A DNA stretch of 64,000 bases from Rhizaria sp. SCN 62-66 (Eukaryota): assembly GCA_001724265.1 (NCBI GenBank), contig MEDY01000285.1, forward strand, positions 1-64,000. Reading direction: 5' to 3'. Under the pieces are notes generated by a model. The model searched no databases. It was not told where the DNA came from and saw only the letters and a list, made by a program, of their open reading frames with translations. Position 1 is the stretch's first letter, and the number at the start of each line of letters is the position of its first letter. A program made the position numbers and the translations under genes. Positions 1 through 64,000 of the stretch are shown here, one piece after another.

Positions 1-72
1 ACCGCGTGCTGTTCGCGCGCCACAAGAAGTGGCGCATCCGGGAAGGGCGCGAGCGGCAAGATCGCCTCTGTG

Positions 73-522
73 TCAAACAGCTTCCTTCCCTCGGCGCGCA
101 CCCTAATAACCCTAATAACCCTAATAACTGGACCAGGTCACGAACGGCAGCGACGCCGCGGTTCGCCCCGGAGGAACAAAGCACTGGTGCAGCAGGCGTC
201 CCAGCGCGTTTTTCATCGCAGCGCGCACATGCGCGGCGTTGGCGGGGAGCCGCTCGTCGTCTAACCGGACGGCTATACGCCGGTTCGAACATCGAGGCGT
301 GTCTGCGTTGCTGAGCCACATGTTCATCTCGAGCGCTGACGCCGTGTGCTCGTGTCCCACACCTCCATGGGCGCGCGCAAGAATGCGTTCGTGCGCCTCG
401 GCTTGCAGGGCAATGAGTTCGGCCGCTGATGGCGGGCTAGTGGCGCGGACAGGGGCGGGGAAGGGCGCGTTTGAGACGACGCGGGTAGCCGCTGGCTTCA
501 AGAGTGCACGCAATGTGCGCAT
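73..522 (-). CDS. Hypothetical protein (weak model) ending ...TWSSY[TAG]GY[TAG]GY[TAG]GARRGKEAV-TGA; 5' end unresolved
   Basis: ORF 121..525 is protein-like. Reading through TAG at 121-123, 112-114 and 103-105 reaches TGA at 73-75. No homology recognised; other frames are possible. Confidence 0.3.
101..128. repeat. (CCCTAATAA)x3 tandem repeat, i.e. (TTATTAGGG)x3 on the minus strand
   Basis: Directly visible: ccctaataa ccctaataa ccctaataa c. Confidence 0.9.
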
Positions 523-593
523 CAAACTCGGGCTTCCAGGCGGAGGACTGCATGAGGGACTCCCATGTCAACGACTCTAATAAGAGTAACAAC

Positions 594-633
594 AGTAGTA
601 CAGGGTAGAAGCGAGCTTCTACCCGATACTACT
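594..633. other. Imperfect inverted repeat / hairpin
   Basis: agtagta-ca-gggtagaagc-ga-gcttctaccc-ga-tactact: 10-bp perfect stem plus 7-bp extension after a 2x2 mismatch. Confidence 0.8.
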
Positions 634-1377
634 CAACGATGAGGATGACAACAACGACGATTCAGCGATGGCGCCATCTGTGTGAGCACTCTCGGGAGGA
701 GCGACGTTGGCGAGAGAGCCTTGGTTCTGGAAACTGACAGATTCGAATTCAAACAAAGAACGTGCGTCACGCTTAGTATATTAGATAACTATATAAAAGC
801 TGCATTGCGGTAAAAAGAAAACACACTGTGCAGTAGGGCGCGTGAAGATGTGAGGTTTAGTCTAACATGGGCCCTGTGAGCAATATTGCAATGCCGCAGG
901 GGATCCGTACCGTCGTTAAACATGCCGGGCATCGATTTTCTTTGTTGTCAAGTAGAGATTCACACAAAGATTCACCGTTTCAATACGTTTTGTAGCATTA
1001 AGCGACATGTTTCACGTCTAAATCGACGTCTAAACAGTGGGCTGCTGGGGCTTGGTGAGAGTCTGCGAGTCGGAGATAGAGACGAAGGTTGAAGATGGCA
1101 CATGAGGTTTATTGTCATATGAATGCTATGAAATATTTTGAAAGGCAAATCATCGCACGATAAATGCGTTACAGCTTCATAGACGATCAATGCATGAAGT
1201 TATATGTGTTTTTGTAAGGCAGTTTAGGACAACCTCTGTGTCACCACAACGCAATTTCCACATGGTTACCATAGTTACGGGGTTACCAGTTACCATGGTT
1301 GCAAGCGTGAGGAAAGCTCAGACTCTATGATGTCGGACGTGGCCCATAAGAACCGTGGTTTGAGTAAGACGCAAACA

Positions 1378-3831
1378 ATGAGCTATCACAACGACGACAG
1401 TACGTTTTTTTTTTAATTCGCTCCTCTTAAAGTGTACTTTCATGTTTCTCTTGCGACTTTCAGAGCACCCTCCTGACGCCATTGTGATCTGCTTGTGGAC
1501 ATCTTCTTTTGCTCTGCTGTAGATGACCTAGGAACTGATGACGAGAACCAGATGCCGGCCAAGGGTTACGACTCATATGATTTCTACGGCGGACGCGACG
1601 GCGCGCCACCAGGCGGGGTTGACGCCTCGCGCGCCTCGTCCTCATCCAAGTCGACGTCGAACATCGCCTCCTTCCTGAAGGCCATGCTGCCCCAAGACCA
1701 CCCCACCGCGCACACGCTGCACGGCTTCGAGCCTGACCTCCCCGACACGATGCTGGTACCCACCGCCTTTGTCGCGCGCGGCCACACTTGGATCTCTAAA
1801 GGGTTTTCCTCGCTGTGGTCGTTCCCCGTCACCGTCCGGATCTGGGTTGTCCTGCTCTTCGTGATGCTCTTCGTCAACGCAGGCATCGTCTCCGTCATTG
1901 CGGACAGGATTTCTTCTGGGTACGACTCCAACGAACGCGTTGCAATGATTTATTTTAACACGGTTGTATATTTTTTACATGAATGTCGTTTATTTCGCGT
2001 CGCCACTAAGATTCTGCTTCATCTTTCCTTGCTGATCGCATTGCTTTCTCTCGCTCTCGCTTTCCGTGTTGTCACAACTCACCTCCGACGCAGCACCGGC
2101 GGCCTTGCTGTTCCGATGCCGCTGGCTGTACCGCTTGTGGCCCCGCACTCATCGACCTCGCCATCATCGGCGTCGACTGCTTCGTCGCTGTCGCTGTCTG
2201 GCGGCTCTGTGGTCGCGGCGGACGCATTCCTGCCCGCGCAGACTAACGCCGCGGGGCCCGGCGACGGCGACGAGGCCTACGCGCGCGCCCTCGCCTTTGC
2301 GCAGTTGCAGGGCGCGGGCCGCGAGGAAGACATCTTCGCGGACTGGCCCGCGGTGCAGCGGGTGGTGCTGCGGCAGTCGTCGTTGCTGCACGTCGTCGCC
2401 GCGCTCGCCGTCGTGCTCTCCTTCTGGGTCCTGGTCCCGCCGCTCATCGCGCTCCACTTCCAGACCGAGGCCGCGCCCCGCGCGTTCCTCTCCGCCAGCG
2501 CCGCCGCCGCAACAGCAGCTGCTTCATCGTCGTCAGCTGCCTCTGCGGCGGCGGGCGACGCCGAGACGGACCCGGAGATGGCGGCCGCGCTCGCCGCCGC
2601 CGAGGCCGCCGACGCCGCCGCGGCCGCCAGCGAGGGCGGCGGCTACGGTGGCTACGGCAGCGGCGGCGGCGACGCTGCGACAGGGGGCCGCGTGTTTCAG
2701 CCTGGCGCGGGCTGCTTCGCGGCGGACCCGCACCTGTCAAGCTACGCGTTCGCGCTCAAGACGCTGTGGCAGCGCGCGCTCGTTGTCGGCGCAGCGGCCT
2801 TCCTACCATCGCTTGCGCTCCGCGTTGTCTACATCTTCTGGCTTGCCACGCTTGCCAAGAGCTCCGTCGTGCTCTTCTTCTTCTTCACGGGTCTCTTTTG
2901 CGCTCTCCACGCCTACGTCGAGTACGTGTAGCTCAGCAACGCAAACTGCAGTTGTGCAACGAAATGGAACTCTGTTTCATCAAAATGCAAGATATGGTTA
3001 TTCTCTGTTCTGATCTCGCGAACCATCTTTGTATCTCATCTTTTCCTTGTTGTGCGTTGCCTTCTGCTTTGTTTTGTTTTGCGTTTGTCTTAGACTGCAC
3101 CTGCTGTGGGCGATGCCGTTGTTCGTGGACCACCCGACGTTCAGCGCGTGGACGCTGCTGTCGACGTCCTACACACTCACGCAGCGCGCGCTGCCGGGCG
3201 TTGCGCGCTTCTTCGCCTTCCTTGTCATGATGCTCGTCGCCGGGTTCCTGTTCTTTGGACTCACGATCGCGCTCTCCGCCGCGGTCGCCACCGCCGCGCT
3301 CGCAGTCGCTTACCGGTGCGTCATCGCCTACGCTTTGAGCAGCGGTTTCGATGCTATCATAGTTTCACACGATATCCTGATTTGCATCACGTAGCGCATT
3401 ATTTCTCTCACCTAATCACGCTTTATTCTCTCTTCTCTTCTCATTTCGTCTCCGCTCGCAGCGAGGTGATGGGGGCGCAGACGTGGGCGCAGCCGGGCGC
3501 GTTCGCGTGGATGGGCGCGGCCGAGCCCAGCGTCGTGGACAAGGTCCACGGCACCGGCGCCGCCGACTACGCCGCGCCGCAGTGGGCTACTAAGTCCTCG
3601 GCCTCGGCCACTGCCACGGCAGATCCCGGTTACACCGCGTCGCGCGGCGTTAGAGGTGCGGGCGACTCGGCCAGCGCGGAGTCACCGTACGCGGACACAC
3701 TATCGTCATCGTCGTCTTCGTTGGGGTATGCGCCGTCGGCGTACGGGCGCGCGAGCCGGCTTGACTTTGAGGAGCCGGACATCGACTCGACTGGGCCCAG
3801 CTTCGCGAGTCTCAAGAGCGCGCTCGAGTGA
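1378..3831 (+). CDS. Multi-pass membrane protein of unknown function; exons 1378-1399, 1523-1919, 2094-2921, 3094-3315, 3462-3831
   Basis: Four phase-consistent GT-AG introns join ORFs 1495..2931, 3029..3394 and 3106..3831. Several hydrophobic segments (e.g. IWVVLLFVMLFVNAGIVSVI, FFAFLVMMLVAGFLFFGLTIAL). TGA stop. Confidence 0.7.
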
Positions 3832-3994
3832 GGTGAGCAATTATGTTAACTGGTGGAACGTTAAATTGTATAGTAGGGCCAAATTGGCAAGGTGCTGAAT
3901 CACTTGTACTTTATATATATAACTACTAAAAACGTACTACTTATTCCCAAAACAATAAATCTCTAAATTACACATCTGTGAACTAAAGTAACTG

Positions 3995-6900
3995 TTACTT
4001 GTGTTTGCTTCCTACCTGCGACTTCTGTTGCTGCGACGGCGAGCGGAGCGCTCCGGGGCCTAGCGAGGCTGAGCGCAGCCCCGCGGTCAGAAAGGGCGTC
4101 TTGACGCGCACGCCGTCCGCTGCCGCTGTCGCTGGCAACAGTGACGACGACGTCGCCGCGGCCGCGGTCGTGGCAGTGGGGCGGCTAGGCGGCCGCGCCG
4201 TGCTGCTGTTGCTGTTGCTGTTCACGCGCAGAGTGCCGCGCTGTGGCTGCGCCGCGTTCCCCGCCGTGGCGGCGTGCAGCTGCGACGCCGGCATTGTCGC
4301 CGACATCCGCTGTTGCGCGGCAGAGGTCGAAGAAGACGCACTGGCTCCGGCGACCGGCGTGGCGTCGCGGGAGACGGGCGTGGAGCAGCGGGGGACCGGC
4401 TCGTTGCTGGCAGGCTGCGGACTGGCGCTGCAGAAGTGGTCCGGCTGCGAATGCGACGCGGGGCGCGGCGCGGGGCGCGGCGGCACAGCGCGGGGGCCTG
4501 GCGCTTCCACTGCGGCTGACTTGGGCGCGTCACCGTCTTCGCCGTCCAGTGCACCCGCAGCAGCTCCACTATGGCGCTCTAGGGCACCGCTGCTGCTGTG
4601 CGACAACGTTGGCGCGGTTTCGGACAGAACGCGCTCCAGAGCGGCGGCGTGTGCAAGAGCCACAGCGGGGGCAGTCGTATCGCTGGCCTCGTTGAACTCG
4701 GTCGCAAGAGTGGCTTCGGTGTCGACGACGCTGGCGTGCACCACGTCCGCGGACAGCTCAGTGGCGGCAACGGCGGCGGGCACTGGCGTCGCGGTGCCCA
4801 TGTGGAACACCACCGCGCGCTGCGTTAAGGATCGCTGCGCCAACGCGCGCTGCGCCGGTGTGCGCACGATTTCCTCCTCTTCTTCTTCCTCGTCGCGCGG
4901 CACCGGGATCGCGACCGTGCTGACGTTAGGCGCTCCATTGTGCACGGCGCTAGGCGCAGCGCTAGCCCGACTGAGCTCGGCGTCGGCGGCGGCAGCGGCG
5001 GTGTCGTCATTTGCGTCTGCGACTGACTCGCCCACGCCGCGCTCTGACTGAGTCGGGGCCGCACCAGCGGCCATGGAGGCGGAGCCAGACCGCGAGTGCT
5101 GTGGCGTGACGGTGCGGGACCGCGCACCCGCAGTCATTGTCGCGTCAGAGCCTGCCGTCAGCACAGCGCCCGAGGCCACTGCGCTGGAAGCAGGCGTGGG
5201 GCCGGGCTGCACTGTGGGCGCAGCGGCCGCTCTCAGGCCCACGGCCGCGGCGCGCTGGACCTCCCACAGCCCAGGCTTCTGCTGTTGTTGCACCTGCTGC
5301 ACACTGGGGTCGGCGTTGTCGGGGTTGAGGTCAAGGCTGGCGTTAGCGACTTCACTGGCGTTCTCGAGCGTACGCGCGGAACGCATGCACCCGTGGCCCG
5401 TGAGCAGCAGCATCAGCAGCGCCTCGCGCTCCGCGCGCGTCCACGGGCCCGGGCGCGCCAGCGGGTCCGGCACCCCGCTCGTACCGCCGTGCTGAGTACC
5501 GTCGGCCGCGGCCGGGGCGCGGTCGGCGGGCGCAAAGTAGCGCAGCAGCGCGCGGAAGAGGCGCGCGCGGTGCACGTACTCCGCGACATCAGCCGCGGGG
5601 TCCACGCGCCGCGCCGTGGCGGCCGCGTCCTGCAGCGCGCGCAGCTCCTCCATCCACGACCGCATCATGCGGTAGAAGGCCACGTGCAGCGCCACGGCCT
5701 TGCCCAGCGCGTCACGCGCGCGGACGGTCGCCGTCCACGCCGCGGAGGCCGCGGTGGCGTCGGCCGCGCGCTCCGCCGCCAGCGGCGCCACGAGCGTTCG
5801 CGGGAGGTGCGGGGTGCGCCACGACGGCAGCCGCTGCAGACGCTGCGCCGCGACGTCCTGCGCGCGCGCGGCGGGCACAGTGTCCACGCCCCCCGGCGGC
5901 GGCGCGAGCGCCATGCCGGGCTCCCAGTCGAGCGGCAGCGCGAGGCCGCGCGCCGTCTGCGCCAGCGGGGGCGGCGGCGGCAACGCGGCGCCCGACGCGG
6001 AGGTGACATCGATGGGTCGCCACGCCAGAGCCGCAAGCGCAGGCGCGCCCCACGTCTCGCCGAAGTCCGCGCCCGTCACGGCCGCGGCCGCGAGCCCGAG
6101 GTCGGCGATCGCGGGGAACGCAGTGTAGCCGAAGCGCGCGCTGGTGTTGTGGTGGCGCGGCGCAGAGCTGCTGCCAGCGTCCTGCGAGCTTGACAGGCCA
6201 ACCCCGCTGGTACCGTGATGGACATTGCTAAGACTGTAGCTGACGCTCCTGCTATGGCTGTTGCGGCGGACAAGCCCGCCGCCGCCGCCGCCTTGGGACT
6301 GCTGCGAGGCACGCGCAGCAGCGCCCAGCTTCTCGGGCGACGGCAGCTGCGCGGCGTGCGCGGCGAGCAGCCGGTGCCGCAGCGGCGCAGGCAGTCCGCG
6401 CATGTGCGGCCTCTCCGCCTCGGTCTGCAGTGATGACGGTGACGATGACGAGGACGCAGGCGTCAGCGGTGTGGAGCCCGGAGGCGCGAGCGCGGGCAGC
6501 GCGGGTGGCAGCGTATAGACAGAACCGCCCGCGGCGAGCCCCGCGGCAGCAGCGGCGCGGCCCAGGCGCGCAAGCATCGCGTTCATTTCGCCGTACGCAA
6601 TGTTCCACGTGATCGGGTGCGTCGGTGACTCGAACGCGAGCTGCGTGTGACACGGGAAGCGCGGCAGCAGCGCCGCGGGCGCCGCAAGCGTCGCCAGCGA
6701 CACGGGCTCGCCCGCCGGCGCCGCGGGCTCTGTGGGGAAACAGGCGTCGAACGCGGCGACTTCGAGCGCAAGCGAGTACTCTGCCTCGCCCGCGGCGCCG
6801 CCCTTGCCCGCCTCTGAGATAATCGACAGCGCGCCGTGCGAGGCCGCCGTGTCGGCGCCCGCGCCGCCGCGGCGCAGAAACGCGTCGGCGTGACGGCCCG

Positions 6901-9900
6901 GCAGCACGGCCAGCACGTCACCGTAAGCCATGCGCCGCGGCGCGCCGCCGCCGAAGAGTTTTGCGACGAACCCGACGCGCGCGGATGAGGCGCGACCGGA
7001 GGGGTCCGCGGCCACGGCGGCGTCGGCCTCGGCGGCGCGGCGGCGCGCTTCGGCGGCGTCGGTGGCCGTCTTGGCTGCGCCGGAGCCGTGCTTCTCGTAG
7101 GGCCGCTGGCGCGTGCGCGCCCAGAGCTTGGTGTCGACGTTCCACTCGATCGCGCCGCGGTGCAGGCGCAGCGCTGTGGCGTGCGCGGAGCCGGACCGGC
7201 AGAGCTTGCGCAGCGCGATGTGCGGGTGGCCGTACGCGCCGGCGTAGAGGTCCTCTCGCGCGCCGCACGCGGTGTCAGCAAAGTCGAGCACGTCCATGAG
7301 CGCGAGCAGACGGCGCGAGAGCACGGCGGGCGGCACCCACGTCGGCGGCGGCGGCAGCGACGCAAGGCCCGGACTGGGGATTGCGGCGCCCGCCAGCGCG
7401 TCTTCAGCCGTGAGCCCCAAGCGGCGCAGGAAGGCCGCGTCGACCGGCGCTGTGCCGCCGCCGTGGAACGGGAGCGCGGCGCGCCACAGCGCACTGAGGC
7501 GCAGCGGGACGTGGGTCGAACCAACGACAACGCCGGCGGCGGCGGCAGCGGGCGGTGTGGCGAGCGAGGAGCGCGGCGACGACGCGGCGAAACTCGCTGG
7601 CGAGCCCACCGACGCGGACCCCAGAGGGACCGCGCCGCCGGGCCCGTGGTACGAGGCGTGTGCGAGCGACGGCGTGTGCGCGCGCGAGGGCGCGGTGTGC
7701 GGCGACGCCAGCGACGGCGACTGCGAGCGCGAGTACGTACGCGAGTCGGCGCCAGGTGCGCGGCCGGAGCCAGAGACGGAGCCCGTGGCCGCGCTACCGC
7801 CGTCGCCCAGCTCGGGCCGCGGCAGCTGTGGAAGCGAGTCGCGCCGCCCGCCTGCGCCCGCGCCAGCGCCGCCGGTGTCGACGGCGCCGGGCACGGCGGG
7901 CAAGGCGCTGCGGCGGCCCAGACCCAGCAGAGCGCCGTCCGCGGCGCCCGCGCCCGCGGCGGCGGCGTCTGAGGCCGAGAACGGCTCAGGACTGCCGGGC
8001 CCGGCGCTGACGCTGCCGCTGCGGCTGCGGCCGGTGTACTGCGGCGCGAGAGGCGGCAGTAAAGGCGTAGCGGTGCGGCAGCCCGCGGAGAGCTCGGCCT
8101 CGCGCAGCGTCTGCATCGCGCTAGCTGCGGCGCGCAGCGACGGCGTCTGCGTACGGGACCCGCCCGCGCTGCCGCTGTGGTGGCTGCCGGGCCCGCCGTG
8201 CTGCTGGTCGCCAGCGTCGTCGTCGTTTTCGTCGACATCGCTGCCGTCGGCGCCGTCCTCGGCCCCGGCCTCGTAGTCATCCAGCGCGGCCGCCGCGTCG
8301 CCCAGCGAGGCGTGGCCGCGGGCGGCGCGCCGCAACACGCGCGCGCGGGCTGCCGCGGAGAACGCTGCCGACGAGTGCGGCAGCTCAGGCGAGCCGTCGG
8401 CGCCGCCGCGCGACCGCGCGAAGGCCGCGGCGCGCGCGGCGGGCACGCGGTGGCGCACAACGATGCGGCGCAGCGGTGTGCCGTCGACTTCGACGCGGCC
8501 GACGCTCGTGACCGTGCCCGTGACCGTCACCGCGCCGCCGCTGCCGCCGCCGCGCGCGCTGCGCAGCACGACTGCCGCGCCGGGGCACACGCGCGCCTCG
8601 CTGGCGCCGCTGCTGGCAGCGTCGCCGTGCTCGGCAACGTGCGCGTGCGCGTCGGCGTTGGCAAGCGAGAGCGTGAGGAGTCCGTCGTCGGTGCCGTCGA
8701 CGTCCAGCGGTACCGCGCGCACGGCGAGCAGACCCGCCAGCCGAGGCGACAGACGCGACAGCAGCGCCGCCTTGGCCGGATCCATCGCGCCTGCGCCCGC
8801 GGCCTCCGCGTCTGCCTCGGCCTCCGCGTCCGTCACCGAGTGCGCCGAGGCGGAAAACACGCCAGCGCCAGCACGGGGGTCAAGTGAAGCCGAGAGCGCG
8901 CGGCTGGCGGACAACGCGCGGCCGTACGCCTGCGGGGTGAGGCCCCCCACGGCCACGGCGCCGCCCGCCGCGGCCGTGGGGAATTGCCAGCGCGCGCGGC
9001 CGCGGGAGCGCGGCGACAATAGCACGGGCGTGGCGGATCGGACAGAGCCGCCGCTGCCGCCGTCGACACCGTGGTCCTGGTGAGGCGAGAGCGTGGGATC
9101 GCTGTGCACGGCGCCGTCGGGGCCGTCTGCGTCGCCCTGGAGGATGAGCTCGTAGACAGACTCCTCGACCCACTCCATCGCGTCGTCGCTGCCGTCGCCC
9201 TCACCGCCGGCGCTACTGCCGGGGCCGCCGGTGGCGACGACCGGAGAGCCGGGGCCTCCGTGCGCGGGCGAGAGCACAAAGCCCGACCCGGCGCCGCCGG
9301 TGCCGGCGAGGCTGCGGCTGCCGGCGAACGAGTGCGAGCGCGAGTGGCCCGGCCCCGTTGCAGAGCCGGTGCCGTCGCCGCCGCTGCCCCCGCTGCCGTG
9401 GAGGCCGGGGGAGCGCGGGGGGTACGACTGGCCACCAGAGACGCCGCTCGTGCCAAGCGCGGCCAACGCGGCGGCGGCGGCATCCGTGGCGTCCGCGAAG
9501 GACGCGCCGCGCGGAAGCAGGCGCGGGCTGGGCATGGAGCGCATGGAGCTGCTCAGCGCGGCCGCGGCCGTGGCGGAAGCCGAGGCGGAGAGGCCCAAGA
9601 TCGGCGACTGGCGCGACCCAGTGCGCGGCGGGGAACCGGGAGAGCCCGAGGCAGCGCGGAATGAGGGCTGTCGCGCGAGCAGAGCGGGGGAGCCCTTGGG
9701 CTCAGGGCTGGCCTGCACGGAGGGCGCGCGGCGGCGGCGCTGCGTGCGCGTGCGGCGGATCTTGTGGATGCCGCGCGGCGCATCGACCTTCTTCTAGACA
9801 AACAAAGTATACAACGGAGAATAAAGACGTGTGAGCAAGACTGAACCGAAAATAAAGCAAATATTCCAATTAGTGGTATGGCAGCTGATGATGTTGTCGT

Positions 9901-12900
9901 GACGTACGCCCTTGACTGCGATGACTTCCTGGATGGTCTCAACGCCATTGGCGTCGACCACGACCGATCGGTGCAGTACACGCTCGCCGTTGTGGTCAAA
10001 GTCCCGCGCGCTCGCGCCACCGGCCACTGCAGCTGCGCCCGCGGCGTTGGCGGCCATCGCGGCGGGCCCCGGCGAGACGCACGGTGAGAGGCCGATGGAT
10101 TCTTCGCCATCGACGCGCACTTCCCATGGGACTTCTTCTTCCACGATCTCGACTTCGTAGTCAGCAAGGTCCTGCAATGGGGCGCAAAACAAAAAAAAGA
10201 AGTATGTTGAAGCATCGTGAGGCGACATAATGATAAATAAGCATGACGTATCAAAATACAATTAGAATTAGTTATTTTACGTACCTCGTCGACGGATTTG
10301 ATGTCGTAGTGGCGCACCGAGGCCGAGGGCAGCGAGTCGCGGCGCGCGCGCATCACAGAGTCGCTGTCGCCGCCGTGCCCGAAGTACTGCCCCGAGCCGG
10401 CCATAGCGCCCATCGGCGACCCGTCGGGCGCCCAGCGACGGCCGCCCGCGGTGAGCGTGTCCCCCACACGAACGACGTCGCCCGCACCGCCCGACGATGG
10501 GCTGAAGAGCGCGCCGGGGGCCGCGTTGGAGCCCACCGTGCCGGCGCGGCCGCGCGGCCCCACGGCCGGTGACGGCGGGAGCGCGGAGCCCGCGCGCGGC
10601 AGCGGCGGCGTGCCCAGCGGGCCCATCGGCAGGTCGTGCGAGAACGACGCGCGCGGAGTGATGATGCGCGTGCCCGTGTCGGTGCGCGTGATCGGAAGCG
10701 TCACGGGCACCAGCGGCGGCGACTGCGGCCCGCCCAGCGACGGCGTGCGCTCGCGGCCGCCGTGCGCGGATGGCGGGCGGCCCAGTCCGGCGCCGGAGCC
10801 CAGCGGACTGAACGCGCCGCTGCCGCCTGTTGTTGTCGCAGCCGCACCGGAGGCCGGGCTGCCCGAGACGCCGCGCCCGGCTCCGCCAGCGCCCGCGCCC
10901 GTGCCCGCGCCGCCGCCCGCAGGCATGGTGCCGCTGTGCGTGTGACCGCGGTGACTGTGCTCGTTTCTCGGTTCGTGCTCGTGTTCATGCTCCGGCGAGT
11001 GCACGACGGCGACCTCGAGCGCGCCGCCGTCATCATCGCCGCCGACCGTAAGCACTTGCGCCGTCGACACGCGGCGCCGGGGGTCGTCGCCCGCGCCGCC
11101 ACCGGCCCCACCGGGGACCTGGAGTCCGCCATAGCGACCGTTGCCGCCGCCGCCGCCGGGCCCGGTGATGACCACGCCCGACTGGCCACGGCGCTGAGTA
11201 GGACGGCGGCCCACGCGCACGCGGTGGTCTCTGACATTGGCCGCCGTGATCGCCAGGCCGGCCACGGGAGTCGCAGTCGTCGACTCCTCGCCACCCGGTC
11301 CCGCGCCGGTGCGGCCGAGAGTGCGCGTGCGGGAGAGCGTCGAGGTGGGGCGGTCGAGCACGGAGGCCAGGCCGAGCAGCGCCTGCTCAGGGGTGAGCCG
11401 CCCGTTGCGCGAGCCCAGCCCGCCCGCGGTCGACGGCGTGTCGCGGCCGCCCGATAGCAGCTCGTCGTAGATAATACCGCCACGCAAGCTGCCGCGGCGG
11501 CCGGGTGTCGCGGTGGTCACCCCAGCGCCGCCGCCGCCCTGTGCGCGCACGCTGCTGTTGCGCGCCGCCGCCGCCGCCGCGGCCGCCGCGACGGCCGCGC
11601 GCGATCTGCCGCCCGTGGCGACGGGGTCATCCCCGCCGTACAGCACCGGCGGCGGCGCGTCGAGATCATCCACGCCGTCGGACCAACCGGCGGCGGGCGG
11701 CGGCGGCTGGCCCGTCGGGTCGTAGCCCTGGTCGTACCCGTACCCGGGCTCAAACACGCGCGCGGGGTCAACGCCGGCGTACATGGCGACGTCGAGCGTG
11801 GCGCGCTCGCGGGCGTAGCGCTGGTACGCCGGGTACATGATCACGGGGTAGTTGGGCAAGTACAGCGGGCCCGGCGGCACTTCGCTGCGCACGCGGTGTG
11901 TGTGGGGCTTCGCTCTCGAGCCGACGCTCCCCGCAGCAGCGCCGGCGCGCTTGGAGGCGGGGGAGCCACCTGCAGCGCCGTCAGCAGCAGCAGCAGCAGC
12001 AGCGGAGGTGCGTGACGCGTGCGACAAGTGCGAGGCTGAGGAAGGGACGGGTTGCTCTGAGGCGCGCAGACCGGCGCGCGGGCCGCCCCGAGTTGCAGCT
12101 GCACCGATGCGTGCGGAGCCGCCGCGGCCGGGCGTGTGGTTGTCCGCGGCGGGCGAGGGCGGGCGGTACTGGTAGTGCGATGCATCCCCGTCCGCAGCAC
12201 CAGCGGCATCTTCGTTGTTATTGTAGTGCTCGACGAGAGCGCTGTCGGTCGCGTGGGCATTGGTGGGCGAGAAGGGCAGAGAGCGCCGCGCAGACTCAGT
12301 GTCCGCGTCAGCGCCGCCGCCGCGCGTGCTACCGACGATGGAGCGTCGGTGCGGCGGCGAGAGCGGGACGTACGTGCCCGGGGCGTCGCGCGACGGCGGC
12401 CGCGGCACTCTACTACCGATCCGTGCGGTCGATGCACCGACGGCAGTGCGATCGGGGGAATACACGGGTGCGCTGTAGGCGTCGGCCGCGTCGTGGTCGC
12501 CATCAGGGCCCTCCTGCACTGGGGCCGGGGCGTTCACGGTCTCAGGAGCAAACGGGACAGCAGAGCCGGCGGCGGGAGTCGCGGCGGGCGTGCCCGAAGC
12601 CGCGTCTGCGTCGACCACGGTCGCCGTGCGAGTCGCCGCGGCAGCGGGCGCGGGCGCGTTCACAGCGTTACTCGTCGCAGTGGCAGCGGCGTCGTGAGCT
12701 TCGGCGAGCGAGAGCGCATGGTCCAGAGACAGCAGCTGACCGGGCACCGCCGCTGGCACGTGCGACCGCTGCTGCTGCTGCTGCTGTTGGGCGGCGGAGA
12801 CTTGGTATGACTGCGCGTGCTGGAACGCTGACTGTGGCAGCGGAACACCGGGCGCGGCGCGCACCGGCACCGCCGCCGACTGCATGTGCACTGGCAGACT

Positions 12901-14422
12901 GTGCATGTGCAGCGCCATGCCTTGCATCGGCATGCTTTGCATCGGCGGCAGCGGCGCGTGCGCAGCGGGGTGGGCAGCGCGCGTCTGCGGCGAGTCGTCG
13001 CCGTCGGCGTCGACGTCCACGGCCACGGAGAGCGACGGCCGGCGCGAGCCGCCGACGCCAGCGCCCACGCCCACGGCCGTCGACGACACGATCGGGTTGC
13101 TCGGGTGGTTCAGCGCTACAAAAGCGGCTGCACTCAAGCCGGAGACAGCGATGGAGTTCGAGACTGGACCGGGACTGGAGCCGGCGCCGTGATCGAGCAC
13201 GGGCAGCGCTGCGGCAGCCGCGGCGGCATGAAGCGACAAACCTTGCTGCGACAGACCGTGTTGTGATAGCGGCTGATGCGAGAGCGACTGCGACAGAGGC
13301 GGAGGCTGCGACTGCCGCTGCGAGAGCACGCGCGCGGGCAGTGGCGAGGCGGCGGAGAAGGGCGACGGCGAGGGAAACGGCGACTCCGCGCCCCCCGCGA
13401 GAGACACACTGCTGCTCGCGATGTCCTGCGCATTCGCGGTCGACACCGCGACGGCAGCGGCGTTGGCGGCGGCGCTGTTGGTGGCGGCGCTGTTGGCGGC
13501 GGCAGCAGCGGCGAGGGCCGCAGGCGGCAGAGAGCGCGCGTGCGATGGGCCGCTGCTGTCGCCGCCGACAGACGCGCCGCTTACAGAGGCAGTGCCGGCA
13601 GCGTCACGCGCAGCTGCGGCGGCTGCGGCGGCGGACAGCGGCGGATAACCCCCGTTGTAGTAGTTTTTGTTATCGTTGCCATGCGCGTGCAAGTGGCCGC
13701 CAGAGTGCTGGTGGCCACTGCTGTGCTGCAGTGCACCGCTCTGACCGAAGACTCCAGCGCCACCGTTGCTGTTGCCATGGCTCTGGCCGCTGCTGTAGCC
13801 GAACGCGCCGAAGCCACTCTGTGGATGCGGGGGGTATCCGCCCAGCGGCGCGGGCGGCAGCGGCGTGACGAACCCACCGAGGAACAGCGGCGCGCGCTCG
13901 TCCGCCGCGCTCTGCCGGTCAATGGCGACAGCGTTGCGGTCGTATCCGGCATAAGCATAGGGCTCGGCGAAACTGGCGTCACCCGCAGCAGCGGCAGTGG
14001 CAGCGGCAGCGGCGGCGGCGGCGGCAGTGAGATTGGGCTCGGGGCCCAGGGGGGCGGCGGCAGTACTGGACGGCGCCGCACTGGCGCTAGCGCTTGTGAA
14101 CACACTGGGGCCGCCAGCTGCAGCAGCAGCAGCGGCGCCTGGTGGAATCGGCCCGCCGCCGAGTGAGTCCGCCGCCGCTCCGTCGGCGCCGGCGCTGGTG
14201 TAGAGCGGTGATGCGGGCTCCTCGGGCAGCTCCGGCACCCCCTGTAGACCGCCGGAGGGGCCGGCGGCGGTGGCGCGCGCGGAGAGCGGGCCTGAGGGTG
14301 GAGAGCCGCTGCCGCTGGTCAGCCGCGGCGCCGGGGTGCGCGCGGCGCTGCTGCTCGCGCTGCTGCTGCCTCCGTTGCCGTTGCCGGTGTCGGCCACGGA
14401 GGTCGGCGGGCTAGCGTGTTGA

Positions 14423-14456
<34 letters not shown>

Positions 14457-15465
14457 GTTGGAGTTGCTGCAGCTGGTGGGTGCGGGCGGGCGCGGAGCCG
14501 GGGGTCTTGACAGGCTTGCGCTGCGACCGCTGTTGCTGCTGCTGTAGCTGTTGTTGCGCGTGTGCGTGGGCGGTGGAAGAAAGAGATAGCGACATAGGGC
14601 TCTGCAGCTCCACCGAGAGCTGTGCCAGCGACGCGGTCTCGGCCGCAGCCGCAGCGGCGGCGGCAGCGGCCGCCGCAGTCGTCGTGTGCGGATGATTGAG
14701 ACCCTGAGCGTGCCCGTGACCGTGAGCGTGGGTGCGGGTCTGTGAGGAAGCTGAGCCGGGCGAGCCGACCAAAGAGACCGCGCGTAGCACCGGCTTTGCC
14801 CCTGCAGTCGTCGTGGCTGCTCTAGGCGTCGCCGTTGTCGCCGTTGCCGCAGTTGCTACCATCGCTCCTGCAGTGACCGTGGGCGCGGGACGCGGGGCAG
14901 CACGGCGCGTCACGGCGACGGCGCCGGTCACGGACACTGGCCCAGAGCCCGCCGCGGACACGGGCGTAACGTGAGACCGCAGCTCAGTGACGTGCTGTTG
15001 CTGCTGCTGTTGCTGGCGTTGCTGGAGTTCGACCTGAGGCAGGCCGAGTAAGCGGGCGCTCGAGGGCAGCGCGTGGGGGGCCGGGGCCGCGGGCGGGGCC
15101 GGCGCGGGCGGCGCGGGGCCGTAGCCCGCCGCCGTCGTGGTTGTCATATAGCCGGCGTAGCCGGGGTTGTAGTACTGCGAGGGCGGGCCCTTGTTGGAGC
15201 CGTTGTTGTTGGACGACGAGGGCGAAAGCAAGGACTTGCCGTTGCCGTTGTCGTGGGGCCGCGGGTAGGGCCCGTGAAAGCCCGGCTGCGGCGCAAACGG
15301 CGCTGGCTGCGCAGCGTAATACTGTGAGTGCTGCGGATACTGCTGCTGTAGGTACTGAGCGCTGGGGTGAGCAGACATGAACTGGCCTGGGGGCGGACCC
15401 TGAGGCACGAGGCCAGGGGGCATTGCTCCGGGAGGGTACCCGGCCCCGTAGGCGTGCGGGTACAT
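3995..15465 (-). CDS. Giant (~3,747 aa) low-complexity Ala/Gly/Pro/Ser/Gln-rich protein with a PLC-type PH-like domain; exons 15465-10285, 10171-9908, 9793-3995
   Basis: Two phase-0 introns (GTACGT...CAG 10284-10172; GTACGT...TAG 9907-9794) join the 1970-aa and 1907-aa ORFs through the exon DLADYEVEIVEEEVPW...VIAVKG. TAA stop. Confidence 0.75.
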
Positions 15466-16013
15466 CGCTCAGGTGTCGCAATGCGGTAAAACTGTGTCGG
15501 ACACAGGTATACAAACTCTTAAAATCGCAGTCTGCGAATGAGCACGACTGGGTGAACGAGCGGAAAGAAGGAGCCGACGATTTGGCAGTTATCAAAATTA
15601 GTCAGGGGATATGTGAGCTTAGCTTTGCTTTTGGAAGGCGACCAAAAAAGAAAACGTAAACTGCAGATCACTTAAAGCTAAAAAATTACATGCTTAACGT
15701 ATACATGCGGGCATTTTCGAATGAGCAACCTGAATTGAATCGTCCCCCAATCGCACCCCCCACCGAGCCGCCATAAACGCGTGTCACAGAGAAATGGTTA
15801 CGCATGCCCTTTACAGGAGATAGTGCATCATGATCGTTGCGTTAGATAACAAATTTTAAGGTAACAATATATCATGATCACAAAAACATTGCTGCTTTAT
15901 AATTATAAGTTAATTCCACCACTGTCCTCATATACCGCAGCCGCAAGGCAACGGATCAGTTGGATGACGACGAGTCGCATGCTTTGTTAAGTCTCTCGCG
16001 ACAGACACTTCGC

Positions 16014-17040
16014 TTACTTGGAGTAGTCGTAGAAGCCGCGGCCGGTCTTCTTGCCGAGGAAGCCCGCGTCAACGTACTGCTGGAGCAGGGGCGCGGGGCG
16101 GTACTTCGACTCGCCGAGCCCGGCGTGGAGCACCTTCATGATGGCGAGGCAGGTGTCGAGACCGATAAAGTCAGCGAGGGTGAGCGGGCCCATGGGGACG
16201 TTGGTGCCAAGCTTCATGGTGGTGTCGATGTCCTCGCGCGTCGCGGTGCCCTCCTGGAGCACGAACACGGCCTCGTTGATGTACGGCATCAGCACGCGGT
16301 TCGCGATGAAGCCGGGGTGGTCCTTGGACAGCGTGGTGACCTTGCCCATCGCGGCGGCCAGCGCGAGCGTCTCCTGAAGCGTCGCCGGAGACGTGGCAAG
16401 CCCGGGGATAACCTCGACGAGCTTCATCACGGGGACGGGGTTCATGAAGTGCATGCCGATGACTTGCGAGGGGCGCTTGGTCGCGGCGGCGATCTTGGTG
16501 ATGGGGATCGAGGAAGTGTTGGAGGCGAGGATGGCAGCGGCGGGGGTCACGGCGTCGAGGGCGGCAAAGATCTTCTCCTTCAGGGCGAGGTTCTCGGTCG
16601 CGGCCTCGACCACGTACTCGGCCTGTGCGGGAAACAAAGAACAAAAGAACGATTGCAAGCAAGGCGTGAGTGAGTGTAAGTGTGGATCCTTCTTGGCAAC
16701 CGTTCTGAAGAGATGAGAACGAAGAGGGGGCGGAATGCGACTGTGTAGCGTGACGTACCTGGTGAAGAGCGCCGGTGTCAACGGAAAAGGAGACGCGGGC
16801 GAGGGCGGCCTCGGCGTCAGCCTCGGTGATCTTGCCCTTGGCGATGTCCTTCTTCATGAGGCTGGCCATGAAGGCCTTGCTCTTGTCGAGGGAGGCCTGG
16901 CTGGCGTCGACCATCACGACGTCAGCCTTGGCCACGGTCGCGGCGACAACGCCAATGCCGGTGCCCATCTGACCAGCGCCGACGACGCCGACGCGCTTGA
17001 TGGCGGACGAGGAAAAGGAGCGGGCAGCAACACGGAACAT
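16014..17040 (-). CDS. 3-hydroxybutyryl/3-hydroxyacyl-CoA dehydrogenase, probably mitochondrial; intron 16758-16623
   Basis: [13 protein letters not shown] Rossmann motif, [56 protein letters not shown]-terminus [12 protein letters not shown] resembles a presequence. TAA stop. Confidence 0.95.
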
Positions 17041-17483
17041 CGCTGACAAAAGCCATGAGGGGTGCGAAAGGGAAAGAGGGGACGTGAGCATGTACAGATA
17101 AAGTTACAATAAAGGATTTGGTGAAAATGTAAGACGAACGCTTGTTTCAGATATTATCAAGCTCTCACTTCCTGATTACGGTCTGGTGGCTCAGAATATA
17201 TGCCGCTAAAAAGCTATTAGCGGGTCGACGTGTTCAATGCCGTTGCACAAGGATTGGGATACGATTCCCATTAGTGGGCAATCTGTTCGGCTTAAGATGT
17301 CGCACAGTGTAATCATACGTTTTTGCGAGTATTTAAATACCAAACCATTTGTGTTTTTCGTATCGTGTGTGTTTATGGACTAGAACTCGCCCTGAGAATC
17401 CTGCTGACCGTCCTGACTTAACCCCCTTCTTCTTCTTTCTCCTGCCCCACACGCCCCAGACCAGGGTCTTTGCGTCGCACACA

Positions 17484-18271
17484 ATGCAGTCGGGTGTCCC
17501 TATGGCCAAGATGCCGACGCGCAAGTTGGAGGACGAGGTCCCGCTTGCTGCCTTCCCCTCGCCTCTCGGCCCCGTCCCCATGAAGGAGTCGTCTGCAACT
17601 GCATCGAGCCTCAACAGTGCCTCAGGCGTGAGCGCCAGCGTCGTCAGCGCCGGCGTCGCCAGCGCCGGCGTTGGTGTCGGCGCGGGCCACATCGCGCCCG
17701 GCGTTCCCGGCGCCGGCGTGAGCCTCGCGCAGCGCTACCCCGGCGCCGTGCCGCGGCGGCGCGCGGCGCAGGTGCAGATGCAGCAGTTCCGCGACGATGA
17801 CGATGAAGTCGTGTATCTCGACGCGCCCAAGCCCGTCCGCCCTTTCCCTGTCAAGTACGTCACAGTACGCCACATAAATATTGGTTGAGGCCGTTATCGG
17901 CGCATATGTCTTCCTCGAATTGGCTCCATACTTGGTCTTGCCTCCATAACGCTCAGACGCTCTCAATCTATTGTGTTAGTTTCTTACGATTCACGTTGTC
18001 TTCCTGTGTGTGTTTGCTTCGTCATCTCTCCCTCTCTCTCACACCTAGGGCTGGCCTGGTGACTCTTTTCCTGCTTGCCGTCGGTCTAGTCTTCAGCTCC
18101 ATTGGTCTGGCCACGTCTCTGCGCCGCTCCGTCTCCGACGCCGTGCCATTCCTTACCATCGGCGGCCTCGCACTCATCCCCGGCTTGTTCCACTCGGTAC
18201 TCCTGCTCTGCGCGTACCTGGGCCGCCCCGGGTACACCTACGACATGATTCCCAGCGTCGACGACTACTGA
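17484..18271 (+). CDS. TMEM230: TMEM230/TMEM134-family membrane protein; intron 17855-18048
   Basis: C-terminus LFLLAVGLV...AVPFLTIGGLALIPGLFH...AYLGRPGYTYDMIPSVDDY matches the family pattern (PGFYH...GYSYDDIPDFDD). TGA stop. Confidence 0.8.
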
Positions 18272-18519
18272 GCCCGCCGCTGTGTGCACGCTGACCGAAT
18301 TGCTGGGACCAAGGGCTGTCGTTGACGTTGATACTTGCTCGTTCATAAGTTTATATCGCCACATGTCTATCTACGGGCCTGCGTTGGATAATATGGCCAT
18401 AACTTAAATGATTGCTATGAGTATACAAAAGTGTATTATTTTTAAGTCATGAACATATCGCACAACTTCCTGTGGATATATCAAATCCAATGTCTTCTGA
18501 GTGTTGAAGTGACGCTTTC

Positions 18520-21500
18520 TCACCAGCCGCCGTATCCACCCGAACCGTAACCGCCGTAGTTGTTGTAGCTGGTTCCGGTGCTATAGCTCGCTCCATCACC
18601 CAGAAAGCGGAACTGTCCTGCAAACGCTGGCACCGGATAGGAAGCAAACGAAGCGGCATACGCGTCATCGTAGAAGTTCGAGATCCAGCCGAAGCCGAGA
18701 CTGCCGCTGCCGTAGCCGTACCCGCTGCCAGCGCCGTAACCCGTGCCGGCCCCTGTGCCGTAGCTGTTAACGCCGCCGTAGTTTCCGTAGCTGCCGCTGC
18801 TGTAGCCACTGTAGCCGCTGCCGCCGTAGCCGCCGCTATTGTATGCGGCTGTTCCAAACCGCCTTGCCGTAGCGCCCGCAGCGGCGTCGGCCCTCAAGGC
18901 GCGCATGCGGGCCCTCTTCGCCGCCGCAATTGCAAACGGCGTGACCATTCCTGAGTAAATCCTGTCCTCGAGCCCTGTATACCCACTATATGGCCGTCCG
19001 TAAACGCCACCGCTTGAGGGGGACTCGGCCTGGAACGAGCCCAGCGCGGGGGCCAAAACGGCGCTGCGCTGCGCAGTCTGCTGCGGGGCCTGCATGAACC
19101 CGCGCAGCTCGTTCGCAAATGCGGGGTTAAACCCACTGCCGAGCTCGCCGCTGCCGTGGAGCCCGTCTGCAAAGAGCACGCCGTTGTAGCCGGCGCCATA
19201 CTCGCGCGGTCCGCCCGTGCCGCGGCTGCGTGTGCCGTCGAAGAAGCCGAGGTCAAGCCCCGCGGGCGTGCCGCGCGAGCCTGGCGAGGGGTCAACCTGC
19301 ACGGCTGGAAGCGGTGTTGTGGAGGGCGCTGGAGCTGTTGTTGTTGCTGCTGCTGTCGTCGTTGACGGTGTCGCTGCTGTCGGTGCTGGGGGAGACGCAG
19401 CTGCCGCGGAGGCGCTGTTTGCGCTTGCCGGTGCAGGTGCAGTCGCCGGCGCAGCTGAAGTCGCAGGCGCATGAGCCTGTGTGGACTCAGGCGCTGTTGC
19501 AGGCGCAGCTTCAGGCGCCGCCTCGGATGCAGCATGTGCTGCTGAGGTAACGGAATGCGATGTTCCTTGCTCTGGCGTTGCCGGCATAGCTGCCGCCGTT
19601 GCTGCTGACGTTGTTGCTGACGCAGTGATGTCGTCAGCTGAGGACTGTGCCGGCAGCGTACGCTGTGGGTGTGAGGCGGGCGCGGCGGCTGTGCCTGACG
19701 GCGCAGACGCTTGAGTGGGCTCCGGTGCAACGGGTGCAAGGCGCGGCAACCCAGCAGCGGTTGGGGGTACAGTAGGCGCAACAGCCTAAACGGGGGGCGG
19801 CGCCGGTACTGCCACATGTGGTGTTGGCGAGACTGTTGCAGGGACAACAGTGGGTGTTGTTGCAGTTGTCGCTTGAGCGAGGACTGGCGGGGGAACTACT
19901 GGTGTTGCAACAGGTCCAGGAACAGCTTGCGATGTGGAGGTGACTACGGCTTCCGGCGCAGTCACCGGAGCAGCCTGTGGCGCCGCAACTGGAGCCGCAT
20001 GCAGTGTTGGCGGCGTGACCGGGACAGCATTTGGCGCCACGACATTAGCCGCCGGAGCGACCTGGGGCGCCGCGACCGGAGCTACAGACGGTGTCGGCGG
20101 TGCCATTAGTGTTGGTACAGCCGCAGGCTGTGGGGTGGGTGCAGGCAATGTTGGCGGTGCAACAGGAGAAGCAGTAGGTGATGATGCGAGAGCTGCAGCC
20201 AAGCCTGTCACAGGAGAAACAGGGACGGCAGCAGGCGCGAGCGCAGGCGTGAGCGGCGGCGGAGTAGTGAGGTCGCCGTGAGCACCCGGCAGCAGTGGCA
20301 GCACCTCTACCGGCGTTGCAAGCGTTTCAAAGCTGCGCTCCGTTGCAACACTTGCAGGGTTGGTTGCCACTGCAGGAATGACATCGATTGGCCGACCAAT
20401 CAGCGTTAGCAGAGCTGATACCAATGTGCTTGTTGCCGCTCTGTCTTGAGTCGTGTTTTCCAAAGGCACAGTGCCTGATGCAGCCAGCGCTGCAAGACCC
20501 GCGTCAATCTTGAGCGGCTGCGGAGCCGCTAATTTTACTGTTGTTGTCGGTGTTGCTGCGAGTACTGCCGGTGCAGCTACTGGTGTTGCGTCAGGTTTGG
20601 CGGCAGCGTCTGCAAGCGCAGGAATCGGCGCATGCGCGTGCGTGCGCTCATCAAAGTCTCCACTCCCCATTGTTATGACAGTACGGTGTTCTCCGGCTTC
20701 TGGTGCAAGAAGGATACCATCTGTGACAAGTGAGGCGACGGCGACGGGGTACGTAGCCAGCTCAGCAAGCAGCAGGTCAAGCGGAGACTCGACCACTGGT
20801 GTCGGTATTGTCATCCCTGCGTTGTGGGGGCTCGCGTTTTTGTCACGGCCGCCATTGCCGCCTCCAGTGTTTGCGCTGCTGTGGCCGTTGGGCTGCGTTT
20901 GTGGGAGGGCGAAAGGACTCAAACTGCGACCAATGCCTTGAAGACTCTGTTGCTGTTGTTGCTGTTGTACAACTTGTTGTTGAACAGGTTTTTGCGTGCC
21001 ACTGTCACTATAGGCCGGCGCACTGTAACTGGGCGCGGTGTATGTTGGGTAGTCATACGTTGGCGCTGAGTAGTAGTTCAACACCGGCCCCGTTGACTTG
21101 CTGGGGCCTGGCAACGACTGGTACGCGTGATCGCCGCCGTTGTTGTAGTTGTTATAGTTGTTGTAGCTATTGCCGTTGCCGTAGCCGTCCAAGCCGTACT
21201 GCGAGAAAATTGCGTCGCCCCACTCGACGCCGAATGACAGCCCGCCGCCGTTGGACGTCATCGGGTACGCACTGAATGCAGGCAGCTTAGCGGAACCGTA
21301 AGTTCCCAGACCTCCAGAGTATGACGGAGGTGTGGCGTACACCTGAGGCGGCGGCGTCGCATAAGCGGGCGCATACGGCTGCTGGTAGCTGTAGCCGGAG
21401 GACTGGTAGGGACTCGACTGGTACTGCAGAGTCCGGGCTGCACGGCCGTCACGGTGCAGGGCATAGGGGGAGTATCCGCTGTAAGAGGGCAGCGATGGAG

Positions 21501-21723
21501 GTGGGATGTAGATGGGGTCCGCGGTGGGCGCATAGTCGTAGGCGTATGCGCGGTCAGGCAGGTAGTACGGCGGAATGTAGGTTCCCGCGCCGCCAACAAG
21601 ATTGTAGCCGTAGTAGCCGCCGACATAGCGCGGATAACCCGCCTGGAGCTGCGGCTGCAGGAAAGCCTTGACAGCAAGGGCTGAAGCGAGTATGAAGGCG
21701 CTGATATGCCTTACATACCGCAT
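18520..21723 (-). CDS. Putative secreted structural protein (~1,067 aa): signal peptide, Tyr/Gly/Pro-rich ends, Pro/Ala/Thr/Val-rich core; one in-frame TAG at 19788-19786
   Basis: MRYVRHISAFILASALAVKA is signal-peptide-like. ORFs 19786..21837 and 18520..19749 are in the same frame, separated only by TAG (PAPPPV*AVAPTVPP). TGA stop. Confidence 0.75.
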
Positions 21724-22127
21724 TTCATGCTCTGCATGTAAGTGTGAGAGGACATGTATAAATAATAATGAGATTAAGGTGTATAGCATTGAGGCAAGCG
21801 GACTATTCGTCGAAATCATAGCACCGTTATTTCTCACTTCGGGTCAGACTTAAAGTTTTCAAGTCAGCTTCAGCAAGTCGAAAATTGGTCAGCTTCAAGT
21901 TGATTTTAAAGTTGAACATGAAGTTGTCAAGATATTTATCAAAATATACAGCGGGTTTTATTCAAAAGAAACCGTTCATCACGCGTACTTTGTTTTGACC
22001 GTGCATATAAAACTGGTCTAAGCCTAGCAAGCAAAATAGAAACACTTTAAAAAAAAAACAAGAGTCAACACGCGTCGATCGGCGAGTACAAAAACAGAAA
22101 GTAGATTCCAGCATCCGTATTATTATC

Positions 22128-24910
22128 TCACTTACGTGAAATGTTCTTCTTCTTGTTCTTTGCGACCTCAGCCAGGTTGGCGGCGGCGACTTGAGCGGCA
22201 ATCTCAGCAGTCTGAGTCATAGTCTCGAGCGTCTGTAGCGACGGCAGCCGCACGCCCTTGCGGATAACGTTGTCGTAGCGGCCAGTGTCCTTGATCTGCT
22301 TGCGCCACTGGCGCATGCGCGTGTTGATATACCAGTGCGAGATCTGGTCCAGCGACAGCCCCGTGCGCGCCGACAAGGCTTCTTTCTCGCTCTGCGACGG
22401 GTACGGCGCGTCCCAGTGCGAGTCAAGCCACCCCTTGAGCACAGCCACGACTTCGTGGCTAAAGTTCGTGCGTTTCTTCGCCGCCTGTGGGCTCGGACCG
22501 TTGGCTGACGCCGCGGCCACGACCGCGCGCACCGGCCGGCCACCGGCTGATGAGGCAGAAGCAGCGGCAGCGGCGGCAGCAGCGGCGGCAGCGGCCGCGT
22601 TGGCGGGTCCCACCGCCATTGCTGCGTTGGCGGCCGCGGCAGAAATCACGCTGTAGGGAATCACGCTGTCTTCTGCACCGGCGCTGATCTTATCACCCTG
22701 CATATGTTGTTGATGTTGCTGTTGATGGTGCTGCTGCTGTTGCTGGTTGTGAGGGTGGTGCTGGAACGGCTTCTGGTGCTGGTGATGCAGCAGCATGCTC
22801 TGCTGTTGCTGCTGGAGGTATTGGCGCTGCAGCATCTGTTGCGTCGCGTGCTGGTGTTGCTGCTGAATCTGCTGCAGCACGCGGTGGCCGCGGTGTTGTG
22901 ACGGGTCGTGGCTCGCGACTGGTGGGTAAGCACTCGCGCTAAGCAGCGATGAAGCCTGTGAGTCTCTTCCCATCCGCGTCCCCATTGTTGCTGCGCCAGC
23001 GCCCGCGCCAGACTCGGGCCGTGTCCCCGCGTTAGCCGAGTTTGCGGCGGCGTAGGCGGCGGCAAGGGGCGCCTCGTTATGCTCAGCCGCGGCCTGGCGA
23101 CCGGTGGACGCCGCAAACGACGCTGAGGCCGAGGTGATCCCGTCAAGCGACGACGCCAGCGGGACCTCCGACGGCGACGGCACGCTGCTGCGCAAGCCCT
23201 CAGTGCCGTGATACGCGCCCTCGCCGACGCTGGACAGCGAGACGGACACGCTGGGCCCGGCCGTGCGCTCCAACGCCGCGCGGTCCTCCGCGGCGGCCGC
23301 GAGCGCACCGGAGACGGCGGCCTGGTGCTGCAGCTGCACGGTCACGCTCGTGGGCAGCGGCAGCGGCGCAAGAGCCATCGTGGCCTCGTGTCCGTTGTCA
23401 TCATCGCTGTCGCCGTCATCGACGCTCGTGCCAGCGCCTGCGTCCGTGTCGCCCGCGCGGCGCGAGCGCTTGGTTGCGCGCATGGCGGCGGCGGCGCCGG
23501 TCTCTGACAGGAAGCGTCGGCGCTGAAGTGTGGCGCTGGGGCCGGCAAAGCTCGCGCCCGCGTCTGCGGCGTGCGAGCTCACGCGCGCGGGCGCGGCGCC
23601 GAGATCGAAGAAGGCGTCGATGATGCCCGCTTTGGTGGCCATGTACTCATCGCGCATCTCGCGCAGACGCCTTACCAGCGACGCGCTCGCAGCCTCGCAC
23701 TCGCCGTTTTCGCTCTTGTCCGCAAAGCCTCTAGCGGCGCTCGGGTCCGCGCTGCCCGCCGTGCTATCAGAGCTCGTCGAGCTTGTCGAGGCGACGGAGC
23801 CGATCGAGTCGGAGTTGGCGCTGCTGACCGACCCGAACGACGCGCCCGCGGAGCCGGGGCTGTATTCGCTGTGGCGCGCGCTGGCGTCGGCCAGAAGCAC
23901 GAGCTCCACCGCTGAGAGCGCGAGCGTGTGGAAAGCGCGGTCCGTGAGCAGTAGCAACCGCGCGGCCTCGCCCTGCGCCACGGAGCAGTGCGCCAGCGCG
24001 TCGCGCAGCGCGGGCTCGCGGCCGTCGGGCGCCAGAACGCACAGCGGGCGCAGCGTGGCGGCGGTCTCGCCGGGGTGCGCGCGCAGCCGCTCGAGCGTGC
24101 GCGTGGACGTTGCAGCAGCGTCGGACGAGAAGTTGGAGGAGACCGCCGCAGCGGGGGTCGCCGCGCTGCCGCCGCGGGGGCCGCGGGGGTCGTGGGCGCC
24201 GTCTCTGTCTTTGTCGGCTCTGTCGGTGGAGAGGGCGCGGAGGGCCTCGCGCTCGCTGTCGTTGTGGCTAATAAGGCGCACGGGTGGGGCCGTAAAGGAC
24301 ATAATTGCGGATAGCGCGGGCGCGGCGCTAGCGGCGGCCAGGGACGCGGCCGTGGCGACGTCAGCGCTGCTGTAGCCGGCGTAGGGCGGATGTCCTGCGT
24401 AGGCAGGTGAGCCATACGAGGTCGAGGATGTCGGAGCCGCAGGCGGGGTCAACGTCACGGCAGGGCGGCCGAGCGTGGTCGCGGTAAAAGTATTGCGCGC
24501 GAAGACACGAGACTCGTTGGGGTTGGGAGGTGGGGACGCGCGCGGGGTAATGAAAGAGTGGAAGTTGTCGCGGAGCACGGCACGAGAAGGAGATTTTGCT
24601 GGGGCGCGCCGAGCGAGCCCGTAGGCGTCAAAAGAAGCGCCCGCAAAATCAACGTCGTTTGCTAAGGCTAAAGAGCTTGATGCTGGTGCGACGGGATGAG
24701 CTTTTGACGAGAAGCTTGCGAAATAGATGCCTGTATGTAAAAGATAGAAAGGAGGATGGGGTGAGCTAGCCCAAGAAATGGCGAAGGATCTGCTATCGAC
24801 GGAGTGATAGATGATATTTCGAGTCGAAGCGTACTTAAGGAAGGATCAGTTCCCGCCCGAGTATGCATAATGTCATACTCGGGTTGCGCCATGAGTCTCT
24901 TTGAGGCCAT
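22128..24910 (-). CDS. TALE-class homeodomain transcription factor; probable intron 24834-24731; 3' end may be spliced (GTAAGT at ~22135)
   Basis: KKRTNFSHEVVAVLKGWLDSHWDAPYPSQSEKEALSARTGLSLDQISHWYINTRMRQWR has the three-residue loop extension with PYP and a WxIN helix 3. An upstream Gln/His-rich tract is present. Confidence 0.85.
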
Positions 24911-26107
24911 GGGGATATCTTCAGCAAACCAGGACTGCACCGGGAGTGACTGATAACGAGGCAGGCAAATTTAAAGAGGATTTCAAAGGAAAATATAGTG
25001 TGAACGTAAATTCGGTATTCGAAAAACAGCAGTTTTGTTAATAAGGTATGCAAACACAACATTATCGTTTCGCTTTATGGACGTTTTACATGTAAACATT
25101 CCGGTCCAAGATTTCTGGCCTGGTATCGCCAAGCAGCCCAACCCTCCTTCCCACCAAGATCGCAAATCAGCCAACTTTGCATTCGTTCGATCCTCTCAAC
25201 CAAATAAATAGTGAATTATTCAGAAATATTGCGTTAATCAATATCAATTGTACTCTAACATATCATATCAAAAATGCGTTTATTTTTACCGTCGGATATC
25301 ATGCGAAATCCTGGGTGGTCTGGTTTAGAACCATGACGATGAAGTCGCAGACCTCGTCATATCAGCATGCATTGCGAGTCCATGGACGTGGCTACACCAA
25401 TGTAACTAATGGCACCCTTTTTTAGGTACATCATATAGTCTGTTTTTAATTTTGCGCGGATAAAGCAACACCTTATCATAGATATGCACGCTCATACTCC
25501 GGTCCAGGTGTGTCGCAATGTTGCATTGTCGGATCAATGAGCGCTCTAGAGCTAGCCATGATATCACGACAGTGACATTATTTCAAATCACGTTGAAAAC
25601 CTACACTAAATGCGTTTACCCAAGCTAATTGGCGTGCAAGCCTCGTTTAATCGCCGTCATCAGTCAATTCACCATGAACACTTTTCTACCACAAACGCCG
25701 CATCGCAACGGGTGGGACGACAACAACTTTGGCGTCTTCGGGCTATACAGCGTCATCCATTTGCTAAAAAAGAATTACACTACAAGATTAAAGCTTATTT
25801 CAAACTCAAATTTGAGGTAAAACTTTAAAACCGCGATAAAACATGAAATTGTTGTGTATATCTCTTTTTAAATGTTTCGTCTCGGCCAAGACTAACTTGA
25901 AGGTCTGGTGAGCACAAAAGCGACTGTTGCGTCTTACCAGCTCCTCACTAAAAGCAAACCACTTGGAATTTCAAGAAACAGCATAGGCGCGTAGTAAAAA
26001 GAACATAACATTTCGCTAAAAGTGTCTCTTGATCTCGCTCGACTCGCATCTCTTCGGTCGATCGCACTACACAACCTCTGCGTCCCCAGCTGCAACAAGA
26101 TAGCGAG

Positions 26108-27526
26108 ATGTCCGAGGCTGATGACGTGTTCCAGTTTGGTGACGCGCACCAAGGCATTGTGCCTGACTGCTTTGTAAGCGTACAAGCAGTGCCGCGCGGA
26201 CTTGTTCCTTTTGTTGGCGCCGACAACAATGATCAAGCCTTCAAGCTCCCCCACACTTTCGCCGTTGCATGCGTACTCATGGCACAGAACGTCGCCATCT
26301 TTTTGTTCGAGTACCTGGTACTGATGGGTACTGCACTCGCAAGCGCGTGCTATTGGCGCCCACTGCTACTGCCAGTGCTTGCCATCGCACTTGCTGTCGC
26401 CGCCTTCTGGCTTCACGAGGTTGACATCCTCCAAAGCCACTACGAAGCCGCTGCTGCAGCTGCGGGCACAAACACGTACTTTTCTCCTCAGACGCCCACG
26501 TCCACAGCATCCGCCGCGGTCACTGCCTTGATAGCTGCGCCTCCGTTGTTGCACGCGTCTCTGCACGCGTCAACGGCGACTGTGCGCAACAACGGTCCTG
26601 CGTCGCCGCCGCCACGTGCCCCGCTGTCAACGAAGGCAAATTCATTGCTGCGCCGCATGATGCCCTCCAGCGCCAGCGCCGCCACGGCCGCTGAGCCCGG
26701 TTCAGTGTTTAACACGTATTCAACTCATACGGCAAGTGGCAGCTTTGACGACGCAGCGATGGCGGCGGCGGCCGGCCTCGTTGGCCCCCGCGCCGCCGCT
26801 CTGGTGGCTGCAGTCCCGCTCAGTCTCATCGCAGGACTTGCTGGGGGGCGGCCTCTCGCGATCGCGCTTGCGTGCTGGCTCTGTGTCTCGGCAGCGCACG
26901 CTTGCACGCGCCGCGTGTCCCCGCAGCTGCTAGCGCGCGCTCGCGCAGCACGTGTTGGCCCTGGCCGCGCGCCCGCAGCGCCTCAGCGACTGCTGCTTCT
27001 GTTAGCGGGGGCGCTAACAGCAAACGCTGTGCCGCGTGCCGCTCTGCGCCAAACCTACAGCGAGAGCGGCAGCGACGACAAACGTTGGGCTGCGTTTAGC
27101 TTCGGCGACGGGTATGCGGCGTGGGCCTCGCCCATGGCCAGTAAGACCGCGTTCCCCACCTGCACAGGCGCAGCAAGGGATAAGTGTGGCGACAGCAGCG
27201 AAGAAGGCAAGGACGAAGGCGGCGATGGCGACAACAAGGACGAAGAGCGCGGCGGCACCCGCCGCGGCAGCGGCGCCGCGATTGGGCGCGCATACGGGCC
27301 CACGCGCGCCGCGGTGCTAGTCCCGCCTCTGCTCACCACGCAGCGCGCGGACTACACAGAGCCCGCGTCGCCGGCTGCTGACCCGGAACAGGGCGCTTTA
27401 CCGAGCCTCGAGGGGCTGCACCGGCGATCGGGCGCGCCGCCGCCGTACAGTAGACTGACGCTGCTGTCACCGCCCGCAGGCGGGTACGCAGGCCGCAGCG
27501 GGCTTAGTCTCGGCACGAAGATGTAA
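26108..27526 (+). CDS. Hypothetical membrane protein (5' structure uncertain)
   Basis: 472-aa GC-rich ORF with hydrophobic segments (AIFLFEYLVLMGTALASACYW, LLLPVLAIALAVAAFWL). TAA stop followed by AT-rich DNA. Confidence 0.6.
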   Translation: MSEADDVFQFGDAHQGIVPDCFVSVQAVPRGLVPFVGADNNDQAFKLPHTFAVACVLMAQNVAIFLFEYLVLMGTALASACYWRPLLLPVLAIALAVAAFWLHEVDILQSHYEAAAAAAGTNTYFSPQTPTSTASAAVTALIAAPPLLHASLHASTATVRNNGPASPPPRAPLSTKANSLLRRMMPSSASAATAAEPGSVFNTYSTHTASGSFDDAAMAAAAGLVGPRAAALVAAVPLSLIAGLAGGRPLAIALACWLCVSAAHACTRRVSPQLLARARAARVGPGRAPAAPQRLLLLLAGALTANAVPRAALRQTYSESGSDDKRWAAFSFGDGYAAWASPMASKTAFPTCTGAARDKCGDSSEEGKDEGGDGDNKDEERGGTRRGSGAAIGRAYGPTRAAVLVPPLLTTQRADYTEPASPAADPEQGALPSLEGLHRRSGAPPPYSRLTLLSPPAGGYAGRSGLSLGTKM

Positions 27527-27840
27527 TGACGTGTTAGAAAATGAGTTGATCTTTGCTGCAGTGATCAAAGTAACGCTTTCGAAGCGTGATTGCTGAAGCT
27601 TTCCTGAAATTGATATAATTCCTGTGTACGTACAATGATTGATGTTGTCTACGTACGAATATTAAAAGGAGTTTGGCAAGAATACAAATTATATTGTCAA
27701 GTACGGTGTTGAAAAGAATACGTACATAATTATGTATTCACCGGTCATTAAAGATACGATGTTGGGCTACATTTGAGCCGTGGCCACATTAGAAGCTTAT
27801 CATTCTCGGGTTTTGTCAGTGCATGAAGTGTACAACGCAT

Positions 27841-30800
27841 TCAAGCAGCGTCATCATCGTCATCATCGCCCATCACAACGCCTCCATCATCCTCCTCCTC
27901 CCCCTCCAGAACCTCCTCGAGCCCCTCATGTTCCTGATCTTGCTCCTGCTGCTCTGCGGCCTACTCCTCATCGTCCTCATCTGTAGTCTCTGCATTAGTG
28001 AGATGAGTCACTAGGGCAGCGAAGAACAGCGGCAAGCGCGCGGGGGCGCCCGTCGCGGCGTCGGGCGCGGCCAACGCCTGTAGTGCGGGCGGCAGCAAGG
28101 CCACGAACCCGTCCATACGCACTGCGGGCGCGGGGCCAGACGTGTCCACGACGACCTTGTACGCGCAGTCATCCCTAAACAAGAAGTTAGGAATAAATAT
28201 GAAAGTGAGATGAAATTAATATTGAAATATATAGAGATATGCGATCATATAGAGCTGTTTCACTGTTATTTTGACGTACTTGAACTTAAAGGTGACGCGG
28301 CGCTTGGCCTCGTTGACCTCGACTGAGAGCCCCAAAAGCTCCGTGATGCGACTCTGCGCGTTGTCCCACCGCTCCTTGACGTACTTCATCAGGCGCTCGA
28401 GCTCGCCACGCGCCGTCGCCGCCTCCGTGCGCGCCTCATCCGCGGCCGCAATGGCCTCGGCAGCCTGCGCGCGCGCCGACTCAGCGTCGGCCGCGAGGGA
28501 CGCCACGCGCGCGGCCACTGCGGCGGCCACGACGGCGGGATCGGGCCGGTCCGCGCCCGCCGCGGCGGCCTTGCCCCCGTGCAGCCCCAGCACGCTGCGC
28601 GCAACGGGGTCTGCGAGGTCCGCGAAATCCGTGTTGGCCTGCGCCTGCGCCTCGGAACTCATCAACCCGAACGAGTTGTCCTCCTCAGCGCCCGCCGCCG
28701 CAGCACTGCTAGCGCCCACTCCGGCCGGAGCGTCGGCGGCGACCTCGGCCAGGCGCGCGACGGAAGCGCGCAGCGCCGCAAGTTCGGCGGCAGCGGCCTC
28801 GCGGCGGAAAACCTCGAGGTGCTGTCGCATCCCGAAGCACTTGGTGCCACGCGTAAACTCGTCGTCTTCCTCCTGGTCCTCGCCATCTTGCTCGGCAGCA
28901 CCTCCAGTAACGGTGCCCGCCTTGGAGGCCGTGGCAGCGCGGAGCTTCGCGGCGAGGTCGTCTCGCGCGGCCTGCGCCTCTGCGGCCGCGGCGCGCAGAC
29001 CGGCACTCTCCTCTGCCGCGGCCGCCAGCCGCTGAGTGGCGCGCGTAGCCTCCGCGCGCTCTGCAGCGAGCTCAGCCTCGAGCTGCGCGATGCGGCCCTC
29101 GTGCGCGCGCAGAGCGTTGCCCGCTGTGGCGGCGTCAGGGGCCGCTGTCGCTGTGGCCGCAGCCGCTGCAGCAGCGCCGGGGCGTCTGCGAGTGCCCGCA
29201 ACGGTCTGCTCCTCCTCGTCGAGGTACGTCTGCAAAAGCCGCTGCAACGAGGCGTTGGCGTCTGTGAGCACCTCCTTGCGCCCGCTCTCGGCCGCCGCGC
29301 GCGCCTCAGCAGCGGCCGCCGCGCGCCGCGCCTCACGCGCCTCGTCTTCAGCCTCTGCAGCGCGCGCCCCGGCCGCGCTGAGGTCGGCCACCGCAGCGGC
29401 CAACTGGCGGCGCGCACTGGCCGCGGACGCCCGCTCGCGGCGGAGTGCGACTGTCATGCGCTGCAGCAGGAGAGCCAGGTCGTCCGGCGTCGCTGCCTCC
29501 CCGTCGCCGTCGCCCGCATCGTCGTCCGCGTCGTCGTCATCGCCATTGGCGGCGGCGGCGTGCTTGCAGTGGGCGGACCCGTCGCCCGTGAAGGTGATCA
29601 CCGCCGCCGCAGTGCGCGCGCGCGCCTTACCCTTGGCAGGGGTCACGGCGGGCGTGCCGGCGGGGGTCCCGGCCGCGCTGCCCGCGACTGGCGCCCGCAG
29701 CGCGGCCTCGGCGGCGACACGGCCCTGCGCAAGCGCGGTGCTCCACTCACGCGCTGCGGTCTGCAGCGCGGAGACGTCAACGCGCAAGCGGGCGGCGTCG
29801 TCGGCCTCGGACCGCAGTGAATGGGCCTCGCGCTCCAGGGCGATCATGCGCTCGTCGACGGCGCGCGCGCCCACGTCGCGGCGCCGCGCCGACGCCAGGG
29901 AGTCTTCGGCGCGGGCCAGGCGCGCGCGCAGCACGGCGGCCTCGCGCTGCAGCGTCAGCACGTCACCAGCGTTACCGCTAGCGTCGGCACCTTCACCAGC
30001 ACCGCCATCACCAGAGGTGGAGGATGAGGATGAGGATGAGCCTGTGTCGGCGCCGCTGCCGGAGCGGGCGGCGAGGACACCGGAGACGGCGAAGCGCAGG
30101 CGCGCTTCGCGCTTCAGCTTATCAACCTCGAGCTAAAAATCGAGATGTAAAACAACGAGAAATATCAGTGATGTGTAAGAAAAAAATTTGCTTCCTGATA
30201 CCAATGAAATCCTTAAAAATCCATCGTTTCACATCATGCGTGCAAATATTTCCGTACCCGTGCGGCCTCAGTCTCTGCGGACAGACGGTCCTGCGTGGTC
30301 AGCAGCTGCTCGACCTGTGTCATCGCCGCAGCCGTCATGCTCTCCGCCGAGGCCAGTCGCGCGCGCAGCTCAGCCGTCACGTCCACCGCGCCCGCACTCG
30401 CGCCCGCGCCGCAAGTCACACCGACGCCGGCGCCAGTGCCAGAGCCGGAGCCAGAGGAGGCGGAGGCGAGAGTGAGTGCAGCGCGCGCGGTGGCGCTGAC
30501 GTCGCGGCGCGCGGAGGCGACTTCGCTGTAGGCGGCCGCGAGCTCTGCCTGGAGGCTCGCAATGAGTCTGTGATTGTGAAAACAGTGCAGAAACAACATC
30601 ACAAAACAAATGTGAAACGGTGTGAGAGAGATCATGTTCATTTTCATTGACAAGTTCGAATCCTTGGATACAGATACAATAAAGACTCAGCTAGATCTAC
30701 GACTGACGTACTTGACTTGCTCGTTGGGTGCCCTGCGCGCCTCCCTAGCCTCGTCCAACAACCGCGCAATAACGGCTTGCAGAGCCTCAACCTTGGTCGC

Positions 30801-31520
30801 CGCATGTACCAGCCCCAGCGCGGACAGCGGCGCGCTATCAGCGGCGGTGGCGGGGGCGTCGGCGGGGGGCACGGCGGCAGCCCCGGTCGCCCAGGCAGCC
30901 GCCAGCGCGGCCGCTGTCGGCACTGAAGGCGCGGTGGCAACAGCCGGGGCGGCTCCAATTGGCGCAGCAGCAACTGCAGCAGCAGGGGTAGCGGCAGGAA
31001 CGGGAGCAGTGACAACAGTAGCAGCAGCTGGAGCAGTAGCGCACGCGGCGGGCTTGGGGGGTGGATCATCGTCGTCTGAGCTCGTGCCAAGCTCGATCAC
31101 GTCCGAATCGGAGTCAGACACAGGTGCGAGCTTCGGCGCTGGTGTGGCGCGGACAAAAGACGCTGAAGAAGACGCTGCGGACGGCAGGCGGCCCGGGGCC
31201 TGCGCGGCGGCAGCTGACGACACTAGAGAGGAGATTTGACCGAAGGGGTGGCGCGCGGGAGGCGCGGCGGCTGCTGCCGCTGCGGAGGACGCCTCCTGAT
31301 CGTCGTATCCGTCCTCGTCGTCGTCCTCTTCGCCACCGAAGTCGCCTTCGTAGTCGACGTCCTCGTCCTCGTCCTCCTCGTCGGCGGACTGCGCGACGGC
31401 TGGGGACACCATCGCCATACCGCGCGAGCGCTTGGGAGCGCCGGTGCCAGAGGGTGCAAAAGGCACGTCGTCGTCAGAGGCCTCGTTGCTCGAGTACACT
31501 CGCTTGCGACCGTTCAGCAT
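27841..31520 (-). CDS. MAD1: MAD1-like spindle checkpoint coiled-coil protein; exons 31520-30712, 30567-30258, 30132-28280, 28174-27841; in-frame TAG at 27963-27961
   Basis: Long coiled coil. RGTKCFGMRQH resembles the Mad2-binding motif. ERLMKYVKERW...ITELLGLSVEV...LPLFFAALVTHL resembles the MAD1 C-terminal RWD domain. Three phase-consistent introns. The acidic tail continues past TAG to TGA. Confidence 0.7.
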
Positions 31521-32256
31521 TTTGAACAGAGCGGACCCAGAGGTGATCCTGGGCTGAAACAAGATGCGGGCAAATCTCACCAGACGGACGGATGCGGTGT
31601 TCAAACTCTCTTCGAGGATCAAGACCTACAGACAGCAAATGATTAAAAATGCAAATACGAGCAAATATTAACCTCAATATATAACGTCGTTAAGCGAGTT
31701 AAATTGTATATGACGATCAAGAAAGTGCACTCTGACCTGAGCGAGGTCAGTCCACCAGAAGCGACCGTTGCTGCCAGCCGAGCTTAGAGTTACGGTCAAA
31801 GTCACGATGTTACGATTGCATTTACGGAAGATATTTACATAGTATGAAGGGCTGTGAACGTAAAAGTGTAAATTATGTATATTGCAGATTTTGGTGGGTG
31901 TAAATAGATTGTTTGGGGACCCAAAGTGGTGTCCTTAAGATGAAAATACGGTGTAACGTAAAAGCCAACATCAAATGCGATGCTCCAGCGACAAAATAAC
32001 AAACAAGAATGAGCATGTCCCCGGGAGTCATTTCCTCGGCTAACCGCTCTCAATTACTACATACGGTACACATGTGTCATTTGAATTGACATCCGTTCCC
32101 CGACCTCATCAGCCTCGTCGCTGCTTGGTCTCACTCAATATCTTATACTTGTTACTCGACTCAATATCAACAGTACAGTTCAGGTCAGACACACGTCGCT
32201 GTGTGTTCCAGCTCACACGTTCTTCCGCGTGTCACGCGTTTCGCTCACTCGCTCAC

Positions 32257-35200
32257 TCACGCGTTGCGCACAGTGCGCGCCTTGGTGAAGATGCGGGGCA
32301 CGATACACATGGACATGAGCTCCTGGAACAACAGCTTGGACGCGTAGGGAATCTCCACACGCGAGATCGTCGACGTGTTCTTGCACATACTGCACGAGTA
32401 GTCATTGCGCCGGATGTCCGCCTTGCACACGAGTCCGCACTCGTCGCACACGTGCACGGAGAACTTGTCCGAGGACAGGAACAGACGGTCACGCATCATG
32501 TTGGCCGCACCGTGGGAAATCATACAATCGCGCTCCATTTCACCGAAACGCAGCCCGCCGTCCTTGGAGCGGCCCTCCATGGGCTGGCGCGCGAGCGATT
32601 GCAGCTGTCCGCGCGCGCGCGCGTGGATCTTGTCGTCGACAAGGTGCTTGAGGCGCTGGTAGAAGGTCGGCCCGAAGAAGATCGGCGCCTCAAGCCGCGA
32701 GCCGGTGAAGCCGGAGTAGAGGACCTCGTTGCCGTGCTCCTGGTAGCCGTGCGCGTGCAGCGCCGTGGAGAGGTCCTTGACGGTGACGTCGAGGAACGGC
32801 GTGGCGCGGCCCGCCGAGCCCTGGAGCGCGGCGATCTTGCCCAGCAGACACTCGACCAAGTGCCCGATGGTCATGCGCGACGGGATGGCGTGCGGGTTGA
32901 TGATCAGGTCGGGCGTGATGCCTTCGATGGTGAACGGCATGTCCTCCTGGCGGTACGTCATACCGCAGGTACCCTTCTGGCCGTGGCGCGAGGCGAACTT
33001 GTCACCGATGCACGGGATACGGATCGAGCGGATGCGAACCTTGGTGATGGCGTTGCCGTCTTCGTCGGTCGTGAGCATCACCGTGTCGCAGACGCCGGAC
33101 TCGGTCTTCTTCATCAGCGTCGACGCGTCGCGCTTCGTGTAGTGCGACGCGCCCTGCGCGTTCAGGTGCACCTCCGAGGCCGGGAGCGGACAGGTCTTGC
33201 CGATGACGACGTCGCCGCCGCCGAGGTTGCGGCCCGGCGACACGAGGCCGTCAGAGTCGATCTTGTGGTAGGCGTCGGCCATCTTGAGCTTCGCGGTCGT
33301 CTCGCGCGCGGGGAACTCGAACGTCTCCTCCTCGCCGATCTTGTTGCTCTGCTGGTCCGAGTAGAGACGGAAGTACATCGAGCGGTACAGACCGCGGTCG
33401 ATGGCGGACTGGTTCAGAATCATGGAATCTTCCTGTGATCCCGCAAAGCGCGAAAGAGAAGCACAGAAAAAGAAAATCGAGATGAAAAAGAGTGAGATTA
33501 ACGATAATTATAAAATGTTTTTAAGTACGTCGTGAAAAGCAAACATCGATATAACAAAATTACTAATTGTTATTTTAGATAAATGTAATCATACCTGGTT
33601 GTAGCCGGTGTAGCAGCCGATGGCGACGACGGCCATCGTGCCGGCGGGAAGCTCCTTAAAGTGGATGTAGTTAATCGCATCCGACGCCACGAGCGGCTTC
33701 TGCGGGTAGTAGAACACGTGGGCAAGCGTGTCCATGCGCGCGTTGAAGTTAGTGGTGTACACACCCATGGCCTGCTTACCCATGGCGGACTGGTAGGTGT
33801 TACGCGGCGACTGGTTGTGGTCTGGGAACGGCACGATCGTCGCGCACACACCGAGCACCATCGCAGGGTGGATCTCGCAGTGCGTGTACTGGTGGGTGGC
33901 GTGGTTGTCCTCGACGTCACGCACCATCATCGCGACCAGCGAGCACTCTTCCTCGAGCGTGTCGAGGTACTCGACGACGCCCTCGGTGACGAGCGTGTCA
34001 AACCGCAGCTGCCGCGCCATCATGCGTTGCACGTGTTCCTTGCGCAGCTGCAGCCGTCCGTCCTCGACGATGAGCAGTGGACGCACCAGGCGGCCAGGGT
34101 CGGTGTACAGACGCACTTCGCGGTCCTCGACGGACCACACGATGGACATATCCCAGGGCAGCCCGCCAAGACGGCGCTCGATCTTGATGCCCGCGACGAG
34201 CTCCTTGGCGTCGGACGTGATGCCGACCCACGCGCCGTTAACGAGCACCTTGGTGGACCCCGGGATGGCGGCGGGGGAGACGAGGTCCAGCGACTCCATC
34301 GACAGCTCCTTGAGTCGCCCCAGCACGTCGTGCGCGGTGCGCCCCACGGTCACGGTACACATGAGGGACATGTTCTTGACGATGCCGCACGCCTGGCCCT
34401 CGGGCGTCTCGGCGGGGCACACGAGGCCCCACTGCGTCGAGTGCAGCTGGCGCGGCTGCGTCTGCTTGCCTTCCTTGCCGATGGGCGCGATGGACCGGCG
34501 CAGGTGAGACAGCGCGGCCGCGAAGGTGAGCCGCGACAGCACCTGCGCGACGCCCGTCTTGGTCGCGGGCTCGCCGCGCTTCGAGGTCCAGTTGCCTGTG
34601 GAGAGCACGTAGCGCAGACCGGCGGAGATGTGATTGATGCCCTTGAGGATGTTAACGAGGAACACTGAGTCCGAGACGCCATTCTTGACCTTGCGTTCGA
34701 CTTCGCCGCGCAGCTCAGTCATCGTCTGCACGTAAAGCTGGCGGAACACGTTGGCGATGAGTGTGCCGGCCATATCAACACGCTTGTTACCGAAGTGGTC
34801 ACGGTCGTCGAAGTTGCGGCGCTTGAGCACGGTCGCGAGCATCTTGTTCACGGCGTAACCGATGAAAAATGCCTTGGCGACGACGCGGCCCTCGTCGAGA
34901 CCGATGTGCGGCAGCAGCTGGCCCTTGAGGATGTTCTCGGCGGTCTTGATACGCTGCGGCAGCGCCGTGCCGGGCGCGACGGCACGGGAGCCGATGTACT
35001 CAAGCGCGAGGTTACGCGAGGTGATGTGAGCGGCCTCCTCGAGCGACGGCCGGACGAGATCGACCATCTGCGTGTCGTTGAGGTTGTACACGATGCGCTC
35101 GAGGATCTCGCGGTCGGACGCGAAGTTGAGCGCGCGGAACAGCACGACGAGCGGGATCGGCTCGTTGACGTGCGGGATCGACACGTGGAGGTAGTGGCCG

Positions 35201-36118
35201 CCTGCCGCGCCGCCTGTGCGGCTCTTGATCGGAACAAGGCGGATGCTCAGCGAGCCGGGCGGGCGCGTGGTGTCCTGCGCCATGGAGCGGACCTCGCAGC
35301 AGATGCCGCGGCCGTCTGAGAACACCATGACCTGGTTGGCGGCGGCGCGCTCCTGGCCGATAACGGCCTTCTCGGAGCCATTGATGATGAAGTACCCGCC
35401 CTGGTCAAACGGACACTCCTTGGCGTCCGTCAGCTGCTGCGGGGAGAGACCCGAAAGAACACACTGGTCGGAGCGGAGCATGATGGGGATTTTACCAAGG
35501 GGAACGCGCTCGGCCGTCTCGACGTTGGGCTCGCGGGGGTTAAGAACCTCGTTGTTGTTGGTGTCAACGGTCACAACGCGGCGGCGCACAATGCAGAATA
35601 GGTCGGACGCGTATGTGAGGTTGCGGAGGCGGGCCATGTGGGGGGTCAGCGGGGTCGTGACGTTCATCTTGTCCGTGTACTGCGGCTTCAGAAGCGTCAG
35701 AGTGTCGAACTTGATCTCGAAACGCTCTTTCTGTAGCGGCGCGTAATGATGGCAAAATAAATAAAGCGATACAAGTAATGGAGTTGGGAAGTGAGAGAAC
35801 TGGGGGCAAACCAAACAAACCACACAAAGATGGGCGAACAGAGCAAGGTGGTGCTACAAAGTTTGAAATTGCGTTAAGGACAAGATAGGAAGGGGAAACG
35901 TACGTGTCCGAGCTCGGCATTGTTGCGGGAGGACCGCTTGGGGTAGAACTCAAGCGCGTTGTACTCGTCGACGATTTGCTGGAGCGTAATGGAGGCGAAC
36001 GTGTTGAACGAGTCGAGCTGGTGGCGGACCAGACCGTGCGAGTTGAAAAACTCCTCGATCAGCGACCAGGAGTCGTCCTGCACGACATCGACGCGCGGCA
36101 TCGTCTCGTAATCGTCAT
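32257..36118 (-). CDS. RPB2: RNA polymerase II second-largest subunit; exons ~36118-35904, 35730-33595, 33432-32257 (extreme 5' end uncertain)
   Basis: [88 protein letters not shown] stop. Confidence 0.97.
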
Positions 36119-36851
36119 CTGCGAGGCCGCACGGCAAGTGGGGAAGCGGGGGAGACCGGTGGAGAAGCGGGAGCGGAGCCGGAGTGGGTGAGCGCGAGGT
36201 TCAGGCGCGGACGAGTGGTTGAGATACCAACACGGCGCTCCACAGAAGAAAATTGGACGATCCAAGCGATCAAATAGAAACCATAGACATCTCCAGGGCA
36301 AGATGGTTCAATAAAATTTGCCCACGCTTTATAAGCCCAGCTCGGGCGGGCAGGATCGGCAATAATGAATAGACGTTAGAGGCACTTGGCTCTTTGCGGC
36401 ACTGGACGAGATTTTGACCCTGACGTACCCATGTTTAAACGTTGTTTAGCAAATCAATGCCACAAAGAAAACTATCCCCTCAAAGTGCGTTTAAAGGTTT
36501 AATTATGTCGAATGTGGCGCTGACTGCAACCGGCTAGATACCTTTTTCTGCCTCGTCTCGGTTCGAACTTCGGTCGCTTGGTCGGCCCGGTGGAGGAAGT
36601 TAAGCCGCTAGTCGCTGGAACAGGACTTGTGGTGGGATCCACATTTGCATCCGGAAGGCACATGTAATGTGTCCAGATTAAAAATCGGTCGTTAGAGCAA
36701 AATAATTAAACTAAAATATATGTGTATGGCCCCTCAATGCTTCTCAGAACGACATTCTGATAGTTATATCTGCTCACTAAATATTCGCGCCGTGCTTGCA
36801 GATCTTTGCTCCCGCGCGCTTCCTCTGGCGTTGCAACGCGCACTTCTGACT

Positions 36852-39317
36852 TCAGTCAACGGAACTAAACTCCGTAGTCTTGCTGGCGGGCAAGTAGACG
36901 AGGAACGTGCCGTTATTGGCGAACGCACCGGGCGTCACGAACTTGCAGCCCTGATAGTCGTCCTCAACGTTATCAACGACGTCCGCGAGCAGCAGAACAT
37001 CAGGCAGCGGATACAGCCGCAGCGCGTGATCAAAGTTCCACGCCACGGGCTGCTTCGTCAGCGCCATGGGGCTCAGATGCGCCTGATCGCAGACGGTCTT
37101 GGCCACAGTCCCGCACAGCTTCACCGCGTCCCCCGCCGGCTCGCACAGTACTGCAGCGCGGCGGAAGCGCTGGTGTAGGTCGCCGCGGAAGATGCAGATC
37201 TCCTGGCCGAAGAACAGCAGCCGCGCCGGGTTCGACGCGCTGACAAAGTGGCGGACTTTAGCGCGGAGGCGTGCGGTAAAGCCCGGGGCTAGGGCCGGCG
37301 CGGGGAGGATATTGCCGATGTTGGGGTCGCGCGGGCCGGGAATTAACACAACCTGTGTAGAATATAGCAATATAAAACAGTTGCACAAGTTAATAAATGT
37401 GAATTCATGTGAAATAAGTAAAGTGATCAAATATTGTTAGGTGTAGTTCTTGTTTCGCCTTGATATAACCGAAATTGATTATACGATCTCGAAGCGGAAT
37501 GTACTGATGCGTACCTGTGTGTTCTGCGCAATGTAGGGGTGTTGTGCGATGATATCGGCTAGCGTGTCAAACAGCTTCGTGTACGCGGCGAGATCGCGCG
37601 CGCGACTGAGCATCGCCGGCGACGCAAAGTTGCCGATGAGGACGATGACGGCCGCATTCATGCTCTCAAGTCCCTGGAACAGCTTGCGGAGGCGCCGCAA
37701 CACGGCCGGATCGTCCAAATGCACTTCACTGAGGAAAACAACGCGGTCCTCTGCGCGGTGCTGCGTGAGCGCCTGCGCGAGGACGTCCTTGGTGCGCTGC
37801 AGTGCGACGAGGTTCTGCTGCGTCCCGCACATGTCGAGCGCGGGGAAAGAGCGTAACGTAGTAGCGCGGTCCTCAGCGGGCGGCGCGGCGAGCATCGAGA
37901 CGACAAAAACGGAGTTGGAGACGACACCCTCGGCAATCACAAAGCAGTGGTCCATGTACAGACCCTCCAGGTCGGCAGCGCCCTGAGTCGCGCGGCGAAA
38001 ACAATCAGGATATGAAAGGCAAGTGCATGTCTGAGGAGAGGAACTTGAGTTGCTTTGATCGAAAATGGATAGAGAGCAATAGAAGTGTCATCAAATATTG
38101 CAAAGTCGACAAATATTCGTTGGCTTTTTGTTTTAATAGCTTGCGTACCTCTTGCGTCGCGAAGCGGCTGAGGTCAACACGGATCGACGCGTTTTCGTCC
38201 TCGATATGCCACACGCCATCCGCAACCTCGGTGAGCATGCCGAACACGCAGCGCTCGCCGGACTGCCCCAGAAGCGCCTCGATCCGCGTGATCTCGAACA
38301 ACGGGCCCTCGCGACTGGCACTGGTGGCGGCCGCGGCGGCCGCGGCGGCGGCGGAGGTCGCGAAACGCGGGTCGCGGCGCAGGCGCTGCTCAACCAAGGC
38401 ACGGCGCTCCACGAACATCTTCGACTTGTCCACCGCGGACTGCAAATGTGTGCGCAACAGAGTGAAAATGTGTGTGTGTAAAGTGGGAGTGTTGTGGTGC
38501 AGAAGGTTAGAGAGAGTGAAGAGATACATTTTTCGATGACAAAACTAAAAACAGTTTGTGAATACATAAGAACTCGTGATATATTAAATCCCGGCAATTT
38601 AGTTATATATAGATATATGATGATTTTAAAGCATGCGAATGAAACATACACCGTGGAGCCTGTGCTCGCGCGTCGAGGGGACGTAGGTCCTCCGCGAGGC
38701 CGCGTAATCCATCACAGGCATCGCGTAAGCGTCCACAACCTGCGAGAACCGCGGGTCAAACACGCCTGCGGCGGCGCGCTCAAGCAGGACCGCTTCCTCG
38801 GCCGTGGCGGGGCGTGTGGTGCCGTCGTCAGTCATGACGAGTTGCTGCGACGACACGCCCGACGCAAACGCGCTGCTGCTCGCACTCGCGCTCGAACTCC
38901 TACTAGCGCTGGCGGCCGCGGTGGCGCGAATAGTGGCAAGCGCGGCGGAGATCGCGGCGGCCTCGACGAAAGAGGAGGAAGCACCCGCGGCGTCGGCTTT
39001 GAGGGCGCGCACGAGGGTGTCGACTGCGGACTTGACCAGGGCCGACTTGGACGCGTCCTGCGGGATGCAAAAGCAGAGCAAAAGATAAATAATACATTGT
39101 AAACCAATAGGTCTAGATGACATTCATAAGACATATAGAGATATTTTGTTAGGCATGTTGTTGTGGAGTGAGAGAGAGAACGTACGGGGCAGTACTCGAA
39201 GCCTCGGTCGACCTCTTCGGCGACGAACTTGCAGACGCTCTTGGCGGCGTCAGCACGAAGCATAAGACCATGACTCTTAAACCCACGGTTGATCAACGGC
39301 AGGTACTCGGTATTCAT
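36852..39317 (-). CDS. POLE2: DNA polymerase epsilon subunit B; exons 39317-39186, 39057-38650, 38439-38149, 37982-37515, 37352-36852
   Basis: FKSHGLMLRADA, VFGMLT...IEDENASIRVDL, FLSEVHLDDP, VLIPGPRDP, SNPARL, EICIFRGDL, QAHLSP, WNFDHALRLYPLPD. Four phase-consistent introns. TGA stop. Confidence 0.93.
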
Positions 39318-39746
39318 GGCAGCTGCGAGGATAGCAGCACAAGTGTGCTGTGGGGAGCGAGTGAAGTAGGCAGGGATGTGTGGCGCACGAACAAGTGGCT
39401 AGTCACGGGAAGAAGGGAGGCTGCAGAGACACAATAACAAATTTGTAGACAATATTATTAGCAAAACATGTACAAATCTAGTATTTAAAAAGCAAAACTC
39501 AGTGGCACTGCTTTTGTCGACTGGTCTATAGAGATCTCTCAAGTCAAAAATAGCGCGCCACTTTCCGCGCTAACCTGGATAGCGGCTGGAGAGTGAACAC
39601 CACTAACGAAACTTCGTGTAATTCTGCCGATATTACTTATTTTTGCTCTGTAAGGCGGTAATTCCATGGTTCATATAATCTAAACCGCATATTCAAAATA
39701 TATCGACTCCTCATATTGTTTATAGTGCAGAGCCGGCTCTAGACCG

Positions 39747-41070
39747 ATGAGCACCAGCGGAGCTCTTGAGCTCTGGTCCTCCGTCGGTCTTGCCAGTGCC
39801 CCAGATCCGGCGGACCCGACGCTGTTCACAGTTGTCCGCACTAGGGGCGAATGGCTACTGATGTACTGCGGCGTCGTTATCGTTGCTCGCTCGTAGGACA
39901 CTCCTCCCCGTCTCCTGACCTCTGCCGAGTGCGCAATCGACCTTCCTCTCAATGAACAGATACTGCAGTCCACCACGTCCCCAAAAGCGGCCGACGCGGC
40001 TGCAATCCTTGCCAATACGGTCACTCTTGTTGCTTATACTTGTGACGACCCATCTACGGGTGGCAACGAGTTCTTGGTCTCAATCTCGGCCGTCACACCA
40101 AGCAGCGCCACTCCAGTCGTCACCCTCCCGTTTCCATTCGCGCCAACCACCACGAGCACATCAGAGGATTCGTCGAAGCTCGCCTCTGCAGCGACTGTTG
40201 TGCACGACCCGCATGTGCATCTGCTGTCGGGCCCCATTGTCGCGCTGAGCGCCCCGTACTGTGCATTGCGGATGCACACAGAGCACGCTAATGCTGCGCA
40301 TGCAAATGCTGCGTATGGAAACGTTGCGCTCCCGCTGTTGTGGGCGATACACCCCCCTGCTGTCGTTACTGCTGCTGCGGCTGTTGATGCCGCGACCTCT
40401 CTCTGGGCTGCGACACCCTTGGCGGCCGCTTGCTCTGCTGCCGCAGCCGCCGCCTCCTCGACTGTGCCTGACACCACCAGTGCGGCTGTGGCCGCTGCCG
40501 CGACTGGGCAGTCTGCGAGGACCGCTGGCGCGCTATGGCGCCGCGCCGCGCCGCCCGCGCGCGCGCTGCTGTCGGTGCCGCTGCCTTGCGGTGCGCGCGC
40601 TGTCTGCGCTGTTATCGCTCCCTCTGACAGCGACCGTGGTATGCGCAGTAGCTTTGATCACAACAGCAGTATAACTGTTCAACTCGCATGTTTTGCCACC
40701 ACTAGCGAGACGGACTGGCTTGTTACGGCCCCGCTGTCCGCCGCTCTTGACCGCGCTGCTGTTGCTGACTCGCATGCACCTGTTATCATGGCGGCTGCGC
40801 CTGTGCCAGTTTCCGCTGTTGCAGGGCTTGAGCTGTCACGTGCCGCTTTAGCAACCGCACTCACGGCCACGTTTACACGGCTTAAGCGCGCACTGCTGGT
40901 CATGACCCCCGCCGGGAATTATGTCTCACTAGCAACGGGTGCATTGTTGCAGCAGAACGACGCCACGCCTGCTGTAAGTGAGGACCCGTTGGCGCGGTGG
41001 TTTGTGTCGCTCTGCGCCGGCCTTTCACTCGCGGCCGGAGTCCAAGTCACCGTTGCGTACAATGACTGTG

Positions 41071-41151
<81 letters not shown>

Positions 41152-42323
41152 GCAGCAGCAGCAGCAGTGGCAGCAACAGTGGTGGGTACAGTGGCTTTGT
41201 TACACTGGCGACTGTGCTTGTCCCTGTATACACGATGCCGTTCACTCAGCCGCCCCCCGCGTCGGCCTGGGCGCCACAGCCGCAGTTCAATTCAGGAGAG
41301 TCCAACCTGGGAGCCAACACGGAGGCTGACACTAGTGATGGCTCTCACTTGGATACGGGCGTGCTGCCTGCAGATCCCTGTGCGCTTGCTGCGCTTGTGC
41401 GCGCGCTGTTGCAGCAAGCGCTGGAGATTGAGCTGTCAGCCGCTCTCGCTCGCACGCGCGCGTTGGCCCACTCCGCCCACAGTGGCCTCGGCAACGGTGC
41501 CGGTTACAGTGACGAAGGCAGTGCGAACTGTCCCGACTGCTGCGGCGACTGCGGACTGGCGCGGGGGGCAACGGCGCGGCAAACGCTACGTGCCCAGGGC
41601 TCCGGCGGCACCGCACACGCGCTGACACTTGTCACACCGGCAGTGTCTTTGACCCACCACTCTGTCACTGGTGGTGAATCTGGGCTTAGTGCGGCGCAGT
41701 GCGCAAGTATGGGCCCGCTTGGCTGGGCGCCGTTTGACTGGGCACTCCTGCTCACGGCCAACGCGCACACCGAGACTGAAACAGCTGCGAATGCTGGTTT
41801 ACGCGCGATTGCTGCGAGTGCTGATGTGACGCGACAGGCGTCGCTTGTCACGGGCTCTGTGCCCGCGACCAACGCTCTTTGTTGCGCTGGTGCTCGCAGT
41901 TACTCTGCTGTTCATAGCCACAGCCCGCTTGCGCACGGCTGGCGCAAAGATGCTCTGGATGTCGTGCCGGTGCTTACGCCGACGGCGCCGCCGCCCGCGG
42001 GCATGCGCGCGCAGTGGACGCTGCCGCCGCTGCCCGCGGCGCTCTTACCACGGCTCGCGGCCGAGTCTTCGGCGCGGTTGATGTCGCGGGCGGTGGCGCA
42101 GGCCAAGTCGCTCACGCAGAGCAAACTCAAAGCACAACTGTCGAGCACCGAGAAACATGCTCAGAGTAGTTTGGAGCAGAGCATGGTGGCTGAAGACGGC
42201 AAGCCCGTGCAGATAGCAATGGTGGACGATGATGAGGTTGCAGTGACAGACGGCTGGCCAACCGCGACTGTCCGCGCCGCTGATGCAGCATTTGCGAGTC
42301 ACATTGCCAAGCTGATGCAATGA
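39747..42323 (+). CDS. Hypothetical protein (~858 aa) with poly-Asn; in-frame TAG at 39894-39896
   Basis: ATG at 39747 opens a frame continuous with ORF 40074..42323 except for one TAG (VIVARS*DTPPRLL). TGA stop. No family recognised. Confidence 0.6.
41073..41150 (+). repeat. Perfect (AAC)26 coding microsatellite (poly-Asn)
   Basis: Directly visible; in frame in the 39747-42323 gene and followed by (AGC)n poly-Ser. Confidence 0.95.
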
Positions 42324-42576
42324 AAAACGATCGTATTTAAGGTTATTTAGAAACAACAAGATGATACATAGAACTTAATCCACCTTCTTTGCAATAGTCG
42401 AGTTTTGAATATGTAAATTTCAGTGTATTGGTGTGCATTGAGCAGTTGCTATGTAACAGGACAATCTTTGGCCAGCCGTGCTTTCAAAGAATCATGACCG
42501 CATCTTGGCAGTTTAAGAGCAGAGATACTCAAAATATAAGAAATTAATCAATCGTACAGTATCAACAGCAAGTTTC

Positions 42577-44699
42577 TCACGCGTCGCCACTGTTCTCTGT
42601 CGCATTATTCGTCGCAACAGTGGCACTGGAGGCAGTGTCAACCGCATCTGCGCTCATATCATCAATAGCAGCGTCAGCAGCCTCGCCGTCAGTTCCCACA
42701 GCGGCCGCAGCCGCATCAGCCTTGGCAGCAGCCTTGGCAGCTGCAATGGCAAGCCCCGCCGCGGCACGCTCCTTGGCCAGCTTCGCGTTGCGCTCGGCCC
42801 GTTCTTGCGCCTTGATCTGATGCGGCAGCAGCCTCCGCCCGCCCTCTGCACTGCCAGCATCGGCGCTGTTGCTGCTGCGGTGGCTAGGGCGGTCGCCAGC
42901 AAGCGGCTCGTACCACTCCGGCCCCATCCCGGCGCGCAGTCGCTCCTCAGCGGCGAACGGCGGCCTGAGCGCGCCGGCGAAGTGCGTGCGCACAAGCTGG
43001 TGGAAGAGCGCGACCTGCGCGCTCTCGTAGGCCAGGGCGACCTGCTTCTGCGCGCCGGGGGACGAGAGCGCGGCGTGGGTGCTGGAACAGCTCGCAGTCG
43101 CAGCCTTCTCCTTAGCAGCAGCAGCAGCAGCAGTGTCAGCAGCAGTATCAGCATTGGCGTCCTCTGCAATGACAAGAGTAGAGCTGGCCTCCTCTTTGCT
43201 GTCGTCCTCAGGCTTAGGCTCCGCGTGTTGCTGCTTGTCGTGCTTTTGTTGTTGCAGAGCCAGCTTCTCCTTGTCTACCTGCGCGGCACGATCAAACACG
43301 TGCTTAAACCAGCGCACGCCCGCGCCGACATGCGAGATCTCCTCCAGCTGGATCTGCTGCAGAAACGCCGCGGACCGCGCGTCGCCCAGCGCTCGCAGCT
43401 TCGCCGCGAGCTGCGGACCGCAATCGAGCCCGTGTGCCTCGTGAACCATGTGGACGACTGCGAGACGCGCCGGCAGCGAGCCGTGGGTGCGTAGGGCGCT
43501 CTCCCACAGCCCGTCGTGGACGGGGAGGACGCCGTAGTGCGCGCCCAGCTCGACCAGGCGGCGGTGCCACGTCATGAAGTGACGCGCCTCGTCGCTGCGG
43601 CAGCGTCCAGACGAAAATGAAACAAACGAGAAAAGTAGGGGAAACAAGAACAACAAGTGAGAGGTCGATGAAACATTGCTTTGGTGGTAAATGTAACTTG
43701 ATCCAACTAAAACAGTAAAATACCCATTTAAATGTGGACAATATAAATGAATGTAATAATATAAATGCACATTTGGCAAATAAGCAAGATATATCGTGCA
43801 AAATGTGTAAACTTCGTACCTTGCGACCTGCAGCCAGTTCTCAAAAAACGGCCGGGGTAACACCTCAAACGTCATCTCCCCGTCCCTGTTTTCCTCCACC
43901 GCACTCGCATCATCAGCGGCGTCATCGCTGTTGTTGTTGCAGGCGACTGGAATGCGCGGGAGGCCCGTGGCGGGGGACGGGCCGGAGAAGCGCGCGATAA
44001 TATCCCAGGAGAGGTCAACGGCGTAGGATTCGATGTGGGCCTGCGCGTGGACCAGCCGCACTGCAGCCGGCACGGACAGGCCAGCGCTCTGTGCGCGCGG
44101 ATGTTACAAAGCATAGTGTTAGCAAAGCAAGATGAAGACGAGATATAAGTGAGTGAGTGCAAGAGATGTGACAGCAAGAGAGCGGAGACAGACAGCGCGG
44201 CACAATGGAATGCTGTGTGGAAGTGAGAGATACAGCGGTGTAGTGAGAGAGCTTGCGACGTACCATGGCAACAACCTGCGCCGGAGCGACCGTGGTGAGG
44301 TGCAGAGGGCGCGCGGGGCGGTCCGGGACGGCGACCTGGACGGTCTGGTCGCCGATGGGCAGCGCGCCGGACGTGAATGCAGCATGCGCCAGTTGAGTCA
44401 GCTGCACGGGAAACCAAAACAATGTAAAACAACACAGTGCAACGTGCGTGGAAGCAAAAGCGGAAGTGAGATAAAGCAACGATATCAGTCGCTGCGGTGA
44501 AGCGGGGATTGCGGCGTGGTTTGGGACGTACGGTGCACTTGTCGACGGGGTCGTGCGTGGCGAGCACGGCCAGCGCATAGTCAATAAGCGTGTAAAGGCC
44601 GCTAGTGTCAACAACGGGCACGTCCGCGGAGACAGGTGCAGGAGCCACAGACGCAGCGGGGGCCGCGGGAGGGCTCGTAGTAGAGACACTGGCACTCAT
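42577..44699 (-). CDS. DUF455 ferritin-like di-iron protein; introns 44531-44402, 44263-44089, ~43819-43595
   Basis: PDRPARP, LVHAQAHIESYAVDLSWD, DEARHF, YGVLPVHDGLW, RLAVVHMVHEAHGLD, EEISHVGAGVRWF, LRPPF...RLRAG..WY. TGA stop. Confidence 0.88.
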
Positions 44700-45028
44700 C
44701 CTCGGCAGGTGGTCAAGTCTAATGCAGGCGGCGGAAAGGAAATTAAGAGGGGTTATAAAAAATAGGTTTTAGAAAAGAATATTGATCATATCTTAAATAC
44801 GAAATGATGTAAAATAAATCCTAATGTGCCTATTAATAGTCAGTTATTGCTTTGGAAAGCATCCGCTTGAGCAATGGCTGGTCGACAGCTCCAACGATGG
44901 CCTCCTTGGGAGTCGAAAAAAACGGAGCGTAATCTCGCCATTTCGACCGTCTATGGTGATAAAAGCACATTCATGATATAGAAACAAGGCGCTCACATTT
45001 GTCAATTAAATTACATTTTTTTCTGTAG

Positions 45029-46449
45029 ATGTCTGACGTGACGGGAACGTTCACGGACGACCAGTCGGGAACGGGCTTCACCCGCTCCCGTGGCTCGCGC
45101 GGCGAGGACATCACGCGCGGCCCTCTCTCGCAGTCCCATTCAATGGGGGACATGTCCCACAACCACATTGGACTCGAACTGTCCGAAGGTCCTACGCGTT
45201 TCACCTTCCGCTTCGACGCCGACTATCTGGAACGGTCCGTCTCTGATCAGTCTCTTTGTAGCTCCTTCATGCCCCCTTTGTCTGATCTCCTTGCAACTCT
45301 CTTCTGTGCCCCGCGCTGACCCTTCATTCATCATGTTCGCTTTTTTCGCGTTTGCCCCCGCATTACAGTGTGATCGAGGCCTGGGGCGCGCACGTGCGCG
45401 GTACCACTGTCGCAAACGAAGCCACTCTGGCAGCCATTCTGCGCGAGCTTGGCTTCAACCCGACTTACTCCGAGATCGAAGAGTACCTCCAGGCCTACGA
45501 CCGCCACGGCGACGCCACCAGCGTCAACTTCTCCTCCCTGTGCGACATCATCAAAACCTTCATGCAGGACAATCCCGTGAGCGTGTTCGAAGCGCAACTC
45601 ATCAATGCATTCCGCGTTTTCGACGATGAATCCGAAGGCTACGTCGGCACGCACGTCATCGACCGTGCACTCCACCAGCTGCCCTGCATCTCCAAGATGA
45701 CCGAGATCCGCGAGCTGATGTCAGAGCTTGACCGCGAAGGTGAAGGCTACATCTCCTATGAATACTTCGTCTCCTCCCTGTGCTCCAACTTCGCCAAGGG
45801 CCTCGCAATGGCGCCCGCGCCGCAGACTCTTAAGTACACCAAGTACGAGGTCCGCGACACGCTCGACGGGCTGATCGACAACGGCCCGCGCGACGATGGC
45901 GCGGACCCCGAGGCCGGCGCTGGCGTGATCGAGCGCCGCGAGCGCGTGTTGAAATAGCACGCCGCGCGCGAGGCCGCGGCAGCGGAGCTGCGCGCGCAGG
46001 GCAAGGCGGGCAAGAAAAAACTCAAGAAGAAGGCCAAGAACGCTGCTGCTGGTGCGAATACTGCGAAGAAGGACTCTGCGGCGGCGGTGGATGGAAGTGG
46101 GTCGTCGCTGAGCCGGTCCAACTCGGCGTCTCTGTCAGCGAACGCGCCGCTCGCGCCTGGCGGGCTGGAGGGGTCGAGCTCCAGTGCGAGCGCCCGGGGC
46201 GGCCGCCGCAGCAGCGACGATCTGGGCATGGGCATGGGACTGGGGCTCACGGCGGCGCAGCGCGGGGGCGCGAGCGTGGTCGACGGGCTCGCTTTTGACG
46301 ATGATGACGGCGGTAATGAGGATGAGGACGAGGATGCGCTGGCGGAGGCACAGCTGGGACTGGGCACGCAGGCGAAACAACAGCAGCAACAGCAGCGGCG
46401 CAAGGACGAGGACGAGGGTGAGGACGAGCTTGCGGGTATCCAGCGTTGA
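45029..46449 (+). CDS. Calmodulin/centrin-like EF-hand protein with Lys-rich and acidic tail; intron 45235-45368; in-frame TAG at 45955-45957
   Basis: LRELGFNPTYSEI, LINAFRVFDDESEGYV, ELMSELDREGEGYISYEYFV. The frame continues past TAG (RVLK*HAAREAAAAELRAQGKAGKKK...) to TGA at 46449. Confidence 0.8.
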
Positions 46450-46868
46450 GTGAAATCACTGTTGATTGCGAGATTGTTCGAGGACATCGTGCGAAATCAT
46501 CAATTGTCCCACAGTGAGTTTACGCTCTGGGGCATGAAAGGATGAAGGCCAAGTTGGACCGTAGAGGGCCCTTTGTAAATTTACACATATTATCCAAATA
46601 TCGACTGCGAGTCAAATACACCCATAGTACCAGTTTTCTCACGCGTGTCTGTTTAATGGAGATAGCTTCGCTAAAAGGAGCGCACAACTACAAAAAAGCG
46701 TTTGTGGTGGCCCAGCGTCCGCCACCAGACAAGATCCGTGACCAACTTTGGCTCAGGTGTTCTTCGTCACTCTGACATGGAAATTGACAAATGTTATTTT
46801 GTTGTGATTTGAGATAGGCTAATGTGTATTTCTTGATTTCTCTTTTCTGCGCGCAGGTTTAAGACAAC

Positions 46869-47487
46869 ATGTCCCTGGACGATGATGTTGAGATGTTCAC
46901 CCTCGTGGCCAAGGCCGACAACTTCTCTGTTGAGATCGCCAAGGACAACGTCATGGTCTCCGATTTCATCAAGTCCGCCGTTGAGCAGGGTACGTACCAT
47001 TGTTATCTATTGTTGAATTGTGTTTTCATGCCGCTATCCCTGATTTATGTTATACAAAGTCACCTCAAAAGGTTCACTGACCCGTCCTTCATGTTGGCCT
47101 CATTTCCCTGCCAAACCGTTCTTCCCCGCCTCTGCCCTCGCGCCCACAGACCCTTCCGCGACTCGCTTCGAGTTCGACGACATGACGAAGTCCGTTCTGG
47201 AGCAGATCGTGTCGTACCTCAACCACCACAAAGGCAAGCTGCCCCCCGCGGTCGAGACGCCGCTGCGCTCCAACGTGATGCGCGAGGTCTGTTCCGACCC
47301 CTGGGACGCCGAGTACATTGACGGCGTTGCGGGCGCCGGCAACGACGTCGCCGCGCTCTACGCGCTTATGCGTGGCATGCTGCTGCTGGCTATTGACACG
47401 CCGTTCCGTCTGGTTTGCGCCAAGATCGCGTCGCTCATCAAGGACAAGTCCATCGATGAGGCCCGCGACATCCTCAGCGCTAAGTAA
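46869..47487 (+). CDS. SKP1-like protein (divergent, short C-terminus); intron 46990-47149
   Basis: VSDFIKSAVE, VLEQIVSYLNHH, PLRSNVMREVCSDPWDAEYID, LVCAKIASLIKDKSIDEARDIL. TAA stop. Confidence 0.85.
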
Positions 47488-47991
47488 GCGCGCTGGCGGC
47501 ACACGCGATTGATAGTTCCTTGTTTGTCAAGGGCATAGTCGTTATTGTGGCTGTTGTTGTTGGTTGGTGTTGTATTGAACTCATGACCAATGAGGAAGTA
47601 GGAATGGACCCGGTGACAAACGAACCGGTTAGAACGTCTTTCCAAAAGAATAAGTTACATAAGAATACACATTTTACGTTGAAATAAGTTGTCTTGCTTC
47701 GGTAATTTGCATTTTTTTTTCGTCCTGGTCCTAGAACAAAATCATGTGATATCTGCCTTAAAAGAACTCGTGACAACTCCAACCAGAACCAGTTTGTGGT
47801 AGGCCTGATCAGCTTCAAGAAAGCACATAAAACGCGACTCAACTGCGACAAAAGATCCGACAATTGCGAATATGTAACTATATTTGTATACTTGTAACAT
47901 ACTATTGTCTGATAAATTCAACTTAATTGCGAAATCCCTTAATTAACACCTAGATATCCTCTTTCTAATCTCCTGTCTCTCCACAGACTCG

Positions 47992-49773
47992 ATGGATAAG
48001 GCTGCCGCCACTTCCCCGGCCGCCGCAGCCCCCGCTGCCACCACCCCCGCGGCCGCCGCTCCCGCCGCAGCCTCCCCCGAGGCCAGCAGCGCTTCCCCCG
48101 CCGCGCCCGCCGCCGCCGGTACCGAGGAAGAGGAGGAGCTCCCGCGGTTGCTTGCGGCTGACACAGCAGCCGTGGCTGCCATGGACGCCGCCATCTCAAC
48201 CCACGGGCTCGACAGCGTTCCTGCGCTCGCGGCCTGCGTCGCCGCGCTCGATGCGTGGATTCCGTTGTACAAGCTGCAGCCGATGGACGAGCTGCTGCAG
48301 CGCATCTGGGCGCTGTGCCGCGCGCGGTATCAGCCCGCGCCGGACCACGTCAAGCGCCTGCTGCAGGTGGTGCGCGACGCCAAGGAGGCCGGACTCACTG
48401 TCGTGCCCGGTCCGGGGCCTGAGGATACGGCGGAGAAAGACGACGCAGCTGCTGAGGCTAATGATGAGCCGACCGCAGACAAAAAGGCTGGCGACAACAA
48501 CAACAAGCCCAGTGGCGGCCCGGATGATACCACGACGACTGCAACAACGGCGGCCACGAAAACGACCGCTGACGCAGACGCAGACAACTCGTCGTTCCCC
48601 GCCGCCGACTCGGACGGCCACGAGCTGACCGCGCCGGCCCCGTCCCCCGCCGTGCGTGCGCGTCTCGCCGCGGCGGCCCGCACCGCGGCCTCCTTGCTGT
48701 CCGGCGTGGAGTTAACCGACTCTGCTGCCATCGACGCCGCCGTCGCGCGCGCGGACCTCCTGGACGCCACTGAGGCTGTGGCGCGGCGCAACGCGGGCGG
48801 GGACCTGCTTCCGCGCGCGATGCAGCTCAAGGCCTTCCTGCGGTACAAACAGCACCGGTTCCGCGACTCCCTGGCGCTCTTCGCCGCGTTCAAAGCGCTC
48901 GTCGGGCCCTCAGCGGAGCTCTTGGAGAACATGGGCCACGCGCACAACACCGTGGGCGAGCACGAGCGCGCCGTGGCGTGCTTCACCGAGGCGCTGGGCG
49001 TTGTCCGCCTTAAGGCGCAGCTCACGCCCGGGTACTCCGCAGAGGACCACTCCGGTGGGCTGCTACTGGGGCTCGGCGTCTCCCTCAAGCGGACGGGTCG
49101 GCTGAGGGAGGCGCTTGAGACGATGCAGCAGGCGAGGGACGTGTTCATTGCGCGGCACCGCGGGAAAGACCACTCGCTCGTCGGCAAGGCGCTGTCGGCG
49201 ATGGCCGAGACGCACGCGCTGCTGGGGGAACCCAAGCAGGCCCTCGCGGCGCATCTGGAGACTGTGCGGATCTTCCGCGCAACGTGCGGCGTGTGCCCTC
49301 TGACTGCGAACGCGCTCGCCGCGCTCGGTCTGTCGCTCCTCTCTCTGGGGCTGGTTGCCGCGGCGCTCGAGGCGCTGGACGAGGCGCTGGCGCAGCACTG
49401 TGGGTTTGACACGCTCGACCTGCCGGAAATGATCCGGATCACGGATGAGATGGTGCGCGTGCGCGGGGCGCTCGTGGGGCAGCCGTTCCCGAAGCGAGAC
49501 TCGCCCGTGCTGACGCTGGGGCGCGCGTTCGGGCCCAGCGTGGCGCCGCTGCGGCGCGGCGTGGCCGCCATGGAGGGGCAGGGCCGCGGCGGCAGCGACG
49601 ACGCGGCGGTGTTTTATAAGAGCGCGGGAGAAGTGCTGCTGCTGGCGGGGGAGAAGGCCGAGGCTAAGGTCTGGCTCGGCAAGTCGCTCGCGCTGCTGCG
49701 CAAGGTCACTGCGGTTGATTGCACGGGGCTCATGGAGACGCTCACGACTCTTATCGCCTTCTGTGACAAGTGA
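47992..49773 (+). CDS. TPR-repeat protein
   Basis: Repeated TPR-like helices (LLENMGHAHNTVGEHERAVACFTEAL; LLGLGVSLKRTGRLREALETMQQA; HSLVGKALSAMAETHALLGEPKQAL). TGA stop. Confidence 0.75.
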   Translation: MDKAAATSPAAAAPAATTPAAAAPAAASPEASSASPAAPAAAGTEEEEELPRLLAADTAAVAAMDAAISTHGLDSVPALAACVAALDAWIPLYKLQPMDELLQRIWALCRARYQPAPDHVKRLLQVVRDAKEAGLTVVPGPGPEDTAEKDDAAAEANDEPTADKKAGDNNNKPSGGPDDTTTTATTAATKTTADADADNSSFPAADSDGHELTAPAPSPAVRARLAAAARTAASLLSGVELTDSAAIDAAVARADLLDATEAVARRNAGGDLLPRAMQLKAFLRYKQHRFRDSLALFAAFKALVGPSAELLENMGHAHNTVGEHERAVACFTEALGVVRLKAQLTPGYSAEDHSGGLLLGLGVSLKRTGRLREALETMQQARDVFIARHRGKDHSLVGKALSAMAETHALLGEPKQALAAHLETVRIFRATCGVCPLTANALAALGLSLLSLGLVAAALEALDEALAQHCGFDTLDLPEMIRITDEMVRVRGALVGQPFPKRDSPVLTLGRAFGPSVAPLRRGVAAMEGQGRGGSDDAAVFYKSAGEVLLLAGEKAEAKVWLGKSLALLRKVTAVDCTGLMETLTTLIAFCDK

Positions 49774-50161
49774 ACAGGCGTCTCGAATGCTTGGGCGAGA
49801 AGATTCAAGTGAGCTGCCTTCTGCTGCGCGAGGGAATTCTCGCGGTATATATTTGCTGATGAGGAATTCCATCAGGGGCCAGTGATATATTAATACAAAA
49901 CTAAATCTATCTTGTGAAATTTAACTTGGGGGCGCTTAGTACACGGAGAACTATCTTGAATTGTGTGTTCGCCACAAGTTGTTTTGGTGCCAAGCTGTCC
50001 AAGGGAATGGGTTTGGCGCCCTCTGATCGCCAATGTTCATCGTTAAGTAGCGTGTCGACCATCCGTTACACGGAAATATCAATATTTGTTTCTGGTCTAA
50101 TTTCTGACTTTTGACCACATAATATAGCGACGACGCCTCCAGCGACGTATATCCTGTGCAA

Positions 50162-53100
50162 ATGCACATCAAGCAGATCATTGTCGAAGGGTTCAAGACC
50201 TACAAGGACCGCACCGTTATCGACAACCTCAGCCCTGGCGCCAACGCTATCGTCGGTCCCAATGGTAGTGGTAAATCAAACATCTTTGCAGGTAAGTGTC
50301 TCTGCCCTCGCAAAACCTCCACCTCTGCTTTATCCTTTCCCCTGCCGACTCGCTCTCGTCGCGCCCTCCCCTCCCACTAATTTGTTGCCTGCACTTGGTA
50401 TCTTCGCTCTCGTTTTTCTCATGCTTTCTTGACTTCTCTCTTTGCACACTTGCGCTCTAATCCGTCTCTTGCGCAGCGATTGAGTTCTTGCTCAGCAACG
50501 AGTTTGCTACGCTGACCCCCGATGAGCGCCGCGCGCTGCTGCACGAAGGCGCTGGCCACCAGTCCGCCGCCGCGAGCGTCGAGATCATCTTCGACAACGC
50601 CGACGGCCGCATCCCCGTCGAGCGCCGTGACACAGTCTCGCTGCGCCGCACCATGGGCACCAAGAAGGATGAGTACTTCCTCGACGGCAAGCACATCACG
50701 CGCTCTGAAGTGGTTTCGCTGCTCGAGTCCGCTGGTCTGTCGCGGTCGAACCCGTACTACATCGTCCAGCAGGGCAAGGTTGCGAAGCTGATCAAGATGC
50801 GCGACGCCGAGCGCCTCGACCTTCTGATGGAGATTGCCGGCACGCGCACGTACGACGAGCGCCGCGCCGAGTCCCTGCGCGTCATGGCCGAGACCGACGC
50901 CAAGCGCAAGGAAGTCGCCGAAGTACTTGCGTCGATCGAGAAGCGCGTCGCCGAGCTCGAGGCCGAGAAGACGGCTCTGCGCGCGTTCCAGGACGCCGAC
51001 GCCGACCGCCGCGCGCTCGAGCACGCGCTGCTTTCCCGCCGCGAGCGCAGGCTGGCCGAGGCGCTCGCCGCGCTCGACGCCGCGCGCGCCGCCGCGGGGG
51101 ATCAGTCCGCGCAGCTCCACGCCGCCGCCGCCGCCGCCGCCAAGGAGAGCCAGGCGGCCGCGGCCGAGCTCGCGCGTGCTGGTGACGCCGCTGCTGAGGT
51201 GCAGGGCCGTCGCGCCGGCCTCGAGCAGACGCGTCAGACACGCGCGGTTGCATTAGCGCAGGCCGAGGCCGCGGCGCGCGAGGCCGCCGACGCGCGCGCC
51301 GCCGCCGAGGAGGCCGCGGGCAGTGCGCGTCGCGAGCGCGCGGAGCTTCTGGCTCAGATTGAGGCCGCGCGCGGGGAGGTCACGCGCGCGGAGGCCGCCG
51401 CGACGGCCGCGGCGACAGCTGCGAGCGAGGCACGCGCGCGCAGTGGGCTGCTCGAGCAGCGTAAGTTGCAGCTGCAGGCGAAGCAGGGCCGCGCGGAGCA
51501 GTTCGCGGACAAGAAGGCCCGCGACGCGCACCTGACGGCGCAGATCAAGGCGCTTGAGAAGGAGGCCGCCGCCGCCGACGCCGCCGCGGCCGCCGCCGAG
51601 AAGGACGCCGCCGCGGCCGAGACCGCGCGCGCCGCCGCCGCCGCCGTCGCCAACGCCAAGCCCTCCGAAGTCGCCGCCGGTGAGGCCGCGCTTGCTTCAC
51701 TCGAGCGCGACGCTGCGGCGGCCCGTGTGGAACAAGATGCGGCACAGAACGCGCGGCGCGAGGCGTGGCGCGCGCTTGAAGCCGCCGAAGCCGCCGTCAA
51801 AGACGCTGTGGCGAGGACGGAGGCGGCGCGGCGCGACGCGCAGGCGACGATGGACCGTGAGGTCTTCCGCGGACTCGAGGCCGTGCGGCGGCTGGCGCGC
51901 GAGCACGGCATTGCGGGCGTGCACGGACCGCTTGTGGACCTGATCCAGTGCGATAAGCTGTTCCAGCCGTGCGTCGAGACGGTCGCGGGCGGCGCGTTAT
52001 TCCACGTCGTGGTCGACTCGGACGCCGTCGCGGCGAAGCTCATCGCGCTGCTGAACCGGGAGAAGGCCGGCCGCGTGACGTTCATGCCGCTGTCGCAGCT
52101 GCGCGAGTGGCCGGTGCGGTACCCGCAGCGACAGGACTGTCTGCCCATGCTCCAGCGACTCACGTTCGACCCCAGGCACCGCGCCGCAGTCTTTCAGGTA
52201 CGGAAAGGCTTACTCACGCAAAACTATGACTGTCGCGTTGTTTGACTACAGTCGCATGTATTGTTTTCAATCGTATGTTACACTCTTTAAATCTAACTCA
52301 TTTTGTAATTTTTTGTTTTAACTTGATATCTTCAATCTGTGTAGGTGTTCGGTCGCACTGTGATCGTACGCTCGCTGCCCGTGGGCTCGGAGGTGTCCAA
52401 GTCGCACAACCTCGACTGCATCACCGCTGGCTGCGAGCGCGTCTCCCGCCGCGGCGCACTGACGGGCGGTTTCGTCGACACCGACGTCTCCCGTCTGCGC
52501 CGCGCACATGCCCACCGTGAGGCCATCACAGCGCAGACCGCGGCCGAGGCCGAGGTCGCCCGTCTGCGCACCGCCGTCGACGACGCCGACGCGCGCGTAA
52601 CTGCGTTCATGTCCTCGCTCGCCAAACTGGCACAGGCGCGCGCGGCCGCGGCGGAGAAGGTCCGCGCCGCGCAGACGCTGGCCACGGACGCGGCGGCCGA
52701 GGCGCGCGCGCTAGCCGACGCTGCCGCCGCCAAGCGCGTCGCCGCCGCGACGGCCGCCGCCAGCCGCGCGCTGCTGCAGGAGCAGCTCGACGCCCACCGG
52801 GCCGAGATCAAGGCGCCTTTCGACGCGGAATTGGGCGCGAAGGACCGCCGCGCGCTGGCCGACATCACTGCGGAGGCCGCCGCGGCGGGCACGGCCGCCA
52901 ACGACGCTGCGGGCGCCGAGGCCGAGGCCGCAGTCCGCGCAGACCGCGCGCGCGCGCACTTAGAGGGTTTTTTGCTGCGGCGCTTGGCCGAGGTGCAGGC
53001 CGCCGAGGCGCGCGCGCTCGCCGCCGCCGGTGAGGCCGCCGACGCGGCCGCTGCGGCCGAGACGGACCTGCGCGCGGCCAAGGCGGGCGCTGAGGAGGCC

Positions 53101-54495
53101 CGCGCCGCGCTCAAGGCCGCCGAGCGCGACGAGGCGGCGGCTGCAGAGGCCGTGACTGCGGCGGGCAAGCGCGCGGACGAGGCTCGCGCCGCCGAGGCCG
53201 GGGCACACAAGGACGCCGCGGACGCCTCGCAGTCGGCCGGACAGGTGCTCGGCCGCGCGGCGGTGCTGGAGCAGCAGCTGGGCGAGACCCGCCGGGACAT
53301 GGCCGCGCTGGGCGCGCTGCCGGCGGCGGCGCTGGACGCGTTTGCCAACACGCCGCTGCGGGAGCTCGAGGAGAAGCTTTCCCGCGCCGTCGCAGCCGTG
53401 GCGAAGCACGCGGGCGTGAACAAGCGGGCGCCGGAGCAGGCCGCGGAGCTCAAGCAGCAGCGCGAGGAGCTCGAGGCGCGCCGCAAGGAGATCGACCGTG
53501 GACGCGCGAGCATCGTGGAGCTCATCGAAGGACTCGACCTGAAGAAGGATGAGGCGATTGACCGCACGTTTAAGGCCATCGGGCAGCATTTCTCGCAGGT
53601 ATTCGCGGAACTCGTGCCCGGAGGCAAGGGCACGCTCGTGCTGCACTCGCGTGCGGGCGCGGGCGCCGGCGCCACTGCGGCTGCAGGCGAGGCGACGGAC
53701 CTGGCTCAGGGCGGTGGGCGGATGCGCGATGATGACGACGACGATAACAAGGCCGGCTCAGAGTCCGAGTCCGATTCCGAGCAAGAGGAAGAGGAGGAGA
53801 GTGCTGACGAAGGCGAGGATGCGCGCGCCGGCAGCCGCCGCAAGCGCAAGGCTCCTGGAGCCGCTGGCGCCGCGGGCAAGAGCCGCAAATCCATCTCCGC
53901 CGCCACTGCGGGCGCGCGCTCCCCGGGTCGTGCTTCTTCCTCCTCCTCCTCTGCGTCTGCGTCTGCGTCTGCGCAGGAGGAACGCAAGGAGAGCAAAGAA
54001 GGCAAGAGAGACAAGAAGAAGAGTGAGGAGGACCGCACGGGCGCCCGCCTTGCCGCGCTTGCCGGCGCGGGCGGGTCCGCGCTGCGCTTCTCCGGCGTCG
54101 GCATCCGCGTCGCGTTCTCGGGACAGAAGCAGCAGGCGACGGCGCTGCTGTCTGGTGGACAGCAGTGCGTTGTCGCGTTATCGCTCATCTTCGCCATCCA
54201 GCGCTGCGACCCGTCGCCGTTCTACGTCTTCGACGAAATCGACGCCAACCTGGACGCCGTGCATCGCACCGCGGTCGCGGCGCTGCTCGCGAAGCAGAAG
54301 GCGACGACGCAGTTCGTCGTCACGACGTTCCGGCCGGAGTTCCTGACCGCGATGGACCGCTTCTATGGTGTGCGCTTCCTCAACAAGACCTCGGTGGTGC
54401 GCGAGATCGGCCGTGCGGAGGCGCAGGCGCTGGTCAACTCTGGTGAGAGCGCCCCGCCCGCTGCCGCTGCTGCCGTCGCCGGCGCGGGCAAGTGA
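50162..54495 (+). CDS. SMC3: Cohesin subunit SMC3; exons 50162-50291, 50477-52197, 52345-54495
   Basis: [24 protein letters not shown] (Walker A), [28 protein letters not shown], hinge GRVTFMPL and [30 protein letters not shown] stop. Confidence 0.97.
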
Positions 54496-55039
54496 GTCGT
54501 CAGTCACTCTCGCGGACTGTGGACTGCCAGTTGCTTGCGCGCTTGTGAAGGGAGTCGCCAGTCTCGAAAGCATCTGATGCCAGCTGTTGTCGAACCAACC
54601 TTAGCCTAATTAGCAATGAGAAAGTATATGTAACAGGCCAGTTGACTCTTTGTTTGGATCTGACTGGCCATTTGAAAGTAACCATGTTGATCTGTGAACC
54701 GCAAAATACAAAACAAACAATAATTCACACCTTGCTAGCTCGAAGAATCATGTTTTTGTGTTGTATTGATCATACATGAACTATAAAGACTCTAAACTGA
54801 TTACAAACCACATTGCCTGTTGTGGCGCTCAATGATGTCGCTGTGACTTGGCGAAGAGCTACAAGCTCCACGCACATTGTGTACAGACAATTTGTGAGAA
54901 ACATAACATAATGGCTAAACGCTGAAGTTTTTCTAACGGAAAACAGCAAACAAAACAAAACAAACTAGATTCTAGAAGATCCAGCGCGCAATGGTATCAC
55001 ATGCACCCGCTTAGATGTTCACACGTCGCCACACCCTAC

Positions 55040-57781
55040 TTACATGGGGAGGAGCTCGTCGCCAAGATCGCCGTCTCCCCAGTCGTCAGCAGTGTTGGGC
55101 GCGCCGGGCATGTTGACCGGTGCACCGCGGTGCGCAGGAGCAACCATATCCGCGTTATCAGTAAGACCAAAACCCTGCTGTTGATGCTGCTGTTGCTGCT
55201 GTTGCTGCATGGCAACCTGCTGCTGGTAGGCCTGGTGCTGCTGGTATGCGAGCTCCTCGTCGTCCTGCTGCTGCATCTGCTGCTGCTCGTATTGCGCCTG
55301 CGCGCGCGCTTCCTCCATCTGCATCTGTTGTTGCTGCTGCTGCTCGTACTGCTGCTGTTGCTGGAGCTGCTGCGCCTGTGACTGGTGGTCACCGTACCCG
55401 CCCGCGCCGCCAGCCATGTTGGCCGCGTGCGCGCGCTCGGCCTGCGCGAGCAGCTCGGCGAAATGCGCCGCCTGCGGGTCGCCCAGCTCGCGCGTCAGCA
55501 TCGCGAGATACTTAAGGCACTCGACTGAGTCGGGGTCCTGCGCGTGGATCGCCTTGTAGAGCCCCAGCGCGGCCGCCGTGTCGCCCATGCGGCGGTAACA
55601 CGCGGCGACCATGAGACGCCACTTGCCCTCGTGCGGCTCGATCAGCGCGGCGCGGTGAAAGAACTTGATCGCCTCTTCGTGGTTGCCTTGCTTGACGTAC
55701 CACACACCGAGCCAGGAGATGACTTCGAGCGCGACGGGGTACACGTGGTGCGCGTCGAGGAAGAACTGCGCCGCCGCGGCCTCGGACTCGTACCGGCACG
55801 CGATAGAGCCGATGCGGGCGAGCACCTTGGCGTCGTTGGGGACGACACCGTGGAGGATCTTGAACCACTCGGCCGCCTCACCGCCTTCGCGCATCACGTC
55901 GTACAGGTTGCCGATGTGGTAAATCACCTGCGGGTCCTTGGGCACAAGGCGGTGCAGCTTCTTGAACGCCTGCAGCGCGTCAGGGAGCTGGCCCAGCCGC
56001 TTATTGCAAAGACCGAGGTTGTAGATAGCCTCGACACAGTCGGCTTCGACACCAATGGCCTCGAGGTAGAGCTCGCGCGCGGCATCCAGCTCGTCCTTGA
56101 CGAAGTGGATGTTGGCCTTGTTCACCAGCGCGCGCGCGTTGTAGCGGTCCGCACGCACGGCCACGTCCGCCTTGGCCTCGGCGTTGGCGAAGTCGCCCTC
56201 GAGGAAGTACAGGAAGGACAGATTGGTCGCGGCCTGGTCAACAAGGCCCTGATCACGCGCCTCGAACGATTGGAACACCTCGTACGCCTGCGCAATCTGT
56301 TTGTTCTTGAGGTACGCAATACCCTTGGCAATCTCCAGCTCCATCGCGATGTGCGGAAAGCCGCCGTGGATGTCCTTGGCACCGACCCGCGCGCCCTCAC
56401 CGGCAGCAGCATCGTCGTCCTCGTGCGCCAGCGACGGGTTCTTGAGCTCCTCCATCACCCAGTCGTAGCCTTCGCTGAGGACGGGTGAGATGGCCGGCGC
56501 AAGCAGGCGCGCCGCCGTCTGCACGTACGAGTGGAAGCGCTTCTGACGCACGCGCATCTCCTTGACCAAGTCATCAGCGCCGGACTTGTCCGAGCCAGAG
56601 CCCGTGCCGGCGGAGGATAGCCCCATGGCGGAGAACGCGCCCCCCACGGTCGAGCCAAAAGGGTTGCTTGCGCCTGGCGCGGCAAAGACGGCGTCCTCAT
56701 CGCCCGCGGTCTCGAACTCGTCCTTGACGGAGAGGAGGAGAGAAAACGCGCGCTGCATCTTGCCGACGTCGCCGGTGGCGTAGTGAGCGATGAAGAGGTT
56801 AAACACTGTCTGCGCGTCGGTGAGGCGCGCGGAGCCGATGGGGCCGCCCGCGGCGGTGCCGTCAAGCTCCAGCACGGCCTCGAAGGCCTGGATGGCCTCG
56901 TGGAAAGACCCGGTGCGGAGGTGCGCGACGCCGATGTTGCGCATGATGCGCATGCGGAGTGCGCGGTGCGAGCCTGCGTCGAGCTGATCCACGGCCATGC
57001 GGTACATCTTAATCGCGGCGACGTACTTCTTAAGCTGGAAGTAGATGTTGCCGATGTTGACCTTGACACGGCCTGCAAGCGGGTGCTCACGGTCCTTGGC
57101 GATCGCAGTGTAGGCGCCAATCGCCTCGTTAGCCATGCCGGCGGACTGGTAAGCGTGCGCCAGAGCAAACGCGGCCGCGAACGTGAGATCCATGTTGTTC
57201 TGCTCGGCCGTATTAGTGGCCTTGCGGTGCTTAACGAGTGCGTGCTCACGCTTCACGGCCTCCTTGGCCATCTCCAGCGCCGGCAGCTTCTGCCCGGCCG
57301 CCGTCAGCGAGGCAGTCTCCTCCAGCGCACGGTGAACCGCCTTCTCGAGCTCGCGCGCCTGCTGCTCCGGCCCGTCAGTGCTCGTCTTGGCCAGCGCGGG
57401 CGCGGGGCCCTGCGTGGCCTGACCCAGGGGGTCGAACCGCTGCGTGCCGAGCATGGGCGCAGCGGTCGTTAACCCAGCGCCAGCAGGCTTGCCAGATGAG
57501 TATCCGGCGCCGCGGACGGAAGACAGCGCGCGGTGGACGTTGCCGCCCGCGCCAGTGTCGCCACCGGAGCCGGCGGCGCTGCCGGGGGCGCGCATCTGAG
57601 ACGGCAGCGCGCCCGCGCCCGCGCCCGCGGCGCCGGGAGGACGGCGGGTGCCGAGCGGGCCTGTGGGGTTGGAGCGCGCGACGGAGGCGAGGATGCGCGA
57701 GGGCGCGGACGCGAGCTCGTCGTAGCCCTCGTAGATGTCGTCGTCTTTCTTCGCCGCGACGGGCTTGCGGAGGGCGGACAT
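55040..57781 (-). CDS. IFT88: Intraflagellar transport protein 88 (single exon)
   Basis: GRVKVNIGNIYF..KKYVAAIKMYRMA, AATNLSFLYFLEGD, DRYNARALVNKAN, EADCVEAIYNLGL, KWRLMVAACYRR; C-terminus DDWGDGDLGDELLPM. TAA stop. Confidence 0.95.
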   Translation of the reverse strand: MSALRKPVAAKKDDDIYEGYDELASAPSRILASVARSNPTGPLGTRRPPGAAGAGAGALPSQMRAPGSAAGSGGDTGAGGNVHRALSSVRGAGYSSGKPAGAGLTTAAPMLGTQRFDPLGQATQGPAPALAKTSTDGPEQQARELEKAVHRALEETASLTAAGQKLPALEMAKEAVKREHALVKHRKATNTAEQNNMDLTFAAAFALAHAYQSAGMANEAIGAYTAIAKDREHPLAGRVKVNIGNIYFQLKKYVAAIKMYRMAVDQLDAGSHRALRMRIMRNIGVAHLRTGSFHEAIQAFEAVLELDGTAAGGPIGSARLTDAQTVFNLFIAHYATGDVGKMQRAFSLLLSVKDEFETAGDEDAVFAAPGASNPFGSTVGGAFSAMGLSSAGTGSGSDKSGADDLVKEMRVRQKRFHSYVQTAARLLAPAISPVLSEGYDWVMEELKNPSLAHEDDDAAAGEGARVGAKDIHGGFPHIAMELEIAKGIAYLKNKQIAQAYEVFQSFEARDQGLVDQAATNLSFLYFLEGDFANAEAKADVAVRADRYNARALVNKANIHFVKDELDAARELYLEAIGVEADCVEAIYNLGLCNKRLGQLPDALQAFKKLHRLVPKDPQVIYHIGNLYDVMREGGEAAEWFKILHGVVPNDAKVLARIGSIACRYESEAAAAQFFLDAHHVYPVALEVISWLGVWYVKQGNHEEAIKFFHRAALIEPHEGKWRLMVAACYRRMGDTAAALGLYKAIHAQDPDSVECLKYLAMLTRELGDPQAAHFAELLAQAERAHAANMAGGAGGYGDHQSQAQQLQQQQQYEQQQQQQMQMEEARAQAQYEQQQMQQQDDEELAYQQHQAYQQQVAMQQQQQQQHQQQGFGLTDNADMVAPAHRGAPVNMPGAPNTADDWGDGDLGDELLPM

Positions 57782-58460
57782 CAGGAGGCTTTGAAACTGG
57801 CGGCCGTCAAGCGCTGTCGAAGCGTTAGTTTCTCAGGTGAGTCGAAGTTGTGTAGTTCTGTCTCGAAGCCCAGGTGGCGTGAGTTGCAAGGGTTTAAGGA
57901 AAAAACTCTGCATTAAGTAGCAGTAAATCGCAAGTCAAATAAGATCAGTGAGTGTCATAAGTCGTTGCAATTAGGTTAAAGAAGCAAGAAAGAAAGTATC
58001 AACGAGGCAGGCAGCTAACCGTTGCTGGCTCGAACAGACCACTTTAGATACAAATTCACGCTGATGACATCGTGCTGATAAGCTAAAAATGATAACAAGA
58101 ATACCTTAAATACGCTTAATAGCTATCATTAAATTGCTTTTCAAAAGAGACGCTCTATACCGAGTAATTGATCTCGCCGCTCGGGATTGAGTTTAAACGT
58201 TGACGCCCACCCGTTTTCGGTGACCGTGAGCCAGCCACACAAAAATCTTGCTCTTTTGATCAGCATGCGACTTAAACCAGAAGGCATGGAGAGTAAATAA
58301 CAGTAAATAAATATGTATAATGGATTGACTCAAATAATCCGAGTTGTTAATAAGCTAAGGTGCACGCGTATCTCGCGCAAAGCCTGGCCCTCATGCATTG
58401 TCCTGCTGGTCACTTTCACTCCGATCTCAAGACGTTTCTCCGTCACTGGAAGCTCTGCAC

Positions 58461-60325
58461 TCAGGGCCGCGCCTCGTCATAGCGCGTCTCCTCCACCAGC
58501 TCCTCCATCAGTTGCAGCAGCGACCCGGCCTCCTCTGCCGTGAACATGCGGTCCATGCCGCAGCGCCACCGCACGAGCCCGCGCTCGTCAAGCAGGAAGA
58601 AGTAGGACGCACCTGCGTTGCGGCAGTCGAGCACAGTGCGCGCGCGCCCCAGCGGCTCCTCGGGCGTCGCCTCGAAGAACGGCAGCGTCCACTCGTGCAG
58701 GTGAGGCGGCACCTGACGCTCGAGGTTGCTGCGGATCGACCCCGACAGCAGAGACTTGACCAGGTGACCGTACGCGAGGCTCAAGTTGAGCGCGGTCACA
58801 GACACGGGGCGCGGTCCAGCGCCAGCGCCAGTGCCGGCGGGGGAGCCCTTCTTGCCAGAGCCGCGCGCGCGGTCCTTGCCCTGCGCACCCGCAGCCACAG
58901 CCGGAGCCACGGCCACAGCAGCAGCAGCGTCAGCCTCGGTATTGTTCGCAGTAGCAGAAGCACTGTTAGCGCTGTTACTGTTGTTTCCGGGCGCGAGGGC
59001 AAGGAAGTGCTGCGCGACAATGCGCTGCATGCCAATCGTGGGGCCAAACCCCTTCTCCGAGGCCGAAAGCGCGATGAACGTCACGCGCCCAGGCACCTGC
59101 ACGAGCTCGCGCAGAGTCACCTGTGCGCCTGAGAGCGCGCGCGCGTGCAAGTCCATGGCGCCCACCAGCGCCACGTCGGCCGCGGACACGCCGCCGGGCA
59201 ACGCGGCGGCGGCGACGCCAGCGTTCTCGCCCGCCGCCGCGGCGGAGGCGGAGGCAGAGGGGGCGGCGGCAGCGCCACCGGCGGCCGCGGCGATGGCGGC
59301 CGCGGTGGCGGGGCGGGCCTGCATGCTCACAGTCGCACGCTTCAGCCCGCCCTCGGTCCCCGCCGCGCCCGCAGACGCCGCAGTGCCCTCAGTGGATGAG
59401 GACGCAGATGCTGCGCCGGAGCTGTTGTCGCCGCCACCGCTGCTAGAGAGCATTTTGCGCGCGAACGTGCCCTCCATGTCTGTGCGGAGAGTCTGGAACT
59501 CTGCAGCCCACAGGGGCACGAACAGGGGGGCGCCGTGCGCGCGCGCGAGACGCGTCGGCGGGGGCGGGAAGACGATGCTTGCGTTCACAGCGGCCTGGCT
59601 CAAAGACAGGTCCATCGCGCGCTCGGCGGAGCGGGAACTAAGAGGGAAAAAAAGTAAGCAAACGAGATGAGTGTCAGCAATGGCAACACATCACATAGTA
59701 CGGGAAAATAAATATTAGGCGTGAAGTTGATGCATTGTTAAACGTACGCGCTGGCGTTGACAAACTCGCGGCGGGCGCGCCAGGCATCCTTAACCTTGGA
59801 GAAAAGCCCAGCTTTAGGCTCGTTTGCTTTGGCCTCGGCCTGAGCCTTGGCAACCTCCGGATCTGCAGCAGCGGCGGCAGCAGCGGCCTCGGCTGCCTCA
59901 GCTGCGGCGGCGTCGGCAGCTTCCCGTTCCTTGGCCTTCTCAACAGCAGTGCGCGCCTTGTCGATGACGGGTTTGAGCTTGCGCTGCATCTCGGCCTTCT
60001 TAGCGCGGGCGACGGCGCGTTCGGCAGCGACCTGTGCGTCAGTCTTGAGGTCAGCGAGTGAGTGCACTTCACCGGGCTGCGGCAGGGACTGCAGGTTCGG
60101 GTTTGCGCCCGGCTTGCCCGTGGCGGGCTTGTCCGCGGGGGGCGCCGCAGCGGGGTCAGGCTTGGAGAATAAAAACGGCCGACGGGGGGTCGCGGTGACA
60201 GTGACAAGGGCGCTGCCGCTGGCACTGACGCTGGGAAAGACAGGGGCCGCGGAGAACAAGCACGAGGGCGGGACCGCGCTGCGCATGGTCCGCGCCAGCG
60301 ACGCAACAGAACGGAAGCGCTGCAT
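58461..60325 (-). CDS. ATP10: ATP10-like mitochondrial ATP synthase assembly factor; intron 59747-59638
   Basis: Arg-rich presequence-like N-terminus. LVKSLLSGSIRSNLERQVPPHLH and NAGASYFFLLDERGLVRWRCG...EEAGSL resemble the ATP10 C-terminal domain. TGA stop. Confidence 0.7.
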
Positions 60326-60922
60326 CGTTCGGGGCAGAGTGGCACAGAGGAACACTCACTGGGGCGCGGAGCGCAAAGGCTGGGAGGAAAGGCGACGCGA
60401 CGGGAGTCCGAGTGGAGAGTTTGAGTCTAACGGAAAACTCGTTCCTGGTCTGAAATCAAGCCTATGTCAAAAGAATTTTTGCAACAAGGAAGAAAAATGA
60501 ACGCGGTCTTCATAAAACACTATTAATATGTAAGTGTACGAGTGCTAATGCTGGTTTAGGACCTGTTTTTGTCAGTCTCATTGTCCCGCAACCTCATTTT
60601 TTCAGAACCGCGGCCGACTCCACCAACTGCAGTCAACGTTGACGACCATCGTCATCCAGCAGAGCCTCGGCTGATCCGTCTTTCGAAAGTTTACAAACGT
60701 TTTTGTAGCTCACTTTGTTAATTCTCTATTTCTTGAAAGGATCTCATCTCCAATCCTTTGTCTTGCCCTTCAACGCACTCGCGCTTTCCAGCAGTCTTCG
60801 AACCTCTCTTGCGTCTTCTTCATAAGAGTCAAGCAGAACCCACACGCCGCTGATCTTGACTTTGAGTCTAACTCTAATCCAGCCATAGACGCAAACCCAA
60901 CGCGTATTTGCGACAGTTCCCC

Positions 60923-63076
60923 ATGGATCCCTCGTCGAGCTCAACAAGCGGGCGCGGCCTGAAGCGCCCCGCGTCTCCCGGCGGCGCTCCAACGGACAAC
61001 AACACCAGCGACGGCGGCCTGGCTTTCGTGCCGCTGCACGTGCGCCGCGAACGCGAGCGCGAGCGCCTGGAGGAAGTGTCGCGCCAGACGGCCGCCGCGC
61101 ACGTCCGCCGCCTCCGCGCCGCGGAAGACAACGCCCGCGCCGCCGCGATTGCAGCCGCCGCTGCGAACGGTGGAGCAAATGGAGCTGCGCCACCGGCGAA
61201 CCCTGACTCGCAGAAGACGCTGATGCAGATCCAGCAAGAGCTGCTGCTGGAGCGCGGCGGCGTGCATATTACTGACGAAGAGCGGTTGCGCGCGGAAGAG
61301 CAGAAGCTGCTAGAGAACCTCTCGATGGAGCGCGCGCCGCTGCTGGGCCGCAAACAAGTCGCGGGCACTGGCGAGGTGTTCACTCAAGCGCTTGAGACCG
61401 GGTGGCGGCCGCCGCGGCACGTCCGCACGCTGCCGCAGTCCGCACACACGGCCACGCGCGCCAAGTTTGGGATCACGCTTGAGGGCGGGGCCGCCGAGGA
61501 CGCGTCCGTGCCGCCGCCCATCACCAAGTTCGCGCACATGCGCCTGCCTCCCGCGATCTTGGCCGCGCTCAACGCCAAGGGGATCCACACGCCGTCGCCG
61601 ATCCAGATGCAAGGGCTGCCCGTGGTGCTCTCTGGCCGCGACATGATCGGCATCGCGCTCACAGGCTCCGGTAAGACCCTTGTGTTCACACTCCCTATGG
61701 TAGTCTTCGCGCTCCAAGCAGAGGCCGTTCAGCCGCTCGCGCGCGGCGAGGGCCCCGTCGGGCTGGTCATCGTCCCCAGTCGCGAGCTCGCGGTGCAGCA
61801 CGCGGCCCTCGCGCGGCATTTCGCGGCGTATGTCAACGCTGCGACGGGTGCGTGTCCGCCGCCTGAGGGCGCTATCGAGGCCGGACTGGTACCGCCCGCG
61901 CCACTCGATCTCAACAGCATCGACCACGGCGGCGCAAGCGCACCGGGCGGTTTCCATAGCAACAACAACAACAACAATCAGCAGTCGCGGTCGCAACAGC
62001 AGTACGCGGCCCAGAGTGCGCAGGCGCGTGCTCAGGGCCAGACCGCGGGCTCCGGCGCACTGCGTTTCCCTCAAGTCGGCAAGATCTCCGTCATCACGGC
62101 CATCGGCGGCGTGAACATGGCCGAAGAGTACGCCGGCGTCGCGCCCGGCTGCGGCGTCCACATCGTTGTCGCCACGCCCGGTCGGCTTGTCGGTATGCTA
62201 GAGCAGAAGAAGCTCAGCATGGCCCGCTGCGTGTACCTCGCGATGGACGAGGCTGACCGACTCGTGGACATGGGGTTTGAGGAGTCGATGCGCGCCGTGT
62301 TCGACGCGTTCCCGCACCAGCGGCAGACGGTGCTCTTCTCGGCGACAATGCCGAAGAAGATCCAGGAGTTCGCGCTCACTGCCCTCGTGGAGCCCGTGGT
62401 CGTCAACGTGGGCCGCGCCGGCCGCGCCAACATGGACGTGATCCAGGAGGTTGAGTATGTCAAGCAAGAGGCCAAGTCGCTGTATTTGCTTGAATGCTTG
62501 CAGAAGACGCCGCCGCCGGTGATTGTGTTTGCGGAGAAGCAGAGCACGGTGGACCATATCCACGAGTACTTGCTACTCAAGGGTGTCGACGCCGCGGCAG
62601 TGCACGGTGGCCGCGGGCAGGAAGAGCGTACGCGCGCGATTAAGGAGTTCGAGACAGGCGTCAAGGACGTTCTGGTGGCCACGGACGTCGCCGCGAAGGG
62701 TCTCGATTTCCCGGCCATTCAGCACGTGATCAACTACGATATGCCGAAAGAAATCGAAAATTACATTCACCGGATCGGTCGTACGGGCCGTTCCGGCAAG
62801 ACCGGTGTCGCGACGTCGTTCGTGAACCGCGACTGTGAGGAGCTGTTCCTGCTCGATCTCAAGCACTTGCTGAAGGAGGCGCGGCAGAAGATTCCGCCCG
62901 TGCTGAGCGCACTGGAGGATCCCAGTGAGTTTGTGGGCGCGGATGGTGATGAGACGCGTGTGTGCGAGTACTGTGATGGCCGTGGACACCGTGTGATTGA
63001 GTGCCCGAAGCTGCAGAAGAAGAATAAGGCGATGAAGAACACGTACGGATACGATATGGTCGAGGACCAGTCATAA
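60923..63076 (+). CDS. DDX41: DEAD-box RNA helicase DDX41/Abstrakt (single exon)
   Basis: TGWRPP, PSPIQMQGLPVVLSGRDMIGIALTGSGKTLVF, DEADR, SAT, DVIQEVEYVKQEAK, HRIGRTGR, C-terminal CEYCDGRGHRVIECPKL zinc knuckle. TAA stop. Confidence 0.95.
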   Translation: MDPSSSSTSGRGLKRPASPGGAPTDNNTSDGGLAFVPLHVRRERERERLEEVSRQTAAAHVRRLRAAEDNARAAAIAAAAANGGANGAAPPANPDSQKTLMQIQQELLLERGGVHITDEERLRAEEQKLLENLSMERAPLLGRKQVAGTGEVFTQALETGWRPPRHVRTLPQSAHTATRAKFGITLEGGAAEDASVPPPITKFAHMRLPPAILAALNAKGIHTPSPIQMQGLPVVLSGRDMIGIALTGSGKTLVFTLPMVVFALQAEAVQPLARGEGPVGLVIVPSRELAVQHAALARHFAAYVNAATGACPPPEGAIEAGLVPPAPLDLNSIDHGGASAPGGFHSNNNNNNQQSRSQQQYAAQSAQARAQGQTAGSGALRFPQVGKISVITAIGGVNMAEEYAGVAPGCGVHIVVATPGRLVGMLEQKKLSMARCVYLAMDEADRLVDMGFEESMRAVFDAFPHQRQTVLFSATMPKKIQEFALTALVEPVVVNVGRAGRANMDVIQEVEYVKQEAKSLYLLECLQKTPPPVIVFAEKQSTVDHIHEYLLLKGVDAAAVHGGRGQEERTRAIKEFETGVKDVLVATDVAAKGLDFPAIQHVINYDMPKEIENYIHRIGRTGRSGKTGVATSFVNRDCEELFLLDLKHLLKEARQKIPPVLSALEDPSEFVGADGDETRVCEYCDGRGHRVIECPKLQKKNKAMKNTYGYDMVEDQS

Positions 63077-63747
63077 GTTCATGTCCCTGGATCATGTTGT
63101 TGCGCGTATAGAACATCGAACTATCTGTGGGTGTGTTTTCATTAAGTTAATATGTTTTATTGTCTGCGATTAATGACGAACGAATTGATATCGGGTTACT
63201 TTAGTCACTATTTTTGGTCTGTTTTTGCTATCAGTTCCTGTCATGTCTGCGCATGGAGTCGTTGCTCAATACATACGAAATATGTTCATGTTTCATACTA
63301 AAAGCTACAAGTCGTTCGATTAGATCTCTGAATGTGATGCTGTGAGTGGTGAGAGGGGCTGGGTCTAACATGTGCGTTATGTTATGTGTACGCAGCTTAA
63401 GGTTTTAAGCTTTTGCGCTGAATAAGGAAGTTTTTGTGATGATATTATTGCTTTTGATCTGCTGGTATTCATGTCTAACAGTCTATTGTTTTTATTGATG
63501 ACCGACCCCTTTTCCGTAGTAGTAAAATGTACTTGTGGTTGAGTACTCGTCATTTCTGACGATCGAAAAACGGAGCGGTCAAAATTGGAAGCAGAAAAAT
63601 ATAAAAGCTATAAACGTATTAAATTCAAAAATAACATTTTATTCAAATACATTTATTCAATTAAATCAACATATCAGGTTTCTTTTTGAAATAGTCAATA
63701 TATAACGCGTCAAAGTACGCTTTTTAGTTTTCGCGCCATCACCGTGC

Positions 63748-64000
63748 TCAGAGCGTGCCCCACACCTCATCGATGACCTCCGTGGCCTTGGCCAGCGCGG
63801 CCTCCACCCGCGCCCCACGGCCCACGCCAAAGACCGCCTCGCCGGCCTGCGCCAGGAACGGCCCCAGCGCGTGTCGCGCCGTGAGCGCCGCCGCCGTCAG
63901 CGGCTCGGGCGGCTCGCCCCCCGCAGACCCCGCTGTCGCGACAGTGGAGTTGGCGCCCCCCACCGCAGTTGCGGACCGCGAACAGAGGCTGAACAGCGCG
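63748..64000 (-). CDS. 3' end of a hypothetical protein running off the window
   Basis: GC-rich open frame (...ALAKATEVIDEVWGTL) ending in TGA, followed by AT-rich DNA. Confidence 0.6.
   Translation of the reverse strand, partial: ALFSLCSRSATAVGGANSTVATAGSAGGEPPEPLTAAALTARHALGPFLAQAGEAVFGVGRGARVEAALAKATEVIDEVWGTL

Follow-up and report, generated by a model that had tools for sequence, protein, structure and literature searches.

Genes and in-frame TAG codons at the locus

The window, that is, the whole 64-kb stretch of DNA analyzed, with a sample of about 24 genes, contains four genes in which a TAG codon stands in frame (Table 1). The DNA comes from a microbial eukaryote that is uncultured and GC-rich and was sampled in wastewater-type metagenomes. 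The N-terminal part of its RPB2 (718 aa) showed at most 49% identity to named eukaryotes among the matches listed (best 120 per search).

Table 1. Positions of the four TAG-bearing genes and their in-frame TAG codons in the window
Feature	Position	Strand	Description
Gene 1	18520..21843	-	1108-codon low-complexity ORF; ends at TGA 18520-18522
Site 1, in-frame TAG	19786..19788	-	421 open codons after
Gene 2	27841..30132	-	638-codon exon, intron, last exon with site 2; ends at TGA 27841-27843
Gene 2 intron	about 28176-28250	-	AT-rich, GC 0.23
Site 2, in-frame TAG	27961..27963	-	acidic C-terminal tail, 39 codons upstream of TGA
Gene 3	39747..42323	+	857 codons, orphan protein with poly-Asn tract; ends at TGA 42321-42323
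Site 3, in-frame TAG	39894..39896	+	49 codons past ATG 39747; 808 open codons after
Gene 4, last exon	45364..46449	+	EF-hand protein (Pfam EF-hand_7), basic then acidic tail; ends at TGA 46447-46449
Site 4, in-frame TAG	45955..45957	+	61 codons after EF-hand pair; 163 open codons after

The translated product of gene 1 is Ala/Pro/Thr-rich with Tyr/Gly/Ser-rich ends, and no Pfam family was assigned to it. Site 1 is preceded by 631 codons counted from the putative start of a gene of 1053 codons, or by 685 open codons counted stop to stop. A Y/N/G-coding repeat (family D5) flanks this TAG at 18546-18588 and 21126-21186 in the same reading frame, no AT-rich spacer separates the two halves of the gene, and past the TGA the GC content drops to 0.42 and then 0.23. 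Neither a Pfam family nor a PDB relative was found for gene 2, and no relatives were found for gene 3. The GC content after the TGA of gene 3 is 0.28. The first in-frame ATG beyond site 3 lies about 125 codons on; the ATG-less stretch has a GC content of 0.59, remained open in 159 of 5000 shuffles, and reaches its highest score in the frame of the TAG.

Gene 4 has homologues, the closest of which, P0246, P0247, P0254, and P0258, extend beyond the place equivalent to site 4, with 93 to 187 residues after the EF-hand pair (three of the four measured) and a K/R-rich block in each. The corresponding number in gene 4 is 61 if the TAG stops translation and 225, including a K/R-rich block, if it is read on. 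The likeness of the post-TAG part to the tails of the homologues does not go beyond composition, with 67 and 56 of 500 self-shuffles reaching the score and BLASTP E values of 2 to 5. Site 4 is the only TAG that could be aligned, and it falls in a variable stretch where the aligned residue differs between alignments A1 and A2. Glutamine, proposed in the initial annotation, gained no support from any test: the Q-Q match in A1 was an artefact of writing Q at the TAG and was gone in A2, in which X took the place of the codon. As had been stated before, none of the TAGs occupies a conserved column, so that the alignments point to no particular residue.

Coding sequence beyond the TAG codons

The coordinates of the four TAGs in the initial annotation were confirmed, as was the extent of the open frame beyond them, 421, 39, 808, and 163 codons for sites 1 to 4, with TGA as the next stop each time. 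After the 24 candidate TAA and TGA gene ends of the window, used as controls, the next in-frame stop is 0 to 57 codons away; at three sites the open length is greater than at any of these 24 ends, and at site 2, with 39 codons, it is greater than at 22 of them. The downstream frame was open in 0, 787, 0, and 106 of 5000 mononucleotide shuffles for sites 1 to 4, respectively. The GC content of the 60 nt after the stop is 0.58 to 0.78 at the TAG sites versus 0.25 to 0.60 at the control ends.

The coding score per codon over the 39 codons following the control ends was negative throughout (-1.37 to -0.05). The same score after the TAG was -0.44 at site 1, +0.57 at site 2, +0.09 at site 3, and +0.85 at site 4, above every control end at sites 2 to 4. 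The TAG frame ranked best of six on both sides of sites 1, 3, and 4; downstream of site 2, the opposite strand scored equally well. The portion of gene 4 that follows the TAG is also covered by an antisense ORF. Here the TAG frame scored +0.40 per codon and the best antisense frame 0.04, which is the pattern of the confident genes.

A spliceosomal intron over a TAG was rejected. The surroundings of the TAGs have a GC content of 0.55 to 0.73 and lie 145 to 1144 nt from the nearest AT-rich trough, whereas the eight introns inferred in the window measure 72 to 166 nt, with a GC content of 0.21 to 0.41 and T-rich acceptors. The evidence for UAG within bona fide coding sequence that continues past it is strong at sites 1, 3, and 4, and the case for site 2 as an in-frame sense TAG is weak.

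Stop-codon usage and frequency of TAG

Across the 64-kb window, 24 candidate gene ends were tallied, 9 with TAA, 15 with TGA, and none with TAG, including the own ends (all TGA) of the four TAG-bearing genes. About 8 were anchored by a Pfam domain reaching the C terminus and the others by coding score together with a drop in GC. The absence of TAG reported initially for 18 ends (6 TAA and 12 TGA) thus persisted in a revised count. The tally is not independent evidence, because a standard code would turn the four TAGs into gene ends, and 4 of 24 is a normal proportion.

Seven TAGs in the window have 40 open, coding-like codons upstream: sites 2 and 4, an intron donor at 2929, and four that are antisense to known genes. 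The remaining in-frame TAGs (3091, 9794, 30133, 31626, 35854, and 52342) are intron acceptors or intron-internal, so that all in-frame TAGs other than the four sites sit at or within AT-rich introns, and no TAG terminating a sense coding stretch was found in the 64-kb window. Within the window, where about 8 of the 24 ends are anchored by homology, UAA and/or UGA terminate and UAG is not used as a genuine terminator.

The codon is rare, with 4 occurrences in roughly 17,000 codons (rough ORF sum), and its reported absence from conserved genes was borne out by 0 TAGs in the 5076 training codons from such genes. In these codon counts, TAG is the outcome for 946 (72%) of the 1312 precursors one step away from a stop; since about 72% of one-step nonsense paths give this codon, its being the only one found in frame is weaker evidence than first assumed. 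The three TAGs at 103-123, initially listed as a fifth locus, belong to a telomere-like repeat, made up of three copies of the 9-nt unit CCCTAATAA as read on the + strand, and are uninformative on coding.

Occurrence in other assemblies and search for decoding components

The DNA contigs of other runs were compared over a 20-kb stretch holding sites 2, 3, and 4. Contigs of X2 and X3 cover all three sites with 0 differences, and X4, a SNP-bearing strain, covers sites 2 and 3, with the TAGs unaltered among the differences listed; at site 3, its contig extends just 21 nt beyond the TAG. The TAGs at sites 2 to 4 are not an assembly slip, a concern raised by the initial annotation: they are retained in X2 and X3, and those at sites 2 and 3 in X4 as well.

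Among the pieces and bin depths listed, the polyA RNA run X5 has no contig that spans a TAG site. One X5 contig retains the RPB2 intron, and the library may therefore hold DNA or pre-mRNA. The 64-kb window contains 0 tRNA genes and 0 Rfam matches, and eRF1 is absent from it; a metagenome scan yielded only the same 3957-nt piece.

Interpretation and alternative explanations

Genes in the window seemingly never end at TAG and TAG stands inside at least three of them, so UAG is probably read as an amino acid. It is best explained, at a rough probability of 0.68, as a very rare sense codon that does not terminate, with UAA and UGA as stops. The initial proposal is partly supported. Each test within the window favours its core, through the exonic TAGs, the continuing frames, the lack of TAG ends, and the independent assemblies; its assignment of Gln has no test behind it, and its fifth locus is a repeat. 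A tRNA with anticodon CUA, or a near-cognate tRNA, would decode UAG, and an eRF1 recognizing UAG poorly would be expected. By precedent alone, Gln would be the likeliest residue, with Leu, Glu, Ser, and others possible. The rarity of TAG would fit a recent reassignment or an inefficient decoding tolerated only in fast-evolving, low-complexity parts of proteins.

An unlikely alternative is that UAG is a leaky or ambiguous stop with weak release, where near-cognate readthrough keeps the downstream sequence under selection, in which case TAG gene ends may exist elsewhere in the genome. The very low frequency of TAG and its confinement to non-conserved, low-complexity parts, as if decoding were costly, agree with this, as do the lack of a cognate tRNA in the 64-kb window and the sample of only 24 ends. 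Those ends nevertheless include no TAG. With 49 codons before site 3 in a gene of 857 and 631 before site 1 in one of 1053, even moderate termination would waste most of the product. The four sites also have no readthrough context in common. Programmed stop-codon readthrough was rejected, as the bases that follow the four TAGs (GGCT, GGCC, GGAC, and CCAC) provide no shared stimulatory context and are similar to the bases found after real stops, the first of which is G in 15 of 24 cases.

Two explanations retain the standard code, and both are improbable to a greater degree. Recent nonsense mutations, with truncated alleles or young pseudogenes whose downstream frames have not yet decayed, would have to have struck 4 of about 24 genes while the other 20 ends never use TAG. 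The same TAGs recur in the contigs of other runs, including the SNP-bearing strain for sites 2 and 3, codon bias persists after site 4, and the downstream frames of 421, 808, and 163 codons hold no second disabling change; a pseudogene or nonsense allele was rejected on these grounds, even though all four TAGs lie in poorly conserved protein parts and, with about 72% of single-base stop paths leading to TAG, four TAGs without a TAA or TGA would be about 27% likely. Least probable, if only just, are wrong gene models, in which the TAGs truly end genes or fall within leaders or introns, and what lies open downstream is a separate gene, an antisense shadow frame, or a product of chance. Long spurious frames do abound at this high GC content (the window has 140 ORFs of at least 150 aa), seven other in-frame TAGs do prove intronic, the 39 codons of site 2 are open in 16% of shuffles with the opposite strand scoring as well, and an antisense ORF runs across gene 4 beyond its TAG. 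But introns and intergenic DNA are AT-rich and none comes closer than 145 nt to a site, the halves of gene 1 meet without an AT-rich spacer, and the sense score at site 4 (0.40) exceeds that of the best antisense frame (0.04), as in the confident genes. At site 3, about 125 codons pass before an ATG, yet this stretch is GC-rich and open, with the TAG frame scoring highest.

If UAG is a sense codon, as preferred here, a more specific scenario may be put forward tentatively: codon capture at an early or arrested stage, in a deep eukaryotic lineage whose genome is GC-rich. There, UAG would have gone as a terminator and would just be reappearing as sense, at about 0.2 per 1000 codons and in fast-evolving protein parts only. 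To our knowledge, a codon-capture intermediate of this kind has been predicted and rarely seen. If true, the scenario would go against the common association of reassigned stop codons with AT-rich genomes. The sense reading itself, if true, would add a further UAG-only code, in a GC-rich non-ciliate eukaryote and at a very low TAG rate, and would offer a natural test of stop-codon loss and recapture and of the need for AT pressure. Gene calling with the standard code or table 11 would then shorten proteins of the organism, for example, P0245, the database copy of gene 4, which stops at the TAG.

Comparison with known genetic codes

The window is probably a new case of a rare, already known type of change, the UAG-only reassignment, although a sample of 64 kb is not enough for proof. 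A difference in meaning between UAG and UAA is rare, with about eight lineages, mostly ciliates, named in PMC11687900. In Iotanema spirale (Fornicata), UAG encodes Gln while UAA and UGA are stops (PMC5304391; PMC11687900). The window resembles this non-ciliate flagellate lineage in having only UAG in frame and UAA kept as a stop. In Iotanema, as described in PMC5304391, UAG occurs at conserved Gln columns in many genes, whereas the window, from a GC-rich genome, has 4 such codons among about 17,000, and conserved columns hold none of them.

The rhizarian exLh (Sainouroidea) reads UAG as Leu, with 384 in-frame UAGs reported in 71 genes and UAG as a main Leu codon in some gene sets (PMC5304391). 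It shares with the case proposed here the UAG-only change and the status of an uncultured protist known solely from sequence data of others, and its UAG is scarcer in highly expressed genes, a comparable tendency (PMC5304391). In contrast to exLh, the window gives no pointer to Leu and its TAG is very rare; the UAG-sense lineages, as far as PMC5304391 presents them, use the codon widely. In an RPB2 tree with thin sampling, the window and the one named rhizarian belong to a set with 99% SH-aLRT support, which is not proof of kinship.

Phyllopharyngean ciliates, Protocruzia, Scotinosphaera, and the ciliate PL0344 also have codes in which UAG and UAA differ (PMC11687900), and they share with the window, as read here, a sense UAG and a stop UAA, some of them being likewise known from metagenome-assembled genomes. 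The ciliates described there have AT-rich to moderate GC contents of 27 to 54% and use UAG widely; the window, with a GC content of 52 to 76%, long multi-gene contigs, and short AT-rich introns, is not ciliate-like. In Blastocrithidia, all three stops are reassigned in a GC-poor genome, and PMC12153298 links reassignment to AU-richness, the opposite of the genome sampled here. The likeness to Blastocrithidia lies in the placement of the reassigned codons, which according to PMC12153298 are distributed non-randomly and avoided in conserved or highly expressed genes, as TAG is in the conserved genes of the window.

Sequence downstream of the in-frame TAG codons

The four in-frame TAGs that the initial annotation had read as sense codons lie where it placed them, and the open frames beyond them have the lengths it claimed, each closed by TGA (see the table). 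Gene-end candidates (n = 24), among them the four that close the TAG-bearing genes, were picked by coding score, Pfam C-termini, and GC drop. The reported lack of TAG among the gene ends stood, while the reported count of 18 ends (6 TAA and 12 TGA) had to be replaced by 24 (9 TAA and 15 TGA). The abnormality is a split between classes: coding-like open sequence follows all four TAGs and none of the 24 TAA/TGA ends, in line with the earlier statement that no TAG precedes UTR-like sequence. The base after the stop codon was G in 15 of the 24 TAA/TGA ends, often as TGAGTGA or TAAGT, contexts that place a second stop directly after the first, one base out of frame.

Features of the window and comparison of TAG sites with TAA/TGA gene ends. 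The coding score is a codon log-odds with a training set of 5076 codons from conserved genes.
Feature	Position (strand)	Codons until next in-frame stop	GC, 60 nt downstream	Coding score per codon, 39 codons downstream	Shuffled downstream stretches staying open	Remark
TAG site 1	19786-19788 (-)	421		-0.44	0/5000	gene 1, 18520-21843
TAG site 2	27961-27963 (-)	39		+0.57	787/5000	gene 2, 27841-30132
TAG site 3	39894-39896 (+)	808		+0.09	0/5000	gene 3, 39747-42323
TAG site 4	45955-45957 (+)	163		+0.85	106/5000	gene 4 (EF-hand), 45364-46449
Four TAG sites			0.58-0.78			
24 TAA/TGA ends		0-57	0.25-0.60	-1.37 to -0.05		
Telomere-like repeat	100-126					CCCTAATAA, TTATTAGGG on other strand; three tandem copies, internal to contig
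Long frames	3995-15468 (-)					1932 + 1971 codons; AT-rich introns near 9797-9905 and 10205-10300
RPB2, N-terminal part	32257-35853 (-)					718 aa
Asn run of gene 3	about 41040-41160 (+)					~27 Asn codons, then Ser run
CAG/AAC-type repeats	43114-43134, 46364-46396					

With the shuffle counts and the TAG frame as the best of six, sites 1, 3, and 4 are far beyond chance, whereas site 2 is not so alone. The TAG frame is top of six on either side of sites 3 and 4 and still so in gene 1, where codon bias is weak throughout; at site 2, the opposite strand scores equally well.

UAG as a probable sense codon, and the alternatives

Reading UAG as a sense codon and not as a terminator is the interpretation we favor, with a probability of about 0.68. 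Artefacts of the gene models under the standard code are the least probable explanation considered. A window-wide scan for TAGs behind 40 open, coding-like codons gave seven cases, namely, sites 2 and 4, the splice donor at 2929, and four antisense to known genes. The donor at 2929 belongs to a 166-nt AT-rich intron whose acceptor contains TAG 3091, and the in-frame TAGs of long frames at 9794, 30133, 31626, 35854, and 52342 are in T-rich acceptors of, or interior to, AT-rich introns. A short low-GC interval interrupts both RPB2 (84 nt, GC 0.21) and SMC (99 nt, GC 0.28), so the genome has short AT-rich introns amid GC-rich exons. Intron GC was 0.21 to 0.41 (n = 8) compared to 0.55 to 0.73 around the four TAGs, and the nearest AT-rich trough was 145 to 1144 nt off; an intron over any of the four sites was rejected on these grounds. 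At site 3, an ATG opens the frame 49 codons upstream of the TAG and the next in-frame ATG lies ~125 codons downstream; the stretch between the TAG and this ATG has a GC of 0.59, is open, and scores best in the TAG frame, and is thus not leader-like. At site 4, where part of the post-TAG stretch is also covered by an antisense ORF, a shadow frame was rejected, as the sense frame (0.40 versus 0.04 for the best antisense frame) follows the pattern of confident genes. A fifth locus with three TAGs (103-123), listed as weaker in the initial annotation, was rejected as coding and consists of a telomere-like 9-mer in three copies.

Under the standard code the TAGs would make up 4 of 24 ends, an ordinary share, so the stop tally is not independent evidence, and we agree with the earlier caveat that it alone is no proof. 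Nonsense alleles, a quite improbable alternative, would need four recent mutations among ~24 genes, fixed across samples, and also zero ordinary TAG stops among the remaining 20 ends; TAG accounts for 21% of the stop trinucleotides in the window, and at that share the probability of 0 in 20 ends is ~0.009. The all-four-TAG pattern is weak evidence because 946 of 1312 one-step stop precursors, by codon counts, give TAG. That UAG is a leaky or ambiguous stop is unlikely, though less so than either of these explanations. TAG is extremely rare and missing from the conserved genes of the window, two caveats raised in the initial annotation and upheld here; these, the small sample (64 kb, ~24 genes), and a tRNA search that found no tRNA gene in the window count against full reassignment.

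Assembly check and RNA

Contigs of other sequencing runs were compared over 27000-46900, thus covering sites 2, 3, and 4. In this check for assembly errors, assembled contigs of the DNA runs X2 and X3 span all three sites with zero differences. The contig tables of these two runs are identical despite different studies and years and may be one data set, and the runs were therefore counted as a single witness. DNA run X4 represents a strain with dozens of SNPs, its contigs span site 2 and extend 21 nt beyond site 3, and neither TAG is altered among the differences listed, with 57 further differences outside that listing. Of the contigs listed for the polyA RNA run X5 in the same interval, none spans a TAG site, which is uninformative either way; one of its contigs, over 33305-33664 of the window, retains the RPB2 intron unspliced and carries SNPs of strain X4. 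This library may hold DNA or pre-mRNA of a sister strain. Other-run contigs break or misjoin at the Asn run of gene 3 and at the CAG/AAC-type repeats.

Genome and lineage of the window

The window is a piece of a GC-rich eukaryotic genome (52 to 76% GC per 2-kb bin) with nuclear genes recognized by Pfam for 3-hydroxyacyl-CoA dehydrogenase, a TALE homeobox protein, RPB2, DUF455, an EF-hand protein, TPR proteins, SMC, and a DEAD-box helicase. The long frames on the reverse strand look like one gene of ~3,800 codons, without a Pfam family. The DNA was found in bioreactor or wastewater metagenomes, of which one run may be its source; 96% of the sampled window words occurred in each of two other runs, 72% in another, 21% in a polyA metatranscriptome, and small shares in runs X6 to X12.

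Among the matches listed (120 per search), the N-terminal part of RPB2 shares at most 49% identity with named eukaryotes, and 72%, 56%, and 54% with the metagenomic proteins P0124, P0126, and P0125, respectively. In a quick 45-sequence tree, it forms a clade with these three (100% SH-aLRT, long branch), nested in a 99% SH-aLRT set with the one named rhizarian. The tree is without stramenopiles, Discoba, haptophytes, and others, and the lineage is therefore treated as unplaced; judging from these sequences, it seems to be without a sequenced named relative. A metagenome scan with RPB2 returned no further DNA of the organism, only the same 3957-nt piece and one other contig, and a genome-contig scan with P0126 returned seven MAG contigs, all unrelated. 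That other contig (L002/L010), from a giant-virus MAG and 38% identical, is the sole other RPB2-like locus found in the metagenome and viral collections and is unrelated to the UAG finding.

Homology across the TAG codons

Among the four TAG-bearing genes, relatives were found for gene 4 alone. Its own database copy (P0245, 195 aa) terminates at the TAG. Alignments of the homologs P0246 (44% identity) and P0247 (45%) cross the TAG, reaching query residues 243 and 264. These two, P0254, and P0258 extend 93 to 187 residues past the EF-hand pair where Pfam marks it, all four with a K/R-rich block; in gene 4, 61 residues separate the pair from the TAG and a K/R-rich block follows directly after it. 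The likeness beyond the TAG is one of architecture only. BLASTP with the 163 post-TAG residues alone gave nothing significant, and against a profile of the homolog tails this stretch was not above composition (score reached by 67/500 shuffles); the pre-TAG tail was beaten by 1/500 on the same profile. The family alignments do not give the residue at site 4: a Q-Q match obtained with TAG written as Q was gone once TAG was written as X.

Gene 1 encodes one Tyr/Asn/Gly motif before and after the TAG without a change of frame; none of its repeat copies runs over the TAG to offer a paralogous codon there. With TAG read as Q, gene 3 had no homologs at E ≤ 0.001 among 8000 candidates. A PDB sequence search gave no match for gene 2; for gene 3, the ORF beyond the TAG drew nothing but poly-Asn noise.

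Proposed decoding and comparison with known UAG codes

Full products of the four genes, if made, require translation through the TAGs, with TAA and TGA ending genes. By analogy with other lineages (PMC11687900, PMC5304391), a tRNA with anticodon CUA would read UAG, not UAA, and eRF1 would have weakened UAG recognition. Gln is the commonest precedent. In the conserved-gene counts, CAG makes up 207 of 234 Gln codons, and UAG is one base from this favored codon. The tRNAs for Leu, Glu, Ser, Lys, Tyr, and Trp are likewise one anticodon change from reading UAG, and nothing in the window discriminates among these and Gln.

UAG-only or UAG/UAA split codes listed in PMC11687900 include those of exLh (Leu), Iotanema (Gln), Scotinosphaera (Ser), Protocruzia (Gln), and ciliate PL0344, along with three such events in phyllopharyngean ciliates. 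A literature search, with supplementary files outside it, turned up no description of such a code for any GC-rich eukaryote from wastewater. If UAG is indeed sense here, the window organism would join the UAG-only and UAG-versus-UAA split codes as a further case, set apart from those listed by its GC-rich genome and very low TAG usage. In Blastocrithidia, according to PMC12153298, reassignment is tied to AU-richness and the reassigned codons are shunned in highly expressed genes; this avoidance fits the window, whereas the link to AU-richness does not.

Follow-up and report, generated by a model that had tools for sequence, protein, structure and literature searches.

Probable reassignment of UAG to glutamate, with UAA and UGA kept as stops, in the nuclear code of a probable cercozoan protist

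In the nuclear code of the protist described here, UAG has probably changed from a stop to a glutamate codon, and UAA and UGA remain stops. One codon of this kind is an in-frame TAG at codon 646 of a gene in the window, i.e., the whole 64-kb stretch of DNA that was analysed, which corresponds to contig C285. At the DNA level, the proposal is founded on a tRNA gene, on counts of internal and terminal triplets and on substitutions in the release factor eRF1, from which the charging of the tRNA, the specificity of the release factor and the order of events are inferred.

The in-frame TAG and the protein that contains it

The minus-strand letters CCC GTT TAG GCT GTT GCG CCT, cited in a sequence-only reading of this DNA, were recovered on rereading and place the TAG at 19786-19788. 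Upstream of it, the minus-strand frame is open over 19786..21843 (685 amino acids from stop to stop), and downstream the 421 open codons reported earlier were counted again, up to a TGA at 18520-18522 (minus strand), which is presumably the true stop. If the TAG encodes a residue, translation gives a single open frame at 18520..21723 (minus strand) for a low-complexity, probably secreted protein of 1067 residues, the ATG at 21723 being used as the start; another in-frame ATG lies at 21817-21819. The codon itself is documented by the sequence and by contigs of other runs, and its probable meaning, Glu, by the tRNA and the alignment columns presented below. Base shuffling of the stretch downstream of the TAG never produced 421 open codons (0/2000), which is a weak test because frame +1 of this GC-rich, low-complexity DNA also contains only one stop.

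The start of the protein, residues 1-20 (21664..21723, minus strand), resembles a signal peptide, as judged by eye. On the basis of composition, it is followed on the same strand by an N-terminal block rich in Tyr, Gly, Pro and Ser (residues 26-245, 20989..21648), a mucin-like stalk rich in Pro, Ala and Thr with a low GC3 of 0.41-0.49 (residues 311-815, 19279..20793) and a C-terminal block rich in Gly, Tyr and Ser with a GC3 of 0.74 (residues 966-1067, 18523..18828). The two ends had been described as alike, and their composition agrees with this, as Gly and Tyr account for 30% and 17% of residues 966-1067, and Tyr, Gly and Pro for 17%, 13% and 13% of residues 26-245. The Pfam search of the 1067-residue protein returned no family, and among 7,997 candidates of 586-1868 residues no homolog was found beyond the protein's own database entry, which ends at the TAG and is present on 7 contigs.

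Two further in-frame TAGs are present in the window. One, placed by the gene finder and its flanks, lies at 27961..27963 (minus strand) within an acidic stretch of the final exon of a coiled-coil gene. The other, placed by the gene finder and Pfam, lies at 45955..45957 (plus strand), past the EF-hands of an open frame at 45286-46449. The coiled-coil gene (28216-30132 and 27844-28215, minus strand) is MAD1-like by eye and has no Pfam match.

Verification of the site

The TAG at 19786-19788 is real and is not a splice site. Contigs of 4 of 18 runs, namely X3, X4, X5 and X8, were compared with the locus. A contig of run X3 covers 18811-19893 with 0 differences, the TAG included, and a contig of run X4, which represents a different strain from another study, covers 19718-19929 and keeps the TAG, with 1 difference at 19758, 28 bases from it. 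The codon is thus TAG, not CAG, in contigs from two other studies, and these two contigs rule out an assembly error, even at the low depth (4.4-5.7) of the contigs across the TAG. Downstream of the TAG, X4 and the polyA run X8 share an insertion of 12 bases behind 19503 and a deletion of 9 bases at 19681, both in frame, and upstream X4 has an in-frame deletion of 6 bases at 20246. Such indels offer modest support only, because indels that arise by slippage in repeats tend to come in multiples of three. A dN/dS comparison was uninformative, with only 9 substitutions, 2 synonymous and 2 non-synonymous downstream and 1 and 4 upstream, respectively. Run X8 has contigs on either side of the TAG, one of them (18634-18891) in the C-terminal block, and none across it; an RNA contig across 19786-19788 was found neither in this run nor in X5, and neither run covers the site.

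As an intron acceptor, TTTAG scores 3.5, which ranks it at about the 25th percentile of the 289 introns predicted. Within 600 nt, no in-frame donor exceeds a score of 2.5, and no branch-point motif was found. The earlier statement that the site has no intron-like stretch was therefore upheld when an in-frame GT donor, a branch point and an AT-rich body were sought, and a mini-intron or longer intron finishing at the TAG was dropped for want of a donor. The intron 21084-19296 proposed by the gene finder was likewise dropped, since an RNA-library contig crosses 19254-19713 without a splice and the indels in this stretch preserve the frame.

Distribution of TAG, TAA and TGA in genes

The three triplets were counted in 923 kb, a non-random sample of contig stretches and search-picked loci that makes up 2.6% of the 34.9-Mb assembly (714 contigs). 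The home-made gene finder assigned an equal cost to the three stops inside genes and an equal chance to each as gene end; it mis-modelled the gene of the TAG protein itself. It placed 23 TAG, 3 TAA and 3 TGA inside genes, against 7 TAG, 91 TAA and 70 TGA at 168 gene ends (Fisher p 1e-18), and a simpler test of flank scores gave 14, 2 and 2 internal triplets, respectively. Strong gene ends comprised 51 TAA, 35 TGA and a single TAG, past which the frame runs on as polyQ. One of the other six TAG ends runs on as an acidic stretch, and five are weakly scored. No convincing TAG gene end is present in the 923 kb. This scarcity is not compositional, since TAG makes up 22% of the stop triplets behind gene ends. 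TAA is not reassigned, being the commonest gene end (91/168), and its 3 internal calls are weak. Inside genes, TAG occurs in approximately 1 in 8,000 codons, which is a lower bound because the finder missed the TAG at 19786-19788.

Some features of the genes were recorded alongside. G follows TAA in 40 of the 51 strong ends and TGA in 17 of the 35. The 39 training introns have the donor consensus GTACGT and a length of approximately 110-230 bases. Genes are sparsely interrupted by introns, and their very long exons contain inserts rich in Ala, Gln and Asn. A VPS13-like gene (L092) carries two in-frame TAGs (G000:C1:142686 and 146331). Two TAGs also occur in a low-GC frame (L284, 1-2091; G000:C681), which may be part of a mobile element and encodes an unknown domain present in duplicate, a ubiquitin domain and, as its tail, a Peptidase_S74 intramolecular chaperone.

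Fifteen family searches were made for in-frame stops; two Ras matches with a single TGA, one kinesin match with two TGAs and most multi-stop matches were not fetched. Among the matches fetched, 9 TAGs were clearly exonic and no exonic TAA or TGA was verified. Exonic TAGs lie within the conserved coding sequence of eRF1, SUV3, UBP14 and 5 kinases. No exonic TAG was found among the matches to AAA (22), AAA_6 (18), kinesin (51), ABC (20), myosin (6), DEAD (43), Ras (39), SNF2 (22) and metallophosphoesterase (22). The TAG matches L138, L139, L144 (a domain match), L285, L287-L291, L296 and L312 and those in dyneins turned out to be intron acceptors or intronic, and the single TAA matches L145 and L297 to be intronic; L143, in which the TAG is ambiguous, was left out. 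A kinase-motif pattern was dropped, as it gave 214 matches and its control 251.

The CUA tRNA and eRF1

Among the 44 matches of a pattern search, one has the fold of a tRNA and a CUA anticodon (C84:76008-76080, minus strand). This single-copy gene reaches 58 bits with the Rfam tRNA model, has a T-run on its 3' side and lies among long GC-rich reading frames; its anticodon stem is weak. In the comparison with 24 anticodon types, Glu(CUC) ranked highest, with 47 of 73 positions identical, followed by His and Glu(UUC) (40 each), Asp (39), Tyr (37) and Leu (36), and the Gln tRNAs reached 33 and 29. The CUA tRNA has the same first five acceptor pairs as the two Glu tRNAs, an acceptor stem different from that of the Gln tRNAs, and a G73 that also occurs in Glu(UUC) and Asp. 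The similarity suggests that this putative suppressor derives from tRNA-Glu and would be expressed and charged as such. A UUA tRNA was not found among 9 pattern matches restricted to short variable loops, of which 7 are no tRNA, 1 is a tRNA-Lys and 1 lies in a scanned tRNA-free stretch. The tRNA inventory is incomplete because the family search scored only 63 of 506 tRNA candidates.

The searches turned up a single eRF1 gene and a single pelota-like gene. The eRF1 gene terminates with TAA and has an in-frame TAG in its N-domain (G000:C63:103463-103465, minus strand; L071, L093), which falls on human Glu107 in a gap-free alignment. Given the rate of TAG inside genes, a gene of 435 codons would contain one by chance in approximately 5% of cases. 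A second assembly, possibly from the same source DNA, is identical across 1,626 bases that include this TAG. The protein carries the substitutions T32S, M34V, G57S and T58K (human numbering) at positions where Thr, Met, Gly and Thr are invariant in 75-76 homologs, and keeps Glu55, Leu69, Ser70, NIKS and YxCxxxF. In Iotanema, the change T32G has been linked to a lost hydrogen bond to the G of UAG, in the accessible text of PMC5304391 and PMC9161772, and T32A is given as lethal in yeast in that of PMC4381064. Ser32 may therefore weaken the reading of UAG by this eRF1, although the loss of UAG reading is uncertain because Ser32 retains the hydroxyl.

Identity of the inserted residue

Three alignment columns are deep, namely those of eRF1, UBP14 and SUV3. 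In eRF1, the column of the TAG contains Glu in 78 and Lys in 1 of 79 metagenome homologs, and Gln in none. In UBP14 (TAG at C108:27979-27981, plus strand), it contains Glu 76, Asp 10 and Gln 3 times in 141 sequences, and the two closest homologs both have Glu. In SUV3 (TAG at C129:47071-47073, minus strand), Asp prevails (98 of 119, with Asn 7, Glu 4 and Gln 1), and an ortholog with 77% identity also has Asp. Among the kinases, the two closest paralogs of L142 have Asp at the site, the column of L136 contains Glu 9, Ala 8 and Gln 1 in 28 paralogs, with Tyr or Lys in CaMK1 structures, and the sites of L140 and L141 are uninformative on the residue. Two shallow sites indicate Gln: the TAG of a NEK-like kinase aligns to a Gln of human NEK1 (one sequence), and a diverged ubiquitin-like domain has TAG where the genome's own ubiquitin has CAG. 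The kinases L141, L142 and L143 are paralogs of one lineage-specific family, each with a TAG at a different position.

Low-complexity regions hold 4 TAGs in polyQ (1928 codons, 1,039 of them CAG) and 3 in acidic context (229 GAG), and the rates per parent codon do not differ significantly (p 0.12). In polyQ, TAG (4) is less frequent than the non-synonymous CAG neighbours CGG (16), AAG (16) and GAG (19) and far less frequent than the synonymous CAA (337). This rarity fits tolerated C-to-T changes of CAG to TAG better than synonymy, the contrast between polyQ and acidic context being non-significant. The Gln-containing motifs around codon 646, which had been put forward as an argument for Gln, are indeed present in the translation; however, so are the Glu motifs TAPEAV, VAPEPT, APEAAP and TAPEST, and residues 501-815 contain 11 Gln and 6 Glu. 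Since Glu occurs in the same repeats as Gln, the local repeat context does not discriminate between the two, and Gln as deduced from it was dropped. Taken together, the columns and the Glu-type tRNA make Glu the best reading, with Gln and Asp as minor rivals.

Affiliation of the host

The runs that hold the gene come from wastewater, sludge and bioreactors. Intron-bearing genes for RPB2, SMC3, IFT88 and a DEAD-box helicase were recognised by eye in the window, and the presence of IFT88 together with several dynein heavy chains suggests a flagellate. Within the searched length range, full-coverage database proteins reach at most 55% identity to RPB2 (50% for Lotharella, the best named protist), and in a quick tree RPB2 forms a long branch (1.43) on the Lotharella/Paulinella side (SH-aLRT 92). 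The ubiquitins start with Met-Ser-Met, and no polyubiquitin junction was recovered. The host lineage is probably, though not firmly, Cercozoa (Rhizaria). Rosculus vilicus was excluded as host, being described in the accessible text of PMC10770858 with 37.7% GC and without flagella.

Several other loci were noted. The 18S rRNA gene (L074, G000:C706:4459-8903) is 4.4 kb long and so highly divergent that it did not serve for taxonomic placement, with several group I intron-like insertions, one of which has an open frame like a His-Cys homing endonuclease (by eye), and with spacer tandem repeats. The ubiquitin genes L282 (G000:C3:10811-14026), L283, L294 and L295 include several single units ending in Gly-Gly-His-Pro-Gln and two adjoining copies with internal deletions. 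The metagenome proteins P0005, P0126, P0248 and P0249, with 41-77% identity to the RPB2, SUV3 and UBP14 of this protist, point towards uncultured species related to it.

Discussion

The observations are best accounted for by the following sequence of events. A copy of tRNA-Glu would have acquired a CUA anticodon and would be charged by GluRS. Such an anticodon reads UAG, and reading of UAA is not expected, as stated in the accessible text of PMC11687900. The altered eRF1, changed around the GTS and TASNIKS motifs, would read UAG poorly, so that the tRNA would outcompete it at this codon. Gene ends would then have abandoned UAG, and GAG and CAG codons would have given rise to UAG inside genes at positions that tolerate Glu. 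If UAG means Glu genome-wide, the TAG at codon 646 needs no special role or mechanism. The 1067-residue product would be a secreted structural protein with Glu at 646, and a coat, wall or adhesive role can be guessed. It recalls Tyr/Gly-rich and mucin-like secreted wall or coat proteins in its signal-like start, Tyr/Gly-rich ends and Pro/Ala/Thr stalk; however, this likeness is compositional only, as the protein has neither a sequence homolog nor a Pfam match.

The sequence-only reading had regarded UAG as Gln. Its first half, UAG as a sense codon, is supported by the internal and terminal counts, the CUA tRNA and the TAG in eRF1, whereas Gln is not. A genome-wide change to Gln of the Iotanema spirale type would agree with the CAG replaced in the ubiquitin-like domain, with the NEK1 site, with the 4 TAGs among the 1928 polyQ-context codons and with Gln being the commonest outcome of such reassignments in the accessible text of PMC11687900. 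Nevertheless, it is improbable, given the near absence of Gln from the three deep columns (0/79, 3/141 and 1/119), the low identity and different acceptor stem of the CUA tRNA relative to the Gln tRNAs and the scarcity of TAG within polyQ. Another acidic or a mixed product, chiefly Asp, would suit the SUV3 column with its close ortholog, the paralogs of kinase L142, the G73 of the tRNA and its 39/73 identity to tRNA-Asp. This reading is very improbable, because the eRF1 and UBP14 columns point to Glu, both Glu tRNAs have the same acceptor stem as the CUA tRNA, G73 is also found in Glu(UUC), and TAG is one change from GAG and two from GAC or GAT.

It is also improbable, to a degree comparable with Gln, that UAG is ambiguous, with partial termination by eRF1 and partial suppression giving forms of 645 and 1067 residues, although such a state would be compatible with inserted Glu. 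The rarity of TAG, its occurrence mostly in linkers and low-complexity regions, the many conserved families without an exonic TAG, the single CUA tRNA gene and the conservative nature of T32S would all be in line with ambiguity. On the other hand, no convincing TAG gene end exists, TAGs are tolerated even though truncation of the eRF1, SUV3, UBP14 and kinase domains that contain them would abolish function, and GC pressure with one tRNA copy would equally yield the rarity. Under the standard code, the TAG would be a fixed nonsense allele, a site of gene-specific readthrough or an intron end. The acceptor score of TTTAG is compatible with the last of these, the RNA cover downstream of the TAG would also fit a 3'UTR, and the protein has no homologs; however, donor and branch point are missing, both downstream indels keep the frame, and the eRF1 TAG, the CUA tRNA and the genome-wide counts would be left unexplained. 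The standard code is therefore hardly tenable here, and the recent nonsense allele and regulated readthrough offered earlier as alternatives are unlikely for these last three reasons.

Bacterial RF2 is a self-regulating release-factor gene and can serve as a model for feedback. By analogy, the new UAG=Glu code might be combined with a loop in which eRF1 retains residual affinity for UAG and, when in excess, truncates its own product at the UAG in its N-domain; this addition is speculative and rather unlikely.

UAA and UAG nearly always shift their meanings together. No code that reads UAG as Glu and retains UAA as a stop turned up in the open-access literature, as far as its accessible text goes, and an earlier mention is possible in subscription journals or supplements. 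UAG=Glu alone, with UAA and UGA as stops, is probably a nuclear code so far undescribed, and its single suppressor tRNA and rare codon may mark a reassignment still in its beginnings. In Oligohymenophorea sp. PL0344, UAG is likewise Glu and the CUA tRNAs are nearest to tRNA-Glu (69-93% there, 64% here); however, that ciliate reads UAA as Lys, has UGA as its sole stop and possesses 10 CUA tRNA genes (accessible text of PMC10553269), whereas the present protist has UAA as its commonest stop, one CUA tRNA, a GC-rich genome and no ciliate signs. Peritrichs and Blastocrithidia share a CUA tRNA derived from tRNA-Glu and UAG=Glu, but in both UAA also means Glu, and Blastocrithidia has a UUA tRNA and an AT-rich genome (accessible text of PMC11687900 and PMC12153298); the present protist has kept UAA as a stop, and the search for a UUA tRNA was negative. 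Codes in which only UAG has changed are given for the rhizarian exLh (Leu), Iotanema spirale (Gln), phyllopharyngean ciliates (Leu or Gln), Protocruzia tuzeti (Gln) and Scotinosphaera (Ser) in the accessible text of PMC5304391, PMC9161772 and PMC11687900. They resemble the present code in having UAA and UGA as stops and differ from it in that none, as described there, uses Glu. The eRF1 of Iotanema carries T32G in the GTS motif, the same residue as T32S here, whereas that of exLh carries L69A at a position where Leu69 is kept here (PMC5304391, PMC9161772, in their accessible text). UAG is found in 78-91% of the genes of the ciliates among these, according to the accessible text of PMC11687900, as against approximately 1 in 8,000 codons in this protist.

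Summarizing, if the proposal is true, the code table would gain a row in which UAG means Glu and UAA is the main stop. Database proteins of this protist have already been cut at TAG (P0002, P0129 and P0246). With approximately 63% GC, the genome in its present state leaves no room for AT pressure, which has been put forward as the driving force in Blastocrithidia. A second independent change of eRF1 Thr32 in a UAG-only code would make the proposed role of this residue directly testable, and the combination of one tRNA gene with a codon used approximately once in 8,000 may picture a young or stalled reassignment.
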